DNA from: Planctomycetota bacterium
Lineage (GTDB): Bacteria; Planctomycetota; B15-G4
Direction: 5' to 3'
Assembly: GCA_038212275.1 (NCBI GenBank)
Contig: JBBQUR010000005.1
Span: 1 to 64,000 of the forward strand
Length of the DNA: 64,000 nucleotides
In this document: positions 1 to 64,000 of the stretch, one piece after another
Layout: the number at the start of each line of letters is the position of its first letter
Position numbering within the stretch: the stretch's first letter is position 1
Program-made: the position numbers and the translations under genes
The notes under the pieces: model-generated
The model's input: the letters and a program-made list of their open reading frames with translations, nothing else
Database searches by the model: none
What the model was told of the DNA's origin: nothing

Positions 1-265
1 TCACTGGATGAAACTGCCCGACGGACTGAACGCCGGCGAGTTGAACCGGCGACTGTTCAAGCACGGCGCCGCCATCCTCGAAGGCAAGGACTGCGACATG
101 GCCCGGCCGCACGCCAAGAATCCGGACTACGTGTCGCCCTACGCCTCGTGGTTCCGCTTCTCCTTCGGGCCGCTGCTCCCCGAGACGTTTGAGTCCGACG
201 TCGCGCTCCTGGGCCAGGTGCTGGAGCGATATCAAGCCGACGTCGCCGCGGGTCGGTCGTGCTGA
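1..265 (+). CDS. C-terminal fragment of a probable PLP-dependent aminotransferase (class I/II); runs off window start
   Basis: HWMKLP...WFRFSFG pattern is typical of the class I/II aminotransferase C-terminus; only ~87 aa visible. Confidence 0.55.
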   Translation, partial: HWMKLPDGLNAGELNRRLFKHGAAILEGKDCDMARPHAKNPDYVSPYASWFRFSFGPLLPETFESDVALLGQVLERYQADVAAGRSC

Positions 266-383
266 ACTCCGATCACTCGATCTCGCGCTGCAGGCCCTGC
301 GTGGGCTGGTCGGCGCCAACCATGATTCCAGTCACCGGTCGGCCGCTGAACAGCAGGCCGTCAGACTTCCATGGGAACGTGTG

Positions 384-893
384 ATGTTCATTCCACTCTG
401 GGGCCTCGTGCTCGTCGCGGGCATCTTCATCGCGCTCGTGGCGTGGCTTGTCGCGTTCCTGCGCGGCCGGAATCCGCTTCCGGTTCCAGACCTCGGTTCG
501 CGCATCTTCACCACGCCGTCACGGGAGGCGAAGGACGCCGTCATCGCGCTGCTGCGACAACATGGACTGGAAGAACGCTTCCAGTTCAACTCGGCCGGCG
601 TGCTTCGCTCCATCCTCCGGGATGGCACGATCATCAACACGTCGGACGCGACTGTGCTGCAGAAGCTCAAGAATCCGGCCGCCAGCATCGGCCTGGTCGC
701 CTCCGATCCCGTGGCCAGTGCGACATCGGCCGCCGCGTTCCTGCGGGAGCGTGGCTTCTCCGCTGAAGTCGTCCTCGATGCCGAACCGGAACTGCCGATC
801 GCCTTTGTTGTCACCGATGCGTTCAGCGGCACCGTGCTCAACTTTCGCAAGCATGTGCTGCTGCTGCCCAGGCCGACGCCCGTCCGTGGGTGA
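384..893 (+). CDS. Hypothetical protein with N-terminal membrane anchor
   Basis: ATG at 384 in ORF 189..893; hydrophobic MFIPLWGLVLVAGIFIALVAWLVAFL; typical codon usage. Confidence 0.7.
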   Translation: MFIPLWGLVLVAGIFIALVAWLVAFLRGRNPLPVPDLGSRIFTTPSREAKDAVIALLRQHGLEERFQFNSAGVLRSILRDGTIINTSDATVLQKLKNPAASIGLVASDPVASATSAAAFLRERGFSAEVVLDAEPELPIAFVVTDAFSGTVLNFRKHVLLLPRPTPVRG

Positions 894-901
894 GGGCCAA
901 C

Positions 902-924
902 CGAAAGCGTCGTGCAACGCTTAC
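902..924 (+). repeat. Isolated copy of the IS terminal repeat (CGAAAGCGTCGTGCAACGCTTAC)
   Basis: 23/23 identical to 5408..5430; contains hairpin AAGCGT-CGTGCA-ACGCTT. Confidence 0.85.
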
Positions 925-1666
925 GAGCATGGAGCAGAGCACCGCCTCCTTTATCCCGGACAGCCCCCGGGGAAGGAGACAGTGTGAAGATCAGCAAGTC
1001 ATCGAGGCGCGGCTCGGGCGAGGCCGGGCCGCTTCAGCCGGGCGTCGCCCGTGCCCGCCGGTCAGTCCCCCGCGCGGCGTCGTGACAGCGCGTGGGAGCG
1101 AATGCACCGTCTGTCGAGGTGGTCCGCCAACTCGCCGCTGCCGAAGATCCGCGAGGCAACGCCCGTCGATGACTTCGTCGCGACGACGGTGCTAAACGGG
1201 CTCCATTACACGCATCGTCGCGCTGCGTGATTGCGTTCGGTTTCATGCGTCGTGTCCGCGCCATGACTCTGTTTCGAGTCGAGTTACACGTGTCTGATCC
1301 ACGGTCGGCCAGATTCCACTTCGCCGCCGGGCTTCAACCTATTCATCGGAACCTGCCCTGCGGACCTTGCGCAAGTTTTGAATAGGTAAGAGGTTGCGAT
1401 GCCCCCGCCTCAAGGGCGCCGCGGTGCGTTAGTCATCGCGCACATCAACTACCGGGATGCACCCCTTGGTGACCGGGCCGCGCTGCTCCAGCGAGTCCGT
1501 CCGTGGTTGACAAGTCACGGACCGCGGCCTAGCATGCGCTCGACCGGGTCGGGGCAGCAGGGGCGGTACCTGATATCTGCAGGATCGCGCGCCGGATCGC
1601 TTGATCGCAGATTGAGTATCGTCAGTTGTTCGCCGGAAACGTGGCGACGGAAGAAGGAGACCCAAG

Positions 1667-3331
1667 ATGTCTGGCGAGAGCACGGTAAAGTTGAGCAGTC
1701 GAACTCATGTCGTGTCGTGTCGCGTGCTGATGACGATGATGCTCCTCGGGACTGCCCCGGTGCTCGAGGCCGGCATACTCCGGGTTCCCCACGACTATCC
1801 TACGATCCAAGCGGCAATCGTCGCCGCGTCTTCGGGCGACCAGGTGGTCGTCGGCCCCGGTAACTATCCCGAGGCAATCAGCTTCCTCGGCAAGGACATC
1901 GTGGTCAGGTCGTCTGCTGGACACGACGAGACGACCATCGATGCGACGGGTCTGGACACAAGCGTCGTGTCTTTCACGAACAACGAGCCGACTACGGCGC
2001 GCCTGGAGGGTTTCGCGATCACGGGTGGGACGGGTCGGCCGCGCTTGGTGAGCCCGTCGAGCCCAGATCGCTATGGTGGTGGTATCTTTCTGGACTCGAC
2101 CGTCAACTACACTGGCCCCAAGCCGACGATCGTGAACTGTATTGTGTCGGGTAACTCCGCCAGTACGGCGGGAAGTGGGATTTACATCGGGTGGACCTGC
2201 TCCGCCATGGTGCGGGAGTGTGCATTCACCGAGAACGCCGGCGCCACATGCATAGAAAACTTTTGCAATTATACATTACCCTTGACGCTGATAGAATGTG
2301 TGATCAGCTCAAACTTCGGTGCAGGCGTTTCGGTGACAGGTTATGCCACGCTGAAAGATTGTCGCATCTGCCAGAATGCCGGAGACGGCGTCCAAACACT
2401 CACCTACAATGATACGCCGTCTTCTCTGGAGCGTTGCATCATCGACGATAACAAGGGAATTGGCGTCAGCAGCGAGAAGAACGTTTATGGATATGCACAA
2501 GTTGATCGGCTTAGCGAGTGTGTCGTTACGCGCAATCAGAAGGGCGGCATCCAGATCAGTTACTTTTTTACTGAAGCCCTGGAAGGCACGCTCGCTGAGA
2601 AAACAGTCATTGCCGACAATGGCTCTTTCGGGGTCTCCGTGTTCGGATACGACCCGGTACTAACTTACATGCCGACGCTTCTATACAATTGCACCGTCGT
2701 GAAGAACGCTGTTTCGGGTTACGGCTATATCGGGAACTCGATCGTGATAGGTCCTGTCTCTGGGTTATTGGAGGTCACCTACTCGGACATTTCAGGCGGC
2801 TACACCGGCGTCGGTAACATCGACGCCGACCCGCTTTTCGTGGATGCGGCCACAGGTAACTACCATCTGCAGGCTGGCTCGCCGTGTATCAACACGGGTC
2901 ACCCTTGGTCCGCACTCGACGCCGATGGCTCGCCCGCCGACATGGGAGCCATTGCCTACGAGCCTTGGAAGGGCCTCGGCGGTGGTGTTGCTGGCAGTGC
3001 AGGATTGCCCCTGCTCGTCGGCAACGGGCCGCTGATCGGAGGGGCGCCGGTCATCTTCGCTCTGACGAACGCCGTACCGAATGCGTCAGTGGCGTTGGTC
3101 GTGGGTGCACGCGCATTGAAAGCGGACTACAAGGGCGGCGTGTTCTGGCCGCAAGTCGACGTGATTGTCTCGGGGTGGCCGGCCGATGCGACGGGCTCAT
3201 TGGTCGTCGAGGGCCTCTGGCCTGCTGGCGTTCCTTCGGGCGTGTCGCTGTGGGCGCAGGTCTGGTTCGCGGACGATGGCGCTTCGTTCGGCTTCGCCGG
3301 GTCGAATGGCGTCCGCGGCACAGCACCGTGA
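1667..3331 (+). CDS. Secreted right-handed parallel beta-helix protein with shared C-terminal domain
   Basis: Signal-like N-terminus, VPHDYPTIQAAI / GNYPEAISFLGK / DPLFVD..GNYHLQAGSPCINTG motifs, beta-helix repeats, WPAGVPSG C-terminal domain; RBS AAGGAG. Confidence 0.8.
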   Translation: MSGESTVKLSSRTHVVSCRVLMTMMLLGTAPVLEAGILRVPHDYPTIQAAIVAASSGDQVVVGPGNYPEAISFLGKDIVVRSSAGHDETTIDATGLDTSVVSFTNNEPTTARLEGFAITGGTGRPRLVSPSSPDRYGGGIFLDSTVNYTGPKPTIVNCIVSGNSASTAGSGIYIGWTCSAMVRECAFTENAGATCIENFCNYTLPLTLIECVISSNFGAGVSVTGYATLKDCRICQNAGDGVQTLTYNDTPSSLERCIIDDNKGIGVSSEKNVYGYAQVDRLSECVVTRNQKGGIQISYFFTEALEGTLAEKTVIADNGSFGVSVFGYDPVLTYMPTLLYNCTVVKNAVSGYGYIGNSIVIGPVSGLLEVTYSDISGGYTGVGNIDADPLFVDAATGNYHLQAGSPCINTGHPWSALDADGSPADMGAIAYEPWKGLGGGVAGSAGLPLLVGNGPLIGGAPVIFALTNAVPNASVALVVGARALKADYKGGVFWPQVDVIVSGWPADATGSLVVEGLWPAGVPSGVSLWAQVWFADDGASFGFAGSNGVRGTAP

Positions 3332-3681
3332 GCGGGGCCTACCGACCCACTGATCTGTAAGAGCTGAGAAGGTATGTCGGGGGCTGGAGCCGGGCGCGGG
3401 CGCTGTGGGGCGGGGAACGGCGACTGTAAAATCCGGCTCTCGAAATTTGAGAACTGCCCTCGACACGCAAATTTACCCCTTTCCCGCGGCGTCGTAGCAG
3501 CCGGAAATCTTTCGGTCACGGCCTGCCTTCGCCGCCCATTGGAAATCGTGCGCGGAACCCACATTCGTAGGCATTGCCGCAGCCCTCTGGTGCGTCACAT
3601 CTCTCCTCCGGAGCGCCAGCAGCGACTGCTCCCTGCCGGCTCGTAGCTCTTAGCGAGCGAAATCGCTGCCTTGGGACATCA

Positions 3682-5430
3682 GTAAGCGTTGCACGACGCT
3701 TTGGATTACCCACAACTTGGGAGCAGGCGTGGATTGTTCGCCAAACTGCCGGAAATGTGATTGTCTTGCCATTCGATAAATTCTGGTAAAGTGTAGTTAA
3801 TGAGCGGCCGATGTTAAGTCAATCGGGAGATGGTAAGAGTGTGCGACGACGCCCCCTTGGTTTCCAGAGATCACGACGAACAAGGGCGTGCACATGGTGC
3901 TGGATCTTGGAACAACGTGTGCATGTGCACCGGGTTCCAGGAGGTTGGTCATGGCCATCACGAGCGGAAGAGGCAGATCTTTTAGCACCGACTCGGCGTC
4001 CAACGCGGAGGTAGATTGGGTTGATTGGGAGCTGCGGGAGTGTAACTTCAAAGACAAGCGGCTCGGCTCACGGCTTCGTGCCCTGCTGCATCAACTGGGA
4101 TCACATCCTGGAGCCAGTCTGCCGCTGGCGTGTCAGGACTGGGCCAGCACGAAGGCTGCCTGCCGGTTCCTGGACAATGACCGAGTGGATGAAGGAGAGA
4201 TCCTCGAGGGTCATTCGAGGCGACGCGTCGCCGCATCCCGCACGGCCAGGAGCCGATCCTCGTGCTCGACGACACGACGGAGTTTACCTTCAGGGCGAGC
4301 ATTCAGAGGCCGTTGGCAAGACGACGGTGACGCAGACGGGAGTCGGAGGAGATGGGCGCCCTCGTCTGCACACGGTGTGCGGCCTGCTGATGCACTCAAG
4401 TCTGGTCGTGACGGCCGAGGGATTGCCCCTGGGCGTGGCGGCCATCAAGTTCTGGTCGCGGGACAAGTTCAAAGGCACGAACGCGCTCAAGAAGAAAGTC
4501 AATCCGACGCGCGTGCCCATCGCGGAAAGGGAGAGCATGCGTTGGCTGGACAACGTCCGCCAGTCCTGCGCGCGGCTCGGCGAGCCCGCGCGCTGCGTCC
4601 ATATCGGCGATCGTGAGGCCGACATCTACGAGCTTTTCTGCTTGGCGTCTGAGGCAGGAACTCACTTCCTGATCCGGACGTGCGTGGACCGACTCGCTGG
4701 CGATGGTGGCCACACGATCGCGGCCGAGATGGCAGAAGTCTGCTATCTGGGCGTGCATCGCGTCGAGGTCGTGGATCGCGAGGGCCGTGCGTCGACCGCT
4801 CGCGCCGAGCTGCGGTATCGACGGGTCCGAGTGCTCCCGCCGATCGGGAAGCAGAGCCGTTACCCGAGCCTGGAGCTGACGGTCCTGCATGCCACCGAGC
4901 AAGGCCGACCCCGAGGGCGCGAGGCGATCATCTGGAAGCTGATCACGGACTTGCCGATCCGGTCGCGTGCAGACGCGGTCGAAAAATGTCGCTGGTACGC
5001 GCTGCGCTGGCGCATCGAGACGTATCACAAGATCCTCAAGTCCGGGTGTCGGGCCGAGGATCTGAAGCTGCGAACGGCTGAGCGGATCGTCCACCTGCTC
5101 GCCATCTTCTGCATTGTGGGCTGGCGCACTTTCTGGCTGACGATTGTGCAGCGGGCGACTCGCCTCGCACCAGCCGGCTTGGTCTTCACCGACTTGGAGA
5201 TTGATCTTCTCGCACGCATCGCAGGAAAGCGCCGCCCACGTGGAACCTTCCCGCTCCGCGACGGTCTGGTGCAACTCGCCTGCTTGGGCGGGTATCTGAA
5301 CCGAGCCAGCGATAGACTACCCGGCAACACCGTGAGCTGGCGTGGAATGGTGCGACTCGCGGACATCGCCATCGGCTACGAACTTGGGCGTGCGACTTGT
5401 GGGTAATCGAAAGCGTCGTGCAACGCTTAC
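3682..5430 (+). mobile_element. IS4-family insertion sequence bounded by 34-bp inverted repeats
   Basis: 3682..3715 is the reverse complement of 5397..5430 at 33/34 positions; encloses an IS4 (Tn5-like) transposase; no target-site duplication seen. Confidence 0.8.
3951..5406 (+). pseudogene. IS4-family transposase, frameshifted near 4210-4300
   Basis: N-terminal FKDKRLGSRL...CQDWASTKAACRFLDN in frame 3888..4616, LVLDDTTEF in a third frame, catalytic HIGDREADIYE and YALRWRIETYHKILKSG in frame 4021..5406; start approximate. Confidence 0.8.
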
Positions 5431-5531
5431 CGCCATGCAACACCCCATGCGGGTGTCGAGGCGCCGCTGATCAGGCACACTTCCGGAGCAGCGCCCCGGT
5501 CGGCGCGTCGGCACGCGCTCCCGGAGAGACG

Positions 5532-6719
5532 ATGACCTCCATGCGGTTACTCCTGATGGCAGGCCTGCTGCTCGCGAGCCTGCTCGCGCGCGAGGCGCCG
5601 TCGCAGTCGCCGCCGCAAGCCGCGCCGCAAGCCGCGCCGCAAGCCGCGCCACAAGTCACGCCACAAGTCACGCCGCGAGTCGCGCCGACGCGCAGCGAGG
5701 TGGCGCCTGGCGTGTTCGTCTTCTCGACGCAGCCTTACGGCGACGTAGGCCTCGACGGCAACTCCGTCGTGATCGTGTCGGATGCCGGCGTGCTCGTCTT
5801 CGATGCCAACGGCACGCCGGCGGCGGCCGCAGCGGTGCTCGCGGAGATCCGCACGCTCACCGACCAGCCGGTGCGCTACCTCGTCCTGTCGCACTGGCAT
5901 TGGGACCACTGCGACGGAGGCGAGGTCTACGCCCGGGCCTTCCCGCAACTCGTGATCATCTCGCACGAGGCGACGCGCACGCTCATGGCCGGCCCCGCGA
6001 TCGCGTTCAACCAGCCTGGCCTGGACAGCCAGCTGCCCGCTCACATCGCAGCGGTGGAAGCCGAGCTGGCGGGCGCGCAGGCCGGCGCGCAGGCCGCCGC
6101 GCCGGCATCGCCGGAGGTCGCGCGCCTGCGCGAGCATGTCGCGCAGGATCGCTGGTTCCTCGAGCAGAAGCGCGCCGCGAAGCCGGTGCTCGCCAACCTC
6201 TGCTTCACGAACGAACTGGTGCTGCACCTTGGGTCCCGTGTCGTCGAGGTGCGCCACGACGACCGCGCCATCACGCCGGGCGATGCCTACCTCTGGCTGC
6301 CGGCGGAGCGCATCGCGGTGACGGGAGACCTGCTCGTCAACCCGATCACCTTCGCGCTCTTCTGCTATCCCGCCGGCTGGGTCGCGACGCTGGCGCGGCT
6401 CGATGCACTCGATGCCGCGATGCTCATCCCCGGCCACGGCGCCCCGCTGCACGACGAGGACCTGCTGCACGCAACCCGAGCCCTGCTCGAACGGCAGCTC
6501 GTGCTCGCCCGCGAGTGCCATGAAGCCGGGTTGCCGGTGGACGAGGCCCTCGCCGCCGCGCTCGCCGACGAGGACGTGCTGCGGGAGCGCGCGCGCATCA
6601 CCGGCGGCGACGCCGCGCTGGACGACCGCTTCGCGCTCTACCTCGTGGACTGGTTCATGCGCCGCGCCTGCCAGGAGCTTGACGGCCCGCTGGATGACTC
6701 GATTCCGTCCCTTCCCTGA
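5532..6719 (+). CDS. Secreted MBL-fold metallo-hydrolase
   Basis: SHWHWDHCDG (HxHxDH), VTGDLL, IPGHG; signal peptide followed by PQAA/PQVT repeats. Confidence 0.85.
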   Translation: MTSMRLLLMAGLLLASLLAREAPSQSPPQAAPQAAPQAAPQVTPQVTPRVAPTRSEVAPGVFVFSTQPYGDVGLDGNSVVIVSDAGVLVFDANGTPAAAAAVLAEIRTLTDQPVRYLVLSHWHWDHCDGGEVYARAFPQLVIISHEATRTLMAGPAIAFNQPGLDSQLPAHIAAVEAELAGAQAGAQAAAPASPEVARLREHVAQDRWFLEQKRAAKPVLANLCFTNELVLHLGSRVVEVRHDDRAITPGDAYLWLPAERIAVTGDLLVNPITFALFCYPAGWVATLARLDALDAAMLIPGHGAPLHDEDLLHATRALLERQLVLARECHEAGLPVDEALAAALADEDVLRERARITGGDAALDDRFALYLVDWFMRRACQELDGPLDDSIPSLP

Positions 6720-6739
6720 ACGTCGCCCGGAGCCTCCGC

Positions 6740-7207
6740 ATGCACGAGTACAAGGCCGTGGTCGAGTGGACGCGCGACGGCGCGACCTTCACCGACAACC
6801 GTTACAGCCGCGGCCATCGCTGGCACTTCGACGAGGGCGTCGTGGTGAAGGCTTCGGCCTCGCCGCTCGTGGTGCGGCCGCCGCTCTCCGTCGCCGCGGC
6901 CGTGGATCCGGAGGAGGCCTTCGTCGCCAGCCTGTCGAGCTGCCACATGCTCTGGTTCCTTGCGCTGGCCGCTCGCCGCGGCTTCGTGGTGGACGACTAT
7001 CGCGACGAGGCGCTCGGCATCCTGGATCGCAACGCCGCGGGCAAGCTGGCGATGACCCGCGTGCTGCTGCGCCCGGCCGTGCGCTTCGCGGGCGCCGCGC
7101 AGCCGTCTCCGGAGGATCTCGCCGCGCTGCACCATGCCGCTCACGAGGAGTGCTACATCGCGAACTCGGTGACCACCGAGGTGCGTTGCGAGCCGCGCTC
7201 CGCCTGA
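6740..7207 (+). CDS. OsmC/Ohr family protein
   Basis: YSRGHRWHFD, VDPEEAFVASLSSCHMLWFL, HEECYIANSV with both catalytic Cys. Confidence 0.9.
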   Translation: MHEYKAVVEWTRDGATFTDNRYSRGHRWHFDEGVVVKASASPLVVRPPLSVAAAVDPEEAFVASLSSCHMLWFLALAARRGFVVDDYRDEALGILDRNAAGKLAMTRVLLRPAVRFAGAAQPSPEDLAALHHAAHEECYIANSVTTEVRCEPRSA

Positions 7208-7230
7208 TCGGCCGCAGGCCCGAGGCCTGT

Positions 7231-7371
7231 CCGCCGGAGTTCGGTGCGCCGGAGTTCGGTCCTCCCGATGCTGGTCCGCCCGAGGTCAGGGCTCTCGATA
7301 CGCGGACCTTCGCAGCCGGGACAAGCGCAGCTGGGACGGGCGCAGCCGGGACAAGCGCAGCCGGGACGGCC
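7231..7371. repeat. Degenerate 15-bp tandem repeats in intergenic DNA
   Basis: CCGGAGTTCGGT x2 followed by GCAGC(C/T)GGGAC-N4 x4. Confidence 0.7.
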
Positions 7372-7407
7372 AATGACAGGCTGCCGCACGTGAGCGACAC
7401 TGCCTCG

Positions 7408-7659
7408 ATGAGCAACACCTGCCCCCGCTGCCAGTCCACCAAGCTGATTCCGCGCGTGCCCATCGTGGATCAGGGCCAGTTCTCCGACGGACGGCTCAAG
7501 GCCCATGTCGCCGATCGGAGTCCCCACGCCTTCGTGTTGAAGGACGCGGTGCACGCTCGCCTGTTCGTGACCATCTGCGGCGAGTGCGGCCACGCCGAGC
7601 TGTCCGCGATGTATCCGGAAATGCTCTATGCCGCATGGCTCAAGGAGCAGAAGGGCTGA
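7408..7659 (+). CDS. Small zinc-ribbon protein
   Basis: CPRC at the N-terminus and CGECGHAEL near the C-terminus; 83 aa. Confidence 0.7.
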   Translation: MSNTCPRCQSTKLIPRVPIVDQGQFSDGRLKAHVADRSPHAFVLKDAVHARLFVTICGECGHAELSAMYPEMLYAAWLKEQKG

Positions 7660-7670
7660 GGCCCGGAGCT

Positions 7671-7718
7671 CGGGGCCGGCGCTGCTCGGGGCCGGCGCTG
7701 CGCGGGGCCGGCGCTGCG
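7671..7718. repeat. 16-bp tandem repeat x3 (CGGGGCCGGCGCTGC[T/G])
   Basis: Three adjacent copies directly visible. Confidence 0.85.
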
Positions 7719-7877
7719 CGGGTTCGCGACGCCGCGCAGGCCCTCGCCTCAAGTCGGCGAGCCGGTCGCGACGATGCACGAAGGCTGGCCACGGGGGCGT
7801 GTCGCGTCCGAACCGGAAGGGTCGGCTTCGCAGCACGAACGCGCCGCCCGGAAGGCCATTCCGACGGAACCCATGCC

Positions 7878-8270
7878 ATGGGTGCATTGCCCGACAACGC
7901 CGGCGGAACGATCCTCGTCGTCGAGGACGACGAGGCCTGCCGCAAGATGCTGCAGCGCCTGCTGCGCTCGCACGGCTGGACGGTCTGCGGCGCGGTGAAC
8001 GGCAAGGACGCCGTGTCGCTCTACACGGCGGTGCGTCCCGACGTCGTGCTCACCGACATCAACATGCCGGGCGGCGACGGCAACTCGCTCATCGCCGAGC
8101 TGCAGCGCACCGATCCGGGCGTGTGCATCCTTGCCATGACCGGCCTCTCGCGTCAGGACCTCCGCGTGGACCAGGCGCTGCGCCGCGGTGCGCGCTCGGT
8201 GCTCAGCAAGCCCTTTGACGGCGCGGCGCTGGAGCAGGCGATCCGGTCGGCGCTGCACCCCGCGCGCTAA
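7878..8270 (+). CDS. Single-domain response regulator receiver
   Basis: ILVVEDD, VLTDINMP (phospho-Asp), AMTG, LSKPF. Confidence 0.9.
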   Translation: MGALPDNAGGTILVVEDDEACRKMLQRLLRSHGWTVCGAVNGKDAVSLYTAVRPDVVLTDINMPGGDGNSLIAELQRTDPGVCILAMTGLSRQDLRVDQALRRGARSVLSKPFDGAALEQAIRSALHPAR

Positions 8271-8280
8271 AGCCGCGTGG

Positions 8281-8311
8281 CGCGTCACGCCCGACGGGCG
8301 GGCGTGACGCG
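8281..8311. terminator. GC-rich hairpin between convergent genes (likely terminator)
   Basis: CGCGTCACGCCCG-ACGGG-CGGGCGTGACGCG perfect 13-bp stem; no U-tract. Confidence 0.55.
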
Positions 8312-8315
8312 GGCG

Positions 8316-8345
8316 GCTCAGCTCAGCTCAGCTCAGCTCAGCTCA
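8316..8345. repeat. (GCTCA)6 microsatellite overlapping the actin gene stop
   Basis: Six exact copies; reads (TGAGC)6 on the minus strand. Confidence 0.9.
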
Positions 8346-9434
8346 GGAGAGCTGTTCCCAGAACTCGTTCGGCATGTCGTGCGCGATCTTGAGCGCGCCG
8401 TTGGCGCCGGCGTAGACCGGCTCTTCCACGGTGGTCACGTGGCCGCCGCCGAGGTGCGCGTCCATGTACGCGGCGATCGCGTCGCCCAGGCCCTTGATCT
8501 GGCTGCCGCCGCCGCCGAGCAGCACGTTGCCGCGCAGCACCGCCTGGAATTCCGGATCGAATGTTGCGATGAGCTTCGCGAGCGACTCGACGATCGGCGG
8601 CACGATGGAGAGGCAGGCGTCCTTCATCTCCTTGCTGATGTCGATGTCGGTCGGCTTGCCGTTCACGGGCCACTTCACGACGGCCTTGGCGGCGTTGGCG
8701 GAGACGTCCGCGAACTTCTCCTTGGCCTGCGTCAGCATGTTGTCGCTGAACTGGACCTCGGGGTGGTTCTTGCGGATGAGCTTCGCGAGCGTGCGGTCGA
8801 TGGAGTCGCCCGCGGCCGTGATCGTGATCTGGTCTTCCTCGTTGGGCATCGTGCCGTGCATGCGGCACAGGTCCGCGGTGCCGGCGCCGATGTCGATGAC
8901 CAGCGTGTCGGTGAGCTGGTCCAGCCCGTACGCGACGGTGAAGGGCTCCGACGCGACCATCGCGCTGTCCACTTCCTCGCGCGCCGCGTCGAAGATCGCC
9001 TTGCGGTTCTTGACGCTGGCCTGCGCCGGCGTGCCGATGACCGCGTAGATGAGCTGGTCCTTCTCGGGACGCGCCAGCGCGATGCAGTGCTTCACGAGGT
9101 CGCGCGCGGCGCGCATGTTGGCCTCGGCGGACTTGGCGTCACCCTCGTCGTTGCTGCCCTTGATGACGCCGCCCTCCAGCGGGCGGTACACGTCCAGCGA
9201 GAGACGGTGCTTGATGACGTCCGCACCGAAGAGCGGCCCGTCGCCGAGCAGCTTGCGCGACACGACGTCCTTCGGATAACCCACGAGCGAGTAGGTGTTG
9301 GCGCGCAGGCCGTTGCTGGAGGCGATGGCCGTGCGCGACGTGCCGAGGTCCATGCCGATCCACAGGATGCCGTCATCGCCGGCGTCCACCGAAGGGTCGT
9401 GGCCAGCTTGTTTGTCCTTGTTCGTGTTCGACAT
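8343..9434 (-). CDS. MamK-like bacterial actin
   Basis: Actin motifs GMDLGTSRT, IDIGAGTADLC, GGGGSQIKGL; MamK-type segments VGYPKDVVSRKLLG, AVIGTPA, SEPFTVAYGLD and terminal P..FWEQL; RBS GAGGAG before ATG 9434. Confidence 0.85.
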   Translation of the reverse strand: MSNTNKDKQAGHDPSVDAGDDGILWIGMDLGTSRTAIASSNGLRANTYSLVGYPKDVVSRKLLGDGPLFGADVIKHRLSLDVYRPLEGGVIKGSNDEGDAKSAEANMRAARDLVKHCIALARPEKDQLIYAVIGTPAQASVKNRKAIFDAAREEVDSAMVASEPFTVAYGLDQLTDTLVIDIGAGTADLCRMHGTMPNEEDQITITAAGDSIDRTLAKLIRKNHPEVQFSDNMLTQAKEKFADVSANAAKAVVKWPVNGKPTDIDISKEMKDACLSIVPPIVESLAKLIATFDPEFQAVLRGNVLLGGGGSQIKGLGDAIAAYMDAHLGGGHVTTVEEPVYAGANGALKIAHDMPNEFWEQLS

Positions 9435-9495
9435 GTTCACTCCTCGGAAAAGGCGGGGGTCGGGAATCGGTCAGGCCGGCGCGGGCGCCGGCGGG

Positions 9496-10371
9496 TCATG
9501 TGTTGGTGCGGATGCTGCCGGCCTGCGGGTCGGTGGAGCCAACCGGCGGGGCCGCCGTGCCGGCCGCAGCCGGAGTCCCACTATCGGCCGGCGCGGCAAT
9601 GATCCTTTGCAGCTCGACGTTGAGCTTGAAGATCTCCTCGAGCAGCTCGCGCTTGTGCTGATAGCCCGGATCCCCGGGCTGAAGCGGGCGGCCGATGTCG
9701 GCGAGGAAGGGCAGCCCTTCGGCCCCGGCGGCTCGCGCCCGGGCCAGCAGCAGGTCGGATTCCTCCAGCTTGCGGCGGAGCTTCTCGATGCGCCGCTGGA
9801 GCTGGGTGATGCGGGCGTTCTGCTCGCGGCGCACGCGCGCGGCCACGAGCACCCGGTAGTTCTCGAGGTCGGTCTCGACCAGGGCCAGTAGCTCGGCGAT
9901 CAGAGCCGGTGCCACCTCGTGCCCGGTCAGCAGGCCGGTCAGGTGCTCGGTGAGCTGTGCCCGCAGCTGGGAGAGCTCCTGCTCCATGGTGGAGGAGCCG
10001 GCCACCTGTTCCGTGGACAGCTCGCTTTCGGCGCGCTGCAGCTCGTTGCGCAGGCTGCCCTGCGCCGTGGTGAGCTGGACCTCCTGGCTCCGCAGCGACT
10101 CGAGCGTGGCGGCCAGGTCGTCGCGCTCCTTGACCAGCTGCATGAAGCGCAGCCGGGCCTCCTCGTTGAGGCCCTTGATGGAGTCGGCCTGCAGCTCCAG
10201 GCCCAGGGCGTGCAGCGTCTCGTCCACGGCGGTGGCCAGCAGGGTCTCGATGTCCGAGGCGCGCAGCACCGAGACGGAGCGGTGGCCTTCGCGCTTGAGG
10301 CGCTCGAGAGACTCCTGGCGTGCGGCGCCCCGCAGCAGGTGGATCACGTTGAAGGTGAGCTTGCGGCTCAT
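9496..10371 (-). CDS. Coiled-coil protein, likely co-transcribed with the MamK-like actin
   Basis: Leu/Glu/Gln/Arg heptad-rich helices, C-terminal KRELLEEIFKLNVELQ; ~60 bp upstream of the actin gene. Confidence 0.75.
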   Translation of the reverse strand: MSRKLTFNVIHLLRGAARQESLERLKREGHRSVSVLRASDIETLLATAVDETLHALGLELQADSIKGLNEEARLRFMQLVKERDDLAATLESLRSQEVQLTTAQGSLRNELQRAESELSTEQVAGSSTMEQELSQLRAQLTEHLTGLLTGHEVAPALIAELLALVETDLENYRVLVAARVRREQNARITQLQRRIEKLRRKLEESDLLLARARAAGAEGLPFLADIGRPLQPGDPGYQHKRELLEEIFKLNVELQRIIAAPADSGTPAAAGTAAPPVGSTDPQAGSIRTNT

Positions 10372-10581
10372 CGAAGTCCCCGGAGCCGTGACATCGGCCA
10401 ACCTGGCATCAAAGCTTGCGTGCGATCGTGTGAAACAGCAGTCTCAGGGTCAAATCGCGTCCAGTCCGCGCAGGTCCTTTTCGACTCGGCCGGGGCGGGC
10501 CCGACATTCCGGACCGCGGCCGATATCCAGCCGCGGCACTCCGCTGGTCGATGACGTCGGACACTTCCGAGGCAGCCGCGC

Positions 10582-11373
10582 ATGATCTGGCCTTTCGCAT
10601 CCCGCAAACAGCAGCTCATCGCGCCCCGGGTGGGGGCGCCGGGCGACATCGTGGTGCTGCTCGACAACGTCGTGGATCCGCGGCTCGTGGTCTACCACGA
10701 CCCGAACGGCTACCAGGCCGAGCAATACCGTGGTTTCCGCACGAATCTGAACGCGATGAACCCGAAGGACGAGCCGCGCACGCTCATGTTCACGTCGTCG
10801 CAGCCGCGCGAAGGCAAGTCCATCTCCGTGGCGAACATCGCGATGGCGCTCGCCGAGAACCAGCACCTCAAGGTCTGCCTCGTGGACGCGGACCTGCGTG
10901 CGGGCAGCGTGGCCAAGCTCTTCGGCGTGCGGCAGAGCCCCGGCCTCACGGACGTGATGCTGGACCGCGTCTCGCCGAAGCTCGCGCTCCAGGAGAGCCG
11001 CCTGCCGGGCCTCTCGATCATGACGGCCGGCCGGCACGTCGACAATCCTGGTGAGGTGCTCGCTTCCGACCACATGCAGGAGCTCATCGGCTGGCTCAAG
11101 CGCAGCTACAACTACGTGCTCTTCGACACCTCGCCCTGTCTGCCGTTCGCGGACGCGGCGGAGCTCTCCCGGTTCATCGACGGAGTGCTGCTCGTCGTGG
11201 CCATCGACGACACGCGTCGCAGCGAAGCGGGGCGTGCGATCACCGCGCTGCAGGCCGCCGGCGCCAACGTGGTGGGGACCTTCGTGACGGGCGCTCTGCC
11301 GTTGGACCGCATGTCCGATGCCGCCAGCTACGAAGCGGCCGAAGAGGCCCGGGACGCAGCGCGCAGCGACTGA
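10582..11373 (+). CDS. Stand-alone CpsD/CapB (BY-kinase, MinD/ParA-like) ATPase domain
   Basis: AEQYRGFRTNL, TSSQPREGKS (Walker A), VDADLR (A'), VLFDTSP (Walker B). Confidence 0.85.
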   Translation: MIWPFASRKQQLIAPRVGAPGDIVVLLDNVVDPRLVVYHDPNGYQAEQYRGFRTNLNAMNPKDEPRTLMFTSSQPREGKSISVANIAMALAENQHLKVCLVDADLRAGSVAKLFGVRQSPGLTDVMLDRVSPKLALQESRLPGLSIMTAGRHVDNPGEVLASDHMQELIGWLKRSYNYVLFDTSPCLPFADAAELSRFIDGVLLVVAIDDTRRSEAGRAITALQAAGANVVGTFVTGALPLDRMSDAASYEAAEEARDAARSD

Positions 11374-11416
11374 TCGCGAGGCGCGGCCGTCGAATGGCAG
11401 GCCCTTCCCGAACCGT

Positions 11417-11436
11417 TCCAGACAAAAGTCTGGACA
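11417..11436. promoter_or_regulatory. Candidate operator upstream of the CarH-like regulator
   Basis: Perfect inverted repeat TCCAGAC-AAAA-GTCTGGA, with repeated GACA half-sites. Confidence 0.4.
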
Positions 11437-11454
11437 GGGGCGGCCGGCGAGGCG

Positions 11455-12402
11455 ATGACATGCAGCGTGTCATCACACCCACCAGAGACCGGTTCCAGCG
11501 GGCGGCCCAAGGATCCCGAGGCTGAGGAATACCTCTCGATCGGCTCTCTGGCGGAGGTCACGGGAATCGCCTGCGACACCATCCGCGTGTGGGAGCGCCG
11601 CTTCGGCCGGCCCGTGCCCGTGCGCCTGCCCTCCGGGCATCGACGCTACACGCGGGACGATGTGCGCTGGCTGCGCCGCATCGCGGAGGCGCTGGCCCGC
11701 GGGCACAAGCTCGGTGCCGTCATCCAGGCCAACGAGGCCGAACTCAGCCGCCTTCTCGAGCGCCGCGATGCCGCCGTCGCGGACTGGGAACTGCGCCAGC
11801 TTGCCGACATGGCGCGCGACTTCCGCAGCGCGGAGCTGACGGCCGCCCTGCGCGCCGCGTGGTCCTCGATGCCTCCGTGCGAGTTCCTCGAACGGCGCAT
11901 CGGGCCGCTGCTCTCCGGAGTCGGCGAAGCCTGGGTGGAAGGCACCCTGCAGGTGCGCCACGAACACTTCCTGAGCGAGGTCATCGAGGATCTGCTGCGT
12001 TCGCTGCGCGTGGGCGTCCCGGTGCCGACGGGTGCGCCGGTGGTGATGCTGGCCACGCTGGACGGTGAGGACCACTGCCTCGGCCTGCAGATGGCGGCGC
12101 TGGTGGCGGCACTTGCAGGCATGCGGCCGTGCATCCTCGGGCGCGGCGCTCCGCTGGTCGAGATCGAGGCCGCCGTCCGCGAGTCCGGTGCGCGCGGCCT
12201 GGCCATCGGCGTGTCGCTCGCGAACGCGGGCGTGGCGACGGATCGCAAGCTGGCCGAACTGCGCAGCAGCATCCCGGGCCGCGTGCGCATCCTGGTCGGC
12301 GGCGCGAGCGCGCGCGGCGTGCGCCGCGGTCCGCGCGGCATCGACTATCTCGCGGAGCCGGGCTTCGCGGCCTTCCAGCGCTGGCTCGCTTCGTTGCGTT
12401 GA
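11455..12402 (+). CDS. MerR-family regulator with cobalamin-binding domain (CarH/LitR-like)
   Basis: MerR HTH (IRVWERRFG...GHRRY), W-x9-EH motif (WVEGTLQVRHEH), GEDHCLG B12-ligand motif, ILVGG. Confidence 0.85.
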   Translation: MTCSVSSHPPETGSSGRPKDPEAEEYLSIGSLAEVTGIACDTIRVWERRFGRPVPVRLPSGHRRYTRDDVRWLRRIAEALARGHKLGAVIQANEAELSRLLERRDAAVADWELRQLADMARDFRSAELTAALRAAWSSMPPCEFLERRIGPLLSGVGEAWVEGTLQVRHEHFLSEVIEDLLRSLRVGVPVPTGAPVVMLATLDGEDHCLGLQMAALVAALAGMRPCILGRGAPLVEIEAAVRESGARGLAIGVSLANAGVATDRKLAELRSSIPGRVRILVGGASARGVRRGPRGIDYLAEPGFAAFQRWLASLR

Positions 12403-12634
12403 GGCCCGGCCCCGTGCGCGCGATCGGATCGATCGCCGAGCCTTGGCTCTGCTTGCAGCAGCCCCAGGTGATGTCGCGCCCTGCGCTGGCGCGTGTGACC
12501 ACCAGCAGGAAGGCGCCGTGATGCTTGCAGCCTCCGATTCGCCTCGCTGTCGGCCTCAGCGCCGCGCCGGGGCTACCCGGACCGTGCCGATGGCGCTACC
12601 GTGGGAACAGACCCGTTCCGAGGGAGAGATCACC

Positions 12635-13984
12635 ATGCTGAGTGTCCTGTTCGCATGCCTGCTCGCGGTGAGCGCCAGTTCGACCCTGCCGGACGAATCG
12701 AGCGTCGTCGCGACCGATGTCGGTCTCTATCTGGTCCTCAAGGGGCAGCCCGCGCAGCTCGTCCTGACGCCGCCGTTTCTTGGGCTCGCGTCTTTCAATG
12801 AGCCAAGCGTGACCTGGCTCCCGGGGACGGATGATTTCATCCTCACGAGTCGCGGCACCGGGACCACCGGGCGCCTCGTGCGCGTGACGGTCACGGCGTC
12901 GGGCTCGGCCACTTTCGTCGAGCTGACGAACAGCGTGCCGGTCTCCATCGGTCGCGATTTCGCGGATGCCGACTACTCGCTCGGCCTCGACACGCTCTTC
13001 GTGGTCAATCGCAACGAGGGCCTCGTGTGGGCGTGGGCCAAGCCCGGGAGCACCAGCGCCGCTTCGGCCGTCGTCTGGGCTGCGCTCACACCCAGCCAGC
13101 CGATCTCCGTCGCCGTCAACGGCGCCCACTCACCCTTCAGCCTCATCGTCGCGCAACGCACCGACCCGGTCGTGCGCGTCATGAAGTCCGGTGTCACCGT
13201 GCTCAACACCACCATCTCGCCGCAGCAGGTGGCCTGCAACGGGACGACCGGCGAATGGTATGCGGCCGTGACGGGGTCAGGCTTCGTCGGCGTTCCTTTC
13301 AACGGTGTCGGGATCGACTTCAACGCGTCGGGCTTCTGCGGTTCCCCCGCGAAGCAGCCCGAGGACGTGCAGTGGGATCCGGTGGCGCGACGCGCCGTGG
13401 CGCTCGGTGGCGACGGCGCAGGCTGCATCGACAATGCCTTGCCGACCGGAACCAATCACATCGTGCGCCTTCCGCTCGCCGCGAGCGGTGGTCCGCCGAG
13501 CAACAAGCCGGTCCTTCTGACGGCCAACGGGCCGTCCGGCATCGACGGCATCGACGGCGACCTCGCCTACGTGCGCCATGGCGGTGGCGACCTCACATGG
13601 TTCGGCTCGCCCGGCGTCTCGGGCGCAGGGCTCGCGCCCGAAATGGACACGGCGCAGTCCTACGGCGGCGCTCCGGCGATCGGCAAGGCCTTCAGCGTGC
13701 TCGCCAGTCAGGCGCCGCCGAGCGCTCCGGCGACGCTCGTGATCGGCGTGGCGTCCGCGCCGGTGACGGTGCAGGGACAGTTGCTCGTGCCCGCGCTGCA
13801 CCTCCTGGTGCCGTTGATGACCGATGCGAGCGGTGACGCCACGCTGCCGCTCGCGATTCCGAACGACAACAACCTCGTCGGCCTGGTGCTCTACATGCAG
13901 TGGTGGTTCTCCGACACGACGACGCCGCAGGCCGGCGACCTCGTGAGCACGCAGACGGCGATCACCGCCATCGGGCTGAAGTAG
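12635..13984 (+). CDS. Secreted beta-rich protein with shared C-terminal domain
   Basis: Signal peptide MLSVLFACLLAVSA; RBS GGGAG; C-terminal GGAPAIG...TDASGDATLPLAIPNDNNLVGLVLYMQWWFSD. Confidence 0.75.
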   Translation: MLSVLFACLLAVSASSTLPDESSVVATDVGLYLVLKGQPAQLVLTPPFLGLASFNEPSVTWLPGTDDFILTSRGTGTTGRLVRVTVTASGSATFVELTNSVPVSIGRDFADADYSLGLDTLFVVNRNEGLVWAWAKPGSTSAASAVVWAALTPSQPISVAVNGAHSPFSLIVAQRTDPVVRVMKSGVTVLNTTISPQQVACNGTTGEWYAAVTGSGFVGVPFNGVGIDFNASGFCGSPAKQPEDVQWDPVARRAVALGGDGAGCIDNALPTGTNHIVRLPLAASGGPPSNKPVLLTANGPSGIDGIDGDLAYVRHGGGDLTWFGSPGVSGAGLAPEMDTAQSYGGAPAIGKAFSVLASQAPPSAPATLVIGVASAPVTVQGQLLVPALHLLVPLMTDASGDATLPLAIPNDNNLVGLVLYMQWWFSDTTTPQAGDLVSTQTAITAIGLK

Positions 13985-14044
13985 CGGCTCCGCAGCGGCC
14001 CCGCGGCACTCGCAGGCCGGCCACTCCCGGAGCCTCGACCGCCC

Positions 14045-15460
14045 ATGCGCATCGTCCTGGCCGTCCACGGTTACCCGCCGGAGCTGGCGGGCGGCACGGA
14101 GCACAGCGTGCAAGCGCTGGCGCGCGGGCTGGCAGGAGCGGGGCACCACGTCGCGGTCATCGCAGGCACGAACCACTACGAGCAGGGTTTCCGCACCAGT
14201 GCGACGACCGATCGCGACCCGGCGAGCGGCGCCAGCTTCCCGGTACACCGCATTCACCGCGGCGACCTCTACTTCGGGCACTGGCAGAAGAGTCGCAGCA
14301 CGCGCGCCAGCCTCGCGTTCGCGGCGTTGCTCGAACAGCTGCGTCCCGACGTGCTGCACGTGCACCACTGGCTGCGCCTTTCCAGCGATCTTGTCGCGCG
14401 CGCCGCCGCCGCTCGCGTGCCCGCCGTCGTCACGCTGCACGACCTGTGGACGACCTGCCTCGTCACCTTCCGCATCCGGCCGGACACGCAGAGCTTCTGC
14501 GAGGCGTCTCTCGCGCCGGATCCATGCCTCGCTTGCGTGGCGCACGTGCCGCCGCGCACGCCGTGGCGCACGTCGCGAGAGCTGGAGCTCGAGCTCCAGC
14601 GCCATCGCGCGGACCTGCAACGCGAACTGCGTCTCGCGCGCATCGTCACGGCCCTCTGCCGCGACCAGGCAGAAACGCTGTCGCGACTCGGACCATGGCC
14701 CTCAGGCACCGCGCCTGCAATCCACGTCCTGCCGCCCGGGAGGGATCTGTCACTGCCGCCGGCGGTGCCGCTTGCCTCGCCCTCCGGCCTGCGCCGTCTG
14801 ATCGTCGGCAGCTGGGGCGGCCTGCACTGGTTGAAGGGCACGGATCTGCTGATCGAAGCACTCAGCCGGCTGCAGCGCGAGGGCGGGCCGGTGGTGGAGT
14901 TGCACCTTGCCGGAAGCGAGGCCGAGACGTCAGTGGTTGCGAAGCTGCGCGCCGCGGCCGCTGGGCTGCGCGTGACCTTTCACGGACCCTTCGGAGCCGG
15001 CGGCCTCCCGGGCCACCCGGTCACGGCCGTACATGCCATGGTCAATGCCACGCGCGCTCACGAAACCTGGGGCCTCGTGCTCGACGAGGCCATCGCCCTG
15101 CGCCTCCCGATGGTGCTCCCGCGCGCGGGAGCTTTTCCCGAACACGTGGGAGAGCACCGGGGCGCGCTGTTCTATCCGCCTGGAGATGCAGGTGCGCTTG
15201 CGGCGAGCCTTGCGCGGCTTGCCACCGAGCCCGACCTGCTCGCGACGCTGCGGGCGCAGCTCCCGCCGCTGCACTCCGTGCTGCCCAGCCTGCGTGAGCA
15301 CGCCGATGCCGTGCTCGCCTGCTACGCGGCAGCATGTTCACAAGGCCCTCCCGACGCTCCTGCATTCGCTGCGGAGCAGGATGCGCAGGCCTCGCGGGCC
15401 GAGGCTGCATGGGATGTCGAACTCTCGCACCGGAGCGCCGAGGAACTGGGACTCGCATGA
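14045..15460 (+). CDS. Glycosyltransferase family 4 (GT-B)
   Basis: HGYPPELAGGTE, PDVLHVHH, VVTLHD, ETWGLVLDEA (Ex7E). Confidence 0.85.
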   Translation: MRIVLAVHGYPPELAGGTEHSVQALARGLAGAGHHVAVIAGTNHYEQGFRTSATTDRDPASGASFPVHRIHRGDLYFGHWQKSRSTRASLAFAALLEQLRPDVLHVHHWLRLSSDLVARAAAARVPAVVTLHDLWTTCLVTFRIRPDTQSFCEASLAPDPCLACVAHVPPRTPWRTSRELELELQRHRADLQRELRLARIVTALCRDQAETLSRLGPWPSGTAPAIHVLPPGRDLSLPPAVPLASPSGLRRLIVGSWGGLHWLKGTDLLIEALSRLQREGGPVVELHLAGSEAETSVVAKLRAAAAGLRVTFHGPFGAGGLPGHPVTAVHAMVNATRAHETWGLVLDEAIALRLPMVLPRAGAFPEHVGEHRGALFYPPGDAGALAASLARLATEPDLLATLRAQLPPLHSVLPSLREHADAVLACYAAACSQGPPDAPAFAAEQDAQASRAEAAWDVELSHRSAEELGLA

Positions 15461-15481
15461 GCGCTGCGACGGCAACTGCTC

Positions 15482-16063
15482 CTACCAGCGCTCGCGCGCA
15501 CAAAGCAGCAGCAGCGGCGTGAGCGAGAGTCCGTCCACGATCTCGCCGGCCAGCAGCATGTCGCGCAGCTCGGCGTGTGCGAACCAGCGTATGCCCAGCA
15601 CTTCATTGCGGTCGAAGTCCGTCGACGCGAGCGGCGCCACGTCCGCCTCGAAGAGGTGGAACTCCTGGTTGCCACTGCCGTAGCTGGGAAAGTACTGCTG
15701 TAGCGGGCGCATTGACAAAGCCTGATGGCCCGTCTCCTCTTCCAGCTCGCGCTCGGCGGCTTCGGCAAGGCCCTCGTCGGGTTCCGCGCCGCCCGACGGC
15801 AGGGCCCATACGTGCCGGTCCACGATGAAGCGGTACTGGCGGATGAGCAGGATCTCGCCGGGCCGTCGCGGCACGACGCCCACCGCACCCTTGCGATAGT
15901 CGATCGTGAAATAGGTGGTGATGCCGCGGTCCGGCATGCGCACGCGGCTGCGAAACACCGCGAAATACGGGTTGGAGAGCAGCTCCTCCCGGTCGAGCAC
16001 GTCCCAGCCCTTCTCCTGGGACGAACCGTCGGTGAACTCGTCGGGTGCTGGAGCCATGGGCAT
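15482..16063 (-). CDS. NUDIX hydrolase (ADP-ribose/NDP-sugar pyrophosphatase-like)
   Basis: LIRQYR and Nudix box PSGGAEPDEGLAEAAERELEEETG. Confidence 0.9.
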   Translation of the reverse strand: MPMAPAPDEFTDGSSQEKGWDVLDREELLSNPYFAVFRSRVRMPDRGITTYFTIDYRKGAVGVVPRRPGEILLIRQYRFIVDRHVWALPSGGAEPDEGLAEAAERELEEETGHQALSMRPLQQYFPSYGSGNQEFHLFEADVAPLASTDFDRNEVLGIRWFAHAELRDMLLAGEIVDGLSLTPLLLLCARERW

Positions 16064-16150
16064 TCGGGCCTCGCGCGGGTCGGATGGAACGAGGATAGCG
16101 GACAGCCTCGGGCCTCGTGTCTCGCACCGCACTCCGGCAAGGCAGTTAGG

Positions 16151-17374
16151 ATGTGGTTGATGAGGAGCAGCGGGAGCAGCGACGAGCCTTCGGCGCCGGC
16201 AGCGCGCGCACCGTACCCCGCGGCGTTGCTCGGCTCGTGGCGCGCCGCCGCGGACAGCGCCGTGGCCCGGCACCTGCACGTGGTCGTGCCGGACGTCGCC
16301 CGCTACGAGGTGCACTGCGAGCCCGGCTCGGCATCAAACTTCGGCAGCGCCTACGCCCGGCAGTTCGGCGCCCGCCCGCCCGTGGTGTTGAGCGATCACC
16401 GTGTGCATCGCCTGCACGGCAAGGCCTTCCTGGAGTCGTTCCGCACGGCGGGCCTGCAGCCGCAGCTGCTGCTCGTCCCGGACGGCGAGCGCAGCAAGAA
16501 CCTTGACGCCTTCACCAGGCTGCTCGACCGCCTCGCGGAGCTTGAATGCGATCGCCGCACGGTGCTGGTCAATTTCGGCGGCGGCGTGATTTCGGATCTC
16601 GGCGGTTTCGTGGCTTCGGCTTACATGCGCGGCCTGTCGTACGTGAACGTGCCCACGACGCTGCTGGCGCAGCTCGACGCGAGCATCGGCGGCAAGGTCG
16701 CGGTGAACACCGCGCGTGCCAAGAATCTCATCGGTGCCTTCCATCACCCGGAGCTGGTCACCTGCGATCCGGCCCTGCTTGCGACGCTCTCCGGGCGCGA
16801 CATGCGCAGCGGACTTGCCGAGGGCATCAAGGTGGCGATCATCGCCAGCCCCGAGCTGTTCGCGTGGATCGAGACGCACCGGCACGAGGTGCTGGCGGGC
16901 GACCCTGTGTCGCTCACAGGGCTTGTCGCCGAGGCCGCGCGTCTGAAACTGGCGCTGCTGGAGCACGATCCCTACGAGGCCGATCTGCGCCGGCCGCTCA
17001 ACTTCGGGCACACCATCGGGCATCCCGTGGAGACGGAGCTGGGCTACCGCGGCATCCGCCACGGCGAAGCGGTCGCCATCGGCATGGGCGTGGCCACGCT
17101 CGTCGCGCGCCGGCGGGGGCTCATCGACTCCGCCGACAGCGGCCGGATCCTGGACCTGTTGACCGCGTGCGGGCTGCTGTGGTCCGGCGAAGCGCTGCGC
17201 CCCGACGGCATCCTGGAACACCTGCGGACGGTGCGCCTCATCCGCGGCCGGGCGCTGCACTTCGTCCTGCCGCGGGCTCTCGGGGAGGTGCTCATCACCG
17301 ACGACGTCTCCTCCGCCGACCTCGTGCGCGGCTTCGAGGACTACGCCTGCCTCGTCCGCGAGCGCCTGTCATGA
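16151..17374 (+). CDS. Sugar-phosphate cyclase of the 3-dehydroquinate synthase superfamily (2-epi-valiolone-synthase-like)
   Basis: GGGVISDLGG, YMRG, PTTLLAQLDASIGGK, KNLIGAF, AEGIK, LNFGHTIGH, HGEAV; C-terminal DKK of AroB replaced by VRLIRG. Confidence 0.8.
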   Translation: MWLMRSSGSSDEPSAPAARAPYPAALLGSWRAAADSAVARHLHVVVPDVARYEVHCEPGSASNFGSAYARQFGARPPVVLSDHRVHRLHGKAFLESFRTAGLQPQLLLVPDGERSKNLDAFTRLLDRLAELECDRRTVLVNFGGGVISDLGGFVASAYMRGLSYVNVPTTLLAQLDASIGGKVAVNTARAKNLIGAFHHPELVTCDPALLATLSGRDMRSGLAEGIKVAIIASPELFAWIETHRHEVLAGDPVSLTGLVAEAARLKLALLEHDPYEADLRRPLNFGHTIGHPVETELGYRGIRHGEAVAIGMGVATLVARRRGLIDSADSGRILDLLTACGLLWSGEALRPDGILEHLRTVRLIRGRALHFVLPRALGEVLITDDVSSADLVRGFEDYACLVRERLS

Positions 17375-17859
17375 GCGACGCTCGCGCCAGCGACGCTGCG
17401 CCGCGCGTCGTGCATCTGGACGAGCTGCCGTTGCAGGACGTGGTGGCGCACGGCGGTGACGGACGCATCGGCTTCCGGCGCGTGCTCGGACAGAGCGCCC
17501 GCGATGCGCAGCACACCGCGGGCGCCTGGCACTTCGTGGACTACGCCGTGCTGCCGCCGGGCGCAAGTATCGGCCTGCATGCGCACGGCGAGAACGAAGA
17601 GCTTTACCTCGTCCTGCAAGGCGAAGGCCTGATGCAGCTCGGCGATCGCAGCGTGCGCGTGCGTGCTGGACACCTCATCGTGAATCCGCCGGGCGGCACG
17701 CACGGCCTGCGCAACGACGGCAACGTGCCGCTGCGCCTGTTCGTCGTCGAGGTGCCGCTGGCCGTGCCGCCTCATGCGGCACTGGCCGTGCCACTGGATG
17801 CGCCACTGGCCGTGCCGCCGGCAGGCCCCGCAGCACCTTTCTCGACACCTGCGCGTTGA
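17371..17859 (+). CDS. Cupin-domain protein
   Basis: IGLHAHGENEELYLVL and PGGTHGLRN; ATGA overlap with the cyclase. Confidence 0.85.
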   Translation: MSDARASDAAPRVVHLDELPLQDVVAHGGDGRIGFRRVLGQSARDAQHTAGAWHFVDYAVLPPGASIGLHAHGENEELYLVLQGEGLMQLGDRSVRVRAGHLIVNPPGGTHGLRNDGNVPLRLFVVEVPLAVPPHAALAVPLDAPLAVPPAGPAAPFSTPAR

Positions 17860-18623
17860 ACGGCCAGGCCGAGGCGCCGCTGCTCGACGACGTCACCGCC
17901 CTGGTGATGGCCGGCGGTCTCGGCACGCGCATGGCCGGCAGCCAGCCCTCGCTGCCGAAGCCTCTCGTGCGCGTCGGCGGCCACGCGCTGCTCGATCTCT
18001 CGCTGCGCCGGCTTCTGGCTGCGGGCGTGCGGGACATTCGCCTCGCCCTGCGCCACGAGGCTGCGGCGATCGAGGCGCACGTGCGTGCGCTGCCCGACGT
18101 CCCCGCCGGATGCGTGCGCTTCGTCGTGGAGCCGCAGCCGCTGGGCACCATCGGCGCCGTGTCGCTGCTTGCCGACGTGCAGCGCACGCTGCTCGTCACC
18201 AACGGCGACCTGCTGTCGGGGATCGACCTGCGCGCGCTCGGCGCCTTCCATCGCCGACGTGGCGCGGCGCTCAGCATCGCCACGCACGACGAGCACCATC
18301 GGCTGCGGTTGGGAGAGGTGGTCTCCGGGCCCGACGACGCCGTGATCGAATACGTCGAGAAGCCGGTCAAGAGCTACCGCATCTCGTCCGGAACCTACGT
18401 CATGCAGCCTGAGGTCATGGCGCTGGCGGCGCCCGGCGAATGGCTTGGCTTCCCGGAGCTCGCGCGGCGCGCGATCGATGCAGGCCTCAGTGTGCTGGAG
18501 TGCTTTCACCAGGAGCCGTGGCTGGACGTCAACGACGAGGACGACCTGCAAGCCGCCGAAGCGCTGCTGGCCAACGATCCTGCGGCCTTTGGCCTGACGC
18601 ACCCCGCGTTGCGACACCCATGA
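17856..18623 (+). CDS. Sugar-phosphate nucleotidyltransferase
   Basis: MAGGLGTRM, PKPLV, EPQPLGTIGA, NGDLL, YVEKP, WLDV; TTGA overlap. Confidence 0.9.
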   Translation: MNGQAEAPLLDDVTALVMAGGLGTRMAGSQPSLPKPLVRVGGHALLDLSLRRLLAAGVRDIRLALRHEAAAIEAHVRALPDVPAGCVRFVVEPQPLGTIGAVSLLADVQRTLLVTNGDLLSGIDLRALGAFHRRRGAALSIATHDEHHRLRLGEVVSGPDDAVIEYVEKPVKSYRISSGTYVMQPEVMALAAPGEWLGFPELARRAIDAGLSVLECFHQEPWLDVNDEDDLQAAEALLANDPAAFGLTHPALRHP

Positions 18624-20773
18624 GCTCCGCGCACTGGCTCGGCCTGGACATCGGCGCCACCAAGCTGCTCGCGCTCGCGCTTGACGAGCGCGGCGCCGTC
18701 CTGGCGTGCGAGACCGCTCCGACGCGTCGCGAGCGCGGTCCCGACGACGTCCTCTCGCGCGCCGCGGACCTGGCGCAGCAGGTCTCCGCACGTGCGGGAG
18801 GCTTGCCGGCCGGCGCGGGCGTCGGTGTTGCCGGCCTCGTGGATCACGCCACCGGGCGCGTGCTGAGTTCGATCATGCTCCCGGGCTGGGATGACTGGCC
18901 GCTGGCCGAGCGTCTCGCCGCGCGGCTCGGCATCCCGTGCCTCGCGGACAACGACGCGACGGCGGCGGGATGGGGCGAGTTCGTCGCGCTGGGTTCGCCG
19001 CCCGATCTCGACCTCGTGCTGCTCACGGTCGGGACCGGTATCGGGGGCGCGGCGATCCTCGGCGGCCGACTGCACCGTGGCGCGTCGGAAACGGCGGGGG
19101 AGTTCGGCAACATGAGCATCCACTGGCAGGGCGAGACCTGCTGGTGCGGCTCGCGTGGCTGCCTCAACATGCTGGCCTCCGGCTCGGCGATGGCGCGTCG
19201 TGCCGCGGAGCTTGGTTGCGTGCCGGCCGTCGCGGCCGTCGGCGGCGCGATGGGCACCCGGAGCGCCACGGAAGCACGCACGGCGGATCGCGGCGCAACG
19301 CTCACGCTGCACGACGTGGCCGCCGCCGCGGCCGCAGGCGATTGGGCCGCGCACGCCGCGATCGACGAGGGCGCGCGCGCTCTGGGCGCCGGCCTCGCGA
19401 ACATCGTGAACACCTGGAATCCGTCGCGCATCTCCCTGTGCGGCGGCGTGCTCGCGCTGGGCGACGGCTGGCTGAGCAGCGTGCGCGAGGAAGCCGGTCG
19501 CCGCGCGCTCGCCGTGCCCTTCGCCCGCGTGAGCATCGGACCCGCCGTGCACGGCGCCAGCACCGGCGCCTTCGGTGCCGCCTGCCTGGCGCAACGGGCC
19601 TTCGCGCCCGTCCCGGCGGAAAGCTCCCGACACGCGGCCGGTCCTGCGGGCGGCGGAATGCACGTCCCCTCGAAGGACTACCGCGCGCAATACGCCGCGC
19701 TGATGCCCGAGCTGCTGCCGCTGCTGGAGCGCACGCTGCTGGACGACGAGCCCGTGCTCGGCCGCGCCGTGACGGAGTTCGAAGCTGCCTTCGCGGCGTA
19801 CTGCGGCGTCGCGCATGCCATCGGCGTCGGCTCGGGCTTCGACGCGCTAGTCCTCGCGCTGCGCGTGCTGGGCGTCGGCCCGGGCGATGAAGTGATCACC
19901 GCCGCGAACACTTTCACCGGAACGGTCACGGCCATCCTTGACGCGGGTGCGCGCCCCGTGCTCGTGGATCCCGACGTGCGCACGCTGAACCTTTCCTTGG
20001 ACGGTGTGCGCGCGGCGCTGACGCCGCGCACGAAGCTCGTCCTCCCGGTGCACCTCTACGGCCGCCTTGCGCCGATGGCCGGGCTGCTCGCGCTGTGCGC
20101 GGACGCGGGCGTTCCGATCCTCGAAGATGCGGCTCAGGCGCACGGAGCGCGCGCGGGGGGCCGCCGGGCGGGCGCCTTCGGTCGACTCGGCGCCTTTAGC
20201 TTTCATCCGAGCAAGAACCTGGGAGCCTTCGGCGACGGCGGCGCGATCACCACCGACGACGCCGCGCTCGCGACCACGCTGCGCGAACTGCGCCACCTGG
20301 GCAAGCGCGACAAGCACCACTTCGCGCACGTGGCGCCCAATACCAAGCTGGACACGCTGCAGGCCGCGCTGCTGCTGCTGAAGCTGCCCAGGCTGGATGC
20401 TCAGAACGCAAGGCGCCGCGCGCTGGCGGCCCGATATCGCGCCGGGCTGTCGGACTGTGAGGGCCTGCTGCTGCCGGAGGATCCGGGCGACGAGTCGCAC
20501 GTCTGGCACCAGTACGTGGTGCGCAGCGCGCGTCGCGACGCGCTGCGTGCGGAGTTGAAGGCCGCCGGCATCCAGGCGGGCCTGCACTATCCCGTCGCGC
20601 CGCACGAGCAGCCGCTGGGCGTGCCGCTCGTGGTTCCGGCCCGCGGCCTGCCCGTGGCCGAGGCGTCCGCGCGCAGCGTGCTGTCTCTGCCCATCGCACC
20701 TGAGCTGAGCGATGCGCAGATCGGCATGGTCATCGAGGCGGTGCGCGCTGCGCATCACGCGCGGCCGTCGTGA
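18620..20773 (+). CDS. ROK-family kinase fused to DegT/DnrJ/EryC1/StrS aminotransferase
   Basis: ROK: GLDIGATK, DNDA, VGTGIGG, CWCGSRGCL; aminotransferase from ~19658: EDAAQAHG, FSFHPSKNLGAFGDGG; no stop between; ATGA overlap. Confidence 0.9.
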   Translation: MSSAHWLGLDIGATKLLALALDERGAVLACETAPTRRERGPDDVLSRAADLAQQVSARAGGLPAGAGVGVAGLVDHATGRVLSSIMLPGWDDWPLAERLAARLGIPCLADNDATAAGWGEFVALGSPPDLDLVLLTVGTGIGGAAILGGRLHRGASETAGEFGNMSIHWQGETCWCGSRGCLNMLASGSAMARRAAELGCVPAVAAVGGAMGTRSATEARTADRGATLTLHDVAAAAAAGDWAAHAAIDEGARALGAGLANIVNTWNPSRISLCGGVLALGDGWLSSVREEAGRRALAVPFARVSIGPAVHGASTGAFGAACLAQRAFAPVPAESSRHAAGPAGGGMHVPSKDYRAQYAALMPELLPLLERTLLDDEPVLGRAVTEFEAAFAAYCGVAHAIGVGSGFDALVLALRVLGVGPGDEVITAANTFTGTVTAILDAGARPVLVDPDVRTLNLSLDGVRAALTPRTKLVLPVHLYGRLAPMAGLLALCADAGVPILEDAAQAHGARAGGRRAGAFGRLGAFSFHPSKNLGAFGDGGAITTDDAALATTLRELRHLGKRDKHHFAHVAPNTKLDTLQAALLLLKLPRLDAQNARRRALAARYRAGLSDCEGLLLPEDPGDESHVWHQYVVRSARRDALRAELKAAGIQAGLHYPVAPHEQPLGVPLVVPARGLPVAEASARSVLSLPIAPELSDAQIGMVIEAVRAAHHARPS

Positions 20774-23103
20774 CGCGGGCAGCCGCGATACGTGCTTCAA
20801 TTGCCTGCACTCCGGCTGTGATCGCGGTGCTGGGCGGCGGCAGCGCGTTCACGCCGGCGCTGGCGCTGGCGCTCGCCGAGGCCGCCTCGAGCCTGCCGCC
20901 GCTGCTGATCCGCCTGCATGGCCGCGACGCTTCGCGCACGGCGGACGTGGCCGCGTGCTGCGAGCGCCTCGCGCGCGGGGCCGGCGCGTCGCAGCATTAC
21001 GAGTCCTGCCCGTCGCTGGAAGTTGCGGCCCGCGGCGCGGCGGTCGTCGTGAACCAGATGCGCGTCGGCGGCTGGGCCGGACGCACGCACGACGAGCGCT
21101 TCCCGCTCGCCCACGGCCTGCCCGGCGACGAGACCATCGGCCCGGGGGGGGTGGCCTCCGCGCTGCGCACCCTGCCCGTCGTGCTGCGGGCCGCGCACGT
21201 CTGCGCCTCGGCGGCTCCCGGCTGCTGGTTCGTGAACCTCAGCAACCCGATGGGCATCGTGCTGGCCGCGCTCGCGGACGTCCCCGGCGTGCGCGCACTT
21301 GGCCTGTGCGAGCTGCCCGGCGAGACGCTTCGGCGCGCGCTCGCCCTGCTTCCGGAAGATCGCGCCCCCGTGCAGGTGGACTACCTTGGTCTCAACCATC
21401 AGGGCTGGTTCACACGCATCGAGCGCGGCGGCCGCGACTTGCTGCCCGACGTCGCGGCCGCGCTGGCGCGCGCCGAGGCGACGCACGCCCCGGAGGCGGA
21501 GTTCTTCGGCGTGGACGCGGAGCTCGTCGAGATGCGGCACGCGCTGCCGCTGCCCTACATGCGGCTCTACGAGCACCGCGAGCGCGAGGTCGCCGCGTTG
21601 CGTGCGCGCCACGTCGCGCGTGGGGACGAGTTGCGCGCACTGTCCGACGCGCTGCACGCCGCCTGCGCGGCCGGCACCGAGGTGGGCGACGCCGGACTGC
21701 GTGCGCTGCTCGCTCGTCGCCGCACGAGCTGGCTTCCGGACGCCCTCGTGCCGGCGCTCGCGGCGCTGCTCGGCGGGCCGCCCGCGGAGTTGTATGTGTC
21801 GCAGCCGAACCGAGGACACATCGCCGCGCTGCCGGCCGAGGCGATCGTCGAACAGCGCTGCCTCGTGGATGGGGAGGGCGCCCGCGCACTGCCCTGGCTT
21901 CCTGCGCCGTTGTCCGACCCTGCGGACGACGCGCGCCAGGCGGCGCGCCTGGAGCTGCTGCACCGTATTGCGCGCTTCGAGGCTGAGGCCTGTCGCGCCG
22001 CCTGCGCCGCCGATCCGGAAAGCGCGCGCTCGGCGGCGCTGCGGGCGCTGGCAGAGCATCCCTTCGACATCGCGCCGGCGACTGCGCAGGCCATGCTTGG
22101 CGACCTCTTCGCGCCGCTGCAGGGCGCGGGCCCTGCCGTCGCTTGCAACAGCGCGGCGCTGGATGCGTTGGCCGACAGCGACGTGGAGCAACGGCTCATG
22201 GCGTCCGTACGCGGAGGGCAGCTGTCCGCAGCAGCGCTTCGCACGGCGCTGCCGTCCTTCCCGCTCAAGCTGCAGCTCCAGACGTCCAGTCCGTGCAATG
22301 CGAGCTGCGTCATGTGCCCGTGGCCCGACACGCGCAGCACGCAGCCTCAAGGCCTCATGTCGGAGGAACTCTTCGACCGCATCGTGGCGCAGCTCGCCGG
22401 GCGCGGCGTCCTGCGCACCAGCCTCTTCCTCATGAACGAACCGCTGCTCGACCGGCGCCTCGAGCGTCTCACGGCGCGCCTCAAGCAGCGCGTGCCGGAG
22501 ACGACCGCGCTCATCTTCACCAACGGCAGCGGGCTCAGTGCGGCGCGCGCTCTCGCACTTGCAGACGCCGGAATGGACGAGATCAACGTGTCGGTCGTCG
22601 GCTTCGACCGCGAGAGCTACGCGCAGATCATGCGCGACATCGACTACGACGTCGTGCTGTCCCACCTCGAGGCGGTCGGCAGCCTGGCGACCGCCGGGCG
22701 ACTCGGCCGGATGGCGGTGCGCGTCGTGGGCCTGCAGTTCGAGCGCGCGCTCGAGGGTCTGGAAGCCTTCCGCGAACGAGTCGGACTCCCGGTCTTCCTC
22801 AAGCCGGTCAGCAACCGGGCCGGCCTGGTGGACCTCGACGAGCTGCATCCGACGACGGCGCGCGCCGCACGCTTTTCCGCGTGCCAGCGCCCTTTCGTGA
22901 AGGCCTACGTGCTGTACAACGGCGACCTCGTACTGTGCAACTGCGACTGGGAACGCACGACCGTCATCGGCAACCTCGCCGAGCGGAGCCTGGAGGACCT
23001 GTGGACCGATCGACGCCTGATGGCCATCCGCGAGCAGCATTGCAGCGGCGAGCTCGAACGCCATTCGCTCTGCGCCCGCTGCGACTACCCATGGCTTGCG
23101 TGA
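20770..23103 (+). CDS. GH4 (6-phospho-beta-glucosidase-like) fused to radical SAM/SPASM domain
   Basis: GH4: LGGGSAFTP, QMRVGG, DETIGPGG, NLSNP, GLCELP, GLNH; radical SAM: CNASCVMC; SPASM/twitch: CQRPF...LCNCD...IGNL...CARC; GTGA overlap. Confidence 0.88.
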   Translation: MTRAAAIRASIACTPAVIAVLGGGSAFTPALALALAEAASSLPPLLIRLHGRDASRTADVAACCERLARGAGASQHYESCPSLEVAARGAAVVVNQMRVGGWAGRTHDERFPLAHGLPGDETIGPGGVASALRTLPVVLRAAHVCASAAPGCWFVNLSNPMGIVLAALADVPGVRALGLCELPGETLRRALALLPEDRAPVQVDYLGLNHQGWFTRIERGGRDLLPDVAAALARAEATHAPEAEFFGVDAELVEMRHALPLPYMRLYEHREREVAALRARHVARGDELRALSDALHAACAAGTEVGDAGLRALLARRRTSWLPDALVPALAALLGGPPAELYVSQPNRGHIAALPAEAIVEQRCLVDGEGARALPWLPAPLSDPADDARQAARLELLHRIARFEAEACRAACAADPESARSAALRALAEHPFDIAPATAQAMLGDLFAPLQGAGPAVACNSAALDALADSDVEQRLMASVRGGQLSAAALRTALPSFPLKLQLQTSSPCNASCVMCPWPDTRSTQPQGLMSEELFDRIVAQLAGRGVLRTSLFLMNEPLLDRRLERLTARLKQRVPETTALIFTNGSGLSAARALALADAGMDEINVSVVGFDRESYAQIMRDIDYDVVLSHLEAVGSLATAGRLGRMAVRVVGLQFERALEGLEAFRERVGLPVFLKPVSNRAGLVDLDELHPTTARAARFSACQRPFVKAYVLYNGDLVLCNCDWERTTVIGNLAERSLEDLWTDRRLMAIREQHCSGELERHSLCARCDYPWLA

Positions 23104-23179
23104 CCGGGCCGGCCGCGCGGTGCCGTCGCGAACGGTCGGGCGTGAACGACCGGTTCGGCGAGAACGAGACGAGGTGCGC

Positions 23180-24160
23180 ATGAAACTCTCGGTCTGCCCG
23201 CAACCGCTCTATCGACTGGGTCTTGAGGGCGCGCTGGACGAGATCGTGAAGCTCGGGCTCACGGCGCTGGAGCTGCCGGTCGATGGGCGCAGCCCGCTCG
23301 TCTCGCTCGACACGCTGCTCGCGGGCGGCCGCGGGCCGGGCAGCGCTGCGGCGCTGAGCAGCGAGCTGCGCGCGCGCGGCCTGTCCCTCTCCGCGATCTC
23401 CAATCATCAGGAGGGGCAGCTTCTGCTCGGCCCTTACCAGCGCGACACGGACGCAATCTGCGCGGGCGATGCCGCACGCAAGGCTGCATTCGCGCGCGAG
23501 CGGCTGTTGCAGAGCGCACGTCTCGCGTCCGAGCTGCAGGTGCCCGTGCTCGTCGGCTTCGTCGGTTGCGAAGACTGGAGCCGGTTCTTCCCGTGGCCCG
23601 ACGCCCAGGGCTGGGAGTCGATGCAGCCGCGCTTCACCGAGGTCGTCGGCGGTCTGCTCGACGACCTCGAGCGGCTCGGCGTGAGCTTCGCGCAGGAACC
23701 GCACCCGCGGCAGATCGTCTACAACACGGAGACGGCGCTGCAGTCCGTCGCCTGGCTGGGCGGGCACAGACGCTGGGGCTTCAATCTGGATGCCGGCAAT
23801 CTGCTGCTGGCCGGATGCGACCCGGTGGTCTTCGCGCAGGAGCTTGGCGCGCGCGTGCTGCACGTTCACGCCAAGGATGCCGAGCTGGTCGCGCACAATG
23901 CACGTCGTTCGGGACTGCTCGCGCACGGCGACTGGGATCGCAGCGACCGCGGCTTCCGCTTCCGCATCCCCGGCTGGGGTGACGTGTCGTGGCGACGCCT
24001 GCTCTCCGAGCTGCAGCTGGGCGGGTATTCCGGCTGGCTGGCCATCGAGCACGAGGATCCCGTCTTCGACGCACTGGACGGACTGACCAAGGCCATCGCG
24101 GCGCTGAAGCCTCTGCTTCCCGATGGTCCGCGTCCCGACGCCAGGCAGCGCTGGTGGTAG
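23180..24160 (+). CDS. Sugar phosphate isomerase/epimerase (xylose-isomerase-like TIM barrel)
   Basis: FAQEPHP, GFNLDAGNL, HVHAKD, FRIPGWGDVSW, AIEHED; RBS GAGG. Confidence 0.85.
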   Translation: MKLSVCPQPLYRLGLEGALDEIVKLGLTALELPVDGRSPLVSLDTLLAGGRGPGSAAALSSELRARGLSLSAISNHQEGQLLLGPYQRDTDAICAGDAARKAAFARERLLQSARLASELQVPVLVGFVGCEDWSRFFPWPDAQGWESMQPRFTEVVGGLLDDLERLGVSFAQEPHPRQIVYNTETALQSVAWLGGHRRWGFNLDAGNLLLAGCDPVVFAQELGARVLHVHAKDAELVAHNARRSGLLAHGDWDRSDRGFRFRIPGWGDVSWRRLLSELQLGGYSGWLAIEHEDPVFDALDGLTKAIAALKPLLPDGPRPDARQRWW

Positions 24161-25317
24161 GCGAGGCGCGCGAGGCTGGCTCATGGTCCGTGCGTGACGG
24201 ACGCGTCCCGCGTCGCGTCGGCCTCGCGGCGCCGCCCGCGTGCGACTACCTGCCGTCGCTGATTCTGCCCGACCTGGCGCGAGCCCGGCTGCTGGCGCGC
24301 GCTGCGCAGTGGGTCGATGTCGTGGGCGTGGCGCACGCCGGGGCGCCAGACCGCGCACGAGGCGCAGCGCCGGAGGGACCGGTGCTGGTGCACGTCGACC
24401 TGGGGGCGCAGGGATTCCTGGCTGACGAGACGGCGGCGGTGTTCGCAGCCGAGCACTGCGACGAGGTGTTCGTGCTGGGCGAGCCGCAGCTGCACGACGC
24501 GTTCGGGATGCTGGTCGCCGCGCTGCGTGCGCGCGGCCTGCGCATCGCGCACGCGGCGCCGGACGAGGGCGCCCTGGCCGCGCTGGCCTCGTGGTGGCAG
24601 CGTTGCGGCGGCAGCCCGCCTGCCACCGTGAACGCCAGCGCGCCTGACGCCGCGCCGACGGACGCGCCGATGGCCGCAACGGGAGGCGTGCCGGCGCACG
24701 TTCGCCCCTGGCCCGAGCTGCTGTTGACCCGAGCGGACGAGGCCGTGCCCGCGGCACACGGCATCGTCTTCGAGGAGCAGCCCGACGGTAGCCTGCTGCG
24801 TCGGAGCCCGGGGCCCGCAGGCTGCGTGCGCGCCGAGGTCGATGTGATCCACGTGCACACGTCGGAGCAATGGACCGAAGCCGCGCTTCGAACAGTCGCC
24901 CCGACGGACCTCGTGGCCCTGCGGCTGGGCGCGGAGGACGCGGAGTCGGCCTCGACGTCGGCGGCGATCGCGCGGATGGCCGCGTTGCGGGCGCGCTTCG
25001 GACCGGCGCGCGTGCGCCTCGCCGTCGACCGCGTGTCTCTGACGACCGATGCGCGATGCGGCGGCGCGCCGTGGGCCGCACGCTTGCGGCTCGATGGTGG
25101 CAGCACCCTGAGCCGCGTGCTGGCCGGTGTGCCTGGCCACGCGCCGACCGATACGCTGACCGACGCGACCCGTGGCGAGCCGACTCGGGCGCAGCGTCGC
25201 CAGCTTGCCGCCGCGCTCGCCTGGCAGGCGCTGGGCGTCGACCCGCTCGAGGAGATCTACGCAGGCAATGCGCTGCCGGATCGCAACGCGGCCATGCTCG
25301 TGAACATCGTGCCGTGA
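24154..25317 (+). CDS. Hypothetical protein within the cyclitol operon
   Basis: Long ORF overlapping both neighbours (start inside the epimerase stop region, GTGA overlap downstream); no recognised motif. Confidence 0.55.
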   Translation: MVGEAREAGSWSVRDGRVPRRVGLAAPPACDYLPSLILPDLARARLLARAAQWVDVVGVAHAGAPDRARGAAPEGPVLVHVDLGAQGFLADETAAVFAAEHCDEVFVLGEPQLHDAFGMLVAALRARGLRIAHAAPDEGALAALASWWQRCGGSPPATVNASAPDAAPTDAPMAATGGVPAHVRPWPELLLTRADEAVPAAHGIVFEEQPDGSLLRRSPGPAGCVRAEVDVIHVHTSEQWTEAALRTVAPTDLVALRLGAEDAESASTSAAIARMAALRARFGPARVRLAVDRVSLTTDARCGGAPWAARLRLDGGSTLSRVLAGVPGHAPTDTLTDATRGEPTRAQRRQLAAALAWQALGVDPLEEIYAGNALPDRNAAMLVNIVP

Positions 25318-27686
25318 TCGAAGAGACGGCGCCCGCGCAGGCCTTGCTGTTGCGTGTCTTTCCGGAACTGGAGGCGCTGGTGTCGCCCGGATGCGCGACG
25401 CTCAAGGACGCCCTCGGGCCGCTGCTGCACCTCGCTGCGCCCGGGGACACGCTCGTGATCGAGGATGGCCGTGCGCGCGTGGCACCGCTCGATGGCGTCA
25501 AGCCCGTCCCGCACGTCGGTCTGCACTGGTTGCTGCCGCTGTTTTCCGGTGACGATCTTGCGTCTCGGCTGCGCGAGGCGCTGGCGACGATCCGCACCGA
25601 CGCGTGGGGCTTCCGCTGCGCAGGCCTGCTGCCGATCTTCGTTTCGAGCGATGCGCGCCTGCACCCGGCGTGCTGGGGAGTGCTGCCGTCCCACGATCCA
25701 CCTGCCGCGTGGCGCGCGCTGACGCGCGACCTCGTCCGCGAACTCTGCCCGGACAGAAGCCTGCTCTGGCGGGCGCAGGAGCACGCGGCCCTCGCGGGCG
25801 TCGTGACGCGGGACGACGTGGACACGGTCGAACGCATGCGACGTGCGCTGCACGAGAGCGGCCGCCCCCGGCTCATCGCGGTGTGCGGCATCGACGGCGC
25901 GGGGAAGTCGGCACACGTCGAGGCCCTGAAGTTGCACTGCACGACGCGCGGGCTGGTCTGCACGACGCACAAGCTGTTCCGTCACGGCGTGTTTCACGAG
26001 ACCGTGACGGATCTCACGCGCCTGTGCGCGGGCGACCGCGCGCTGCACCTGTGGCGCCTGCAACGGCTCGTCAAGGCGCAGGACACGCTGCGCTGCTGGC
26101 ACGAGGAGGTGCTGCCGCGACTGCCCGACGTGGACGTCGCGCTGTTCGACCGCTACGTCTTCACGCACCACGCGGAGGCGGCTGGGCGTCTGCACGACGA
26201 TGCGCACACGCGCGTGCTGCTCGCCTCGCTGCCCGACCCGGACCACGTCGTGCTCCTCGACGTGCCCGTGGAGCTGGCGCTGGAGCGCATCGGTGAGCGC
26301 ACCGCGCGGACGGTGGACGAAAATCCCGTCATGCTGGGCCGCTATCGGCACGCCCTGCTCGACATGGCGGACCGACGTGGTTGGCTCGTGCTGGATGGAC
26401 GCGCGCCGTTCGCGGAGAACACCCGGGCGATCCGCGAGCACCTCGAGGCTTCATTGCGCGCATGCGCCGGGCGCAGCGTGTGCGACGAGGAAGCCCGCGC
26501 ACCGAGTGCCTCACCGTTCGCGCCGGACGGCGAGATGTCGGCGATGGCGATGCCGGGGACGGCTGTGCCGGCAACGGAGGCGCCGGCGATGGCGATGCCG
26601 GTGATGCGGGATGTGCAACTCGCGCCTGCCATCGGGCGCCAGAGAGCCGGGGAAGGGCGCCGGGTCGTTCGGCTGCACGTCGACCCGGCCGTGAGTGACT
26701 GTGCAAACTTGGTGCGGGGCACGCCGCTGCTGCTGCCGACGTCAGGCGAGCTGGCCGCACGCGATCAGCTGCTCGCAGCCTCGCGCCAGGGCCTGCTGCC
26801 GACCGAAGTCGCGATGCACCTCCACGCGTGGGACATCGTCCAGCAGGTGCGCACGGCGTGCGAGCGAGTGCGCGGCCACGACGCGCCGGAGCACGGCACA
26901 CCGGGAGATGATGCGCCCTTCGTCATCCCGTTCTGGCCACCGGCGCTGTTCGCAGCGGCAGGCGTGACGTGGCATGCGTGGCCCGAACTCGAGCGCGTGC
27001 TGCTCGCGCGTCCCGGTGCGCCGGCCGACCGGGCGCGGGCCGCGCTGCTGCGCGTGACCTTCGCCTGCGCTGGTCCCGAGGATGTCGAACGTGCTGCGGC
27101 GCGCGTCCTGTCGTGCGAGCTGAGTTCCGCGGGCCAGGCTTCCGGCGCCGCGTCTCTGGAACAGCTCTCGCGGCTGGTGCTCGTGTCGTCGCCGACGGCC
27201 GGGGTTGCGCCTCCCGCGGGAGGCCTTCCCTTCGCGGGCGTGACGGCGGGCGGTTTCCTCCTGCGCGACGGCCGCGTGCTGCTCGAGCGCCGACCACCGG
27301 ATGCACGGCTCGCGCCCGGTGTCTGGGACAGTCCCGGCGGCAAGGCACATCCCGACGAGCGGCCGCTGGAGACGTTGCGTCGTGAGCTCCACGAGGAGCT
27401 CGGCATCGAGGTGACGGGCGCGCGCCTCGTGGCGATTCTGGACGAGGCCGTTGATCTGCCGGCCGACGCCGCGGCCGGTGAGCGCGCGGCCGGTGAGCTC
27501 GCAGGCGGCACCTGGCGTCACCATCATTTTGAAGTCACGTCGTGGAGGGGCGAGGTCGCGGCGCGCGAGGGTCAGGCGCTGATGTGGCACGGCATTCAGG
27601 CCGCCGCCGCGTTGCCGGACATGCACCCGCTCACGGCCTACGCGATGGCTGCGCTGCTCGCCCCGCGCACGGCATCGCCAGCCTGA
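25314..27686 (+). CDS. Multidomain protein: unknown N-domain + thymidylate-kinase-like domain + C-terminal NUDIX
   Basis: IAVCGIDGAGKS P-loop and LFDRY (TMK motif); Nudix box PGGKAHPDERPLETLRRELHEELG; GTGA overlap. Confidence 0.8.
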   Translation: MIEETAPAQALLLRVFPELEALVSPGCATLKDALGPLLHLAAPGDTLVIEDGRARVAPLDGVKPVPHVGLHWLLPLFSGDDLASRLREALATIRTDAWGFRCAGLLPIFVSSDARLHPACWGVLPSHDPPAAWRALTRDLVRELCPDRSLLWRAQEHAALAGVVTRDDVDTVERMRRALHESGRPRLIAVCGIDGAGKSAHVEALKLHCTTRGLVCTTHKLFRHGVFHETVTDLTRLCAGDRALHLWRLQRLVKAQDTLRCWHEEVLPRLPDVDVALFDRYVFTHHAEAAGRLHDDAHTRVLLASLPDPDHVVLLDVPVELALERIGERTARTVDENPVMLGRYRHALLDMADRRGWLVLDGRAPFAENTRAIREHLEASLRACAGRSVCDEEARAPSASPFAPDGEMSAMAMPGTAVPATEAPAMAMPVMRDVQLAPAIGRQRAGEGRRVVRLHVDPAVSDCANLVRGTPLLLPTSGELAARDQLLAASRQGLLPTEVAMHLHAWDIVQQVRTACERVRGHDAPEHGTPGDDAPFVIPFWPPALFAAAGVTWHAWPELERVLLARPGAPADRARAALLRVTFACAGPEDVERAAARVLSCELSSAGQASGAASLEQLSRLVLVSSPTAGVAPPAGGLPFAGVTAGGFLLRDGRVLLERRPPDARLAPGVWDSPGGKAHPDERPLETLRRELHEELGIEVTGARLVAILDEAVDLPADAAAGERAAGELAGGTWRHHHFEVTSWRGEVAAREGQALMWHGIQAAAALPDMHPLTAYAMAALLAPRTASPA

Positions 27687-27785
27687 GTTGCCGCCGCGGG
27701 CTGCCTGCAGGCGAGCGGACCGCTGCGCCTGGGCGTCGCGCCGCCATCCCCGGTCTTTCCGCGCGTCGCCGCCCGACGCAGTCCC

Positions 27786-29078
27786 TCAGTGTTCAGGCGC
27801 TGGCGCCGCGGCGGTCGCGGCACCGCCCGACCTGCGGATGACCCAGCCGACCGTCAGGCCCTGCACGAGCACCGAGAAGACGACCACCACGTAGGTGAGC
27901 GTGAGCAGCAGGCTGCGTGTGTCGCCCTTGGGCAGCGAGAGCGCGAGGGCGATCGAGATGCCGCCGCGCAGCCCGCCCCAGGTGAGCACCGCGAGCGCGC
28001 CCTTCGTCGGCGGCTTGATCCACGCGAGCGGCACGAGGATGCCCGCCACGCTCAGCCCGCGCGCGAGCAGCACGATCGGAATGGCGAGGCCTCCGGCCAC
28101 GAGCGACGGCCTGTCGAAGGGCAGGACGAGAAGCTCGAGGCCGATGAGCAGGAAGAGCACGACATTTAGGATCTCGTCCACGAGTTCCCAGAAGGTGTCC
28201 ACGTGCTCGCGCGTCTTCTGCGACATCGCGAAGGCGCGTCCCTGGTTGCCGATGAAGAGTCCGGCGATGACGACGGCGATGGGCGCCGAGAGGTGCAGCG
28301 CATCGACGAAGGCGTAGAGCCCCATGGCGAGCGCGAGCGTGATCAGCACCTCGACCTGGTAGTTGTCGACGCGCTTCAACATCTGGTACGCGACGGTGCC
28401 CGCGACCAGGCCGAGCGCGATGGCGCCTCCCACTTCCTTCAGCAGCAGCAGGCCCACGCTGCCGAAGCCGATCGTCAGCGGCTCCGCGCTGCCTCCGTGC
28501 GCAGTGTCCATGCCCGCAAGCTGCAGAATGATGAGGAAGACGACCACGCCCACGCCGTCGTTGAACAGCGACTCGCCCGCGACCTGCGTCTCGAGCTGCC
28601 GCGACGCGCCGACGGACTTCATGATGCCCAGCACGGCGATGGGATCGGTCGGCGAGATGAGCGCCCCGAACAGAAGCGCGTGCACGAAGGGAATGCCGAT
28701 GCCAAGCCAGCCCAGCACCAGCCACGTGAGGCCGCCGACGATGAAGGTGGACGCGACGGTGCCGATGACGGCGAGCAGCACGATGGGGAGCCACTCCCTG
28801 GCGAGATCTTCGAGCTCCACATGAATCGACCCCGCGAACAGCAGGAAGGCGAGCATGCCGTGCAGCAGCGCCTGATTGAAGTCGATCCGCGACACGAGCG
28901 CTTCGGCATCGTCGCGGAAGCCCCCGGCGTACGGGCCGGCCAGGATCAGCAGGAGCGAGGCGCCGAGCGCCACCAGCATCACGCCTACCGTCGTCGGCAG
29001 CTTGATGTAGCGGGCATTGACGAAGCTGGAGACGGCCGCGAGCGAGATGAGCAGGCTGATGAGAGCGAACAGACTCAA
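27786..29078 (-). CDS. Na+/H+ antiporter, CPA1 (NhaP-like)
   Basis: About 12 TM segments; [28 protein letters not shown]. Confidence 0.92.
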
Positions 29079-29115
29079 CGTGGCGACTCCCGATCGTGCA
29101 GCACGCACGCCAGGC

Positions 29116-29991
29116 TCAGGGAGCCTTGCCGCCCAATCCGTTGGTGGCCGCGAATCCCTTGGGTCCCGCCGGGTCCGCGACCCAGACCTGCTGCAGGAAG
29201 ATGAAGCCGGAGGGCACGCCGGCCGGCCACACGGACGTGAGCACGAGCTGTCCGGCCGGGCCGGTGGGCAGGCCCGCGATGACGATGTCGGCGTTGGGCA
29301 CCAGCACGCCGCCCTTGAACGGCGCGTTCAGGACCGAGTAGCCGATGATGAGCGCGGCCGAGCTGTTCTCGAGCAACTGCGACGCCGTGACGGTGACGTT
29401 CAGCCCCGGGACGAAGTAGCCCGAGCCCGCGAGCGTCGGCGCGCCGTGTGTGCCGGCCAGCGCGTTGCCCGTGCTGTTCCAGAGCGTCTTGTAGCTGATG
29501 TAGTCGATGCGCACGCCGTCGCCGTCGGCGCGCACGGTGAACTTCGTGAGGGCGACGCCGCCGAACAGCGCCGAGACATTCTTCAGGCCCGTGTTGTTCA
29601 CGGAGATGATGCCGAGCGACGTCGCGCCGACGAAGGCCTCGACCTTGCACTCGCCCACCAGGCCGTTGCCGTTCAGGTTGGAGGCGATGCCGATGTTGAA
29701 GGTGGCGTCGTTCACCAGCGTGGTGAAGCTGAAGTGCAGCGCCTCGGAGACATCGACGAGCGTGTCGGAGACACCGCCCACGGTGCCCAGGCCGTTGAGA
29801 TTGAGCATGTAGACATTGGCGGGGGCGATGCCGCTGTCCCCGGTGACCACCACATCCTTGACCGCAAGCGCCGCCGTGTTCTGGGTGCCCAGCAGCTTGA
29901 AGTCGATGGCGACGTTCTCGGCCGCGGCGGTGGAAACGATGAGGAGCAAGCCCGCAAGCAGGCTGACGGCGAGGGTCGAGGGGTGGCGCAT
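29116..29991 (-). CDS. Secreted protein with shared C-terminal domain
   Basis: Signal peptide ending AAA; C-terminal FKGGVLVP...WPAGVPSG...QVWVAD...GFAATNG. Confidence 0.8.
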
Positions 29992-30120
29992 CGGTGGGTC
30001 ATCCAGTGGGGAGACATGGCTGCCTCGCTGCCCGACAGCGAAGCAAAGGCGCACAGGATACTCGGTCCAGCTGCACTGCGCCCGCTTGAGAGTGAGCCTT
30101 TCGGTCGGCACGCTGTGCCC

Positions 30121-30327
30121 GTGCTCGACCGCATCATCGACCGCCTGCCCGCGCTGCTGCTTTTCCTCGCGCTGCTGCTCTGCGCCCACGTCGCGCTCTT
30201 CGATGCGCAGGAGAAGGGCCGGCTCATCGCGGTGATTCCGGGCACCGTGCTGTTGCTGCTCTACGTGCGCGCCGGCTCCGGCGGCGGCGGCGGCAAGAAA
30301 TCCGCCTCCTCGAAGGACGACGGATGA
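30121..30327 (+). CDS. Small membrane protein (2 TM)
   Basis: Two hydrophobic segments; ATGA overlap with the next gene; start uncertain. Confidence 0.6.
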   Translation: MLDRIIDRLPALLLFLALLLCAHVALFDAQEKGRLIAVIPGTVLLLLYVRAGSGGGGGKKSASSKDDG

Positions 30328-30920
30328 ACGCGCTGCTCCTCGCGATCAAGTCTCCGGTGCAGCTCACGGAGGTGAGCTGGCAGCTTGCCGTCGTCATCGG
30401 CACATTTCTGGCCGGAGTGCACGCGTACAGGAAGCTCGAGCCCTACTTCGCCATCACCTGGTTCGGCTCGGGGCTCGTCTTCGGCTGGTTCTTCACCGAG
30501 GCACACACGCGACCCGAGGCGTTGCTGCTCCCGGCGCTGGTGGTCTATCTCGCAGCGGCCGTGACCAAGGGCATCGTGGAGCGCGGGGCCTTTGCCGGCA
30601 ATCACGTCGTGCACGTGCTGGCGACGGGAGTCTTCGCCGCCGTCATCGCGCTGCCGCTGGAGTCCGCCGCACGCGCCATGCACTGGGTGCTGCCGCGCGA
30701 TGCGCCGAACGTGACGCACGCCGTCATCAAGGCGCAGTGGCTCGGCGGCGTCCCGGCCGACCAGCTCGTCATGTGGGCGCTGGTGGGCACGCTTTTCTAC
30801 GGCCTGTACAAGCTGCTCGATCACATCGGCCTCGGCCCCGTGCTGCAGACCGTGCTGCTCTTCGCGGGCATGCCCTTCCTGGTGAAGTTCACGGACTACC
30901 TGCTCGGCCTCATGCACTGA
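30324..30920 (+). CDS. Polytopic membrane protein of unknown function
   Basis: About 6 hydrophobic helices; RBS AAGGA. Confidence 0.75.
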   Translation: MNALLLAIKSPVQLTEVSWQLAVVIGTFLAGVHAYRKLEPYFAITWFGSGLVFGWFFTEAHTRPEALLLPALVVYLAAAVTKGIVERGAFAGNHVVHVLATGVFAAVIALPLESAARAMHWVLPRDAPNVTHAVIKAQWLGGVPADQLVMWALVGTLFYGLYKLLDHIGLGPVLQTVLLFAGMPFLVKFTDYLLGLMH

Positions 30921-31049
30921 GCCGCGTACGCGTACGCGTGCGCGTGCGCGTGGCGGGGCGCGTAGCCGGGCGCCGGTGCCGGGCGCCGGTGCCGAAGCTC
31001 ACGGACTCCGAGCGATCCGCTATGGTGGCGGCCTCCCGGAGCATCACGC

Positions 31050-32963
31050 ATGTCTTCCTCCCGCGAGTCGCGAGTGCCGTCCTTCCTGCGCCTGGCCTGC
31101 GTCGGCGCGCTGCTCGCCTGGCCGTGGCCGGCTGCGGGCGCCGTGAAAGCACAGGTTGCCGCGCCACCGCAAGCTGGCGGCAAGCCAGCGTCGGGCGCAG
31201 CCGCGGCGCAGCAGGTCATCGCGCAGGCGATCGCTTCGCTGGGGGCGGGGCGTGCCACCGACGCCATCGCACCGCTCGAGGCGCTCACGGTGTCCCAGCC
31301 GCAGAACGGGCAGGCCTGGCACCTGCTCGGCGCGGCGCTGCACATGGACGGGCAGATCGACCGTGCGCTGGAGGTGCACGCGAAGGCCGCGACGTTTCCG
31401 GCGGTTCGCGCCAATGCGCTCTACAACCTCGGTTGTGCCTACGCACTCAAGGGCCAGACCGACGCGGCCTTCGAGGCACTCAAGGCCGCGCTCGCCGACC
31501 CGGGCGGGCCGCCACTGCGATCGCAGCTCGTCGGGGACACGGACCTCGTGTCGTTGCGCAGTGATGCACGCTGGCTCGAGCTGCTGCCGCCCGCGCCCCC
31601 GGACAAGCCCTTCAAGGAAGAGGTGACCGTGCTGCACCTGTGGCACGGCGAGTCCGCCGGCGAACAGTTCGGCTGGGAAGCGGTGGATGTCGGCGATGTC
31701 GACGGTGACGGCGCGCACGACGTGCTGGCCAGCGCGCCCTTCCACCGTGCGGGCGCCGCAGGCAGTGCGGCAGGTGGGAGTGCGAGTGCGAGTGCGAGTG
31801 CGGGCGGCGGCAGCGCTCAGAACGGGCGCGTGGCGTTGTACTCGGGTCGCAGCGGCGCGCTGCTGTGGGGGCGCGTCGGGGCGCCGGGCGAGCAGCTCGG
31901 CATCGGCATCTCGGGCGTCGGTGACGTGAACGGCGACGGCCTGCCGGACGTGATCGTCGGCGCGTCGTCGCCGTCCTCCGTCGCGCCGCCGACCGCCGAT
32001 GCGCCTGCGGGTCGCGCCTACGTGCTTTCCGGAAAGGATGGCGCCCTGCTGCTCGCGCTGGAGGGCGAGGCGGCCGGCGATACCTTCGGCGACCAGGTGC
32101 GCGGACTTGGCGATGTGGACGGCGACGGGCACGCGGATGTCGCGGTGAGTGCGCCGCTGCACGACCGCGAGGACGGTGGGCTGGTCGACGCCGGCCGCGT
32201 GACCGTGTTCTCCGGCAAGACGGGCGCGCTGCTGTTCGCGCTGGACGGCGAGCGCGCCGGCGACCACTTCGGTTCGGGGCTCGGCGGCGGCACGTGGTCC
32301 GTCGCGTCCGGCGGGCGCGCGGGGCTGCTGCTCGTCGGTGCGATGGATGCCGGCGACGCGCAGCGCGGGAGAGTGTCGGTCTATCGGCTGGACGGCGCGG
32401 CAGCCGAGGCTTTCTTCGACATCGAGGCCGAGTCATCGGGCAACAGCCTCGGCCAGTTCTTCACGTCGCTCATCGGCGATCTCGATGGGGACGGCGTGCC
32501 CGACGTCTACGCCTCGGACTTTGCGGACACCACGCTGTCGGGTTCCACGCGAGGCGCCGGCGGACGCGTCTACCTGCACTCCGGCAAGGACGGCGCGCTC
32601 ATCGCGCAACTCGCCGGGCGCACGGCGGGCGAAGGTTTCGGCATCGGCAATGCGCAGGCCGGCGACGTGAACGGCGACGGCTGCCCCGACCTCGTCATCG
32701 GCGCGTGGACCAACAGCGAGGTCGCGCCGCGCGCCGGCAAGGCCTACGTCATCTCCGGCAAGGACCGCGCGACGCTGGCCACGTTCACCTGCGCCCTCCC
32801 CGGTGACGAATTCGGCTACGACGCCACCGGCCTCGGTGACGTGGACGGCGACGGCGCCATCGACTTCCTCGTCACGGCGGCGAGCAGCAACGACGGCGGC
32901 CCGAGGGCCGGCCGCGTCTACGTGATCTCGGGGGCTGGCGTCGCCGGGGCGACTCTGCGCTGA
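31050..32963 (+). CDS. Secreted TPR + FG-GAP (integrin-alpha-like beta-propeller) protein
   Basis: TPRs (YNLGCAYALKG) and repeated FG...GDVDGDG..D...GA motifs. Confidence 0.88.
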   Translation: MSSSRESRVPSFLRLACVGALLAWPWPAAGAVKAQVAAPPQAGGKPASGAAAAQQVIAQAIASLGAGRATDAIAPLEALTVSQPQNGQAWHLLGAALHMDGQIDRALEVHAKAATFPAVRANALYNLGCAYALKGQTDAAFEALKAALADPGGPPLRSQLVGDTDLVSLRSDARWLELLPPAPPDKPFKEEVTVLHLWHGESAGEQFGWEAVDVGDVDGDGAHDVLASAPFHRAGAAGSAAGGSASASASAGGGSAQNGRVALYSGRSGALLWGRVGAPGEQLGIGISGVGDVNGDGLPDVIVGASSPSSVAPPTADAPAGRAYVLSGKDGALLLALEGEAAGDTFGDQVRGLGDVDGDGHADVAVSAPLHDREDGGLVDAGRVTVFSGKTGALLFALDGERAGDHFGSGLGGGTWSVASGGRAGLLLVGAMDAGDAQRGRVSVYRLDGAAAEAFFDIEAESSGNSLGQFFTSLIGDLDGDGVPDVYASDFADTTLSGSTRGAGGRVYLHSGKDGALIAQLAGRTAGEGFGIGNAQAGDVNGDGCPDLVIGAWTNSEVAPRAGKAYVISGKDRATLATFTCALPGDEFGYDATGLGDVDGDGAIDFLVTAASSNDGGPRAGRVYVISGAGVAGATLR

Positions 32964-32966
32964 GGC

Positions 32967-35696
<2,730 letters not shown>

Positions 35697-35759
35697 GGGT
35701 GCCCGCCTGATGGAGTCGCGGTGCGCGACGTCCGAACGCTCAGGATAAGGCAGCGAGCA

Positions 35760-37907
35760 TCAAGGTTCATGCGTCCGACGCAGCAACTGCAGCGTGTGAG
35801 CAGGAATTCGCACGGTGGAGAGCGCGGCTCCGGCGGCAACAGGGGCCGATGCACCGGGCGCTGCATCGAGCGGACAGGCCGAGGCGTCGAGGAGCAGCTC
35901 CCAGTGGCCGGAGTCCGGAACTGACGGCGGCGGCAACTCCAGATCGTCGGCGCCGCCGTTGAGCAGCAGCAGCAGCGTGTCGCCGACGAGCGGCCGGCCG
36001 CTCTCGTCGCGATCGTCGATGCCGGCGCCCGGCAGCAGCATGCCGAGGAAGCGGTTGAAGGGATCGCGCCAGCGCTCGATGCTCATCGGCTGGCCGTCGG
36101 GGCCGAGCCACACGACGTCGTGCCGGGCGGAGGGCGCGTCCACCAGGCCGCGAAGGAAGCTGCTCCGGCGCAGCACGGGTTGCTCCCGGTAAAGCCGGAG
36201 TGCACGTCGCATGAAGGCGAGCAGGTCCTTGCGGCGCGCGTCGAGCGTCCAATCCAGTTCGAGCAGCTGCGGCTGGCAGTAGGCGTTGTTGTTGCCGCCC
36301 TGGACGTGGCCCAGTTCGTCGCCGGCGAGCAGCATCGTGATGCCCTGCGAGAGGATGCCGGTGGCGGCCAGGCTGCGGCGGACGCGCTCGCGCGTGGCGA
36401 GCACGGTCGGGTCGTCGGTCGGCCCCTCGACGCCCCAGTGTCGACTCCAGTTGGCGTCGGAGCCGTCGCGGTTCGCCTCGCCATTGGCCTCGTTGTGCTT
36501 GCGTTCGTGGCTGACGAGGTCGGCCAGCGTGAAGCCGTCGTGGCTGGTGACGAAGTTCACGCTGGCCATGGGGCCGTCGAGAAAGAGGTCGCTGCTGCCT
36601 GCGAGGCGCGAGGCGAGCTCGGGCACCTGGCCCGGCTCGCCGCTCCAGAAGCGCCGCACGCAGTCGCGGAAGCGGTCGTTCCACTGGGCCATGCCGACGG
36701 GGAAACGGCCGGTGCGCCAGCCGTCGGGTCCCAGATCCCACGGCTCCGCGATGAGACGCACCTGCGCCAGCACCGGGTCCTGCTGCATCGCGTTCCACAG
36801 CGCCCCGCTGTGCTCGCCGCCGGGGCCTCGGTCGAGAGCGGGCGCGAGGTCGAAACGGAAGCCGTCCACGTGCATGGAGGTCACCCAATGGCGCAGGCAG
36901 TCCAGCACGAGCTGCAGCCCGGCGCGGTGGCTCAGGTCCGGCGTGTTGCCGCAGCCGGAGTAGTCCACGGCGTGGCGCAGATCGGAGGGCCGGAGGTGAT
37001 AGTAGGTGCGGTTGTCGAAGCCGCGCAGGCTAAGGGTCGGTCCCAGCGAACCGGTCTCGGCCGTGTGGTTGAAGACCACGTCGAGCAGCACCTCGATGCC
37101 GGCGGCGTGCAGCGCCTTGACCATCTGGCGGAACTCCGTCACCTGCTGGCCGCGATCACCGCTCGCGTAGCCGGCATGCGGTGCGAACCAGGCCAGAGGG
37201 TTGTAGCCCCAGGCATTCGTCAGCCCTCGCTCCGCGACTCCCTGCTCGGTGATGAAATGCTGCACCGGCAGCAGCTCCACACTGGTGACTCCCAGCGACA
37301 GCAAGTGCTCGATCACCGGAGGGCTGGCCAGCCCGAGGTAGGTGCCGCGCAGTGCGGAAGGCACGTCGGGATGCTGCGCGGTGAGCGCGCCGACATGGCA
37401 TTCGTAGATGACGGCATTGCGGGCATCGATGCGCGGCGAGCGGTCGTCGCCCCAGTCGAAGCTCTCGTCGACGACGAGCGCCTTGGGCATGTACGGTGCG
37501 CTGTCGGCAAGATTCATCTGCCTGTCGAGCGCGGAGAGATCGGTGCTGCCCTGCGGCATGGCGTGGTCGAACAGCGAGGCGTGCCAGGTGAAATGCCCGA
37601 CCACCGCCAGCGCGTACGGGTCGAGGAGCAGCTTGTGCTCGTTGCAGCGGTGGCCTTCCGCCGGCGCCCAGGGTCCGCGCACCCGGAAGCCGTAGAGCTG
37701 GCCGGGGCGCAGGTCGGGGAAGTCGCCGTGCCAGACGTAGCCGGTGCGCGCCGGCAGCGGGATGCGAGCCGTTTCGCCGGCGCCCAGCGCTGCGTCGAAG
37801 AGGCACAGGTCCACGCCGAAGGCGTGCTCGGCGAAGACGGCGACGTGCACGCCACTGCCGTCGTGGCGGACGCCTAGCGGATACGGTCGGCCGGGAAGGA
37901 CGCGCAT
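35760..37907 (-). CDS. glgX: Glycogen debranching enzyme
   Basis: PGRPYPLG, LLDPYA, WGYNP, DVVFNHTAE, VDGFRFDLA, IAEPWD, HDGFTLAD, GNNNAYCQ. Confidence 0.93.
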   Translation of the reverse strand: MRVLPGRPYPLGVRHDGSGVHVAVFAEHAFGVDLCLFDAALGAGETARIPLPARTGYVWHGDFPDLRPGQLYGFRVRGPWAPAEGHRCNEHKLLLDPYALAVVGHFTWHASLFDHAMPQGSTDLSALDRQMNLADSAPYMPKALVVDESFDWGDDRSPRIDARNAVIYECHVGALTAQHPDVPSALRGTYLGLASPPVIEHLLSLGVTSVELLPVQHFITEQGVAERGLTNAWGYNPLAWFAPHAGYASGDRGQQVTEFRQMVKALHAAGIEVLLDVVFNHTAETGSLGPTLSLRGFDNRTYYHLRPSDLRHAVDYSGCGNTPDLSHRAGLQLVLDCLRHWVTSMHVDGFRFDLAPALDRGPGGEHSGALWNAMQQDPVLAQVRLIAEPWDLGPDGWRTGRFPVGMAQWNDRFRDCVRRFWSGEPGQVPELASRLAGSSDLFLDGPMASVNFVTSHDGFTLADLVSHERKHNEANGEANRDGSDANWSRHWGVEGPTDDPTVLATRERVRRSLAATGILSQGITMLLAGDELGHVQGGNNNAYCQPQLLELDWTLDARRKDLLAFMRRALRLYREQPVLRRSSFLRGLVDAPSARHDVVWLGPDGQPMSIERWRDPFNRFLGMLLPGAGIDDRDESGRPLVGDTLLLLLNGGADDLELPPPSVPDSGHWELLLDASACPLDAAPGASAPVAAGAALSTVRIPAHTLQLLRRTHEP

Positions 37908-37974
37908 GTCGGGCGGCAGCGTAGCGAGTCGGGCAGCCGAACGTGAGCGTCGTGGCAGCGGGTGCGCCGAGCTT

Positions 37975-38475
37975 TCAGTCCCCGGGAGGCGCGTCGTGCG
38001 CCTCCCACGTCGCAAGGTCGAAGGGCCGGCAGCGCGGGCCCGGCGGGAAGCCGCGATACTGCGCCTTGCATCGGTAGCAGATGAGCAGGCGTTTCACGAG
38101 CAGCCGCAGGACGAGCCAGTCGAGCAGCGCCATCGGCAGCAGGATCGCGAACATCCAGGGCAGCGGAACGCCGCCGAGCAGCAGGCCGCCGAACACCACC
38201 ACGACGGCCAGCACGCCCACGCGCGCATTGACGTCCTTCTGGATGCAGAGCGTGTGGTAGTCGCAGGCCGGGCAACCATCCAGCTGACCAGCGCCATCCA
38301 CGTGGCTGCTGAAGTCGAGCGAGGTTTCCACGCCGCACGCGCAGCGCACGGTCGGCGGGAGCGCAGCGGCCTGCCCGAGGCTCGTCTCGATCCAGCGTCC
38401 GCACGCGGCGCAGCGCACGGCGCAGGAGCGGCTGCCGTGGTCGCGCGCCGGGATGTCCGTGGCCGGCTCGCTCAC
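37975..38475 (-). CDS. Cys-rich (zinc-finger) membrane protein
   Basis: CAAC, CACG, CPAC, two TM helices, ICYRC; GTGA overlap with the upstream gene. Confidence 0.7.
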   Translation of the reverse strand: MSEPATDIPARDHGSRSCAVRCAACGRWIETSLGQAAALPPTVRCACGVETSLDFSSHVDGAGQLDGCPACDYHTLCIQKDVNARVGVLAVVVVFGGLLLGGVPLPWMFAILLPMALLDWLVLRLLVKRLLICYRCKAQYRGFPPGPRCRPFDLATWEAHDAPPGD

Positions 38476-39368
38476 AGCGGGACGCCGGTGCTGCCGGCGA
38501 CCATCTTGCCGAAGAGTTCGCCCAGCAGCACGAGCACCGTCATCGCGTAGAGGATGCCCGTCGCCGGCTGCGTGCGCTCCATGCGCACCGTGACCAGCGC
38601 CATGGCCGCCATGACGGTGGGCACGAGCAGACCTACGGGAATGCGCGCCCACACGTTGACCACGTCGAGGATCCGGTCGGGCGAGCGCTCGAGGATGTCT
38701 CCAAGGTCGTGATTGCCCGGACCGAGAAACTGCGACCAGAGCAGGAGCAGCGCGAGCGACGAGATCGCGGCCTTTCCGAGCAGCAACCACGGCAGCGGTT
38801 TCACGAGCCGCGCGAGGTGAGAGACCGGCAGGCCGTGCGAGACGAGGTACCAGTGCCCGAGGATCATGCCCCACAGCGTGAAGCCGAGCACCAGCGACGA
38901 GCCGAACGCCGCGGCGATCACGAGCGTGGCCAGCGCGGCGGGGGAGAGCGCCGACGTCGCGACTCCCGCCGCCGGGCCACCCCGGGCTGCGGCGCTCGCA
39001 AGCGGTGCCGTGCCTGCAGCCGGCAGCACGGACAGTGCCACCGCAAGCCCACCCGAGAGCAGCGCGCACCACAGCAGCGTGGTCTCGAGCGCCGGGCGAT
39101 CCCAGCCGCTCACCGACGCAAAGCACAGGGTGGCCAGAGTGACGGCCGAGACTGCCCAGCCGAGATGGATGTCCGAAGAGGTGGCGCCTGCCGCGAGCGC
39201 CGGCCCCCAGGCCAGCGAACCGGCGAGCCCGAACAGGCCCAGAAGCACCCAGCCGCCCAGCTTGAAGTACTTGGGACCGAGGGCGCGGCGGTCGTTGACG
39301 GCAAAGGTGACGAGAGAGCCGAAGCCGAGCTGCAGCAGGAACAGGAGCGACACGTGGGAAAGCGACAT
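38472..39368 (-). CDS. Polytopic membrane protein (MILGHWYL motif)
   Basis: 7-8 hydrophobic segments; MILGHWYL and ATGILY motifs. Confidence 0.75.
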   Translation of the reverse strand: MSLSHVSLLFLLQLGFGSLVTFAVNDRRALGPKYFKLGGWVLLGLFGLAGSLAWGPALAAGATSSDIHLGWAVSAVTLATLCFASVSGWDRPALETTLLWCALLSGGLAVALSVLPAAGTAPLASAAARGGPAAGVATSALSPAALATLVIAAAFGSSLVLGFTLWGMILGHWYLVSHGLPVSHLARLVKPLPWLLLGKAAISSLALLLLWSQFLGPGNHDLGDILERSPDRILDVVNVWARIPVGLLVPTVMAAMALVTVRMERTQPATGILYAMTVLVLLGELFGKMVAGSTGVPL

Positions 39369-39623
39369 CCCGCGATCCTAGGAAATCGGGCGCCACGGAC
39401 GTGCAGGCCCGCCGGGTGGTCAGGAGGGTTGGCTGCGGTCCGACCGGGCGGTGCGACTCATGCTCCGGAGCGGTTCCGGTCGAAATGACCATGGAGCCTC
39501 ATGCGCCTACACTCACCTTGCTCATCGAAGGCCGCTGACGACATTGTCCGCGCACCCGAATCTCGCGCGTCGATGCGCCGCCCTTCCTCTCCCACTCGCT
39601 TGCCTTTCCCGGAGCATCCAGCC

Positions 39624-41093
39624 GTGAATCACACCACCAGAGTCCTCGGGCTGCTCGCCGCCGCCGCAGTCCTCACCGGTTCCGCCATCGCGCAGACCGT
39701 GACCTTCACTCCCGACATCGCCAACCTGCACCTCAATCCAGGTGAGCAGGCGGCCATCACGGCACAGGTGTGCCTGCCGGGCCAGGTGGCCAAGGCGGAC
39801 ATCTACCTGCTGGCCGACACGACCACGAGCATGGCGCCGGTCATCAATCAGATCAAGGCGAACGCGCAGCAGATCGTGGCCACGCTCCTGAACACTCCGA
39901 ACGTGGACATCAGCGTGGGCTGCGGTCAATACCGTGACTTCCCGTTCGACGTGAAGCCGTTCGAGCACCAGGTGAGTCCGGCGAAGAACGTGAACACCGT
40001 GGTCGCGGGCATCAACACGTGGGTGGCCGGCGGTGGCGGTGACGGCAGCGAGGGTCAGTTCTACGCGCTGTACCGACTTGCGACCGACCCGTCGATCAAC
40101 TTCCGCCCAGGCGCCAAGCGCATCATCGTCTGGTTCGGCGACTCGCCCGCGCACGATCCCGTGTGCGCCATCTTCAACGGCAACGGCGTCCCGACCTTCG
40201 AGATCACCGAGGCGCTGGTCACCTCGGCACTGCAGAATGCGGGCCCCAACAACGGCACGACGATCATCGCGATCGGTTCGCCCACCGGTTATCCGATGGC
40301 GCTCAATGACGACCCGACGATTTTTGCCGAGGACTACGCGTTCTTCTGCAACGTCGCGGGCACGTCGGGCCAGGCCAGCCGCCTCGCCGCCGCCACCAAC
40401 GGCCTGTACACCCAGATCACCGACCCCGACCAGATCGCCGCGTCGATCCTGGACGCCGTCGACAGCGTGCTGACCGCCGTGGACGTCAGCTGCTCGGCCG
40501 TCGGCGCCATCACGCCTTTCGTGAAGTCGATCACGCCGCCCTCCTATGAGGACGTCTTCCTCCCGAGCGACCCGAACAAGGAAGTCTGCGTGAATTTCGA
40601 CGTGCTGCTCGAGGGCCCGCCCTGCGGCAAGAACGTGCTGCTGCACGAAGGAGCCATCGAGGTCGCGTTGAATGGCTCGACGCTCGACTCGCTGCCGGTG
40701 TCGATCACGCAGACCGCCTGCTACTCGCCGATCGGCCTCGTGCTCATCGGAGTCCGCCGGATCGACGGCGAGCCGATCGCGGGCGGCAACCTCGATGACC
40801 TCATGCTGGTGGGGCCGGGCATCTCGCTCGAGGCGTCGCTCACCCGCATCCCGGCCTTCCGGATCCCGGACGATCAGGTCTTCGACGGCTTCGCGGTGTA
40901 CGCGCAGACGGCATTGCACGACCCGGTCAACTACCCCGGCGACTCGATCAAGACCAGCCCGGGCCTCAAGGTCGTGCTCGGCACGAACAACCTCGGAGCG
41001 CCGTACGGAGTCGGCAGCGGCCTCTCGATTTCGCTGGTGGAGCCGGCCCTCATCGGCGGCGTCTTCCGGCTGCAGAGCGCCGTTCTGCCGTGA
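39624..41093 (+). CDS. Secreted von Willebrand A (MIDAS) domain protein
   Basis: Signal peptide ending AIA; DIYLLADTTTSM (DxTxS), GGGDGSEG, IIVWFGD. Confidence 0.8.
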   Translation: MNHTTRVLGLLAAAAVLTGSAIAQTVTFTPDIANLHLNPGEQAAITAQVCLPGQVAKADIYLLADTTTSMAPVINQIKANAQQIVATLLNTPNVDISVGCGQYRDFPFDVKPFEHQVSPAKNVNTVVAGINTWVAGGGGDGSEGQFYALYRLATDPSINFRPGAKRIIVWFGDSPAHDPVCAIFNGNGVPTFEITEALVTSALQNAGPNNGTTIIAIGSPTGYPMALNDDPTIFAEDYAFFCNVAGTSGQASRLAAATNGLYTQITDPDQIAASILDAVDSVLTAVDVSCSAVGAITPFVKSITPPSYEDVFLPSDPNKEVCVNFDVLLEGPPCGKNVLLHEGAIEVALNGSTLDSLPVSITQTACYSPIGLVLIGVRRIDGEPIAGGNLDDLMLVGPGISLEASLTRIPAFRIPDDQVFDGFAVYAQTALHDPVNYPGDSIKTSPGLKVVLGTNNLGAPYGVGSGLSISLVEPALIGGVFRLQSAVLP

Positions 41094-41205
41094 CCGGGGG
41101 GCGGCGCAGCCTTCCTGCGCACCTCGAAGCTCGCGCCTGCGATCACGACTCGCGGAGACCGTCCGGAAGCCCCGGGCGGTCTCCGCGCACATCCGGGCCG
41201 CTCCG

Positions 41206-41379
41206 CTACTTGTCGAAGATGTTCCGGTCCTTGGGGATGTGCCGCTCCTCGATCTCCTCGATGCGGAGGTCGGGCACGCCGGGCGGGCGCTTGTCGTCCT
41301 TGCGGTGCGCCGGCGCCGAGACCGGCAGCGGATTGCTCTTGAAGGGGGAGCTCTTGTCCTGCTTGTCCGACTCGGCCAT
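41206..41379 (-). CDS. 57-aa peptide, candidate RiPP precursor/scaffold
   Basis: RBS GGGAGA, GC3-rich codons; C-terminal DLRIEEIEERHIPKDRNIFDK. Confidence 0.65.
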   Translation of the reverse strand: MAESDKQDKSSPFKSNPLPVSAPAHRKDDKRPPGVPDLRIEEIEERHIPKDRNIFDK

Positions 41380-41638
41380 GACGGCGTCTCCCATGCGGCG
41401 GTGGTGCTCACGTCATACGCCCGGCTGAGTGAGGCCGCAAGGGCAGCCGACGCAGGCCTGGGCAGCAAAGCTCCGGTCCCGGCGACGGGCAGCGTCCGAT
41501 AGGCTCCGCGCCCCGAGCCAGCACACGTCGCCGGTGGCGGCCACCAGCTTCTTCGACGTGAACCCGGGCAAGCGGCGACGTGGCCCGTCGCCCTGCCGCC
41601 ACTGGATGCGCTTTTCCTTCGGGCCGCCGCGCGCCCGC

Positions 41639-42280
41639 TCAGCCGGTGATGCCGTTCTCGATGGCGAAGCGGATGATCTGCGCGGTGTTTCCCAGTTCGA
41701 GCTTGGTCATCAGGCGCGCACGATACGTGGACGCGGTGCTTTCGCTGATGTGCATCTGTCCGGCGCATTCCTGCAGGCTCATGCCGCGGCCCATGAAGCG
41801 CAGCAATTCGAATTCGCGCTGGCTGAGCTTGTCGAGTCCCACGTGCTTGCCCTTGGGCCCGCGCAGATGCTGCGCCACCTTCTCGGACAGCCGCGGCGAG
41901 ATGTAGGGCTTGCCCGCAGCCACCAGGTGGATGGCCTTGACCAGTTCCTCGGTGGCGTCGGACTTCACGACGAAGCCCAGTGCGCCTGCGTCCATCGACT
42001 TGAGCACGTAGTGGATGTTGTCGTGCACCGTGAGGATCACGATGCCCACCTCGGGGAATTCCTTGCGGAGTCGCTGCGCCACGGCGGGGCCGTCGAGATC
42101 CGGCAGGGTGTAGTCGAGCACGACCACCTGAGGCGCAGTCGCGGCGACGACGCGCAGCGCGTCGACGCCGTCTCCCGACTGGCCGGCGACCTTGATGCCC
42201 TGCGATTCTTCCAGCAGGTGCGCCAGCCCCTGCCTGACCATCTGGTGGTCATCCACCAGCACGACTCGAATCTCAGCCAT
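41639..42280 (-). CDS. NarL/FixJ-family response regulator
   Basis: VLVDDH, VVLDYTLP, FVVKS; LuxR HTH LSQREFELL...STYRARLMTKL. Confidence 0.92.
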   Translation of the reverse strand: MAEIRVVLVDDHQMVRQGLAHLLEESQGIKVAGQSGDGVDALRVVAATAPQVVVLDYTLPDLDGPAVAQRLRKEFPEVGIVILTVHDNIHYVLKSMDAGALGFVVKSDATEELVKAIHLVAAGKPYISPRLSEKVAQHLRGPKGKHVGLDKLSQREFELLRFMGRGMSLQECAGQMHISESTASTYRARLMTKLELGNTAQIIRFAIENGITG

Positions 42281-45200
42281 GGCGGTCGTTTCCTGATTGA
42301 GCGGCATGTCTTCCCTCCGCGCCGAAGCGCTTGAGCGGTATTGAAACACGAATCGAAGTGCCGCCGTGCGGCGAGGACTGCAGGTCGAAGGTGCCGCCGG
42401 CGAGTTCGGCGCGTTCCCGCATGCTCAGGAGGCCGCAGCGACTCTGCAGGGCCAGCGCCTCCGGCACGAAGCCTCGCCCGTCATCGGTGACGGACAGGGC
42501 AATTTCCTGCTCCGAGGTGGTCAGGCTCACGTCGACGGTCTGGGCCTCCGCGTGCTTCGCCACGTTGGTCAGCGCCTCCTGGAGGATGCGGTAGATGTGT
42601 CCGGCCACTTCGCGTGGGGCCTCCGGCCCCGCGAACTGGAGGTTCGCCTGCACGTCCACGCCGTTGACGGCGGTGAACTCGGTGAGGGCCACGGACACCG
42701 CATTCTGAAGGCCGTGGTCGTCGAGCAGGAGCGGCCTCAGTTCGGAGGACATGCGGCGCACGCGGTCCAGCATCTCGCGCGCCACGCCGTGGGCATGCTC
42801 CAGCGTCTCGCCCCGGCGGCCGGCGTCGGGTTGGCGGGCGGCGCGCTGGATGTCGATGCACAGGGCCGTGCAGATCTGCCCGAGGTTGTCGTGCAGCTCG
42901 CGCGAGAGGCGCTGACGCTCGTCCTCCTGCGTGGACAGCAGGCGCCGCGTGAGCGCCGTGAGGCGTGCATTGAGTTCGGCCTGTTCGGCCTGCGCCAGCT
43001 GGCGCTCGTGCCGCCCCTTCATCCAGCTCATCAACGCCCAGCCGATGGCGAGCAGCAGCACGAGGCCCGCCCCGAACACGGCCCAGGCGGACGCCAGCAG
43101 CGGGGAGCGCTCGCTGACGGAGGGGATCCTGTGCCGCACCGGTTCCGGTTCGATCGCGCCGAGGCTGTCCATCGCCGTGATGGTCAGGCTGTGCGGCCCG
43201 GGCGAGAGCTTGCCGAGCGGGACACGCCGGCTGTTCCTCGTCGACCAGGACTCCGGGGCGGACGTGGCGATGACTTTGTCGTCGACCTCGACGCTGAAGC
43301 GCAGCTGGTCGGCGGGCGTGGCATCCCAGGCATCCACGCCATACCAGCTTGCGACGACTTCGCCGTCATCGCCGAACTCCAGCGACGGCGCCAGCGTGCG
43401 GGGCGGCAGCGTGTCTTCGGGGCAGAAGCGAGCAAGTCCGCCGCCGAGCATGCCGAGCCACAGGCCGTGCTCTCCGTCCGGCAGCAATGGCCAGATCGTG
43501 CGCGCCGGCAGCAGACTCGACACGTCATGGCATGTGTCGCCATCGAGCTGGAAGAGCCCGAGCGCGGAGGCGAACCACACGACGCCGCCTTCCGTCTCGC
43601 AGAAGCTGGCGGCGGGGGCGATGCGACCGCTCTCGGACGTGATCGGATGCCAGGTGCCATCGTGCAGTCGATAGGCGCCGGGCAATTCGAGACCGAGTCC
43701 GACGAGCAGCGAGCCGTCCGCCGTTTCGTGAAGTGCGAAGACGCCACGCTCGGGAGCGATGGGCGGGCCGTTCTTCACCCTTGTCCAGCCGTCGTCGTCC
43801 ATCTGCATCAGGCCGCCGAGCGTGCCGGCCAGCAGCCTGCCGTCGGAGAGTCGCAGCAGGTCGTAGCAGCGCGGCATCGGCTGGCCCTTCGAGTCGGTCA
43901 TGAATTGCGTGAAGGTGTCGCCGCGCAGCCGCACCATCCCGCCGGTCATCCAGTCGCCGCTCATGTCGCCGAGGAGCAGGAACCAGACGTCGTCGCCGTC
44001 GAGGCGGATGGCGTGCACGAAGTGATTGCCGACGCCGCCTTCCTCCTCGGCGTGCAGCGTCCAGTGGCCGTCGTCCAGGCACGCGGCGCCGCGGAAGCCG
44101 GCGCCGCTGCCGACCCAGAGCCTTCGACGGCTGTCCTCGCAGACGGCCGTGACGTGGTCCAGCCGCATGCCGAGCGCCGGCAGCTCGACGTGGACGTCCG
44201 CAAAGCGCGTCCCGTCCCAGCGCGCGACTCCCACGGACGTGCCGGCCCACACGCCGCCTGCGCTGGCGGGATGGAGCGCGTTCACGAAGGCCCCGGCTCC
44301 CACGTCCCGCGGATCATGCTGCTCCCAGCATGACGAGCGCAGGTCGCACACCGCGAGGTCACCGCTGGCGAAGACCACCGCCAGCCGGTCGTCGGGCGTG
44401 AGGCACATCGATCGCACGAAGCCCTGGTGATCGTCGGGCAGGCGGGCCTCGCTCCAGACGCCGTGGTCGAGGACTCGCAGCTGGGGGCCGCGCATCGCGA
44501 CGATGACTTGTTCGTCGGGCGTGGTCGTCACCGCGAGCACCAGGCCCGGAGGGTCGATGCCCTTGAGCAGCGACATCCGTTCACCGTCCCAGCGATAGCC
44601 GCCCGAGCTGGCCTCGAGCACCAGCGGCAGCAGGCAGACCTGCTTGTCGAGGGTCACAGCGCCCTTGAACCTCGGCAGGTTCCGGGGCAGCTCCGGTGCC
44701 GGAGCGACCTGCTCCCAGACATCGCCGGCGCGGCGACTCAGCGTCCGGTCCGTGTACGCCCAGGGCGCGCCGTCCGGACCGAGGAACACGCCGCCGAGAT
44801 GCTGCGGGCGCGCCGGAGCCGGAAAGGCCTCGTGCATGCCCGATTCGTCGATGCGGACGATCCGGTCACCGATGCCGACGAGCAGCGAACCATCCGGCAT
44901 GTGGCACGGCTTCGTGATCTGATACGGATTCTCCGCCTCCACGAGCGTCGTCACCGTGCCGGCGCCGCTGATCGACAGGATCGCGCTGTCGAAGATCGCG
45001 ATCAGGCCGTCGGGCTGCGGAACGACGTCGTGCATGGCCTGGCACCGGCAGTCCCCCCCAGCCGGGCTCGCGCTTCCAGGTGTATCCGTCGTACGCGAGC
45101 AGCCCGCGGTCGTCCATGGCGATGAGGCCCCGCGCTTCCACGGACGCACCTCTGAAAAACGCGCCGTGCCGCCCGGGCCTTCGATGGTGCGCCAGCGCCA

Positions 45201-45398
45201 GGTCTCGCTGAGCTTCTCGACGAGCGGGATCGGCGGCGCCTTCGGCGTGACCGGCATCTTGCGCGCCGCGGGCGCCACGGGAGCCTGCAACGACGACGGC
45301 TGCCCGGCACTGGCCATCTGCTGAGCGACGCTGGTCGCGGCAAGCGCGCCGAGGAGCGCGCCCGCGGTGAACAACGAAAAGAGCCTCACTGTGAACAC
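42273..45398 (-). CDS. Sensor histidine kinase (HisKA_3) with extracellular beta-propeller domain; local compensating frameshift at ~45040-45135
   Basis: Signal peptide, Reg_prop-like repeats (EDSRRRLWVG), one TM helix, ERQRLSRELHD, QEALTNVAKHA, DDGRGF, GLLSMRER. Confidence 0.88.
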   Translation of the reverse strand: MFTVRLFSLFTAGALLGALAATSVAQQMASAGQPSSLQAPVAPAARKMPVTPKAPPIPLVEKLSETWRWRTIEGPGGTARFSEVRPWKRGASSPWTTAGCSRTTDTPGSASPAGGDCRCQAMHDVVPQPDGLIAIFDSAILSISGAGTVTTLVEAENPYQITKPCHMPDGSLLVGIGDRIVRIDESGMHEAFPAPARPQHLGGVFLGPDGAPWAYTDRTLSRRAGDVWEQVAPAPELPRNLPRFKGAVTLDKQVCLLPLVLEASSGGYRWDGERMSLLKGIDPPGLVLAVTTTPDEQVIVAMRGPQLRVLDHGVWSEARLPDDHQGFVRSMCLTPDDRLAVVFASGDLAVCDLRSSCWEQHDPRDVGAGAFVNALHPASAGGVWAGTSVGVARWDGTRFADVHVELPALGMRLDHVTAVCEDSRRRLWVGSGAGFRGAACLDDGHWTLHAEEEGGVGNHFVHAIRLDGDDVWFLLLGDMSGDWMTGGMVRLRGDTFTQFMTDSKGQPMPRCYDLLRLSDGRLLAGTLGGLMQMDDDGWTRVKNGPPIAPERGVFALHETADGSLLVGLGLELPGAYRLHDGTWHPITSESGRIAPAASFCETEGGVVWFASALGLFQLDGDTCHDVSSLLPARTIWPLLPDGEHGLWLGMLGGGLARFCPEDTLPPRTLAPSLEFGDDGEVVASWYGVDAWDATPADQLRFSVEVDDKVIATSAPESWSTRNSRRVPLGKLSPGPHSLTITAMDSLGAIEPEPVRHRIPSVSERSPLLASAWAVFGAGLVLLLAIGWALMSWMKGRHERQLAQAEQAELNARLTALTRRLLSTQEDERQRLSRELHDNLGQICTALCIDIQRAARQPDAGRRGETLEHAHGVAREMLDRVRRMSSELRPLLLDDHGLQNAVSVALTEFTAVNGVDVQANLQFAGPEAPREVAGHIYRILQEALTNVAKHAEAQTVDVSLTTSEQEIALSVTDDGRGFVPEALALQSRCGLLSMRERAELAGGTFDLQSSPHGGTSIRVSIPLKRFGAEGRHAAQSGNDRHG

Positions 45399-45528
45399 AG
45401 TGCCTTCCCGGCGGCAGCAACTCTTCGGAACGACGCAACTCATCCGGTTTCGGGTCGCGGATGGAAGGGAGTGTCAGCCACCCCGATGTTAGCAGACCTC
45501 CCGGCGCGCTTGCGCGCCGGATCGATCC

Positions 45529-47892
45529 TCAGGAGGGGACCAGCAGGCCCGCCTCCAGCGCCGTGGCGAGGCACTGCGCCGCCACGGCACGATGCTCGGC
45601 GCCGAAGACCTCCAGCGCGGACGAGGTGTCGCCGGCGAGCGCCGCATCCAAGAGCGGCGCGACATCCGAACCCAGATCCAGGAAGCGGTGCTCCTTCCCG
45701 AGGAAGGCGAGCAGGCTCGGCGCCGCCTGGACGGACGTCGCGCCGGGCGCCGCGTGGGAATCGCTGCGCGCCACGCCCCCGAGCGGCGTCGGATCGCTCC
45801 ACGCGCGATCGAGCCGGGCGCGCACCGCGCCGTAGGGAAAGGGCACGCGCGCCAGGTGGGCGTCCGCGCGAAGGGCCAGGCGCGCCGGCAGTCCGGCCGC
45901 GTCGGTGGAGCCTGCAGCGGAGGTGGCGGCTGCGGTCGAGCCGGCGCGAGCTGTCGTCCGCGAGGCCGGTGCCGTGGCCGGTTCGCTCCGGAACACATCG
46001 CGACCGAAGCGGCACAGGTACAGGAAGATGTGGCTCTTGTAGCGGTAGTAGAGGAAGTTCTCGCCGCGCAGTGCGGGCAGGGCCGCCGTCGCGGCGCCGA
46101 GCACGTCGTGGAAGGCCAGCCGCACCTGCTCCGGCGACATGCCCGAGGCCGAGACGTGGCCGAGGTAGCGCGCGAGATCCTCGCGCGGCTTCTGGCCGGC
46201 GCGGGGCGCGCCCGGGAGAAAGTCGCGCGGGTCGTCGATGACACGCGCGATGCCGAAGCGGCCGGGCTCCCGGTACATCGGCGACACCATGTCCAGGTTG
46301 AAGATCTGCAGGCTGATCTCGCCGATCCAGTCCGCGTTGCGCTCGATGAAGCGGCGCGTGCTGTCGGCCTCCTCGGTCGTTTCCGTGGGCAAGCCGACCA
46401 TGGTGTAGAGCGTGGCCGAGATGCCGGCCTCGTGCGTGGCGCGGATGACGCGCTCCGCTTCGTCGAGGCGCGTGCCCTTCTCCACGAGATCCAGCACGCG
46501 CTGGCTGCCGCTCTCGAATCCGAACATGAGCTTGCGGCAGCCGGCCGCATGCAGGCGCGCGAGCGACTCCCGGTTGAAGATCCGCTCCTCCATGCGCGCG
46601 TCGCACCACCAGAAGACGTCGAGTTTCGCCGCGGCGAAGGCGTCGGGGATGCGCTTCGCCAGCAGCGGCGGCATGTCGTCCATGATGAAGTAGAAGTAGG
46701 GCGTGCCATGGCGCGCCACGAGCGTCTGCAGGTCGGACACGAGGCGCTCCACGCTGCGCTCGCGGTAGGTCGGTCCGATGGCCGTGTAGAGCGTGCAGAA
46801 GCCGCACTTCTCGTAGTAGCAGCCGCGCGTCGGCGCGACGGGCAGCACCAGCTCGCCGGAGAAGTAGTCGTGCAGCGGCAGGTCCGTGAAGTCGGGGCAC
46901 GGCAGTTCGTCGATGGGCAGCGGCAGCAGCTCGCCGTTCGTGCGCACGGTGCCGGCCGCGTCGCGCCACACGAGATTGCTCACGCCCGAGAGGTCCGGCG
47001 CGGGGTGCGCGGCGTCGGCGCCGCCGCGGGGTCGTGCCGCGTGCGACTCGCGGGCGCGGGCCGCACCGCCGGCCGCTGCGACGGCGCGGCACAGTTCGAG
47101 CAGCGGGCGCTCGCCTTCGTAGACGATGAGGCTGTCCACGCGGTCGAAGAAGGGCGCCGTCGCCGCGAGGCGGTTGCCGACGTAGGCAAGCATGCCGCCG
47201 CCCAGGGTGATGTGGATCGCGGGCCAGCGCGCCTTCACGAGGCTTGCGAGCGTGAGCGCCGGCACCATCTGGCTGCCGTAGGTCACGCTGATGCCGAGCA
47301 CGTCGGGCTGCATCGCCTCGATGCGCGGCAGCGCGTGCTGCTCGTAGAACTCGCGGAACATGTTGCCGTGCTCCGCGTCCACGCCGGCAAAGAGCTCGGC
47401 CGCACTGTCGATCGACGTGGCCTGCGTGTAGTTGTGTCCGGTGAAGAGCGAGGGTTCGTACTCGGTGGAGATGAGCTTGAGCCCCGCCTCGAAGGTGCGC
47501 ATGGCCCACAGATACTGCTGCCGGTCGAAGAAGCGCGTGCGGTCGCGGATCACGGCCTTGGCCTCGTCCATGTGCGTGGAGAGGTACGGGCCCGCGGCGA
47601 GGGCGTCCGCGTAGAGGCGATAGCGGTCGAAGTCCTGCGGCGGCAGCTCGTCGACGCGGCCGGCTTCCCACGCGGCGGCGCGGCCGCGGATGCGCTCGAG
47701 CGCGAGCGCGAGGCGGGCATCGCTGACCAGCGTGTCGTACGCGTCGAGATTGAGATCCCACACCGTGGCGCCCGGAAAGCCGTGCTGCGCGAGCCATGCC
47801 TTCAGCGAGGGCAGGGCGAGATAGGGCTGGGTTGGATGGCCCTGCGGCGGGAAGACGAGCAGCACGCGGAGGTCTGCGGGAGCAAGTGTCAT
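45529..47892 (-). CDS. Cobalamin-binding radical SAM protein
   Basis: VLLVFPP...PYLALPSL, PDVLGIS, YEGERPL, TRGCYYEKCGFC, FGFESGSQRVL; ATGA overlap with the upstream gene. Confidence 0.9.
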   Translation of the reverse strand: MTLAPADLRVLLVFPPQGHPTQPYLALPSLKAWLAQHGFPGATVWDLNLDAYDTLVSDARLALALERIRGRAAAWEAGRVDELPPQDFDRYRLYADALAAGPYLSTHMDEAKAVIRDRTRFFDRQQYLWAMRTFEAGLKLISTEYEPSLFTGHNYTQATSIDSAAELFAGVDAEHGNMFREFYEQHALPRIEAMQPDVLGISVTYGSQMVPALTLASLVKARWPAIHITLGGGMLAYVGNRLAATAPFFDRVDSLIVYEGERPLLELCRAVAAAGGAARARESHAARPRGGADAAHPAPDLSGVSNLVWRDAAGTVRTNGELLPLPIDELPCPDFTDLPLHDYFSGELVLPVAPTRGCYYEKCGFCTLYTAIGPTYRERSVERLVSDLQTLVARHGTPYFYFIMDDMPPLLAKRIPDAFAAAKLDVFWWCDARMEERIFNRESLARLHAAGCRKLMFGFESGSQRVLDLVEKGTRLDEAERVIRATHEAGISATLYTMVGLPTETTEEADSTRRFIERNADWIGEISLQIFNLDMVSPMYREPGRFGIARVIDDPRDFLPGAPRAGQKPREDLARYLGHVSASGMSPEQVRLAFHDVLGAATAALPALRGENFLYYRYKSHIFLYLCRFGRDVFRSEPATAPASRTTARAGSTAAATSAAGSTDAAGLPARLALRADAHLARVPFPYGAVRARLDRAWSDPTPLGGVARSDSHAAPGATSVQAAPSLLAFLGKEHRFLDLGSDVAPLLDAALAGDTSSALEVFGAEHRAVAAQCLATALEAGLLVPS

Positions 47893-50030
47893 CGGGTCTG
47901 GTCCGGGAGGGTGCGGCAATCGGTCGCGTGTTGTCCGGCCGTGACGGAAGCGAGCGCGCGTGAGGCGGCTTCCCGATGCCGGAACAGGGGCGTGGCGAGG
48001 GCATCGCGCGCCAGTTCGGGCCAGCGCTGCGCAAGCGCTTCGTCGGGGAGGCCCGCGCACACGTCGGCCACAAAGGGCGCCAGGACGAAGGTCGACACGC
48101 GGTCCCCGCGGCGCACGCACAGCGTGTCCACGGGCCCCGAGGCGACCTGCGGCGGCCAGGCCTGCGCCTCGAGGGCCGCCACGAGCGCGCGCGGATCGTG
48201 CGCGAATCGGTCGAGGCGCGGTTCCAGGGTGCCATGCAGCGCCTCCTCGTAACGCGCCAGCGTCGAGACGAACGCGGAGCCGGCACGACGCGCGAATGCG
48301 CCGGTCGCGCAGACCGCCGCGCGGCGCGTGAGCACGGCCGGCTCCTCGCGCTCCGCATCGGGCACGCCGAGCGGCGGCTCGGCGAGTGCGGGAAGGAGTG
48401 CGTCGAGCAGCAGCTCCGCGAGGGGGCGTCCGGTTTCTAAGGCGAGCGCAAGCAGCGTGCGCGGCAGCACCTCCAGCACCAGGTGCGCATGGCGCGTCAG
48501 CACGAAAAGCTCGCGCGGCGTGGCGTAGGCCGGAGCGAAGACGCGGAAGCCCGCAAAGATCTCGCCGTCATCCGCGATGAGCCGGAGCTGCACGGGATTC
48601 ACGTATCCGGCCGGCAGGTCATGCCCGCGCACGAGGTCCGCGAAGAGGCCGGGTCGCAGCGCCAGCGCCCTGTCGCCTGCCTCGCCTGCCTCGCGTGTCC
48701 CGCGTGTCCCGCGTGGCTCGGCTGGCTCGGCTGGCTCGCGCGGCTCGGCTGGCTCGCGCGGCTCGGCTGGAGTCGCATGGGGCGGTCCCAGCGACTCGGC
48801 CTGGCCGTTCCCGGGCGTGACGTTGAACCAGTGCAGCGACAGCGAGACGCCGCGGATCGTCGCGCACTGCGCCATGAGGCGCAGGTTGCGGTCGAGATCG
48901 TCCGCGGTCTCGCCGGGCACGCCGGCCATCGTGCCGAGGATGGCCGCGATGCCCGAGGCCTCGACGGTGGCCAGCGCCGCCCGCACGTCGAGGGCCGCCG
49001 CGCGACCGCCCTTGTTCACGCGCGCCAGGACGGCGGGGCTGATGCTCTCGACGCCGAAGAGGATGCGCGTGCAGCCGGCGGCGGCCATGCCGTCCAGCAG
49101 CTCCGCATCGACGAGGTCGAGGCGCGTGCGGCACTCCCACGGCAGCCCGATGCCACGGCGCGTTTTCTCGGCGCAGATCGCCAGTACCGAGGCGCGGTCG
49201 AAGGTGAACAGGTCGTGCGTGACGTAGGCGCTGCCGACGCCGAGCGCCGCGAGCCGCGCGAACTCGTCCGCCGCGCGGGCCGGCGAGAGGTGCCGCGCCG
49301 TGCGCTGCCAGAAGACCGGCGTGCTGCAGAAGCTGCACGCGAAAGTGCAGCCGCGACCGAGGTCGATGGGGAACATCGCTTCCGCCTGGCCCGCTGCGGC
49401 GGCATAGGCCGACGGCGCCTCGCACAGGTCCCACGCGGGGGGCGGCACGAGGTCGAGCGGCACGAGCTGCGAGCGCGGCGCGGTGCGCAGCGGCCGGCCG
49501 TCCACGCGCACGACGAGCCCCGGCACGTCGCGCACCTCCCGCAGGCCGGGTCCGTCGGGTCCGTCGGCTGACCGCGTGGCAGGGCCGCAGGTCGCGTCGA
49601 GCCACTCGGCCAGCGTCCGGTCGGCCTCGCCGACGGCCACGGCGTCCACGGCCGCGTGCCGTTCGAGGACGCGCTCCTCGACCTGCTCGGGACCCTGTCC
49701 GCCGAGAATGATCGGCACGCGGGGCAGTTGCCGTCGCAGCGCAGCCGCCAGTTCCAGCGCCATGGGCATGGACGAGAGCATCGCGCCGAGGCCGATCGCG
49801 TCGGGCCGCTCCTGCGCGACGCGCCCGGCGCAGCGCTCGGCCAGCCGATCGGCGTCGGCGGGCGTTGCGGCAGGCAGCTCGCCGCGGCGCACCAGGAGCG
49901 CGAAGTCGAGAAAGCGCACCTCGTGCCCGGCCTCGCGAGCGCCCGCCGCCGCGTGCAGCAGCCCGACCGGCGGCATCGAGTAGCCGAAGGTGTCGCGGTG
50001 GGGCGGTTGCAGCAGGACGACGCGGGCCAT
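47889..50030 (-). CDS. Cobalamin-binding radical SAM protein
   Basis: MPPVGL, PDAIGL, ILGGQGP, GEAD, GRGCTFACSFC, FGVES; internal PAEPRE repeat insert. Confidence 0.9.
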   Translation of the reverse strand: MARVVLLQPPHRDTFGYSMPPVGLLHAAAGAREAGHEVRFLDFALLVRRGELPAATPADADRLAERCAGRVAQERPDAIGLGAMLSSMPMALELAAALRRQLPRVPIILGGQGPEQVEERVLERHAAVDAVAVGEADRTLAEWLDATCGPATRSADGPDGPGLREVRDVPGLVVRVDGRPLRTAPRSQLVPLDLVPPPAWDLCEAPSAYAAAAGQAEAMFPIDLGRGCTFACSFCSTPVFWQRTARHLSPARAADEFARLAALGVGSAYVTHDLFTFDRASVLAICAEKTRRGIGLPWECRTRLDLVDAELLDGMAAAGCTRILFGVESISPAVLARVNKGGRAAALDVRAALATVEASGIAAILGTMAGVPGETADDLDRNLRLMAQCATIRGVSLSLHWFNVTPGNGQAESLGPPHATPAEPREPAEPREPAEPAEPRGTRGTREAGEAGDRALALRPGLFADLVRGHDLPAGYVNPVQLRLIADDGEIFAGFRVFAPAYATPRELFVLTRHAHLVLEVLPRTLLALALETGRPLAELLLDALLPALAEPPLGVPDAEREEPAVLTRRAAVCATGAFARRAGSAFVSTLARYEEALHGTLEPRLDRFAHDPRALVAALEAQAWPPQVASGPVDTLCVRRGDRVSTFVLAPFVADVCAGLPDEALAQRWPELARDALATPLFRHREAASRALASVTAGQHATDCRTLPDQTR

Positions 50031-50214
50031 CGGGGCCGAACCTACCACGCCCGACCGGTGCGCCCGGGCAGGCAGAGGACGGGAATCGAGCGCGGAGAGT
50101 CGGCGCGCCGGCGCGGCGAAGGCGGCCGTGCGGGGCTTGCCCGGCGCCGGGCCGCTCCCTATCATCCGCCGCTCCAACGACGGAGGCGGCCCCACGGGGT
50201 CGCGCACTGTCGGC

Positions 50215-50291
50215 GGGGGTGTAGCTCAGTTGGTTAGAGCGCTAGCCTGTCACGCTAGAAGTCGAGGGTTCGAGTCCCTTCACCCTCGCCA
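50215..50291 (+). tRNA. tRNA-Asp (GTC)
   Basis: GGGGGTG/CACCCTC acceptor stem, D-arm AGCTCAGTTGGTTAGAGC, anticodon arm CTAGC-CTGTCAC-GCTAG, GGTTCGAGTCC, encoded CCA. Confidence 0.97.
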
Positions 50292-50446
50292 TTCTCGTGC
50301 CCTGCGGTGACGTCCCATCCCGCCGCGCGCCGAGACCGGCGATCGGCGCCTTGAGATCCGCGACGCCCGCTCCGCCCGCGACGCCCGCTCCGGCCGCGCC
50401 GCCCGATCCGGCTGGCCGCCGGAGTCCGGGGCGACGAGCCGAGCGC

Positions 50447-50833
50447 TCAGAGTTCGAGTCCCAGCACGATCGGGCGATAGCCGTGATCGGAGAGCAGGTC
50501 GTCCTTGAACTCGAGCCTCAGTGCGCGGGCCGGGATGATGATGCCGTAGCGCTCCGGCAGGTAGATCCAGGTGTTGCCCGCATCGTTCATCTCGGCGGGA
50601 GAGCCCAGCATCAGCAGGACTTCCATTTTGGTCATGCCGTCCCGCAACTGGTCGGCGGCCTTCTCCACCCTCGAGAACTCGTAGCGCTGGTTGCCGCGCG
50701 GGATGAGCTGGCCCGTCGCGGTGTCCTCGGTGACGCAGGCGGTCAGGCTGCAGGCGGCGGCCAGCACGGTGCAGAGAACTACCGCGGGCGAACGGCGGCG
50801 TGAGGCGGTGCTGCGGGCAGGACGCTGAGGCAT
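50447..50833 (-). CDS. Small lipoprotein, SmpA/OmlA (BamE-like) domain
   Basis: Lipobox LTAC; QLRDGMTKMEVLLMLGSP...WIY. Confidence 0.7.
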   Translation of the reverse strand: MPQRPARSTASRRRSPAVVLCTVLAAACSLTACVTEDTATGQLIPRGNQRYEFSRVEKAADQLRDGMTKMEVLLMLGSPAEMNDAGNTWIYLPERYGIIIPARALRLEFKDDLLSDHGYRPIVLGLEL

Positions 50834-50953
50834 GTCGGTCGGCACGGGATCTCTCCGGGGTTGCGCGAGGGGCTGCAATCCTAGCGACTGATCGGCGGCT
50901 TTGATCGCCGCTTTGCCTTGGCGCCGGCGCGGCTGCTCGCGGACAATCGACGC

Positions 50954-52900
50954 ATGACGAAGCCTGCCGCCCGTGACGCTGATGTGCCCGAACCCGCCGC
51001 CTCCGCAGGCTTTGCGGGGCTTGGTCTGGCCGAGACTCTCATGAAGGTCGTCACGGCCCTCGGCTACGAGGAACCGACCGCGGTGCAGCGGCAGACCATT
51101 CCCGCCATGCTCGAGGGCGGCGACCTGCTCGTGCAGGCGGCGACGGGAACGGGCAAGACCGCGGCCTTCGCGCTGCCGATCATCCAGCGCCTGTCGCAAG
51201 GCGTGGAGGATGCGGCGCCGGCGCCGGAAGGCGATGCACCGCGCGTCGTCGTGTCGCGCGCCGTCGCCCGCTCCAAGGGAAAGCACGCCACGCGCGCGCT
51301 GGTGCTCGTCCCGACGCGCGAACTGGCCATCCAGGTGGCCGAGGCCGTGCACCGCTATGCGCGCGGCACGGGGCTCGCGGTGGTGCCGGTCTACGGCGGC
51401 GCGTCGATGCCGCTGCAGATGCGCGCGCTGCACCGCGGTGCAGACATCGTCGTGGCGACGCCCGGCCGGGCGCTGGACCACCTTCGTCGCGCAACGCTCT
51501 CGCTGGAAAGCCTGCTCGTGCTGGTGCTGGACGAGGCCGACGAGATGCTCGACATGGGTTTCGCCGAAGAGCTGGACGAGATCCTGCAGGCCACGCCGAA
51601 GGAGCGCCAGACGACGCTCTTCTCCGCGACGATGCCGGCGCGCATCGAGTCGATCGCCCGCAAGCACCTGCGCGACGCGCGACACGTCACCGTGGCCGGC
51701 GAGAAAACCGCCGCGGGCAAGCTGCCGCGCGTGCGCCAGATCGCCTACGTCGTGCGCCGCGACCAGAAGGCCGACGTACTCGGGCGCGTCCTCGACCTGG
51801 AGTGCCCTGAGTCCGCCATCGTCTTCTGCCGCACGCGCATCGAGGTGGACATGCTCGTGGAGAGCCTCAATTCGCGCGGGTTCCGCGCCGAGGCGCTGCA
51901 CGGAGGCTTCCAGCAGCGGCAGCGCGACGCGGTCATGGCCCGCTTTCGCGCAGCCAAGGCCGACCTGCTCATCGCGACCGACGTGGCCGCGCGCGGCCTC
52001 GACATCAAGCAGCTCTCGCACGTCGTGAACTTCGACCTGCCGGCCTCGGCGGACGCCTACGTGCATCGCATCGGCCGCACCGGGCGCGCCGGGCGCGAGG
52101 GCACGGCGATCACGCTCGTGGAGCCGCGCGAGGCGCGCCACCTGCGCAGCATCGAGCTGCTCACGCGACAGAAGATCGAGGTCGCGCCGATTCCCAGCGT
52201 GGCCGACCTGCGCGCCCGGCGCCTGGCCGCGACGCGCGAGGCGCTGCGCGAGCGCCTCGTCGCCGGCAAGCTGGACGAGGTGCGCGTGGTGGTGGAGTCG
52301 CTCGCGGAGGAGTTCGACCTGCTGGACGTCGCGGCGGCGGCGGTGCAGCTCGCGCACGCCGCGACGGCGGGGGACCGCGAAGACGAGGAGAAGGAGCTGG
52401 AGGCGCCCTTCGTGCCGGGAGCCGGTCGCGCCGCGGGCCGCGAGGGCGGAGCCATGGGCGGCCACGCCGGCGGCCATGCCGCGAAGCGCGGCCCGGAACG
52501 CGCGGACGGCCAGGCGCGCTCCGACGCGGTCGCGCCCCGCAGCCCGCACGTGCGCGTGGCGCCCGGTCGGCGCGAGCATGCCGACGACGAAGACCGCGGC
52601 GCGCCGCACGGCGGCCAGAGCAAGCGCCCGCTGCGCGGCGCGTCCACCGGCGAGTTCGGTCCGACCTGCAATCTGAAGATCACCGCGGGCCGCCTCGACG
52701 GCATCCGTCCCGCGGACCTCGTGGGCGCGATCGCCGGCGAGACCGGTGTGCCGCCGCGCGAAGTGGGCGCGATCAAGATCGCGGACCGCTTCTCGCTGGT
52801 CGAAGTGCCCGAAGCGCGCGCCGACGAGATCATCGCCGCGCTCAAGAAGACCAAGCTGCGCGGCAAGCCCGTGAAGGTCAGGCGCGGGCGCGACGGGTAG
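50954..52900 (+). CDS. deaD: DEAD-box RNA helicase (DeaD/CsdA type, C-terminal DbpA domain)
   Basis: Q motif, ATGTGKT, PTRELA, DEAD, SAT, ARGLD, HRIGRTGR; C-terminal GIRPADLVGAIAGE. Confidence 0.9.
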   Translation: MTKPAARDADVPEPAASAGFAGLGLAETLMKVVTALGYEEPTAVQRQTIPAMLEGGDLLVQAATGTGKTAAFALPIIQRLSQGVEDAAPAPEGDAPRVVVSRAVARSKGKHATRALVLVPTRELAIQVAEAVHRYARGTGLAVVPVYGGASMPLQMRALHRGADIVVATPGRALDHLRRATLSLESLLVLVLDEADEMLDMGFAEELDEILQATPKERQTTLFSATMPARIESIARKHLRDARHVTVAGEKTAAGKLPRVRQIAYVVRRDQKADVLGRVLDLECPESAIVFCRTRIEVDMLVESLNSRGFRAEALHGGFQQRQRDAVMARFRAAKADLLIATDVAARGLDIKQLSHVVNFDLPASADAYVHRIGRTGRAGREGTAITLVEPREARHLRSIELLTRQKIEVAPIPSVADLRARRLAATREALRERLVAGKLDEVRVVVESLAEEFDLLDVAAAAVQLAHAATAGDREDEEKELEAPFVPGAGRAAGREGGAMGGHAGGHAAKRGPERADGQARSDAVAPRSPHVRVAPGRREHADDEDRGAPHGGQSKRPLRGASTGEFGPTCNLKITAGRLDGIRPADLVGAIAGETGVPPREVGAIKIADRFSLVEVPEARADEIIAALKKTKLRGKPVKVRRGRDG

Positions 52901-52929
52901 GGCGCGCGGCAGACTTTCGCCACGGGCTG

Positions 52930-54122
52930 CTAGTGCTCTGCCTCACGAGTTAACAGCGAAAGTATTCGGCTCTCCGACGGTCGCGCGGCAGTACCGCTCG
53001 AGGTTGGCGAGGATCTCGTCTGCAGTCTTGGTCCAGACGAAGGGTCGAGGGTCGCCGTTGTGAGCTTGCAGGAATGCGCGGAGGTCGCGTTCGAGCGCAA
53101 AGGTGCTGCGATGCACGCCGCGCTTGAGGACGCGGCGCGCAACCAGCGAGAAGAAGCTCTCGACGAGGTTGATCCACGAAGAACTCGTGGGCGTAAAGTG
53201 CACGTGGAAGCGTGGGTGGCGCAGCAGCCAGCGCTTCACCTGGGGTGTCTTGTGCGTGCCGTAGTTGTCCAGCACGAGGTGTACGTCGAGTCCCGGCGGC
53301 ACCGACTCTTCGACGAGTTCGAGGAAGGCCGTGAACTCCTTGCTGTGATGCTTGCGGAAGCACTTGTCGATGTCGAGACCCGTGGCCACGTCCAGCGCCG
53401 CGAACAGCGACGTGGTGCCGTAGCGCAGGTAGCTCCGCGTGCGGCGCTCGGGATGCGCAAATATCAGCGGCAGCACGGGCTGGGCGCGATCGAGCGCCTG
53501 GATCTGCGACTTCTCGTCCACGCACAGCACCAGGCCTCTGTCGGGCGGGTCGAGATACAGCCCCACGATGTCGCGCACCTTGGCCACGAACTGCGGGTCC
53601 TTCGAGAGCGAGAAGGACTCGGTGCGGTGCGGCTGCAGCCCGAATGCGTGCCAGATGCGTCCGACGCTCGCGGGCGACAGCTTGAGCTCCTTCGCCAGTA
53701 GGCGCGTGCTCCAGTGCGTCGCCATCGCCGGTGTGCGCGTCAGCGTCGCATGAACCACCTGCTCCACGCGCTCATCCGAGATCGTGCGCGGGCCACCAAC
53801 GCGTGGCTCGTCGAACAGTCCGTCGATGCGCCGCTCGATAAAACGGCGGCGCCATTTCCCCACGGTTTGCTGCGACACACCCAGCTCGGCAGCCACATCA
53901 CCGCTGTGATCCACGCGCTCGCACCGCAGCACGATGCGGGCACGCTGCGCCAAGGCTTGCGGCGTCGAGTGACGACGCAGCATGCGCTGCAGCTCGTCAC
54001 GCTCGGCGTCCGAGAGAATCAACGCGGCTTTCGGTCGTCCCATGATCGCCATGATCACCTCCGTGCGCGGAGGTACGAAGCTGGCCAGCTTTATGATGGG
54101 AACTCGTGAGGCAGAGCACTAG
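52930..54122 (-). mobile_element. IS630-family insertion sequence
   Basis: Perfect inverted repeats CTAGTGCTCTGCCTCACGAGTT (52930..52951) and AACTCGTGAGGCAGAGCACTAG (54101..54122), CTAG/TA target. Confidence 0.95.
52943..54043 (-). CDS. IS630 transposase
   Basis: HTH (RARIVL, KWRRRF), DDE motifs CVDEKSQIQAL, VLDNYGTHK, SSWINLVESFF; intact frame. Confidence 0.95.
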   Translation of the reverse strand: MGRPKAALILSDAERDELQRMLRRHSTPQALAQRARIVLRCERVDHSGDVAAELGVSQQTVGKWRRRFIERRIDGLFDEPRVGGPRTISDERVEQVVHATLTRTPAMATHWSTRLLAKELKLSPASVGRIWHAFGLQPHRTESFSLSKDPQFVAKVRDIVGLYLDPPDRGLVLCVDEKSQIQALDRAQPVLPLIFAHPERRTRSYLRYGTTSLFAALDVATGLDIDKCFRKHHSKEFTAFLELVEESVPPGLDVHLVLDNYGTHKTPQVKRWLLRHPRFHVHFTPTSSSWINLVESFFSLVARRVLKRGVHRSTFALERDLRAFLQAHNGDPRPFVWTKTADEILANLERYCRATVGEPNTFAVNS

Positions 54123-56119
54123 ATGCTCTCGATACCGACGGAGGTCAGGTACGCAAACGTGTCGTCGTAGAACTCGGGCAGGCGTGTCGGGTCGTCCGCA
54201 TCGCCGTGCGGAACGAAGATCGCCATGCCTTGCCGTGCGCGCGTCAGCAGTACGCGATAGGCATTCACCAAGTAGCGCTGGGTCGCAACATCCTTGACCC
54301 GTTTCCACTGCTTGCCGTGGAACTTGCGGTGCAGCCACTGTCCGTCGCGCATCCGCAAGTCGGCGTCCCAAGTCGCGCAGATCCAGTCGAGTTCGAGGCC
54401 TTGCACCTGGAACTCGGTGGCCGCGTCTTCCAGGTAGAAGGACGACCGCGTGTCCTCCCTGTCGGCCAGGAACCAGTGCACCGGGTCGATCGTCGCGCGC
54501 ACGTCGATCGCGTGCGGCTTGAGTCGTTCCGCCTGGGACGATGCGACCAGCCCGAATCGCTCCGTGCCGCGCGCTTGAGCCCGCACCCAGGACTTCGCGC
54601 GCTGCAGGTCCCGCGTAATCACGAGCGGATAGCGGGGGCGTAACTCTCCATACAGCTCACGAGCCGCCGGCACATCGCGATCGAGAACCGCCTTCACGAA
54701 ACCGGAGACGCGCTCGGCGCGAAATGAGCGCATGGAGACCGCGAGATGGAGGTCGTCTCTCCACACGACATTCGTGCGCCTCTGCAGCGCGTCGATCGAC
54801 TCTCCCGCGGCGTACTCCGAATCCGTCAAGCGGCTGGAGATGAAGATCCGCCATTCCGGGAAGTGGGTGCGCGCCGCGTCGAGCCACGCCTGGATCCCGG
54901 CCTCGCCGTCGTGAATCTCCTGTCCTCCGCCGACGAGGCAAACCGCGACAGCCCAATCCGGGCGTCGGTTCATGTAGCTGAGCTGGAACTCCGGCTCCGA
55001 CTGGCGGAAGTCGGCGATGCCCTTGCGCGATTTCATGAAGCGCGCGGTCTTGCTCTGGTTCCAGGCGCGTTGAGCTTCGTCGAAGACCACCACGTGGTCC
55101 ACTGGTGGCTCGACCGAGCGCAGCCCTGCATCACGGAAGTGGTGCACGTTCTGGATGAACGGCTTTACGCGTTGCTCGACGTCGCCCTTGCGCACCCTGG
55201 TCCCTTCAGCGCGCAGGCGGGCAAATTCATCGCGGGTGAGCGCCTCGTGCAGGACCTTCACGAGCGGGCCGTTGCCCGAGAGGAATACGGCATGCGCCGG
55301 GTCTTCTTCGATCGACCGTCGATGCCGAGTGGCGATGTTCAGACCGACAAGCGTCTTGCCCGCCCCCGGCACGCCGGTCACGAACACAATCGCCTTCCAT
55401 CCTTCGTGCTGTGCCGCGGAGATCACCCGTTCGACCGTGCGCGAAGTATCGCCGAGGTTTTTTGCGCTCGCATCGCTGCGGGAGATGGCTTCGACGGAAT
55501 GTCGCGCATAGAGCGCGCGGGCCGCCTGCACGATCGTCGGCGTCGGCTGGTAAGGTGCCGAACCCCAACGCTCTCCGTCGAGCGGTGCTCCTGAAGCGCT
55601 CGTGCGCGCAGAGAGCACAGCCGCGAGAAGTCCTTCGGCGTTCACTTGCCGCGGCGGGCACACGCCGTCCTGGTGGATGGGAGCCCACGCGCCGTCCGAG
55701 TGCGAAGCGTCCGTTGCGACGAGGATCGGAAAGATGCGAGCGGCATGGCTGCCTCGATGGAAGTTCTTCAGATCGAGCGCGTAGTCCCACGCCTGATCGA
55801 TATCTCCGCGCAGGAACTGTGTCGCACCGACCTTGAACTCGATCGGGATCAGCGCGGCGCCGGCGAGCACCACCGCGTCGATGCGCGAGCCAAGGCGCGG
55901 AACATCGAACTCGAGGAAGATGTGGCCCTCCACCTCTGCCAGGATGCGCTGCAGGATCTCGACCTCGCGCTCCCACGCCGCCACTTGCGGCGGCTCCACG
56001 GTGAAAGCGCTCGCGCGCGTGAGATCACCGATCACAGCGCTGACCGAGGCGGACCGGAAGTTCGCCGTCGACGCTGCGTAATACGCAGATCGCAGCGCTG
56101 GGGTGAGGGAGGGTGACAC
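54119..56119 (-). CDS. DUF2075 (Schlafen group 3-like helicase) protein with N-terminal PD-(D/E)xK-like domain
   Basis: RIDAVVL...IEFK; GVPGAGKT, VFDEAQRAW, QVQGLELD, YRVLLTRARQG. Confidence 0.85.
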   Translation of the reverse strand: MSPSLTPALRSAYYAASTANFRSASVSAVIGDLTRASAFTVEPPQVAAWEREVEILQRILAEVEGHIFLEFDVPRLGSRIDAVVLAGAALIPIEFKVGATQFLRGDIDQAWDYALDLKNFHRGSHAARIFPILVATDASHSDGAWAPIHQDGVCPPRQVNAEGLLAAVLSARTSASGAPLDGERWGSAPYQPTPTIVQAARALYARHSVEAISRSDASAKNLGDTSRTVERVISAAQHEGWKAIVFVTGVPGAGKTLVGLNIATRHRRSIEEDPAHAVFLSGNGPLVKVLHEALTRDEFARLRAEGTRVRKGDVEQRVKPFIQNVHHFRDAGLRSVEPPVDHVVVFDEAQRAWNQSKTARFMKSRKGIADFRQSEPEFQLSYMNRRPDWAVAVCLVGGGQEIHDGEAGIQAWLDAARTHFPEWRIFISSRLTDSEYAAGESIDALQRRTNVVWRDDLHLAVSMRSFRAERVSGFVKAVLDRDVPAARELYGELRPRYPLVITRDLQRAKSWVRAQARGTERFGLVASSQAERLKPHAIDVRATIDPVHWFLADREDTRSSFYLEDAATEFQVQGLELDWICATWDADLRMRDGQWLHRKFHGKQWKRVKDVATQRYLVNAYRVLLTRARQGMAIFVPHGDADDPTRLPEFYDDTFAYLTSVGIESI

Positions 56120-56253
56120 GGGGTCAGACTGCCAGCTTTGCCGGCACGACGCCAGGGCCGCCTCCTCCGGAGCAGGGCAGCACGCGATACTTGTGAGACT
56201 CCTGCAGCTTCGCGAGGAGCAGGGCGCGCGGTCCGCACCCGTTTGACAAGCCG

Positions 56254-56334
56254 ATGCTGCGCTACTTCGAGCCGCTCATGGGCTGGCTGAAGGAGCAGAA
56301 CCAGGGCCGCAAGGCGACGCTGGGGGATATCTGA
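56254..56334 (+). pseudogene. Remnant 3' end of an M2 (ACE-like) peptidyl-dipeptidase gene
   Basis: Reads MLRYFEPLMGWLKEQNQGRKATLGDI*, matching the YF.PL..WL.EQN C-terminus of M2 peptidases; no upstream gene body. Confidence 0.55.
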
Positions 56335-56442
56335 GCGCGGGCCGCGCAACCTGCGAAAGTGGCCTGCGCGTCCGCGCATCGCTCGACCACGGCTCCCGCC
56401 GTTAGGCTGGGCGTCCCGCGTCCGCGCCCGAGGGTCCTCTCC

Positions 56443-59385
56443 GTGAATCACGACCACGACCGCAAGCAGATACCTGCAGACCCGCCTTCCTCGGGCGTGG
56501 AACTCGCGCCGACGGTGCTCGACCTCGTCGCGCGGCGCACCGGCGAGTCGCCGCGCGTGATGCTGCGCGACGAGGACTCGGCCACGGTCGCGTCGCCGGT
56601 GATCGACCCCAGCTCGAAGGAGACCTCCGCCGTCCCGCTCGGGCGCAGCAACTACCAGTTCCTCGGGGAGATCGCGCGCGGCGGCATGGGCGTGATCCTC
56701 AAGGGCCACGACACGGACCTCGGGCGCGACGTCGCGGTGAAGGTCCTCGACGGGCGCCTCGCCAACCACCCGGAGGTCGTGCAGCGCTTCATCGAGGAGG
56801 CGCAGATCGGCGGCCAGCTCCAGCACCCCGGCATCGTGCCCGTGTACGAGCTGGGCACGATGAAGGACGAGCGCCCCTTCTTCATCATGAAGCTGGTGAA
56901 GGGGCGTACGCTCGCGACGCTGCTCGCCGAGCGCGAATCGCCCGCGGCCGATCGCCGCCGACTCATCGACATCTTCGAGGCCGTGTGCCAGACGATGGGC
57001 TATGCGCATTCGCGCGGCGTCATCCATCGCGACCTCAAGCCCGCCAACATCATGGTCGGCGCCTTCGGCGAGGTGCAGGTGGTGGACTGGGGCCTGGCCA
57101 AAGTGCTGGCGCGCGGCGGCACGGCCGACGAGAAGCGCGCGCTTGTCATGCAGTCGCAGCTCACGGTGCTGGAGACGGTGCGCTCGAAGGAGGGCTCGGG
57201 CAGCGGGAGCGATTCGATGGTGGGCTCGGTCATGGGCACGCCGGCCTACATGCCGCCGGAACAGGCCTCGGGCAAGGTGGACCGCCTCGACGAGCGCTCG
57301 GACGTCTTCGCGCTCGGCGCGATCCTGTGCGAGATCCTCACGGGCCTGCCGCCCTACGTCGGCACGCGCGACGAGATCATCGCGGCGGCGGCGCAGGCCG
57401 AGTGCGATGCGGCGTTGAAGCGCATCGACGAGTGCGGCGCGGATCCCGAGCTGGTGAAGCTGGTGAAGCAGTGCCTGCTGCCCGCGGCGGCCGCGCGCCC
57501 GGCCAACGCGGGCGTCGTCGCGGAACGCGTGCACCAGTTTGTCGTCTCGGTGGAGGAGCGCGCCCAGGCGGCGCGCGTCGAGAGCGCCGCGGCGCTCATG
57601 CGCGTCGAGCAGGAGCGCAAGGCGCGCCGGCTGGCGGTGGCACTGGGCGTGGCCGTCGTCGCGATCCTGCTCGTGGGCGGCGCGAGCTGGGCCTTCGTGC
57701 TCAACGAGCGCGCGACGCACGAGCGCGACCTGGCCGCCGCGGCGCGCGCGAGTGCCGAGCGCGACGCGCGCCTCGCCGCCGAGGTGGGCAATGCGCTGGC
57801 CGAGGCCTCGGTGCACCAGGGCGGCGGGCATTGGGACGAGGCCATTCTCGCCGCGGATCGCGCGCGGGCGCTGGCCGAGGGCGGCGGCGCGGGGAGCGAG
57901 CTGCTCGGCCGCGTCGACGCCGTGCTCGCCGACCTGCACGGCGCGCGCGACCGCGCGCAGCTCGACGCCGAGCGCGAGGCCGACAACCGGCGCCTGCTCG
58001 CCGAACTGCTCGAGGCGCGCGAGCCGATCTGGTCCGAGGAGGGTGACAATGCCGCGCAGAACGCCGCGACCTTCGAGGCGGTCTTCCGCGCGCACGGCAT
58101 CGACATCGACGCCGGCTCGCCGGAGGACGTGGCCGCAGGCCTGAAGGTGCGCGGCCTCGGCTCGGAAATCGCGCTCTTCTTCGACTCGCTCACCGCTCTG
58201 CGCCGCCAGGCCGGCGACGTGGAAGGCACCGACCGGGCGCTGGAGGTGGCGCACGCCGTGGATCCCGATCCGCTGCGCGCCGACCTGCGCGAGGCGCTGG
58301 CCGCGCGCGAGCTCTCCGTGCTGCAGGGCATCGCCGCGTCGGGCTTCGAGGAGCAGCCCGCGATCAGCATCGAGCTGCTGGGCGCGGCGCTGGAGCAGCT
58401 CGAGCAGCGCGAGGAGGCGCGGAGCGTCTACCGCCGCGGCATCGAGCGCTTTCCCGCCGACTTCGGGCTCCAGTACCGGCTCGGGCGCATGCTCACGCCG
58501 GAGGGGATCAATCCCGGCGTGCGCGACGAGATGCTGGAGGGCCTGCAGTGCTTCCGCGCCGCGCTCGCCGTGCGTCCCGACAGCACCGTCGTGCGCTTCT
58601 ACCTCGGGCGGCTCTACTTCAAGCTGGACGAGTTCGCGCGCTCGATCACCGAGTTCGAGATCGCGCTGCGGCAGCGCCCGGACGACGGGATTTTTCTCTT
58701 CCAGCTCGGCGCGAACCGCTACCGGCTCGGGGAGGCGGAGGCGGGCCTGGCGATCCTGCGGCCGCTCATCGACCGGAAGGATCCCGAATGGCTGTCCGGC
58801 TGGGCGGCGATGATGACGGGCCGCTGCCTGATGGCGCTGGGGAGGGCGTCGGAGGCCGTGACGTACTTCGAGCGCGCCGTGGCGGCCAGCCCCGAACAGG
58901 CGCTGTTCTACGGCGGCCTCTTCGAGGCGGCTTTGGATTCGCAGAGCAGGGTGGACGCGCAGCGCATCATGGATCGCTATCTCGCGAAGGCGCCCGACGA
59001 CGCGAACATGTTCAACAACATGGCGTGGACGCTCGCCACCGCGGAGGACCCTTCCAAGCGCGACCCGTCGCGGGCCGTCGAGCTCGCCGATCGCTCGACG
59101 CAACTCAAGGACGACCCCGGCGGATGGAACACGCTCGGCGTCGCGCGCTACTACGCGGGCGACTACGACGGCGCCATCACCGCCCTGCGGCGCTCGGTGA
59201 AGATGCTGGGCTCCGGCGGCGTCGTGGACTGGCTCTTCCTGGCGATGGCCAACCACCAGCTCGGCAATGACGGCGAGGCCCGGGTCTGGTACGAGCGCAG
59301 CGTGGACTGGATGGCGGCGCAGTCGGGCGTGGAGCCCGAGGTCGCGCGCTTCCGGGCCGAGGCCGACGCGCTGTTCGCGAACTAG
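56443..59385 (+). CDS. Hanks-type Ser/Thr protein kinase with C-terminal TPRs
   Basis: [42 protein letters not shown]; hydrophobic segment; TPR array. Confidence 0.93.
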
Positions 59386-59513
59386 CGCCGGCCCCGCACG
59401 CCCACTCGCGCCTTAGGCTTCCGCCGCGAGCGGGCCCGTGTTCTCGGTGATGCCGCCAACACGGCCGCGCCGGACGGTCGTGAAACCCTCCGGCGCGGCG
59501 CGTGCATGCTTCG

Positions 59514-60089
59514 TTACGGCAGCAGCTCGACGGTGATCGCGTTGGTGATCCACCAGCCCTGCGGTGCGCCGACCACCGGGAGCAGCGCCTGCATGTAGAC
59601 CTGCAGGAAGCCGTTGCCGCCCGGGACGTCTGCGATGGTGGTGCGGCCATGGACGTCCGTGGCCAGCGTCAGGATCAGCGCGCTGGAAACCTGCGGCACG
59701 ATGACGCCGCCCTTGAAATTCAGCGGCGTGCCGAAGAGCGAGGCCAGCAGGTAGACCGGCGTGAAGGCCGGGCCGTACACGCGGATGTCGGCGAGGCCGC
59801 CCGCATACAGCTCGGTGCCGTACATCTGCAGTGCGGCGGAGCCCGGACCCTGGAACAGGATGTTCGGCTGGTAGTGGGTGAAGCAGTAACCCCAGAGGAA
59901 GCCCGAGTCGGTGCCCTGGTTGCTGGACGTCGGTATGCCGTAGATCGCATCCGGCCAGTTGTCGTCGGAGGTATCGAGCCCCGCGGCGATGGTCGTGCCG
60001 AAGCCCCAGTCCGCATATGAATCGGGAGCGGGCGTCGCGCGTGACAGGCGCCCCTGCGGAGTCGACCTCGATGTGACATCACGCGTCAT
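59514..60089 (-). pseudogene. Truncated C-terminal part of an FG-GAP-type secreted protein
   Basis: One FG-GAP-like repeat (FGTTIAAGLDTSDDNWPDAIYG) plus FKGGVIVP C-terminal domain; no signal peptide or N-terminal repeats; 5' boundary approximate. Confidence 0.55.
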
Positions 60090-60154
60090 GGAGTCCCATG
60101 GCGCGACCGGGAATCGTGCAGCGCCGGACGACGTGATCCGGCTACACTCCGTGT

Positions 60155-60349
60155 GTGGAACGCGTCGTGACGATCTTCGGCAGTCACGCGGAGGCGGAAG
60201 CGGCGGACCGAGCCGCCCTGGCCGCGATGTCGCCGCAAGCGCGTCTCGACATGCTGCTCCGCATGGTCGAGCGCTATCGCGAGGGACTGGGTGTTGCTGC
60301 AAGCCGATTTGAGAGAACTTGTCGGATGGCTCCTCTCGCGGAGCGTTGA
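60155..60349 (+). CDS. Small protein, partner of the nucleotidyltransferase
   Basis: 64 aa with MSPQARLDML motif; overlaps the next gene. Confidence 0.6.
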   Translation: MERVVTIFGSHAEAEAADRAALAAMSPQARLDMLLRMVERYREGLGVAASRFERTCRMAPLAER

Positions 60350-60743
60350 CTTCGTCGTGGTAGGCGGGCACGCCGTGGCCTTCCACGGCTATCCCCGGCT
60401 CACGGAAGACGTGGACCTGCTGGTGCGACCCACCGTGGAAAACGGGCAGCGCATCGTCGCCGCCATGTCCGATTTCGGCTTCGGCAGCATGGGGCTCACC
60501 GCGGAGGCGTTTACCGCTCCCGACCGTGTCATCCAACTGGGCAGGGCGCCCAATCGCATCGACCTGCTGACCGGCATCTTCGGCGTGAGCTTCGACGAAG
60601 TGTGGTCCACGCGCGTGCAGGCCGACCTCGACGGACTGCAGGTCTCCATGATCGGTCGTGCCGAGTTGATCAGGAACAAGCGCGCCACGGGCCGACCGCA
60701 GGATCTCGCGGATGCGGATCGGCTGGAGCGGGGGCCTGGCTGA
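60291..60743 (+). CDS. Nucleotidyltransferase-fold protein (putative toxin-antitoxin component)
   Basis: VVGGHAVAFHG, TEDVDL (DxD), IDLLT, NKRATGRPQDLAD. Confidence 0.8.
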   Translation: MLLQADLRELVGWLLSRSVDFVVVGGHAVAFHGYPRLTEDVDLLVRPTVENGQRIVAAMSDFGFGSMGLTAEAFTAPDRVIQLGRAPNRIDLLTGIFGVSFDEVWSTRVQADLDGLQVSMIGRAELIRNKRATGRPQDLADADRLERGPG

Positions 60744-60920
60744 CCGCGGGCCGGCGGGGCGTCGCCGCTTTGCGTCACCAGGGTTCATCCGATGGTCTCG
60801 CGTCGGTGACGTCGCCTTCGTTATCCTCGGCTCGCCTCCGTTGACCGTCGGTCGTCGCGACCGATCGTGCGAGGCGCATCACACGCCGTCGAAAACATCT
60901 CGGGAGTCCGCGTTGCAGCC

Positions 60921-62447
60921 ATGATCACCCTGCTGTTTGTGAGCCTGCTTTCGGTGTCCGCTGCACCGGCAGCCCAGAGTGCTGTTCCTGCCGGTGCGGC
61001 GACTGCGCCCTTAGCCGACGCCGCCGCGGACCCAGCGCTGGACGCCAAGATCACCGCCGCCGGCAAGGACGTCGGCAAACTGCTCGAGCTGGCCGCCGCG
61101 TGCACGGCCGCCGGCCAGGACGACGATGCGAAGAAGGTGTTCGCGAAGGTGCTCGAAGTGGATGCGGCCAACGAGGTCGCGCACAAGGGACTGCGCCACC
61201 AGTTCTACGACGGGAAGTGGTACGGCAGCTTCGCGGAGCTCTCCAAGTTCAAGCGCGAGGAAGCCGCGGCCATGAAGGCCAAGGGCCTGGCGCGCTTCAA
61301 GGACGGCTGGGTGCCCGAAGCCGACGTGCCCTTCCTCACCATGGGCTGGACGAAGGACTCGTCCGGCGGCTGGGAAAATCCCGCCGAGGCCGCGGCCGCC
61401 GTGCAGGTCGCCGAATGGCAGAAGGCCGGCTACGTCTTCCGTGCCGACGACAACAGCTGGGTCGCGCCCGACGACGCGGACCTCATTGCGAAGCTGCTGT
61501 GGAAGTGCGGCGACGAGTGGGTCGAGACCGACGTCGCGAACGCCTATCACACCGAGATCGGCGCCTGGTGGCAGCTCGTCGGCGAGCACTTCACGGTGTG
61601 GACGACCTGCGACTGGGACGGGGGCAACTGGGCGCGCTGGTATGCCGACAAGACCTGGCCCGATCTCGTGCGGCTCTTCGGCGTTGAGCCCGCATCGCGT
61701 CCGCACTTCATCGTTCTGAACAGCATCAGCCAGTACAACCAGGCCTCGGGCGGAAACCCGCCGAGCATCCCGGAATCCGAGGGCTGGTCGTCGGTGTTCG
61801 GCGCGTATTTCGCGGACGCCTACTTCGACCTCGGCGTCAAGCCGCCGCTGTACCAGGGTGCGGGCGTCAGCTTCTGGGATCGCAACGACGCCGGCTTGAA
61901 GGCATGGGGTCCGGGCTGGTTGCGCTGGGCGGCGGCGCAGAGCTACGTGGATGCCATCGACCCGTCGTGGTCGGCCATCGCGGCGACCATCTCCGGCGGC
62001 GCAGGCAACGGTGCCGCACCCAACGCCGCAGCGTTCTGGGGGGAGAAGAAGATCCCGCGCTGGCTGCGCTACGGCGCCGCCTCCTACGCGGAGCGCTTCA
62101 TGACAAATCCCGATGCTCCCGAGGGCTCCGATCCGTGGGGCCTGCGCGCCTTCGCCTTCGGTGAGCTGAAGAAGGGCGGCGGACTCGGCAAGCTCGAGGA
62201 CGTCTTCGCCTTCCAGATCGATCCGAACAAGCAGGACGAGGCGGCGCACCTCTACCAGCAGGCCGGCCTGCTGGTCTCCTTCATCCTGGACGGTGCGGCG
62301 GGCGACAAGGCCATCGGGTCCGCGCACGACGCTTTCCGCAGCGCGCTGCAGTCAGGCTCGAAGGCCGAGGTGACTGCCGCGGCGGAGGCGTTGCAGAAGG
62401 CGCTCGTCACCAGCGAACCGGAGATCCGGAAGTTCGCCGGGCTGTAA
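60921..62447 (+). CDS. Secreted protein with TPR and degenerate zincin-like (DUF1570-like) region
   Basis: Signal peptide; TPR-like VLEVDAANEVAHKGL; PRWLRYGAASYAE and LYQQAGLLVSFIL resemble gluzincin helices. Confidence 0.65.
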   Translation: MITLLFVSLLSVSAAPAAQSAVPAGAATAPLADAAADPALDAKITAAGKDVGKLLELAAACTAAGQDDDAKKVFAKVLEVDAANEVAHKGLRHQFYDGKWYGSFAELSKFKREEAAAMKAKGLARFKDGWVPEADVPFLTMGWTKDSSGGWENPAEAAAAVQVAEWQKAGYVFRADDNSWVAPDDADLIAKLLWKCGDEWVETDVANAYHTEIGAWWQLVGEHFTVWTTCDWDGGNWARWYADKTWPDLVRLFGVEPASRPHFIVLNSISQYNQASGGNPPSIPESEGWSSVFGAYFADAYFDLGVKPPLYQGAGVSFWDRNDAGLKAWGPGWLRWAAAQSYVDAIDPSWSAIAATISGGAGNGAAPNAAAFWGEKKIPRWLRYGAASYAERFMTNPDAPEGSDPWGLRAFAFGELKKGGGLGKLEDVFAFQIDPNKQDEAAHLYQQAGLLVSFILDGAAGDKAIGSAHDAFRSALQSGSKAEVTAAAEALQKALVTSEPEIRKFAGL

Positions 62448-62498
62448 GTCCGAAGCGGCCGATGTGAATCGGCCGCGACGGCGCCCGCGCCCGCGCCT

Positions 62499-64000
62499 CT
62501 ATTTCTTCATGGCCGCCTCGGCCTCGCGGCGCCAGCGCATGGCGTCGGAGCGTTCCCAGGCCGCGGGGTTGCCGCCGGTCTGCGCGTTCCACTCGACCAT
62601 GCCGCGGTCGAAGTAATCGCGCGCCTCGTTGCCGCGGCCGAGGTGGCTGTAGATCAGCGAGCGCATGAAGTCGAAGCAGTTCGGCGTGAGGATCAACGCG
62701 TCGGTGCTCCTGAAATGCCCCTCGACGGCGGCAAGCGCGCCGGGCCAGTCCTCCATGCGGATACGCGCCACCATCTCCACCAGCCAGTTCCAGTCGCTCA
62801 GGTCCGCCACGGCCGAGCGCTCCTTGAGCACGCGCAGCACGAATTCCGGATCGCGCTGCGCCGGATCCGGGTGATCGACGAGCGGGTAGAGATACGTGAC
62901 GATGGCGAGCGGCCTGTTTTCGTCGGCGAGCGCGCGCTCCATGTCGTCCTTGCCGGCCTTCCCGTTCAGGTAGCGGATCGCGAGCAGGTCCGGAGACCAG
63001 TCGGGGTTGTCCTTGAGCTGCATCGCATGTTCGATGTTCGCCAGCGCGCCCGGGTAGTCGCCGAGCTGGAGCTGCACCAGGCTCAGGTTGTAGGGGGGAT
63101 CCGCCCATTTCTCATCCGAGGACATGCAGGCGCGATACGCACCCTCGACATCCGTCATCCTGCCGAGCGACCACAGAGACTCCGCGATCACGAAGAGCGT
63201 GCGCGGGACATCGGGCCGCAGGCTGAGCGCCGCCATGCGGCAGGCGAGCGCGGCCTGGTAGCGGCCAGCCAGCTGGTAGATGTTCCCGCCGATCGACTGC
63301 AGCACGTAGTCGCCCGGGTAGAGGTACTGCGCCTGGTCGTACATGCGGTAGACGTCGGGGCGGTGCTCCGGGAAGCGTGTCCACAGCGTCGTGCTCAGCA
63401 CCCAGATGGAGCCCGGCGCAAGCTTGGCGAGATTTGCGGGTGACGACAGCTCGAGCAGCGTCGGCAGGTCGTTGTCGAAGATCGCCTGGCGGAGGCGCAG
63501 ACGTTCGGGGTTCGGGTCGAGGTCCATCGCGAGGTAGAGCAGGTTTTCGGCCTCGGGGGACTTGGAGCCGAAGACCTTTCGGCGCACGCGGCCCCAGTCG
63601 TCCAGCGCGAGCGCGACCTCCTCGGCGATGTCGCGATCGCGGATGCGCTTGAGCGCGGGCAGCAGGTCGTCGCCCTCGAGCTCGACGCCATAGTCGTGAA
63701 AGGCCTGTGCAAAGGCTGCATCGAGCTCGGCTTCGCGCTTGTCGTCGTTGAGCGCCTCGATCTGCCGGATGCGGAGGTCCACGAGGCGCTGGCGCAGCGT
63801 CTCGTCCTGCGCCTTCAGCGTGCGTTCGCGTTCGACGGCGCCGAGGTCCGCTTCCGCCTGCGCCACGATGTGCCTCGAGCGTTCCAGCAGCGCGGCGTCG
63901 GCGCCGCCCGCCTCGGCCAGCGACAGGGCGCGCTGCGCGGAGGTGAGAGCCTCCTCCGGCTTGCCCGTCTGGCTGAAGGCGATCGACTCGCTGTGCGCGG
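62499..64000 (-). CDS. C-terminal TPR half of a Ser/Thr kinase paralog (runs off window end)
   Basis: Colinear similarity to 56443..59385 (AFHDYGVE vs [22 protein letters not shown] vs [21 protein letters not shown] vs HQLG..GEAR); kinase domain not in window. Confidence 0.75.
   Translation of the reverse strand, partial: AHSESIAFSQTGKPEEALTSAQRALSLAEAGGADAALLERSRHIVAQAEADLGAVERERTLKAQDETLRQRLVDLRIRQIEALNDDKREAELDAAFAQAFHDYGVELEGDDLLPALKRIRDRDIAEEVALALDDWGRVRRKVFGSKSPEAENLLYLAMDLDPNPERLRLRQAIFDNDLPTLLELSSPANLAKLAPGSIWVLSTTLWTRFPEHRPDVYRMYDQAQYLYPGDYVLQSIGGNIYQLAGRYQAALACRMAALSLRPDVPRTLFVIAESLWSLGRMTDVEGAYRACMSSDEKWADPPYNLSLVQLQLGDYPGALANIEHAMQLKDNPDWSPDLLAIRYLNGKAGKDDMERALADENRPLAIVTYLYPLVDHPDPAQRDPEFVLRVLKERSAVADLSDWNWLVEMVARIRMEDWPGALAAVEGHFRSTDALILTPNCFDFMRSLIYSHLGRGNEARDYFDRGMVEWNAQTGGNPAAWERSDAMRWRREAEAAMKK

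Follow-up and report, generated by a model that had tools for sequence, protein, structure and literature searches.

A conserved module of a MamK-family actin, a helical partner protein and a BY-kinase-like ATPase in a Planctomycetota genome with no detected magnetosome genes

Three neighbouring genes in the 64,000-nucleotide stretch of Planctomycetota DNA analysed here (hereafter, the window) encode a MamK-family actin, a helical partner protein and a BY-kinase-like ATPase. The best explanation, to which we assign a probability of about 65%, is that they form a chromosomal, non-magnetosome module consisting of the actin, a dedicated helical adaptor and a divergent BY-kinase-like ATPase. The actin belongs to the MamK family, no magnetosome genes were detected in the genome, the actin-partner pair is conserved across related loci and the ATPase is genetically linked to the partner type found here; we infer that the module functions as a regulated filament-plus-adaptor system. 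An earlier, sequence-only reading of this DNA had proposed a two-gene filament and adaptor system. The pairing of actin and putative adaptor has held up, but the number of genes has not, as the BY-kinase-like ATPase, linked to this 'type A' partner, brings the system here to three.

The first gene encodes a MamK-family (putatively saltatorellin-type) actin-like ATPase and most likely spans positions 8343..9434 on the minus strand (363 aa from the ATG at 9434), because the database copy of the protein (P0001) also has 363 aa. A GTG at 9440 offers an alternative start that would yield 365 aa (ORF 8343..9440, minus strand), and a GAGGAG ribosome-binding site lies 5 nt ahead of the ATG. Motifs read in the translated ORF include LVGYPKDVVSRKLLG, SEPFTVAYGLD, DIGAGTADLC and a terminal MPNEFWEQLS, and these had been judged MamK-like rather than MreB-like from the letters alone. 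Profile and structure searches bore this judgement out. The NCBIfam MamK model (NF040964) matched the actin at 410.6 bits (cut-off 400), covering profile positions 1-330 of 335, and its cut-off was reached in none of 14 control genomes. A search of the PDB returned MamK (5JYG) at 270.2 bits (E 2.3e-79, residues 25-364), compared with 110.5 bits for BeeR (8R2N) and 31.9 bits for MreB (7BVY). The alignment with 5JYG pairs the DLGTS, SEPF, DIGAGT.D and GGGS motifs as well as the C-terminal xxWxQL helix, and residues D31, E165, G185-T188 and G310-S313 are unchanged among 24 relatives. The SEPF glutamate corresponds to E143 of AMB-1 MamK, which has a catalytic role.

Directly upstream of the actin gene, separated from it by 55-61 nt, lies the gene for the putative adaptor (9496..10371, minus strand; P0121), which had been described as a coiled-coil gene of about 290 aa. 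The ORF (9496..10401, minus strand) encodes 301 aa from a TTG or, in agreement with the length of P0121, 291 aa from the ATG at 10371, and AlphaFold2 predicts long helices at residues 62-124, 127-150, 155-217 and 237-259 (mean pLDDT 77.7, pTM 0.50), a model that fits the coiled-coil description. No Pfam or NCBIfam family matched the partner above cut-off. Protein look-alikes retrieved for it were generic coiled-coils scoring 0.84-0.85, under the guide value of 0.9, and were discarded. A family HMM matched 91 out of 5295 ORFs, and all but one of these (90) were the ORF just upstream of the actin gene. An HMM of the conserved C-terminal domain, built from these 90 upstream ORFs, comprises about 89 profile positions, corresponds to positions 9598..9858 (minus strand) in the window and represents the predicted actin-binding part. 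It found the window partner (70.7 bits, residues 201-280 of the stop-to-stop ORF) as the single match among the genome's 38103 ORFs. In related loci, 97 ORFs end in this domain.

Of 110 related loci, 95 have a partner with this domain immediately upstream of the actin gene, as do all 30 loci from the organism's own class, so that the gene pair on which the sequence-only reading rested is indeed conserved. The domain is missing in the other 15 actin loci, although in ten of them the available sequence extends 1263 nt or more upstream. Members of the actin clade can thus do without the adaptor. One idea, that adaptor-less planctomycete MamK loci (of the L003, L005 and L008 type) are true magnetosome clusters, was dropped after Pfam revealed no mam-like families in the 14-20 kb around the three. 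Within its family, the window partner is the most degenerate member, lacking the GVASIYRxVQGL stretch and scoring 70.7 bits where its relatives reach about 100-120.

Structure prediction points to direct binding between the two proteins. Three runs on the actin-partner pair gave scores of 0.69, 0.02 and 0.74 (median 0.69), compared with 0.00 for the best of three controls; in the calibration of this score, 116 of 157 solved complexes attained the mark, as opposed to 2 of 215 mismatched pairs. Partner pLDDT in the complex models was at least 61. The run at 0.02 counts against the prediction, as does the contact agreement among the runs, given as at least 0%. The predicted partner interface (residues 223-258) lies in or beside the conserved C-terminal domain, and the model seats the partner's last helix in the actin cleft and against the C-terminal FWEQL motif. 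The residues involved are nearly invariant on both sides (K240, F248, N251 and L254 in the partner; Y171, G172, D355-P357, W361 and L364 in the actin). These models suggest that the partner binds the actin, in line with the adaptor role assumed for it at the outset.

The position of the predicted site also bears on what the partner might do. In actin-family filaments, the Ia/IIa cleft serves subunit contacts and end-binding factors. A partner seated in this longitudinal-contact cleft and against the C-terminal helix could thus be a polymerisation regulator, that is a capper, nucleator or inhibitor, instead of a cargo adaptor, and no conserved cargo gene was found that would speak for the latter. 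However, a tether could equally well have the extended helical body of the partner and the differing N-terminal modules of its family, so that the sequence by itself fits both readings. We consider a purely regulatory partner unlikely.

The third gene (10582..11373, plus strand, divergent from the partner gene) encodes a P-loop ATPase of 263 aa that resembles the catalytic domain of BY-kinases of the CapB/Wzc type. It passes the TIGR01007 eps_fam model, described as a polysaccharide biosynthesis tyrosine autokinase domain, with 125.8 bits (cut-off 108.05), and stays below cut-off for TIGR03018 (139.5 bits, cut-off 230.65). Walker A (REGKS), Walker A' (VDADLR) and Walker B (VLFDTSP) motifs are readable, and the N-terminal stretch AEQYRxxRTNL is typical of the family. 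In these features it resembles cytoplasmic BY-kinases (the CapB/PtkA/Wzc catalytic domain), but the window ATPase differs from them in being linked to an actin module and in two further respects: its tail holds a single tyrosine, where several homologs have two in a row, and none of the window ORFs scanned looked like a membrane activator. Because of the latter two features, its kinase activity is uncertain. Between the partner and ATPase genes lies a divergent intergenic region (10372..10581) that presumably holds both promoters; a scan of positions 8100-10700 returned no sigma-70-like site or terminator.

Genetic linkage between the ATPase and the module depends on the architecture of the adaptor. 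Adaptor N-termini vary among loci, comprising either the type A region of the window partner (about residues 1-125; 9997..10371, minus strand), a degenerate GGDEF domain or a P-loop. The type A N-terminal HMM matches 34 adaptor ORFs. An ATPase homolog adjoins the adaptor in 26 of these 34 type A loci, as opposed to none of the 39 GGDEF-type loci, and at one locus (L049) it is fused to the adaptor C-terminal domain. The type A region may therefore possibly form the link to the ATPase. With their kinase linkage, degenerate GGDEF domain or P-loop, these N-termini resemble signalling modules rather than organelle anchors. Across the loci, no neighbours were conserved beyond the actin, adaptor and ATPase genes. 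The original proposal that the filament positions some other cargo or compartment has accordingly lost ground, as no such cargo is indicated.

The kinase-like ATPase could instead belong to a polysaccharide or envelope system. It would then be the regulator of exopolysaccharide synthesis, and the contribution of the actin and adaptor would be limited to positioning or scaffolding the machinery. Such a reading would account for the match to the autokinase domain model, and a GT4 glycosyltransferase and a set of sugar-modifying genes do lie 3-13 kb from the module. However, this neighbourhood is not conserved together with the module, the window ORFs scanned beside the kinase include no gene for Wza, Wzx, Wzy or a co-polymerase, and the 39 GGDEF-type modules occur without any kinase. 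A primary role in polysaccharide synthesis thus appears quite unlikely.

The layout of an actin with a small adjacent adaptor and a P-loop ATPase next door also recalls DNA segregation systems of the ParMRC or Alp type, in which the actin would move DNA, the partner would act as a ParR-like centromere-binding adaptor and the ATPase would be an accessory. ParR tails and WH2 motifs bind ParM and actin, respectively, in the Ia/IIa cleft, the same cleft in which the adaptor's C-terminal helix is predicted to sit. The remaining features contradict this picture. The adaptor gene is upstream of the actin gene and not downstream, no DNA-binding domain was detected in the partner with Pfam or NCBIfam, and positions 10350-10650 hold only short two-copy repeats and no iterated, centromere-like array. 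In the same direction, the ParM model gave the actin 18.8 bits (cut-off 417), the sister adaptors carry GGDEF-like domains and the ATPase motifs are those of BY-kinases and not of ParA. Finally, the locus resides on a 268-kb chromosomal contig, as a single copy that is vertically conserved across the class. Taken together, we regard a segregation system as improbable.

That the actin is a second MreB, guiding cell-wall synthesis, finds some backing in its top Pfam match (MreB_Mbl, 73.3 bits) and in automatic annotation, which names many database copies 'rod shape-determining protein MreB'. Dedicated MreB models, however, score far below their cut-offs (PRK13927, 64.7 bits versus 293; TIGR00904, 50.2 bits versus 365.75), and a true MreB is encoded elsewhere in the genome, on contig C8 (467.8 bits, Pfam), and sits in the actin tree on a branch of its own, 6.3 long. 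As had been noted initially, mreC, mreD and mam genes are also absent from the window, at least by Pfam in the 35 window ORFs scanned. Our searches hence support a MamK-family and not an MreB assignment, and make a second MreB very improbable.

We then turned from the window to the genome (91% complete, 40 contigs) with models for six families, MamB, MamM, MamP, MamI, MamO and MamQ. Genome-wide, the best matches stayed far below the cut-offs of these models, which may be tuned to Alphaproteobacteria (MamM, 160 of 350 bits; MamB, 120 of 350; MamP, 26 of 300; MamO, 69 of 800). The MamM and MamB scores both stem from the only CDF gene in the genome, the MamQ model picked up two LemA genes at 76 and 68 bits (cut-off 250), and MamI had no match. 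For these six families, the results support the absence of magnetosome genes from the genome as a whole, extending what had been noted for the window. FtsZ was not found in the genome either.

A quick IQ-TREE phylogeny of 113 rows, with asterisked support values throughout, grouped the window actin in a Planctomycetota-dominated clade of 45 rows (asterisked support 95), in which the planctomycete rows are joined by two other representatives, one named as Verrucomicrobiota and one as Nitrosomonadaceae. Three magnetotactic anchors, namely P0158 (463 bits to 5JYG and labelled through this PDB match), an AMB-1 MamK-like protein and an FtsZ-MamK fusion, fell into a separate clade of 13 (asterisked support 99), with the deeper branches unresolved. 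The window actin therefore groups neither with MreB nor in the clade of these anchors, consistent with the initial view of it as neither MreB nor an ordinary mamK. An actin match at E<=1e-60 is present in 39 of 42 genomes of the organism's class, with the same non-mam neighbours, and none of the ORFs at 112 actin loci is a CDF or LemA homolog. In light of these data, an ordinary mamK displaced from a magnetosome cluster, whether in another part of the assembly or within the 9% missing from it, is barely credible, even though the actin passes the MamK model, the assembly is incomplete and fragmented, and some Planctomycetota reportedly carry magnetosome clusters (PMC7602337, PMC7449369). On the MamK model, the window actin scores lower (410 bits) than the anchor P0158 (508 bits).

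Most of what is understood about bacterial actins comes from the proteins they work with: ParR for ParM, RodZ for MreB and MamJ for MamK, MamJ being the MamK partner in Magnetospirillum. To our knowledge, no partner has so far been described for the MamK-like actin of the planctomycete Saltatorellus. According to a 2019 preprint (Wiegand et al., bioRxiv 10.1101/817700), this actin, termed saltatorellin, occurs in the non-magnetotactic Saltatorellus ferox Poly30, forms filaments in E. coli and M. gryphiswaldense and is proposed to drive shapeshifting. A MamK-like actin without magnetosomes has thus already been described, which makes the actin by itself less of a novelty than had been assumed. 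The two cases are alike in combining a MamK-like actin with a non-magnetotactic host of Planctomycetota lineage that also has MreB, and their C-terminal motifs are similar: the C-terminus of saltatorellin implied by the printed reverse primer reads YWEQLK, that of the window actin FWEQLS. The printed forward primer had no match in the 42 class genomes and five further genomes. The preprint's passages on MamK or saltatorellin mention no partner gene, adaptor domain or kinase, our literature search returned no report of a BY-kinase-like ATPase associated with an actin module, and no prior report was found of the module as a whole, that is the actin, the adaptor domain and the ATPase or GGDEF linkage.

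Magnetotactic MamK (5JYG/5LJV) belongs to the same NCBIfam family as the window actin, and both have helical or coiled-coil partner proteins, as exemplified by the coiled-coil Mad20, Mad23, Mad25 and Mad26 proteins that partner MamK in Desulfovibrio magneticus (PMC12748827). The window actin differs in its genome without detected magnetosome genes, its separate clade, its lower model score and a partner of no recognised family. The Verrucomicrobiota actin BeeR, which forms tubules (PDB 8R2N; PMC11929497), is likewise a MamK relative from non-magnetotactic PVC bacteria and shares a short N-terminal extension with the window actin. Nevertheless, the window actin reaches only 187.6 bits on the BeeR model (cut-off 530), and BeeR representatives form a clade of their own (asterisked support 100).

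Combining these observations, we propose that the actin polymerises with ATP, given that it keeps the catalytic SEPF glutamate and the phosphate and adenosine motifs. A dimer-like adaptor would place the last, amphipathic helix of its C-terminal domain in the actin Ia/IIa cleft, against the C-terminal DMPxxFWEQL helix, by analogy with ParR tails on ParM or WH2 motifs on actin. The N-terminal part of the adaptor would couple the filament to the kinase-like ATPase, a place taken in sister modules by a degenerate GGDEF domain or by a P-loop fused to the adaptor. Tyrosine phosphorylation or nucleotide signalling would in this way control how filaments assemble or attach. In a cell without a detectable FtsZ, the most likely role of such a system would be in morphogenesis, division or polarity. 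The analysis puts forward a candidate family of partners, which share a defined and conserved domain predicted to bind actin, and connects the putative filament with either a tyrosine-kinase-like ATPase or GGDEF-like domains, so that the role of non-magnetosome MamK filaments becomes directly testable. It also cautions against taking a 'MamK family' annotation in metagenomes as a marker of magnetotaxis.

A wider generalisation is conceivable, if rather doubtful: throughout the phylum, MamK-type filaments might be held at their ends or sides by modular adaptors, gated by phosphotyrosine or cyclic nucleotides, and might underlie changes of shape, polarity, and budding or division in FtsZ-less Planctomycetota. 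A single conserved C-terminal helix domain would dock in the actin cleft, while the N-terminal modules (tyrosine-kinase-coupled, pseudo-diguanylate-cyclase or P-loop) would be interchangeable. If true, bacteria would possess in this signal-gated actin system an equivalent of the regulated actin-binding proteins of eukaryotes. Apart from this generalisation, the actin-adaptor pair is widespread in Planctomycetota, with the MamK cut-off passed in 74 of 301 sampled genomes of the phylum and the adaptor present at most of the related loci noted above. These loci were retrieved with an alignment query, a single-protein query having retrieved no relative. In total, 560 loci were found in species genomes; the best 80 all come from MAGs, and 74 of these 80 are labelled as Planctomycetota lineages.

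Translation of the actin-fold ORF at 8343..9440 (-) recovered every actin motif quoted in the sequence-only reading (LVGYPKDVVSRKLLG, SEPFTVAYGLD, DIGAGTADLC and a terminal MPNEFWEQLS). Because a GAGGAG site lies 5 nt ahead of the ATG at 9434 and its database counterpart has 363 aa, we took the gene to be 8343-9434. Its proposed affinity to MamK rather than MreB held up, as the protein reached 410.6 bits with the NCBIfam MamK model (cut-off 400), against 64.7 with MreB (cut-off 293), 187.6 with BeeR (cut-off 530) and 18.8 with ParM (cut-off 417); Pfam returned a generic MreB_Mbl match alone (73.3 bits). Among solved structures, MamK (5JYG) aligned with query residues 25-364 at 270.2 bits (E 2.3e-79), compared with 110.5 bits for BeeR (8R2N) and 31.9 bits for MreB (7BVY). 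A distinct, true MreB is encoded on contig C8 of the same genome (467.8 bits with Pfam MreB_Mbl, 77 bits with the MamK model). FtsZ gave no match in this 91% complete genome, though canonical MreB is present; its absence agrees with the phylum.

Actin relatives with E<=0.001 numbered 3834 among 8000 scored candidates, and within the best 120 those bearing names were nearly all from Planctomycetota MAGs, several annotated 'MamK family actin-like protein'. The MamK cut-off was exceeded in 74 of 301 sampled genomes of the phylum; of the 42 genomes, all MAGs, in the organism's own class, 39 held an actin match at E<=1e-60 and 35 passed the cut-off. Scanning species genomes yielded 560 actin loci, the best 80 of which were all from MAGs (74 labelled as Planctomycetota lineages, 6 merely as 'bacterium'). 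Clustering at 50% identity reduced the entire planctomycete group to one representative (59% identical), and 915 cluster representatives matched the actin at E<=0.001, with named members of the other clusters from Verrucomicrobiota, Nitrosomonadaceae, Nitrospira, Gemmatimonadota, Acidobacteriota, ANME-2 archaea and Nitrospinota. In a quick IQ-TREE phylogeny of 113 rows, with SH-aLRT support only and deep branches unresolved, the actin did not group with MreB (the genome's own sat on a branch 6.3 long) and fell into a well-supported, Planctomycetota-dominated clade (95; 45 rows, including one Verrucomicrobiota-named and one Nitrosomonadaceae-named representative). Three magnetotactic anchors, namely a representative with 463 bits to 5JYG, an AMB-1 MamK-like protein and an FtsZ-MamK fusion annotated as a magnetosome protein, lay apart in a well-supported clade of 13 (99), and BeeR representatives formed their own clade (100). 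Another clade, with support of 100, united 14 cluster representatives of 523-1232 aa with a C-terminal MamK-family domain (P0133, P0138, P0139, P0142, P0144-P0146, P0148, P0150-P0153, P0159, P0162); no Pfam family was found in the long N-terminal parts of the 7 scanned. Separate from these, P0184 (768 aa) joins a complete FtsZ to MamK.

MamK without magnetosomes is already known, because both saltatorellin, the MamK-like actin of the non-magnetotactic, deep-branching planctomycete Saltatorellus (10.1101/817700; also mentioned in PMC11032199), and BeeR, another relative of MamK from non-magnetotactic PVC bacteria (PMC11929497), are on record. The actin itself is a member of this known kind; the novelty is the adaptor domain and the modular, kinase-linked design among actin-adaptor systems.

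The partner ORF spans 9496..10401 (-), directly upstream of the actin on the same strand with a gap of 55-61 nt, and starting it at the ATG at 10371 gives 291 aa, the length of its database copy (P0121) and in line with the end coordinate and approximate length proposed earlier. The 55-nt spacer (9441-9495, -) holds, directly after the partner stop, a G+C-rich inverted repeat (CCGGCGC..GCGCCGG) without a T-run, which may fold into an intercistronic stem-loop in the mRNA. The partner matched no family in Pfam or NCBIfam, and direct search found only 11 full-length relatives. When the full set of 5295 ORFs of 80 aa or longer from 112 loci was searched with a profile of these, 91 matched, of which 90 lay directly upstream of an actin on the same strand. 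Comparison of the upstream proteins revealed differing N-termini and a common C-terminal stretch (...LERRIxKLTxxLxxTExEL...K.IDPGVASIYRxVQGL...KKxLMxxIFxANLxL); an 89-position profile built from it matched 97 ORFs across the loci, in every case at the protein C-terminus. Conservation of the upstream gene with the actin was thereby borne out, the domain being present in 95 of 110 loci and in all 30 loci examined of the own class; upstream sequence was shorter than 500 nt in 5 of the 15 loci lacking it and at least 1263 nt in 10. Across 38103 ORFs of the window's genome, the partner was the one match (70.7 bits; next 15.6 bits, E 0.03). Searching 5.8 billion proteins with the domain alignment gave 279 matches among 8000 scored candidates, whose names were limited to 'hypothetical protein', 'GGDEF domain-containing protein' or 'diguanylate cyclase' and which were assigned to Planctomycetota bar one Paceibacteria label, and our literature searches found no description of the domain or the gene pair.

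The sole exception to actin adjacency among the 97 ORFs is a second GGDEF-type ORF at locus L109 (93.9 bits; 15924-17072, +), which lies downstream of the actin at a distance of 5 kb and adjoins no detected actin gene. Some planctomycete MamK-family genes have no adaptor domain. At L144 (G030:C271, 2508-8642), a downstream 1413-aa ORF bears a second, weaker actin-like match (171.6 bits), and at L145 (G246:C506, 6429-9348) a Ser/Thr kinase and a distinct coiled-coil-like ORF of 340 aa lie close by; these neighbours may be further partner types.

By N-terminus, the 97 adaptors comprised 34 with the architecture of the window's partner (type A, about residues 1-125), 39 GGDEF-like and 24 other or truncated proteins. 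Pfam PF00990 matched 5 of 12 GGDEF-type adaptors tested, and their GGDEF domain is degenerate, since the GG[DE]EF position reads RDDRL, LDDRI, SGDRV or TEDLV in the four examined. Divergent from the partner lies a BY-kinase-like ATPase (10582-11373, +; TIGR01007 BY-kinase catalytic-domain model 125.8 versus cut-off 108.05) with Walker A REGKS, A' VDADLR and B VLFDTSP; its tail contains one tyrosine, and several homologs end ...YY.... Such an ATPase adjoins the adaptor, divergently or co-directionally, in 26 of 34 type-A loci versus 0 of 39 GGDEF-type loci; L049, beyond these 26, encodes a direct fusion of such a P-loop domain with the adaptor C-terminal domain. In the own class it was seen in at least 19 of 30 loci (1.5 kb flank per locus). 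The third gene thus belongs to the module, and the description as a two-gene system had to be given up. Actins with GGDEF-type adaptors form one well-supported subclade (97; 18 rows) to which type A is basal; actin and adaptor therefore diversified together. Directly after the ATPase, a CarH-like MerR regulator with B12-binding domains (11455-12402, +; NCBIfam CarH 98.4 bits, below the cut-off of 400; Pfam MerR_1 and B12-binding_2) is not conserved with the module.

We then predicted the complex of the actin (24-row alignment) with partner residues 165-265 (32-row alignment) alongside three controls. The runs scored 0.69, 0.02 and 0.74 (median 0.69; best control 0.00). In the calibration of the method, 116 of 157 solved complexes reached the mark, as did 2 of 215 mismatched pairs. 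For the partner, pLDDT was at least 61, and between-run contact agreement was at least 0%. This complex prediction, a check of the kind suggested in the sequence-only reading, supports binding of the actin by the partner as model confidence rather than measurement, with one run disagreeing. In the best run, the partner is predicted to contact actin residues 143-176, 196-198 and 347-364 through its residues 223-258, which largely coincide with the final AF2-modelled helix (237-259); this interface takes in nearly invariant residues of both proteins and the actin's terminal 'P..FWEQL' motif. The predicted site presumably matches the Ia/IIa subdomain cleft, which binds ParR in ParM and WH2-type motifs in actin.

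We propose an ATP-dependent, MamK-type filament that a helical and probably dimeric adaptor would hold or regulate via its C-terminal domain. The adaptor N-terminus would join the tyrosine-kinase-like ATPase; in sister modules it carries a pseudo-cyclase or P-loop instead. Since adaptor N-termini would be tied to these modules, the filament may be under signalling control. Morphogenesis, division or budding, polarity and cargo positioning are candidate roles; morphogenesis or division appears most attractive because of the FtsZ absence and the hypothesis in the Saltatorellus preprint that links saltatorellin to shapeshifting (10.1101/817700). Of the earlier proposal that a filament and adaptor position a cargo or compartment, the conserved pair stands; a cargo or compartment is not indicated. 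With four loci as references, no further neighbour was common to at least 8 loci. An MreB-like function, DNA partition, an envelope polysaccharide scaffold and a pure polymerisation regulator were also weighed.

That the actin is an ordinary mamK away from its magnetosome cluster is highly improbable. Models for MamM, MamB, MamQ, MamP, MamI and MamO, possibly tuned to Alphaproteobacteria, were run across the 4.65-Mb assembly (40 contigs). The sole cation-diffusion-facilitator (CDF) gene reached 160 bits with MamM and 120 with MamB (cut-offs 350), two LemA genes, situated on other contigs or at a distance of 63 kb, reached 76 and 68 bits with MamQ (cut-off 250), the best MamP and MamO matches scored 26 and 69 bits (cut-offs 300 and 800), and MamI had none. 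These candidates are scattered rather than clustered, and the ORFs of the 112 loci, which include 1.18 Mb surrounding 80 related actin genes, contain no CDF or LemA homolog. Within these models and at 91% completeness, the genome shows no full magnetosome island.

Elsewhere in the window, 14045-24160 holds an apparent sugar or cyclitol biosynthesis set (a GT4 glycosyltransferase, a xylose-isomerase-like TIM barrel, a protein of 549 aa bearing 3-dehydroquinate-synthase domains, and two fusions, one of ROK with a DegT/DnrJ aminotransferase and one of GH4 with radical-SAM/SPASM), suggestive of pathways for aminocyclitols or modified sugars. The contig start (1-5400) is poorer in G+C, at 0.59 in 2001-4000 versus about 0.70 elsewhere. 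A DDE_3 transposase (52943-54058) adjoins a Schlafen-group-3-like helicase (54119-56119), which may be a mobile or defence-related insertion.

Follow-up and report, generated by a model that had tools for sequence, protein, structure and literature searches.

Positions 14045–27686 of the window, by which we mean the whole 64,000-nucleotide stretch analysed, hold a GT4 gene, a NUDIX gene in divergent orientation, and a run of eight genes in one orientation that overlap for the most part. Domains were assigned at scores above the Pfam gathering thresholds, with trimmed gene models scanned too, and every domain named in the preliminary description of this DNA was borne out in this way. The GT4-family glycosyltransferase (14045–15460, + strand; Glyco_transf_4 1e-17, Glycos_transf_1 7e-13) is followed by the divergent NUDIX hydrolase of NudE/ADP-sugar type (15482–16063, − strand; Pfam NUDIX 6.3e-19, NCBIfam NudE 3e-12). 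The eight genes, all on the + strand, encode a DHQS-like sugar-phosphate cyclase (16151–17374; DHQ_synthase (N) 5.7e-44, DHQS_C 3.3e-32), a small Cupin_2 protein (17371–17859; Cupin_2 1.2e-15, MannoseP_isomer weak), a sugar-1-phosphate (or pseudosugar-1-phosphate) nucleotidyltransferase (17856–18623; NTP_transferase 3.9e-22), a ROK-family sugar kinase and a DegT-family PLP aminotransferase in a single ORF (18620–20773; ROK 2.8e-53, DegT_DnrJ_EryC1 1.3e-102), a GH4-type NAD/Mn oxidase-eliminase and a radical SAM/SPASM domain in a single ORF (20770–23103; Glyco_hydro_4 1.6e-28, Glyco_hydro_4C 2.2e-20, Radical_SAM 3.4e-14, SPASM 1.9e-10), a xylose-isomerase-like TIM barrel (23180–24160; AP_endonuc_2 3.7e-25), a fast-evolving protein (24154–25317) and a four-part protein (25314–27686) composed of an N-domain, a TMK-like P-loop kinase, a 'mid' domain and a MutT/NudG-like NUDIX domain.

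Start and stop codons overlap by four bases at five of the seven junctions of the eight-gene run, namely cyclase/cupin (ATGA at 17371), cupin/nucleotidyltransferase (TTGA at 17856), nucleotidyltransferase/ROK::DegT (ATGA at 18620), ROK::DegT/GH4::radical SAM (GTGA at 20770) and fast-evolving gene/TMK::NUDIX (GTGA at 25314). The TIM gene overlaps the fast-evolving gene by seven bases (GTG at 24154, stop at 24160). Its own junction with the radical SAM gene gives an 8-base overlap only with TTG 23096 as the TIM start; the start in 5/5 homologues is the residue matching ATG 23180, and placing it there leaves a gap of 76 bases. The divergent NUDIX gene starts at ATG 16063 or 16057, as judged from homologues of ~185 aa. 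Codon-position GC agrees with the called frames of the operon genes; over the last ~450 bases of the GT4 gene, codon-phase GC favours the opposite strand. No terminator-like or sigma-70-like sites were found in 13800–28200, which is weak evidence. A Logan contig of 20,491 bases (run X1) covers 14000–27800 with no differences, and the fusion junctions are therefore not confined to a single assembly, though this run may be the source sample of this DNA and is not an independent confirmation.

Synteny was examined by tblastn with 14 query pieces from inside 14045–27686 in five loci of same-order genomes, and all ten domains were found together in every locus. Eleven of the pieces (cyclase, cupin, nucleotidyltransferase, ROK, DegT, GH4, radical SAM, TIM, TMK, C-terminal NUDIX and GT4) matched in 5/5, the fast-evolving protein and the TMK N-domain in 2/5 each, and the divergent NUDIX in 1/5, while the flanking controls up12065 and a Na/H exchanger matched in none of the five. 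A wider set comprised 38 loci, all of them from MAGs, including 23 of at least 15 kb that were found with a TIM profile. Among these long loci, 14 carry all ten domains, five the core six only, and four are partial. The long loci are labelled as from at least 8 phyla. The cluster is rare, occurring in 6 of 401 genomes of its own phylum. Since the ten domains are co-located in 5/5 same-order and 14/23 long loci, the arrangement is not due to chance, and the ten-gene set is a real operon, one conserved functional unit across many genomes; the possibility raised earlier that the genes are never syntenic elsewhere is thereby answered. GH4 lies directly upstream of TIM in all 23 long loci, and the cupin adjoins the nucleotidyltransferase in most loci. 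TMK and NUDIX co-occur with DegT and radical SAM in 15–16 of the 23. The core-six version keeps cyclase, ROK, GH4 and TIM and lacks TMK and NUDIX, and five long loci with these four enzymes have no DegT within 10 kb. Loci of other lineages carry tailoring genes (deacetylase, sulfotransferase, methyltransferase, GNAT); no transporter or resistance gene was conserved with the cluster.

The three fusions seen here, ROK::DegT, GH4::radical SAM and TMK::NUDIX, are particular to this lineage and no general trait of the cluster, which had been described as built from fused enzymes. All of these genes stand separate in one genome (G019), ROK and DegT are separate in L011 and L016, and in L011 and L020 the parts of the TMK-NUDIX protein are split over three ORFs. 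The GH4::radical SAM fusion recurs in L016, but among 19 close GH4 homologues it is present in only 3. Other loci hold different fusions, SDR::DHQS (L020, L041, L045, L050 and L052) and SDR::DHQS::ROK (L049).

The cyclase scored 307.4 bits against TIGR01357 (aroB), whose cut-off is 305. A second DHQS, the housekeeping aroB, is encoded elsewhere in the genome (G000:C1), indicating that the cluster cyclase is an extra paralogue and not, as had been considered, the genome's only aroB. Its PDB matches were strongest for a true DHQS (3okf, 3.4e-62), followed by DDGS (5tpr, 7.6e-44), ValA (4p53, 8.5e-42) and BtrC (2d2x, 5.6e-33), so that it appears DHQS-like, neither EEVS- nor DOIS-like, and the likeness to AcbC/ValA or BtrC drawn earlier was not upheld. 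In a tree that took in no reference EEVS, EVS, DOIS, aminoDHQS or EboD sequence, 26 cluster cyclases split from 8 housekeeping rows with support of 100/100. The cluster cyclases are 45–58% identical across phyla and 36–43% identical to the housekeeping AroB of the same order; judged by sequence, they constitute a distinct cluster-specific clade, with the switches DKK→xRL, T→V183 and A→N141. Alignment places the catalytic and metal residues intact, with the R-x-x-x-N-x-G-H-x-x-G-H motif of DHQS retained. The residues that we take to bind the DAHP carboxylate and phosphate in DHQS (R280, N284, K266, K182 and N192, window numbering) are kept, and all DAHP-binding residues are retained save for DKK→xRL. 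Because the motif is retained, the substrate may be DAHP-like, and the enzyme may simply make 3-dehydroquinate; the DKK→xRL change, common to 26/26, argues for an in-pathway role and a changed substrate.

The DegT domain resembles C3 aminotransferases of NDP-3-keto-sugars (DesV 6.5e-90, QdtB 1.2e-74, WbpE 1.3e-72) far more than AHBA synthase (2.7e-44), NtdA (4.5e-44) or BtrR (1.8e-34), and the BtrR-type assignment proposed for it is not supported. ROK matched glucokinase (3vgk, 1.2e-32). The best PDB matches of the cupin were generic small cupins (1o4t, 9.9e-12), with a mannose-6-phosphate isomerase entry at 8e-4, and neither FdtA/QdtA nor RmlC appeared among the entries listed up to E = 1. 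Isomerisation or epimerisation of a sugar phosphate is a possible role for this protein. The nucleotidyltransferase appears similar to GDP-mannose or GDP-heptose pyrophosphorylases, matching mannose-1-phosphate guanylyltransferase (3e-23) and HddC (4.5e-12) in NCBIfam, and GMPPB (7d72, 1.8e-15) and HddC (6jq8, 2.3e-11) in the PDB. The closest PDB entries of GH4 were 6-phospho-alpha- and -beta-glucosidases (around 1e-35), and its GLCE, GLNH and GGGS metal/NAD motifs are kept in 30 sequences. The CxxxCxxC and SPASM cysteines are kept in 21 sequences, and the best solved match of the radical SAM domain is BtrN (9.1e-14). TIM shows the strongest conservation of all the cluster's proteins (58–67% identity), with matches to 2zds (3.8e-23), 2-hydroxy-3-keto-glucal hydratase (8ro4, 1.5e-13) and IolE (3.6e-6). 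It is probably a (de)hydratase working beside a ring ketone, and the name epimerase given to it earlier was a gloss that goes beyond its sequence. Together, GH4 and TIM point to 3-keto chemistry. A Rhodococcus plasmid carries a distant TIM homologue that adjoins a Gfo/Idh/MocA dehydrogenase.

The four-part protein matched Thymidylate_kin (1.2e-10, residues 192–371) and NUDIX (1e-14, residues 643–774), with a P-loop, a DRY motif and a canonical Nudix box in its translation; in the PDB it matched CTP pyrophosphohydrolase (4.2e-11) and M. tuberculosis TMK (3e-6), the C-terminal NUDIX being NudG/CTP-pyrophosphohydrolase-like. Its N-domain and 'mid' domain gave no Pfam match. The fast-evolving protein, without a match in the Pfam and NCBIfam scans, has 28 matches at E ≤ 0.001 among 1.84 billion representatives and a conserved C-terminal motif (alignment A2). 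Its AF2 model (pLDDT 77) gave no Foldseek match at E ≤ 0.001, and the best VIA hit (Z 7.3) was a generic Rossmann-like N-domain. The divergent NUDIX is 56–58% identical in L017, L018 and L020, in the last of which it lies directly downstream of SDR::cyclase, and 44–49% identical in four Myxococcota loci. GT4 homologues adjoin the cluster in 5/5 same-order and 9/38 loci (48–52% identity in L016 and L019), and the probable role of this enzyme is coupling of the activated (pseudo)sugar or glycosylation of the ring.

The reading that we prefer, held tentatively and at somewhat below even confidence, is a horizontally spread operon for a small (amino)cyclitol (pseudosugar) that would be nucleotide-activated and then glycosyl-coupled, with amination and the nucleotide module optional. 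A terminally phosphorylated sugar would come from the ROK kinase, perhaps with the cupin isomerase acting first; from this sugar the cyclase would eliminate phosphate and close a six-membered keto-carbocycle, and its substrate would be either DAHP-like or a phosphate of a hexose or heptose. GH4 and the IolE/ketoglucal-hydratase-like TIM may then work together, oxidation being followed by elimination/hydration, to place a ketone at a C3-type position of the ring. In the full version, the aminotransferase would turn this ketone into an amine, and the BtrN-like radical SAM/SPASM enzyme would make a further ketone. Activation of the ring as an NDP derivative would fall to the TMK-like kinase and the GDP-sugar-type nucleotidyltransferase, in analogy to AcbU and AcbR, with the two NUDIX hydrolases trimming or recycling nucleotide; GT4 would couple the product, and other lineages would add tailoring enzymes. 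The ROK::DegT, GH4::radical SAM, SDR::DHQS and SDR::DHQS::ROK fusions appear to link such steps. The product is most likely a so far undescribed kind of ring sugar, aminated and activated by a nucleotide.

Several observations stand against this cyclitol reading. The nearest relatives of DegT act on NDP-hexoses, not cyclitols; the cupin and nucleotidyltransferase resemble an ordinary mannose-6-phosphate isomerase and GDP-mannose pyrophosphorylase pair; the cyclase passes the NCBI aroB cut-off and keeps DHQS residues; neither of the known kinds of pseudoglycosyltransferase, GT5 and GT20, was found; and the cluster is not accompanied by a conserved transporter or resistance gene. Fusion of the cyclase to an NDP-sugar 4,6-dehydratase-like SDR in other loci means that NDP-sugar chemistry fits at least as well. 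Such chemistry could yield an NDP-3-amino (deoxy)sugar for a glycoconjugate, an explanation that we consider rather unlikely: the nucleotidyltransferase would make an NDP-sugar, GH4 (SDR in other lineages) a keto-sugar, DegT would aminate C3 and GT4 transfer the product, while the cyclase, as a true second 3-dehydroquinate synthase, would supply a shikimate-derived acceptor or boost flux. The DegT, nucleotidyltransferase and cyclase likenesses agree with it, as do SDRs like LegB or dTDP-glucose 4,6-dehydratases in related loci, and extra GT4s, a PgaB-like deacetylase, a sulfotransferase and methyltransferases nearby. It is harder to reconcile with a window devoid of a 4,6-dehydratase (the genome's best SDR match is 31% identical and on another contig), a cupin neither FdtA- nor RmlC-like, Pfam-scanned neighbours that include no flippase, polymerase or polyprenyl-phosphate transferase, cyclases that carry ROK and SDR fusions in other phyla, and the DKK→xRL change in every cluster cyclase.

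A kanosamine/aminoshikimate-type route, in which the cyclase would be an aminoDHQ synthase en route to an aminobenzoate-like unit, seems improbable. There, a 3-keto sugar from GH4 and TIM would be aminated by DegT and phosphorylated by ROK as with the RifN/Ntd enzymes, and the cupin would isomerise it before a DAHP-like condensation ahead of the cyclase. This would account for the ROK::DegT fusion, the AHBA synthase and NtdA matches of the C3-type aminotransferase, the DHQS-type active site, which aminoDHQ synthases keep, and a TIM family that includes dehydratases of ring ketones. However, the cluster lacks a DAHP-synthase-like gene (the genome has no PF01474 and two PF00793 matches, both on other contigs), five long loci have no DegT within 10 kb, DegT is much nearer DesV than AHBA synthase, and radical SAM, TMK, NUDIX and GT4 are left without a role. 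We give little credence to an operon that produces or processes a modified nucleotide or nucleotide-sugar, where the MutT-like NUDIX would convert NTP to NMP, the TMK-like kinase re-phosphorylate a modified NMP and the sugar enzymes supply its decoration; the TMK and NUDIX fusion and their co-occurrence with DegT and radical SAM, the NudG-like domain, and two NUDIX genes and a nucleotidyltransferase within one cluster speak for this, whereas no base-modifying enzyme was recognised, PADLOC returned generic NUDIX matches only, and the core-six version does without TMK and NUDIX. ROK and a GH4 6-phospho-glucosidase are a known catabolic pairing; GH4 here is closest to such glucosidases, and ROK has a weak match to the beta-glucoside kinase BglK (NCBIfam, 2.4e-14). 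Nevertheless, catabolism or salvage of a phosphorylated glycoside, with phosphorylation by ROK, cleavage by GH4 and isomerisation by TIM and cupin, is very improbable, as the cyclase, nucleotidyltransferase, aminotransferase, radical SAM enzyme and GT4 are anabolic, and neither a sugar transporter nor a catabolic regulator is conserved alongside the cluster.

The preliminary description did not recognise this gene set, and our literature search, of limited scope, likewise found no published description of it. The deacetylases and GT4 of related loci may follow MshA/MshB and BtrM/BtrD logic. For the cyclitol pathway that we prefer, we infer an NDP-activated amino-carbasugar as the product; of the mixture of acarbose/validamycin and 2-deoxystreptamine logic proposed earlier, the likeness to BtrN is borne out for the radical SAM domain, and the cyclase, aminotransferase and nucleotidyltransferase are closer to other enzymes than to their proposed counterparts. 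In the available text of PMC9200736, AcbR and ValB are GlgC-like nucleotidyltransferases, from which the GDP-mannose/GDP-heptose-like enzyme here differs, and the acarbose pathway is described as using a pair of cyclitol kinases and a phosphatase, together with a cyclitol nucleotidyltransferase that prefers GTP and a pseudoglycosyltransferase. EboD, likewise DHQS-like, cyclises mannose 6-phosphate, as stated in the available text of PMC12904256.

The gene model was built from codon-position GC, an ORF listing, Pfam and NCBIfam scans and a start-codon survey. The window has a GC content of approximately 70% and covers the opening 64 kb of a contig of 268,658 bases; the genome to which it belongs measures 4.65 Mb at 91% completeness. 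A GT4 glycosyltransferase gene (14045-15460, plus strand) and a NudE-like NUDIX gene on the minus strand (15482-16063) are followed by a plus-strand run encoding a DHQS-family cyclase (16151-17374), a Cupin_2 protein (17371-17859), a nucleotidyltransferase (17856-18623), a ROK::DegT fusion (18620-20773), a GH4::radical SAM-SPASM fusion (20770-23103), a xylose-isomerase-like TIM barrel (23180-24160), a protein without a family match (24154-25317), and a protein composed of an unassigned N-domain, a thymidylate-kinase-like (TMK-like) kinase, an unassigned part termed "mid", and a MutT/NudG-like NUDIX domain (25314-27686). Four-base ATGA, TTGA or GTGA overlaps were found at five of the seven gene junctions, and no terminator-like site interrupted the gene run. 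The operon seen in the preliminary description was thus confirmed by the gene model, overlaps and domain scans, and its gene coordinates were retained except for the start of the TIM barrel, which is most likely the ATG at 23180, the start site in all five homologues. Another assembly, from what is probably the source run, spanned 14000-27800 without difference; short "joints" (sides of 20-25 letters) came from other contigs of the GC-rich metagenome and were disregarded.

The cyclase carries both the N- and C-domains of the DHQ_synthase family (Pfam, 148.9 and 111.8 bits) and scored 307.4 bits with TIGR01357, the NCBI aroB equivalog, which is borderline against the cut-off of 305; the housekeeping copy of the same genome scored 270 bits with the NCBI aroB model. 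This second DHQS-family gene is located at G000:C1:119822-120832, where G000 denotes the window's own genome, and groups with the single copies of the same-family genomes G001 and G009 (support 100/99). When the aroB model was run over 31 genomes, most contained one copy, and an extra cluster-linked copy was detected in all six carriers; among the 31, the cluster copy was confined to cluster-bearing genomes. The 26 cluster cyclases, drawn from all phyla, were separated from eight housekeeping rows by a branch of length 1.0 with 100/100 support, in a tree restricted to cluster cyclases and housekeeping DHQSs. Duplicates (seven rows) and short HSPs (four) were removed from it, the full L002 ORF taking the place of one of these HSPs. 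Given the second DHQS and this clade split, the cluster cyclase is not the organism's only aroB, a possibility that the preliminary description had held against its own proposal.

In overall sequence, the cyclase lies nearer to DHQS than to the EEVS, DDGS or DOIS type (AcbC/ValA, BtrC). The best solved relatives are true DHQSs (3okf, 3.4e-62), and the matches to cyclitol synthases are more distant (DDGS 5tpr, 7.6e-44; ValA 4p53, 8.5e-42; BtrC 2d2x, 5.6e-33). The residues R160, D176, K182, N192, E224, K227, K266, R280, N284, H287, H291 and H304 are each shared by all eight housekeeping rows and by all, or no fewer than 95%, of the 26 cluster rows; we take them to be the equivalents of the metal- and DAHP-binding R130, D146, K152, N162, E194, K197, K250, R264, N268, H271, H275 and H287 of Aspergillus nidulans DHQS. 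The DHQS residue motif is also visible in the alignment to 3okf. All 26 cluster cyclases have R at position 362 and 25 of them have L at position 363, against K-K in seven of the eight housekeeping rows and a gap in the eighth; this "DKK" site presumably holds the phosphate-binding lysine equivalent to K356. Four near-universal switches distinguish the cluster proteins from AroB, namely A to N at 141, T to V at 183, which adjoins the K152 equivalent, and DKK to xRL at 362-363. The DKK site is reportedly among the fingerprint positions by which Kean et al. separated cyclase subfamilies in 2014. EEVS has Asp at the position equivalent to N268; the cluster cyclases keep Asn there, yet their fingerprint site equivalent to K356 is changed. 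The Kean 2014 fingerprint is described as comprising 14 sites in the passage of PMC4426668 that cites it. Two precedents appear in the literature: EboD, long annotated as AroB, cyclises mannose 6-phosphate (PMC12904256), and on a phylogeny the EVS clade would be mistaken for DHQS (PMC5133447). Because of these precedents, DHQS likeness is no safe guide to function, and the substrate may be either DAHP-like or a sugar phosphate.

Conservation was examined by searching 30 relatives (15 same-family and 15 same-order genomes) with the GH4::radical SAM protein. A close homologue was detected in none of the 15 same-family genomes: their best matches were no stronger than 2e-12 and confined to the radical SAM core, and two of these genomes gave none at all. 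Five of the 15 same-order genomes carry both halves on one contig; in G019 and G026 the two are separate but neighbouring genes, and in the remaining three a few kb lie between them. In 20-kb stretches from five same-order genomes (L011-L015), tblastn located the cyclase, cupin, nucleotidyltransferase, ROK, DegT, GH4, radical SAM, TIM, TMK, C-terminal NUDIX and GT4 in all five, the protein without a family match and the TMK N-domain in two, and the divergent NUDIX in one. L011, which originates from G019, is colinear with the window with every gene separate, and the radical SAM fusion is seen in only three of 19 close homologues of GH4. Hence, the fused enzymes, formerly emphasised, are a local feature.

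The TIM barrel is the best conserved cluster protein (58-67% identity), and a search of species-representative genomes with its profile gave 38 loci, exclusively in MAGs; five of the loci are on the same contigs as L011-L015. They are labeled as Planctomycetota (including Phycisphaerales, Planctomycetaceae and Brocadiaceae), Gemmatimonadota, Acidobacteriota, Myxococcota and "delta proteobacterium", actinobacterium and Microthrixaceae, Binatia, KSB1, and Eisenbacteria. Twenty-three loci are 15 kb or longer: five of them (L040, L041, L045, L049 and L050) have only a core six of cyclase, cupin, nucleotidyltransferase, ROK, GH4 and TIM, four are partial, and 14 hold all ten domains, so that, together with the five same-order loci, the synteny sought elsewhere by the preliminary description does exist. 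Comparison of core-six and full loci therefore defines the cluster as a six-gene core with an optional module of DegT, radical SAM, TMK and NUDIX. The cluster is rare in its phylum, a close TIM orthologue (E<=1e-60) being present in six of 401 sampled genomes. TIM identity is 65-68% for L016, L017 and L020 from other phyla versus 57-58% for the same-order L028 and L046, a similarity that points to probable horizontal spread. A plasmid search with the TIM protein gave no copy of the cluster, and its sole match was a distant homologue (36.6% identical) on a Rhodococcus plasmid. Insertion boundaries were not found by comparison with the same-family genomes G012 and G014, which lack flanking synteny and have only a Na+/H+ exchanger in common.

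Several observations were made in the surroundings of the cluster. L011 is flanked by a YdjC-family deacetylase, a sulfotransferase and a methyltransferase (L011:1914-3846, plus, and L011:17097-17897, minus), which suggests lineage-specific tailoring of the product. A PgaB-like deacetylase occurs in L020, a GNAT in L031, extra GT4s in L026, L031, L041, L045 and L049, methyltransferases in L026, L031 and L052, and LegB-like SDRs in L031, L032, L045 and L049. In the window, a weak MreB/actin-like gene (8343-9470, minus), an unassigned gene (9496-10443, minus) and a ParA-like P-loop gene (10555-11373, plus) precede a regulator with a MerR HTH and a B12-binding domain, of the CarH/LitR light-responsive type (11455-12402, plus), which lies two genes upstream of the GT4. 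True MreB genes are located near the cluster in L043 and L045, and this proximity is probably coincidence. The first approximately 170 residues of the ORF at 12065-13984 (plus) look non-coding and are rich in Arg, Trp and Ala; they are followed by a plausible signal peptide and a putative secreted protein of approximately 460 amino acids, which has no Pfam match and is not conserved in L011-L015. Over 14980-15460, codon-phase GC favours a minus-strand frame (ORF 14930-15337, no Pfam match), and nonetheless the plus-strand alignment of the GT4 reaches approximately residue 432. The tandem GlgB-like branching enzyme and GlgX/isoamylase-like genes (32967-38093, minus) belong to ordinary glycogen metabolism. 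GC dips to 0.586 (2001-4000) and 0.650 (54001-56000) versus approximately 0.70 elsewhere.

The ROK domain is glucokinase-like. An SDR::DHQS fusion was found in five loci (L020, L041, L045, L050 and L052), and an SDR::DHQS::ROK fusion of 1056 amino acids at L049:10868-14038 (minus). The fused SDR, N-terminal to the cluster cyclase, resembles NDP-sugar 4,6-dehydratases, and an orthologue is absent from the window and its genome. Together with ROK::DegT, these fusions link the kinase with the cyclase on one side and with the transaminase on the other, and they fit a scheme in which the ROK kinase would supply the phosphate that the cyclase eliminates. The nucleotidyltransferase resembles GDP-mannose and GDP-heptose pyrophosphorylases (GMPP/HddC-like). 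The cupin is a generic Cupin_2 with a faint likeness to mannose-6-phosphate isomerase, and its listed matches include no FdtA, QdtA, RmlC, ketoisomerase or 3,5-epimerase entry.

The best matches of the DegT domain are NDP-3-keto-sugar C3 aminotransferases (DesV, 6.5e-90; QdtB, 1.2e-74; WbpE, 1.3e-72), together with a chain titled glutamine-scyllo-inositol transaminase (5.6e-82). Its similarity to AHBA synthase is 2.7e-44 and that to DOI aminotransferases approximately 1e-34 to 1e-36, including BtrR (2c7t) at 1.8e-34. DegT is just upstream of GH4 in full clusters. GH4 contains both Pfam domains (99.9 and 74 bits), and its GGGS, GLCE and GLNH motifs, which we take to comprise an NAD motif and metal ligands (Cys, His) with a neighbouring acid, are kept across 30 sequences; by these sequence features the protein belongs to glycoside hydrolase family 4. 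Its nearest solved relatives are 6-phospho-glucosidases, and GH4 enzymes of this kind start catalysis by oxidising C3. In each of the 23 long loci, GH4 is immediately followed by TIM; the named relatives of TIM are a 2-hydroxy-3-keto-glucal hydratase (1.5e-13) and IolE; on the Rhodococcus plasmid, the distant TIM homologue stands beside a Gfo/Idh/MocA dehydrogenase. From the gene order and these relatives, DegT-GH4-TIM therefore reads as C3-type oxidation, elimination/hydration and transamination, in which GH4 would oxidise the C3-type position, TIM would eliminate or hydrate, and DegT would then transaminate. The radical SAM half matches Radical_SAM (53.8 bits) and SPASM (41.3 bits) in Pfam, and its CxxxCxxC and SPASM cysteines are invariant in 21 sequences. 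Its best solved match is BtrN (9.1e-14), over the radical SAM core only (residues 501-608).

The TMK-like kinase shows a DRY motif along with a P-loop, and the box of the fused NUDIX is canonical. Three parts have no Pfam model: the 387-residue protein at 24154-25317, the TMK N-domain and "mid", the latter two giving no Pfam match at E<=0.1. For the 387-residue protein, 28 relatives were found among 1.84 billion representatives. Its AF2 model (pLDDT 77) gave no match at E<=0.001 in Foldseek against the PDB, and no fold was assigned, as the best Z of 7.3 in a wide VIA-align search, to generic Rossmann or B12-binding-like folds, covered only residues 18-156 and was in the noise range of the tool. 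"Mid" occupies 26580-27230 of the window and elsewhere forms a separate ORF of approximately 180 residues (L011:5967-6518, minus; L017:13515-14111, plus; L020:13296-13811, plus). It carries a conserved Pro-Phe-Trp-Pro motif, and its AF2 model from a four-sequence alignment (pLDDT 38.9) was unusable. When 11 proteins were examined with PADLOC, both NUDIX-carrying proteins matched the generic NUDIX model PDC-S07, and TMK::NUDIX marginally matched PDC-M51B (7.6e-4); the other nine matched nothing, and no known anti-phage defence system was assigned.

The conserved co-location, the fusions and the intactness of the catalytic motifs were all directly observed, as was the place of the cyclase in its own clade, as a paralogue. 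Every substrate, the step order and the product are what we infer from them. Our leading interpretation, held with a little less than even confidence, is a pathway to an (amino)cyclitol or pseudosugar, built on the logic of acarbose/validamycin and 2-deoxystreptamine with different enzyme folds. A fuller version is proposed more tentatively and as a whole: the new DHQS-like branch, a GH4-fold oxidase/eliminase and the IolE-like TIM would build a new class of nucleotide-activated (amino)carbasugar, to which the full cluster would add the C3 transaminase, the BtrN-like radical SAM enzyme and the TMK-like kinase; the product could be a carboxy-carbasugar from a DAHP-like acid, and the genes would have moved horizontally across eight or more groups of phylum rank, whose bacteria live in sediment, soil and water and are mostly uncultured.

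The main rival, which we consider unlikely, is an NDP-3-aminosugar route with the cyclase as a true second DHQS. As in the QdtA/QdtB, FdtA/FdtB and DesV steps, DegT is nearest to DesV and QdtB, and a nucleotidyltransferase and a small cupin adjoin it; unlike the dTDP-3-amino-3,6-dideoxyhexose and desosamine systems, the window contains no 4,6-dehydratase, and its nucleotidyltransferase is GDP-sugar-like rather than RmlA-like. Kanosamine and aminoshikimate routes (RifL/K/M/N/H/G; NtdC/A/B) employ C3 oxidation of a glucose derivative followed by C3 transamination, a ROK-type kinase and a DHQS-type cyclase. The cluster likewise has a C3-type aminotransferase, a ROK-type kinase and a cyclase whose DHQS pocket is unaltered, and a route of this type would explain both this pocket and the ROK::DegT fusion. 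However, the oxidase here is GH4-type and not Gfo/Idh/MocA, the amination module is optional, so that the explanation fails for DegT-less core clusters, and the aminoDAHP synthase is missing: the 91% complete genome gave no PF01474 match and two of PF00793, both on other contigs. We regard this route as improbable. A modified-nucleotide reading is weaker and quite improbable, and a catabolic one, also weaker, would be very surprising. The cluster does resemble NAD-dependent glycoside oxidation-elimination in having a GH4 with conserved Cys, His and acid next to a TIM related to ketoglucal hydratase and IolE, and the Rhodococcus plasmid shares the pairing of a dehydrogenase with the TIM family (cf. 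IolG/IolE); those systems are catabolic, whereas here GH4-TIM lies in an anabolic operon downstream of a C3 aminotransferase, with GH4 fused to radical SAM.

The cluster is a new version of the sugar-derived cyclitol or aminosugar kind. The gene set had been noted as unrecognised, and indeed no published description was found in a full-text search of an open-access library, nor a system match in PADLOC. Cyclitol and aminocyclitol pathways have yielded aminoglycosides, acarbose, validamycin, and the sunscreens gadusol and mycosporines. To our knowledge, all known cyclitol entry enzymes belong to a few characterised cyclase clades, and the carrier phyla are almost unexplored chemically; we know of no cyclitol pathway with GH4, a TMK-like kinase, two NUDIX proteins or the three Pfam-less families. 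A distinct cyclase clade would receive a plain "aroB" annotation, which makes it a test case for mis-annotation of aroB paralogues, and the cluster is a concrete target of approximately 12 kb for natural-product chemists. It may exemplify the recruitment of a glycosidase fold to C3 oxidation in biosynthesis. If the carbasugar reading is true, this would be the first biosynthetic role of the GH4 fold, and three protein families without a Pfam model would be added; should the cyclase turn out to be a plain DHQS, the cluster still represents an NDP-aminosugar route that has not been described before.

Among known systems, acarbose/validamycin biosynthesis (AcbC/ValA, AcbM/ValC, AcbU, AcbJ, AcbR/ValB, AcbS/VldE) shares the set of DHQS-family cyclase, kinases, nucleotidyltransferase, aminotransferase and coupling transferase. 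Its coupling enzyme is a GT5 or GT20 pseudoglycosyltransferase, whereas the only transferase here is a GT4, and GH4, TIM, radical SAM/SPASM, the TMK-like kinase and the two NUDIX genes have no counterpart. According to parts of PMC9200736, sugar-like kinases act on the ring and a nucleotidyltransferase preferring GTP forms the NDP-pseudosugar; by the family description there this enzyme is GlgC-like, in contrast to the GMPP/HddC-like enzyme of the cluster. The combination of cyclase, DegT-type aminotransferase and radical SAM dehydrogenase-like enzyme is similar to 2-deoxystreptamine biosynthesis (BtrC, BtrS/BtrR, BtrN), as are the GT4 and the deacetylase of some related loci to BtrM/BtrD, but BtrC is the weakest cyclase match (5.6e-33) and the BtrN match covers the radical SAM core only. 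The cyclitol-ether genes of hopanoids, HpnI/J/K, were rejected: the radical SAM enzyme of that system is B12-dependent, that of the cluster is of the SPASM type, and hopanoid genes are absent nearby. Pseudaminic and legionaminic acid synthesis were also rejected, as DegT scored 192 bits versus the 423.5-bit PseC cut-off and 167.5 bits versus the LegC cut-off of 420, LegB-like SDRs occur in other loci only, and no NeuB-like synthase was found in this check. Excerpts of PMC12904256 and PMC5133447 describe the ebo cluster as a widely spread cryptic operon with the DHQS-like cyclase EboD, the TIM barrel EboE, the phosphodiesterase EboF and the prenyltransferase EboC. Pfam results for the window genes included no UbiA, EboA, EboB, TatD or phosphodiesterase family. 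Both clusters combine a DHQS-like cyclase, a xylose-isomerase-like TIM barrel and a hydrolase that cleaves phosphate or nucleotide bonds; unlike ebo, the present one would couple its product through a GT4 and adds a kinase, a nucleotidyltransferase, GH4, DegT and radical SAM.

Follow-up and report, generated by a model that had tools for sequence, protein, structure and literature searches.

Introduction

All GH4 enzymes known to us are catabolic glycosidases, which hydrolyse (6-phospho-)glycosides with NAD+ and Mn2+ through an uncommon redox-elimination mechanism. Radical SAM alcohol dehydrogenases are typified by BtrN, few relatives of which have been studied; enzymes of this type oxidise a secondary alcohol of an aminocyclitol by two electrons. 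In the 2-deoxystreptamine pathway it stands beside BtrC as the cyclase, BtrS as the aminotransferase and BtrM as the glycosyltransferase. The GH4 mechanism comprises four steps and acts on 6-phospho-glycosides, as set out in excerpts of PMC10628242, which also outline a stepwise route in A. tumefaciens, where GlycDH as the oxidant produces a 3-keto sugar, on which TIM-barrel Mn enzymes, an O-glycoside beta-eliminase and a 2-hydroxy-3-keto-glucal hydratase, then carry out elimination and hydration. Excerpts of PMC9012708 and PMC10337720 describe what BtrN catalyses and its Cys4 auxiliary cluster, and those of the former define the twitch domain by one auxiliary [4Fe-4S] cluster with four Cys ligands.

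The window analysed here is a 64,000-nucleotide stretch of DNA from a Planctomycetota bacterium. It contains one polypeptide in which a GH4 protein is followed by a BtrN-like radical SAM protein. Below, the two halves, the genes around them and the related loci are described, and the possible meaning of the fusion is weighed.

Architecture of the fused protein

The fused ORF and its parts are the following.

20770-23103, plus strand: fused GH4/radical SAM-twitch ORF, 777 aa, uninterrupted
20821-21318, plus strand (residues 18-183): GH4 N-terminal Rossmann (NAD-binding) domain, PF02056 Glyco_hydro_4, 1.6e-28, 99.9 bits (cut-off 23.2)
21382-22035, plus strand (residues 205-422): GH4 C-terminal domain, PF11975 Glyco_hydro_4C, 2.2e-20, 74 bits (cut-off 24.1)
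22120-22146, plus strand (residues 451-459): low-confidence linker, pLDDT below 50
22147-22158, plus strand (about residues 460-463): site where, by homology, unfused gene pairs have their stop/start overlap, codons AAC AGC GCG GCG
22150-22248, plus strand (residues 461-493): helical N-terminal extension of the radical SAM protein, from alignment; three helices, block pLDDT 83-96
22294-22677, plus strand (residues 509-636): Radical SAM core, PF04055, 3.4e-14, 53.8 bits (cut-off 29.5)
22294-22317, plus strand (residues 509-516): CX3CX2C motif (CNASCVMC), inside the Radical SAM core
22882-23085, plus strand (residues 705-772): twitch (truncated SPASM) domain, PF13186 SPASM, 1.9e-10, aligned to the BtrN tail

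The Pfam matches, all of which exceed the gathering score, cover both halves and confirm the in-frame joining of GH4 to radical SAM that had been proposed in a sequence-only reading of this DNA. The motifs named there were found as GGGSAFTP (22-29), DETIGPGG (120-127), GLCELP (178-183), GLNHQGW (207-213) and CNASCVMC (509-516). The ORF begins with a GTG that overlaps the stop of the upstream gene; the database gene caller placed the start 16 codons downstream, giving a protein of 761 aa (P0001). GC3 across the ORF is 0.88. The AF2 model of the fused protein reached a mean pLDDT of 92.8 and a pTM of 0.70, with both domains above 90 and the linker at residues 451-459 below 50, which we read as two predicted well-folded domains with a flexible tether between them. 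When the GH4 and radical SAM parts were submitted as two chains, complex prediction gave 0.00 in both runs, a result that is neutral on binding.

The junction is also present in other contigs. The Logan contig of run X1, a second assembly, is identical over 21700-22700 at a word depth of 26.7 with no indel listed, and a contig from sample X2 is identical over 22122-22290. Of these, X1 probably is the sample from which the genome came and thus not independent, and X2 belongs to the same study. A separate observation is that in run X3 the share of words was 0.00.

The GH4 half

A PDB sequence search matched the GH4 half to 6dux over residues 18-374 (5.6e-36), and Foldseek matched its fold to GH4 6-phospho-glycosidases with TM values of 0.79-0.88, those to the 6-phospho-glucosidases 1s6y, 5c3m and 1up4 being 0.83-0.88 (target-normalised). 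The N-terminal domain carries the motifs GGGS, DETIGPGG, NLSNP and GLCELP, aligned to 6dux and 5c3m, and the C-terminal domain carries GLNHQGW and LPLPYMRLY. Within the NAD-binding motif LGGGSAFTP (21-29), which aligns with the GGGS of 6dux and 5c3m, at least 90% of the 38 homologues share S25. Invariant among the 38 members of this GH4 subfamily are G22, G23, D120, E121, N159, C180, E181, N209 and H210, and Y263, aligned with the Tyr of 6dux, is kept in at least 90% of them. The half looks catalytically intact. It did not reach any NCBIfam equivalog (best match 121 bits against a cut-off of 486), and on its sequence it is a distinct subfamily within GH4.

In the alignment C180 and H210 match the C and H of nicDmP/glNH (6dux) and of glCnvP/glNH (5c3m); we take them to be the metal-binding Cys and His of the kind known from GlvA and BglT. 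The Tyr of the P-x-x-Y-x-x-Y segment is presumably catalytic and the residue after the Cys presumably the acid/base. At the latter position the subfamily has an invariant Glu, whereas the solved GH4 enzymes compared have Asp (6dux), Asn (5c3m) or His. Because Glu replaces these residues after the presumed metal-binding Cys, the GH4 chemistry here may differ.

The radical SAM half

The best PDB sequence match of the radical SAM half is BtrN (4m7t, 2.9e-15), spanning core and tail, and the next families are far weaker: PqqE at 2.2e-3, BlsE at 3.9e-3 and SkfB at 1.5e-2. Its nearest solved relative is thus BtrN, and not MoaA, PqqE, anSME or a RiPP maturase. BtrN (4m7t) is also the first non-GH4 Foldseek match of the fused model (E 1e-10, TM 0.74), so that the earlier assignment of this half as BtrN-type holds. 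Identity to BtrN is low, with two HMMER stretches at i-Evalues of 5e-7 and 7e-5, and no NCBIfam equivalog was reached (best match 64 bits against a cut-off of 400). The orthologues share a motif of the type D-x2-T-E-G-x-R-E in their conserved helical N-terminal extension.

C509, C513 and C516 are invariant in 30 radical SAM sequences. The tail holds Cys at 705, 723, 725, 758, 768 and 771, of which 705, 723, 768 and 771 are invariant in the 30 homologues and C725 and C758 vary; CX2CX5CX3C, part of the seven-Cys SPASM motif, is absent from the tail in this alignment. Pfam nevertheless reports SPASM because the first half of that domain is common to twitch and SPASM. Its Cys pattern assigns the tail to the twitch domains, and four Cys are predicted to ligate its one auxiliary cluster. 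Of the Cys-rich SPASM/twitch tail noticed earlier, the twitch domain with one auxiliary cluster therefore stands and the full SPASM domain does not. BtrN-like twitch enzymes include non-dehydrogenases, the decarboxylase BlsE being a weak match here (about 4e-3), and for this reason the word dehydrogenase is used for this half by analogy, not as a result.

The surrounding cluster and its relatives

The other genes of the cluster in the window are the following.

14045-15460, plus strand: GT4 glycosyltransferase (Pfam), with a homologue in or beside 15 of the 18 related loci
15482-16315, minus strand: NUDIX hydrolase 'a' (NudE-like), the real start probably further downstream in the ORF
16295-17374, plus strand: DHQS-like sugar-phosphate cyclase, start approximate, paralogous to a second aroB-like gene of the genome
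17371-17859, plus strand: small Cupin_2 protein, 162 aa, PF07883 3.2e-16, between cyclase and NTP transferase
17856-18623, plus strand: sugar-1-phosphate nucleotidyltransferase (profile matches)
18620-20773, plus strand: ROK sugar kinase fused in frame to a DegT-family aminotransferase (Pfam)
23096-24160, plus strand: xylose-isomerase-like TIM barrel, directly 3' of the radical SAM gene in 18 of 18 loci
24154-25317, plus strand: conserved protein without a family, tblastn matches in 8 of 18 loci
25320-27686, plus strand: N-terminal domain without a family, Tmk-like P-loop kinase and MutT-like NUDIX in one ORF (profile matches)

A conserved cluster of about 12 genes emerged from the 18 related loci. 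Its members include the DHQS-like cyclase, the cupin, the NTP transferase, the ROK kinase, the C3-type aminotransferase, GH4 and the radical SAM protein, and further the keto-glucal-hydratase-like TIM barrel, the Tmk-like kinase, NUDIX and GT4. The TIM barrel is found in all 18 loci, the aminotransferase, ROK kinase and Tmk-like kinase in 16 each, and the NTP transferase in 14. The cyclase is present in 15, the other three loci being contigs that end early, which agrees with the biosynthetic setting tied to a sugar-phosphate cyclase suggested from the sequence. All 10 loci tested with tblastx yielded the cupin, at 57-65% identity. In the PDB, the TIM barrel matches 2zds (4.3e-23), the 2-hydroxy-3-keto-glucal hydratase 8ro4 (1.6e-13) and IolE (4.6e-6). 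The proteins at 24154-25317 and 12404-13984 matched no Pfam family at E ≤ 0.1, and for the former the ESM Atlas returned unnamed clusters only, with scores up to 0.84. Most loci lie in Planctomycetota MAGs, with single ones in MAGs labelled Gemmatimonadota and Acidobacteriota. Matches at E ≤ 1e-50 were found in 7 of 401 sampled genomes of the phylum and an orthologue-level match in none of 15 same-family genomes; the cluster is accessory and patchy in its distribution.

GH4 and radical SAM are separate genes in 17 of the 18 loci, and the fusion is the exception among them. The separate genes are adjacent in 14 loci, eight of these pairs overlapping by 4 nt (ATGA or GTGA), and same-strand adjacency is seen in 15. 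A NUDIX gene lies between the two in L016 and L017, and in L003 the GH4 gene is on the strand opposite the radical SAM gene. L030 and L031 have the same gene set in a different order, with GH4 between the aminotransferase and the TIM barrel and the radical SAM gene between NUDIX and the cyclase. Elsewhere the radical SAM protein is fused to other partners, NUDIX (P0048) or GT4 domains, and a kinase-GH4 fusion was also found (P0091). In total three fused GH4-radical SAM proteins were found, none characterised or annotated as such, in keeping with the earlier statement that no characterised fusion of this kind is known. The two others, at about 51% identity, come from other lineages, and one of them was reported by two sources. 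In the tree every one of the three fused forms has unfused proteins as sisters, which requires at least three changes, and a single origin of the fusion was rejected by the AU test (p-AU 0.0043).

Origin of the fusion and nature of the pathway

The sequence-only reading had cautioned that the fusion could be an assembly artefact, for which a single-base indel at the overlapping stop and start of two genes in this metagenome-assembled genome would be enough, given the usual 4-nt overlap of the unfused genes. At 73% GC other frames stay open over long stretches, and the cluster here has three in-frame fusions, two of them unique among the compared loci (elsewhere, ROK-DegT is fused in 0 of 16 other loci, GH4-radical SAM in 1 of 18 and Tmk-NUDIX in 0 of 15). 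At the ROK-DegT junction a Met remains about 13 residues ahead of the aminotransferase Pfam match, which we read as the likely ancestral start codon of the aminotransferase. At the GH4-radical SAM junction, however, no ATG or GTG is left at the homologous start position (codons at residues 460-463), and the flanking residues have diverged. Because of this, of the identity of the X1 and X2 contigs across the junction and of the fused proteins in other lineages, the fusion looks natural as far as can be told, and we regard an artefact as most improbable. A natural fusion could still be an obligately coupled bifunctional catalyst, in which a 3-keto intermediate made by the radical SAM half would reach the GH4 site directly and undergo beta-elimination there; GH4 would operate with no redox cycle of its own, and the fusion or a tight complex would be functionally required. 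The one-strand adjacency with its usually overlapping stop and start, and the origin of the fusion on at least three occasions, would suit such a catalyst. The helical N-terminal extension of the radical SAM protein, absent from BtrN, could be a docking element, and oxidation followed by a separate beta-eliminase is established pathway logic, according to the excerpts of PMC10628242. Yet the pair is split by NUDIX in L016 and L017, placed on opposite strands in L003 and set apart in L030 and L031, and the radical SAM protein has NUDIX or GT4 as alternative fusion partners. The GH4 subfamily retains the NAD-binding glycines and all core motifs, which points to a redox cycle of its own, and the linker is predicted to be disordered, with a pTM of only 0.70. 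We therefore consider obligate coupling unlikely, and the earlier idea that the fusion couples GH4 chemistry mechanistically to radical oxidation is not supported by genes that are mostly separate, by a variant cluster in which they are not neighbours, or by a low-confidence linker joining the two domains. The specific uses put forward with it, namely dehydration, transglycosylation or pro-drug release, are hypothetical.

As to the pathway, the gene set invites comparison with a 2-deoxystreptamine-type aminoglycoside route, in which the cyclase would be the counterpart of BtrC, the aminotransferase of BtrS, the radical SAM protein of BtrN and GT4 of BtrM, so that the radical SAM half would be an orthologue of 2-deoxy-scyllo-inosamine dehydrogenase. 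BtrN is the nearest solved relative of that half, the cluster contains a cyclase, a DegT-family aminotransferase and GT4 enzymes, and the aminotransferase half has Gln:scyllo-inositol transaminase as its second-best PDB match (5.6e-82). Its closest match is however DesV (6.5e-90), with QdtB and WbpE also near; matches to such C3 aminotransferases range from 6.5e-90 to 1e-72, against only about 1e-34 to 1e-36 for the DOI aminotransferases 2c7t (1.8e-34) and 5w70. The cyclase is far nearer DHQS (2.6e-62) than the 2-deoxy-scyllo-inosose synthase 2d2x (4.3e-33) and passes the aroB model (308 bits, cut-off 305). Since its motifs are still of the DHQS type and true DHQS is its best-scoring match, a BtrC/BtrS/BtrN-like route has not simply been transplanted; the BtrC/BtrS-type cyclase and DOI aminotransferase of a 2-deoxystreptamine set were not found here. 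With the low identity of the radical SAM half to BtrN, and with no role in that route for GH4, the TIM barrel, the cupin, Tmk and two NUDIX genes, we judge it quite unlikely. A catabolic cluster would instead have the ROK kinase phosphorylate an (aminocyclitol) glycoside and GH4 cleave it as a 6-phospho-glycosidase, the aglycone or sugar being oxidised by the radical SAM protein, deaminated by the aminotransferase and dehydrated by the IolE-like TIM barrel. Such a use would match the solved GH4 relatives, all catabolic 6-phospho-glycosidases, the beta-glucoside kinase BglK among the ROK kinase matches (2.4e-14), the kinase-GH4 fusion elsewhere, and the resemblance of the TIM barrel to keto-glucal hydratase and IolE, both degradative. 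It is very unlikely nonetheless, as anabolic enzymes are part of the conserved set (a sugar-phosphate cyclase, a nucleotidyltransferase and one or two GT4 glycosyltransferases), and a search with the window's own cluster proteins showed no conserved transporter or PTS gene.

An AHBA/aminoshikimate-like reading was also considered. Here kanosamine formation would be combined with an amino-DHQ synthase; the cyclase resembles DHQS, and such pathways have functional analogues of the ROK kinase, aminotransferase, NTP transferase and NUDIX protein. It was not adopted: the same search with the window's cluster proteins placed no DAHP-synthase-like gene in the conserved set, and the radical SAM and GT4 genes would have no role there.

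Proposed role of the fusion and its cluster

The ORF is probably a genuine, evolved in-frame fusion of neighbouring, translationally coupled genes in a cluster that would build an amino-sugar or amino-cyclitol glycoside, its two halves being autonomous. The evidence shows how the protein is built, to which families its halves belong, which genes stay together and that the fusion recurs; what follows on substrates, sequence of steps and product is inference. By analogy with BtrN, a SAM-derived 5'-deoxyadenosyl radical in the radical SAM half would take the carbinol H from a sugar or cyclitol intermediate, and the electron would leave through the single Cys4 auxiliary [4Fe-4S] cluster to give a ketone. 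This ketone could pass to the DesV/QdtB/inosose-type aminotransferase encoded just upstream, to the keto-glucal-hydratase/IolE-like TIM barrel encoded just downstream, or to both. The GH4 half, with tightly bound NAD+ and a divalent metal, would oxidise C3 transiently, deprotonate C2 and expel a substituent by beta-elimination, acting on an intermediate that may be phosphorylated by the ROK kinase or nucleotide-activated. The halves would be autonomous catalysts of keto-sugar steps that follow one another or run in parallel. The fusion would have arisen when the stop/start overlap was lost, and its gain would be co-expression and proximity without a new reaction.

A bolder reading is conceivable, though we would not count on it: an undescribed pathway of about 12 genes in which GH4 has been recruited for anabolism, beside a BtrN-like radical dehydrogenase, the TIM barrel and the C3-type aminotransferase, with a carbocycle from the DHQS-like cyclase and a new class of amino-carbasugar or aminocyclitol glycoside as product, the recurrent fusion reflecting a real functional partnership. 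If true, this would be the first non-catabolic GH4; no precedent for a biosynthetic GH4 was found, and the literature search returned no paper combining either BtrN or a sugar phosphate cyclase with GH4. The fusion points to an unexplored pathway, not to new chemistry from the fusion itself, and serves mainly as a 'Rosetta stone' that ties both enzymes to one pathway. GH4 and a BtrN-like radical SAM enzyme as conserved neighbours, occasionally in one polypeptide, offer natural-product and radical SAM enzymologists a testable entry into planctomycetal secondary or envelope metabolism. One locus, L014, belongs to a complete genome record with a strain name, and genetics may be feasible there if the strain is obtainable.

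Comparison with known systems

Compared with the GH4 6-phospho-glycosidases AglB (6DUX), Gan4C (5C3M), BglT (1UP6) and GlvA (1U8X), both domains of the GH4 half match over their full length and the motifs GGGS, DET-GPGG, NP, GLC-x-P, GLNH and P-Y-x-x-Y are retained, whereas identity is only 22-27%. The enzyme lies in a cluster that looks anabolic and not in a sugar-uptake operon, and it is fused to a radical SAM protein. The radical SAM half shares with BtrN (4M7T/4M7S, the 2-deoxy-scyllo-inosamine dehydrogenase of butirosin) the core, the one-cluster Cys4 twitch domain and the alignment of CX3CX2C and all four auxiliary Cys, and both proteins are clustered with a cyclase and a DegT-family aminotransferase. 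It differs in its helical N-terminal extension of about 35 residues, which BtrN lacks, in the Asn of MNEPLL where BtrN has the Gly of YGEPLL, in its fusion to GH4, and in a cyclase and an aminotransferase that are not of the BtrC/BtrS type.

Cupin ketoisomerases pair with QdtB-type enzymes. With the NDP-hexose C3-amination (DesV, QdtB, WbpE type) and kanosamine routes, the cluster has in common a C3-type aminotransferase, a nucleotidyltransferase and a small cupin. In contrast to the C3-amination routes, no 4,6-dehydratase was seen here and a cyclase is present, and the predicted oxidants are GH4 and the radical SAM protein instead of SDR or Gfo/Idh/MocA enzymes. The stepwise 3-keto-glycoside pathways resemble the cluster in pathway logic and through its TIM barrel, which matches the hydratase 8ro4 and always lies 3' of the radical SAM gene. 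Those pathways are, however, degradative and rely on a flavin or NAD dehydrogenase, whereas here the oxidant is predicted to be a radical SAM enzyme, and the cluster adds a transaminase, a cyclase and glycosyltransferases.

Domain architecture of the fused protein

The GH4 and radical SAM (rSAM) parts are encoded in a single open frame (ORF listing), with four Pfam domains all above the gathering score:

20770-23103, + strand: fused GH4/rSAM ORF, 777 residues
residues 18-183, + strand: Glyco_hydro_4, 1.6e-28
residues 205-422, + strand: Glyco_hydro_4C, 2.2e-20
residues 509-636, + strand: Radical_SAM, 3.4e-14
residues 705-772, + strand: SPASM, 1.9e-10

This ORF begins with a GTG that overlaps the stop codon of the preceding ORF, and its GC3 is 0.88. 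The four domains share one frame and all motifs named by the sequence-only reading lie in their expected positions; its observation of an in-frame GH4-rSAM ORF was therefore correct. An AlphaFold2 model of the fused protein (53-row alignment) had a mean pLDDT of 92.8 and a pTM of 0.70, with residues 451-459 as the sole segment below a pLDDT of 50. In a Foldseek search with this model, GH4 structures ranked top (TM to target 0.83-0.88) and the top non-GH4 entry was BtrN (4m7t, E 1e-10, TM 0.74). Each half belongs to a known superfamily, GH4 and the BtrN-like twitch radical SAM enzymes respectively, and the identities first given to them hold.

The N-terminal 477 residues align near full length to solved GH4 6-phospho-alpha/beta-glucosidases (6dux, 5.6e-36; 5c3m, 5e-35; with 1s6y and 1u8x also among the matches). 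In a 38-member alignment of the GH4 subfamily, G22 and G23 of the NAD motif, D120, E121, N159, P160, C180-E181-L182-P183 and N209-H210 are invariant and at least 90% of members have Y263. From the GlvA and BglT literature, we take the conserved Cys and His to be metal ligands and the Tyr to be the base. No NCBIfam equivalog was approached (best hit 121 bits, cut-off 486), and we therefore regard this half as a GH4 subfamily without assigned specificity. According to the available portion of PMC10628242, GH4 enzymes carry out oxidation, elimination, hydration and reduction within one active site on 6-phospho-glycosides.

Among solved sequences, BtrN was clearly the best match of the C-terminal 297 residues (4m7t, 2.9e-15), far ahead of PqqE (2.2e-3), BlsE (3.9e-3) and SkfB (1.5e-2); the alignment to BtrN takes in the core as well as the Cys-rich tail. 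No curated NCBIfam equivalog was reached. Exactly seven Cys are invariant across 30 rSAM homologues, namely C509, C513 and C516 (CX3CX2C) together with C705, C723, C768 and C771. As described in the available part of PMC9012708, a twitch domain provides four ligands for one auxiliary cluster, and SPASM domains hold two clusters. Of the SPASM/twitch tail that had been proposed, the four invariant tail Cys thus support the twitch assignment and speak against a two-cluster SPASM domain.

Reality and recurrence of the fusion

Sequence support, junction anatomy and recurrence all indicate that the fusion is real. A contig from sequencing run X1, built with a different assembler, is identical to the window over 21700-22700 at a word depth of 26.7 with no indel listed. 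A second sample, X2, gave a contig without any difference over 22122-22290, junction included. With X1 probably being the source sample, and X2 coming from the same study, this support is only partly independent. Among the 14 related loci with adjacent separate genes, the rSAM start, the choice of which was inferred, overlaps the GH4 stop by 4 nt in eight, 1 nt in two and 14 nt in one, and lies 3-58 nt past it in the remaining three. Because most pairs overlap, a one-base change can fuse the genes. A fresh error would keep the start codon; residues 460-463, the corresponding place in the window, are encoded by AAC AGC GCG GCG between diverged flanks, which we count in favor of a real fusion. 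Both the contigs and the lost start codon argue against the assembly artefact that had been considered for the junction.

In a search of 5.8 billion proteins, the fused form turned up three times: in P0002 (743 aa), in P0003 (785 aa) and in the window protein itself. The same three were obtained from words of the GH4 part and again from words of the rSAM part. P0002 and P0003 are about 51% identical to the window protein and likewise have no Met at the homologous position. In an exhaustive scan of 1.84 billion representatives, P0002 was the single representative listed that covers both halves. Every fused protein groups with unfused relatives in a 22-row tree of the concatenated GH4 and rSAM sequences (support 89/92 for the window with locus L005 and 84/90 for L004 with L018), P0003 lying within a 95/95 clade of unfused loci. 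Forcing the three together was 47.8 log-likelihood units worse (p-AU 0.0043); no fewer than three changes between the fused and unfused states are required.

Some caution is imposed by two further single-frame fusions in the same genome:

18620-20773, + strand: ROK sugar kinase and DegT aminotransferase in one frame, no stop between them
25320-27686, + strand: 788 aa in one ORF, with an N-terminal domain without assigned family, a Tmk-like kinase, a poorly conserved middle and a MutT-like NUDIX

ROK-DegT is a single frame in none of 16 other loci and, by a stop-to-stop test, Tmk-NUDIX in none of 15, which might point to indel errors. In the ROK-DegT ORF, a Met remains at the junction, ahead of the aminotransferase domain. 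In our reading of the sequence this would be the former aminotransferase start, which would make that fusion younger or less certain; it is either young or an error. The GH4-rSAM fusion, recurrent and without the old start, is retained as real.

This is a rare architecture: the searched databases yielded three such proteins. A whole-word literature search found no publication pairing BtrN with GH4, and a further search found none pairing "sugar phosphate cyclase" or "radical SAM dehydrogenase" with GH4, with subscription journals mostly outside coverage, in agreement with the earlier statement that no characterized fusion of this kind is known.

In other proteins, BtrN-like domains of the cluster's rSAM family are fused to NUDIX (NUDIX-rSAM, P0048) or GT4 domains (GT4-GT4-rSAM and GT-rSAM in P0077, P0093 and P0128), and GH4 domains to a BadF/BcrAD-type kinase (P0091) or GT2 (P0125).

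The conserved gene cluster

A pattern scan with one genome per species gave 18 related loci, 14 labeled as Planctomycetota lineage (among them the complete genome with locus L014), one as a Gemmatimonadota MAG, one as an Acidobacteriota MAG and two as "bacterium".

Cluster genes in the 18 loci (tblastn with the window's neighboring proteins)
NTP transferase: 14/18
ROK kinase: 16/18
DegT aminotransferase: 16/18
TIM barrel immediately 3' of rSAM: 18/18
Tmk-like kinase: 16/18
MutT-like NUDIX: 15/18
GT4: 15/18
second NUDIX (NudE-like): 5/18

The proposed linkage to a cyclase was borne out, a DHQS-like cyclase being present in 15 of the 18 loci and the other three contigs ending short of its position. 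A further conserved gene overlaps the cyclase stop by 4 nt and was matched at 57-65% identity in all 10 loci tested:

17371-17859, + strand: Cupin_2 gene, 162 aa, between cyclase and NTP transferase, with a metal-site His/Glu pattern

In L014, the NTP transferase gave no tblastn hit, and cyclase and ROK kinase lie just some 460 nt apart (7326-7784); the nucleotidyltransferase may be encoded elsewhere in that genome or be dispensable.

GH4 and rSAM are neighbors on one strand in 15 loci (one fused, 14 separate), split by a NUDIX gene in two and on opposite strands in one. Two more distant genomes of the same order have the same gene set in a different arrangement, with GH4 between aminotransferase and TIM barrel, and with rSAM flanked by an NTP-transferase-NUDIX ORF and the cyclase. 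The distribution of the cluster is sparse and patchy: 15 genomes of the same family gave nothing beyond a weak rSAM-only match (best 2.1e-12), and 7 of 401 genomes sampled evenly across the phylum matched at E <= 1e-50, only the window's own being fused.

Other genes lie on either side:

11455-12402, + strand: MerR-family regulator carrying B12-binding domains, the domain set of light-responsive CarH-type repressors; on the same strand as the cluster and just upstream of it
12404-13984, + strand: large ORF before the GT4 gene, no Pfam family; its C-terminal ~110 residues have weak tblastn matches beside the cluster in L010 and L015
32967-38015, - strand: two large alpha-amylase-family genes with CBM48, branching-enzyme-like and isoamylase-like, downstream and unrelated to the cluster

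Proposed function

The conserved set with cyclase, NTP transferase, aminotransferase and GT4 agrees with the biosynthetic setting first suggested. All recognizable cluster enzymes could be assigned to keto-sugar or keto-cyclitol chemistry or to sugar activation, from which we infer that the fused protein would be two autonomous catalysts joined by a flexible tether. Two separate oxidants of secondary alcohols would then be available, GH4 with bound NAD+ and the BtrN-like radical route. The cyclase would supply the carbocycle; in the GH4 half, oxidation may trigger an elimination from an intermediate that is phosphorylated or nucleotide-linked, and the rSAM half may hand a ketone to the transaminase, to the TIM barrel or to both. 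The TIM barrel, hydratase/dehydratase-like, would act on enone or keto intermediates and the C3-type transaminase would perform the amination. Kinase, nucleotidyltransferase, NUDIX hydrolases and cupin are candidates for phosphate or nucleotide handling or isomerization, and the GT4 enzymes for coupling.

The fusion can be traced to operon adjacency with overlapping stop and start, and its recurrence indicates that the two halves serve one pathway and can be expressed 1:1. The arrangements in which the two genes are not neighbors speak against obligate physical coupling, and the mechanistic coupling of GH4 chemistry to radical oxidation through fusion that had been suggested is not supported. 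The interest of this protein, embedded in an uncharacterized pathway, rests mainly on the conserved orphan pathway, a cluster that appears so far undescribed, and on a possibly anabolic GH4.

Comparison with known systems

The residue following the conserved Cys is an invariant Glu in the window's GH4 subfamily, in contrast to Asp in 6dux and Asn in 5c3m. At the N terminus, the cluster's rSAM orthologues are extended by a helical stretch of some 35 residues that contains a D-x2-T-E-G-x-R-E motif (22150-22248; columns 19-60 of A3, the rSAM alignment); this extension is missing from BtrN and from more distant homologues. The cyclase, a paralogue of the genome's second aroB-like gene, matches true DHQS best (2.6e-62) and 2-deoxy-scyllo-inosose synthase only at 4.3e-33. 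Its score for the aroB model, 308 bits, is barely above the cut-off of 305, and it retains the motifs GGK..N, AE.IK, RxxLNxGHTxGH and HGEA, with a conserved R-x-x-R in place of the DKK of the housekeeping copy. The TIM barrel is closest to an uncharacterized Streptomyces protein (2zds, 4.3e-23), then to 2-hydroxy-3-keto-glucal hydratase (8ro4, 1.6e-13) and weakly to IolE; Mn-dependent TIM barrels akin to this hydratase eliminate or hydrate 3-keto-glycosides, according to the available portion of PMC10628242. Finally, the aminotransferase is nearest to NDP-hexose C3 aminotransferases (DesV, 6.5e-90; QdtB, 1.2e-74; WbpE, ~1e-72) and to inosose transaminase (Gln:scyllo-inositol transaminase, 5.6e-82), whereas the DOI aminotransferases of 2-deoxystreptamine pathways reach just ~1e-34 to 1e-36.
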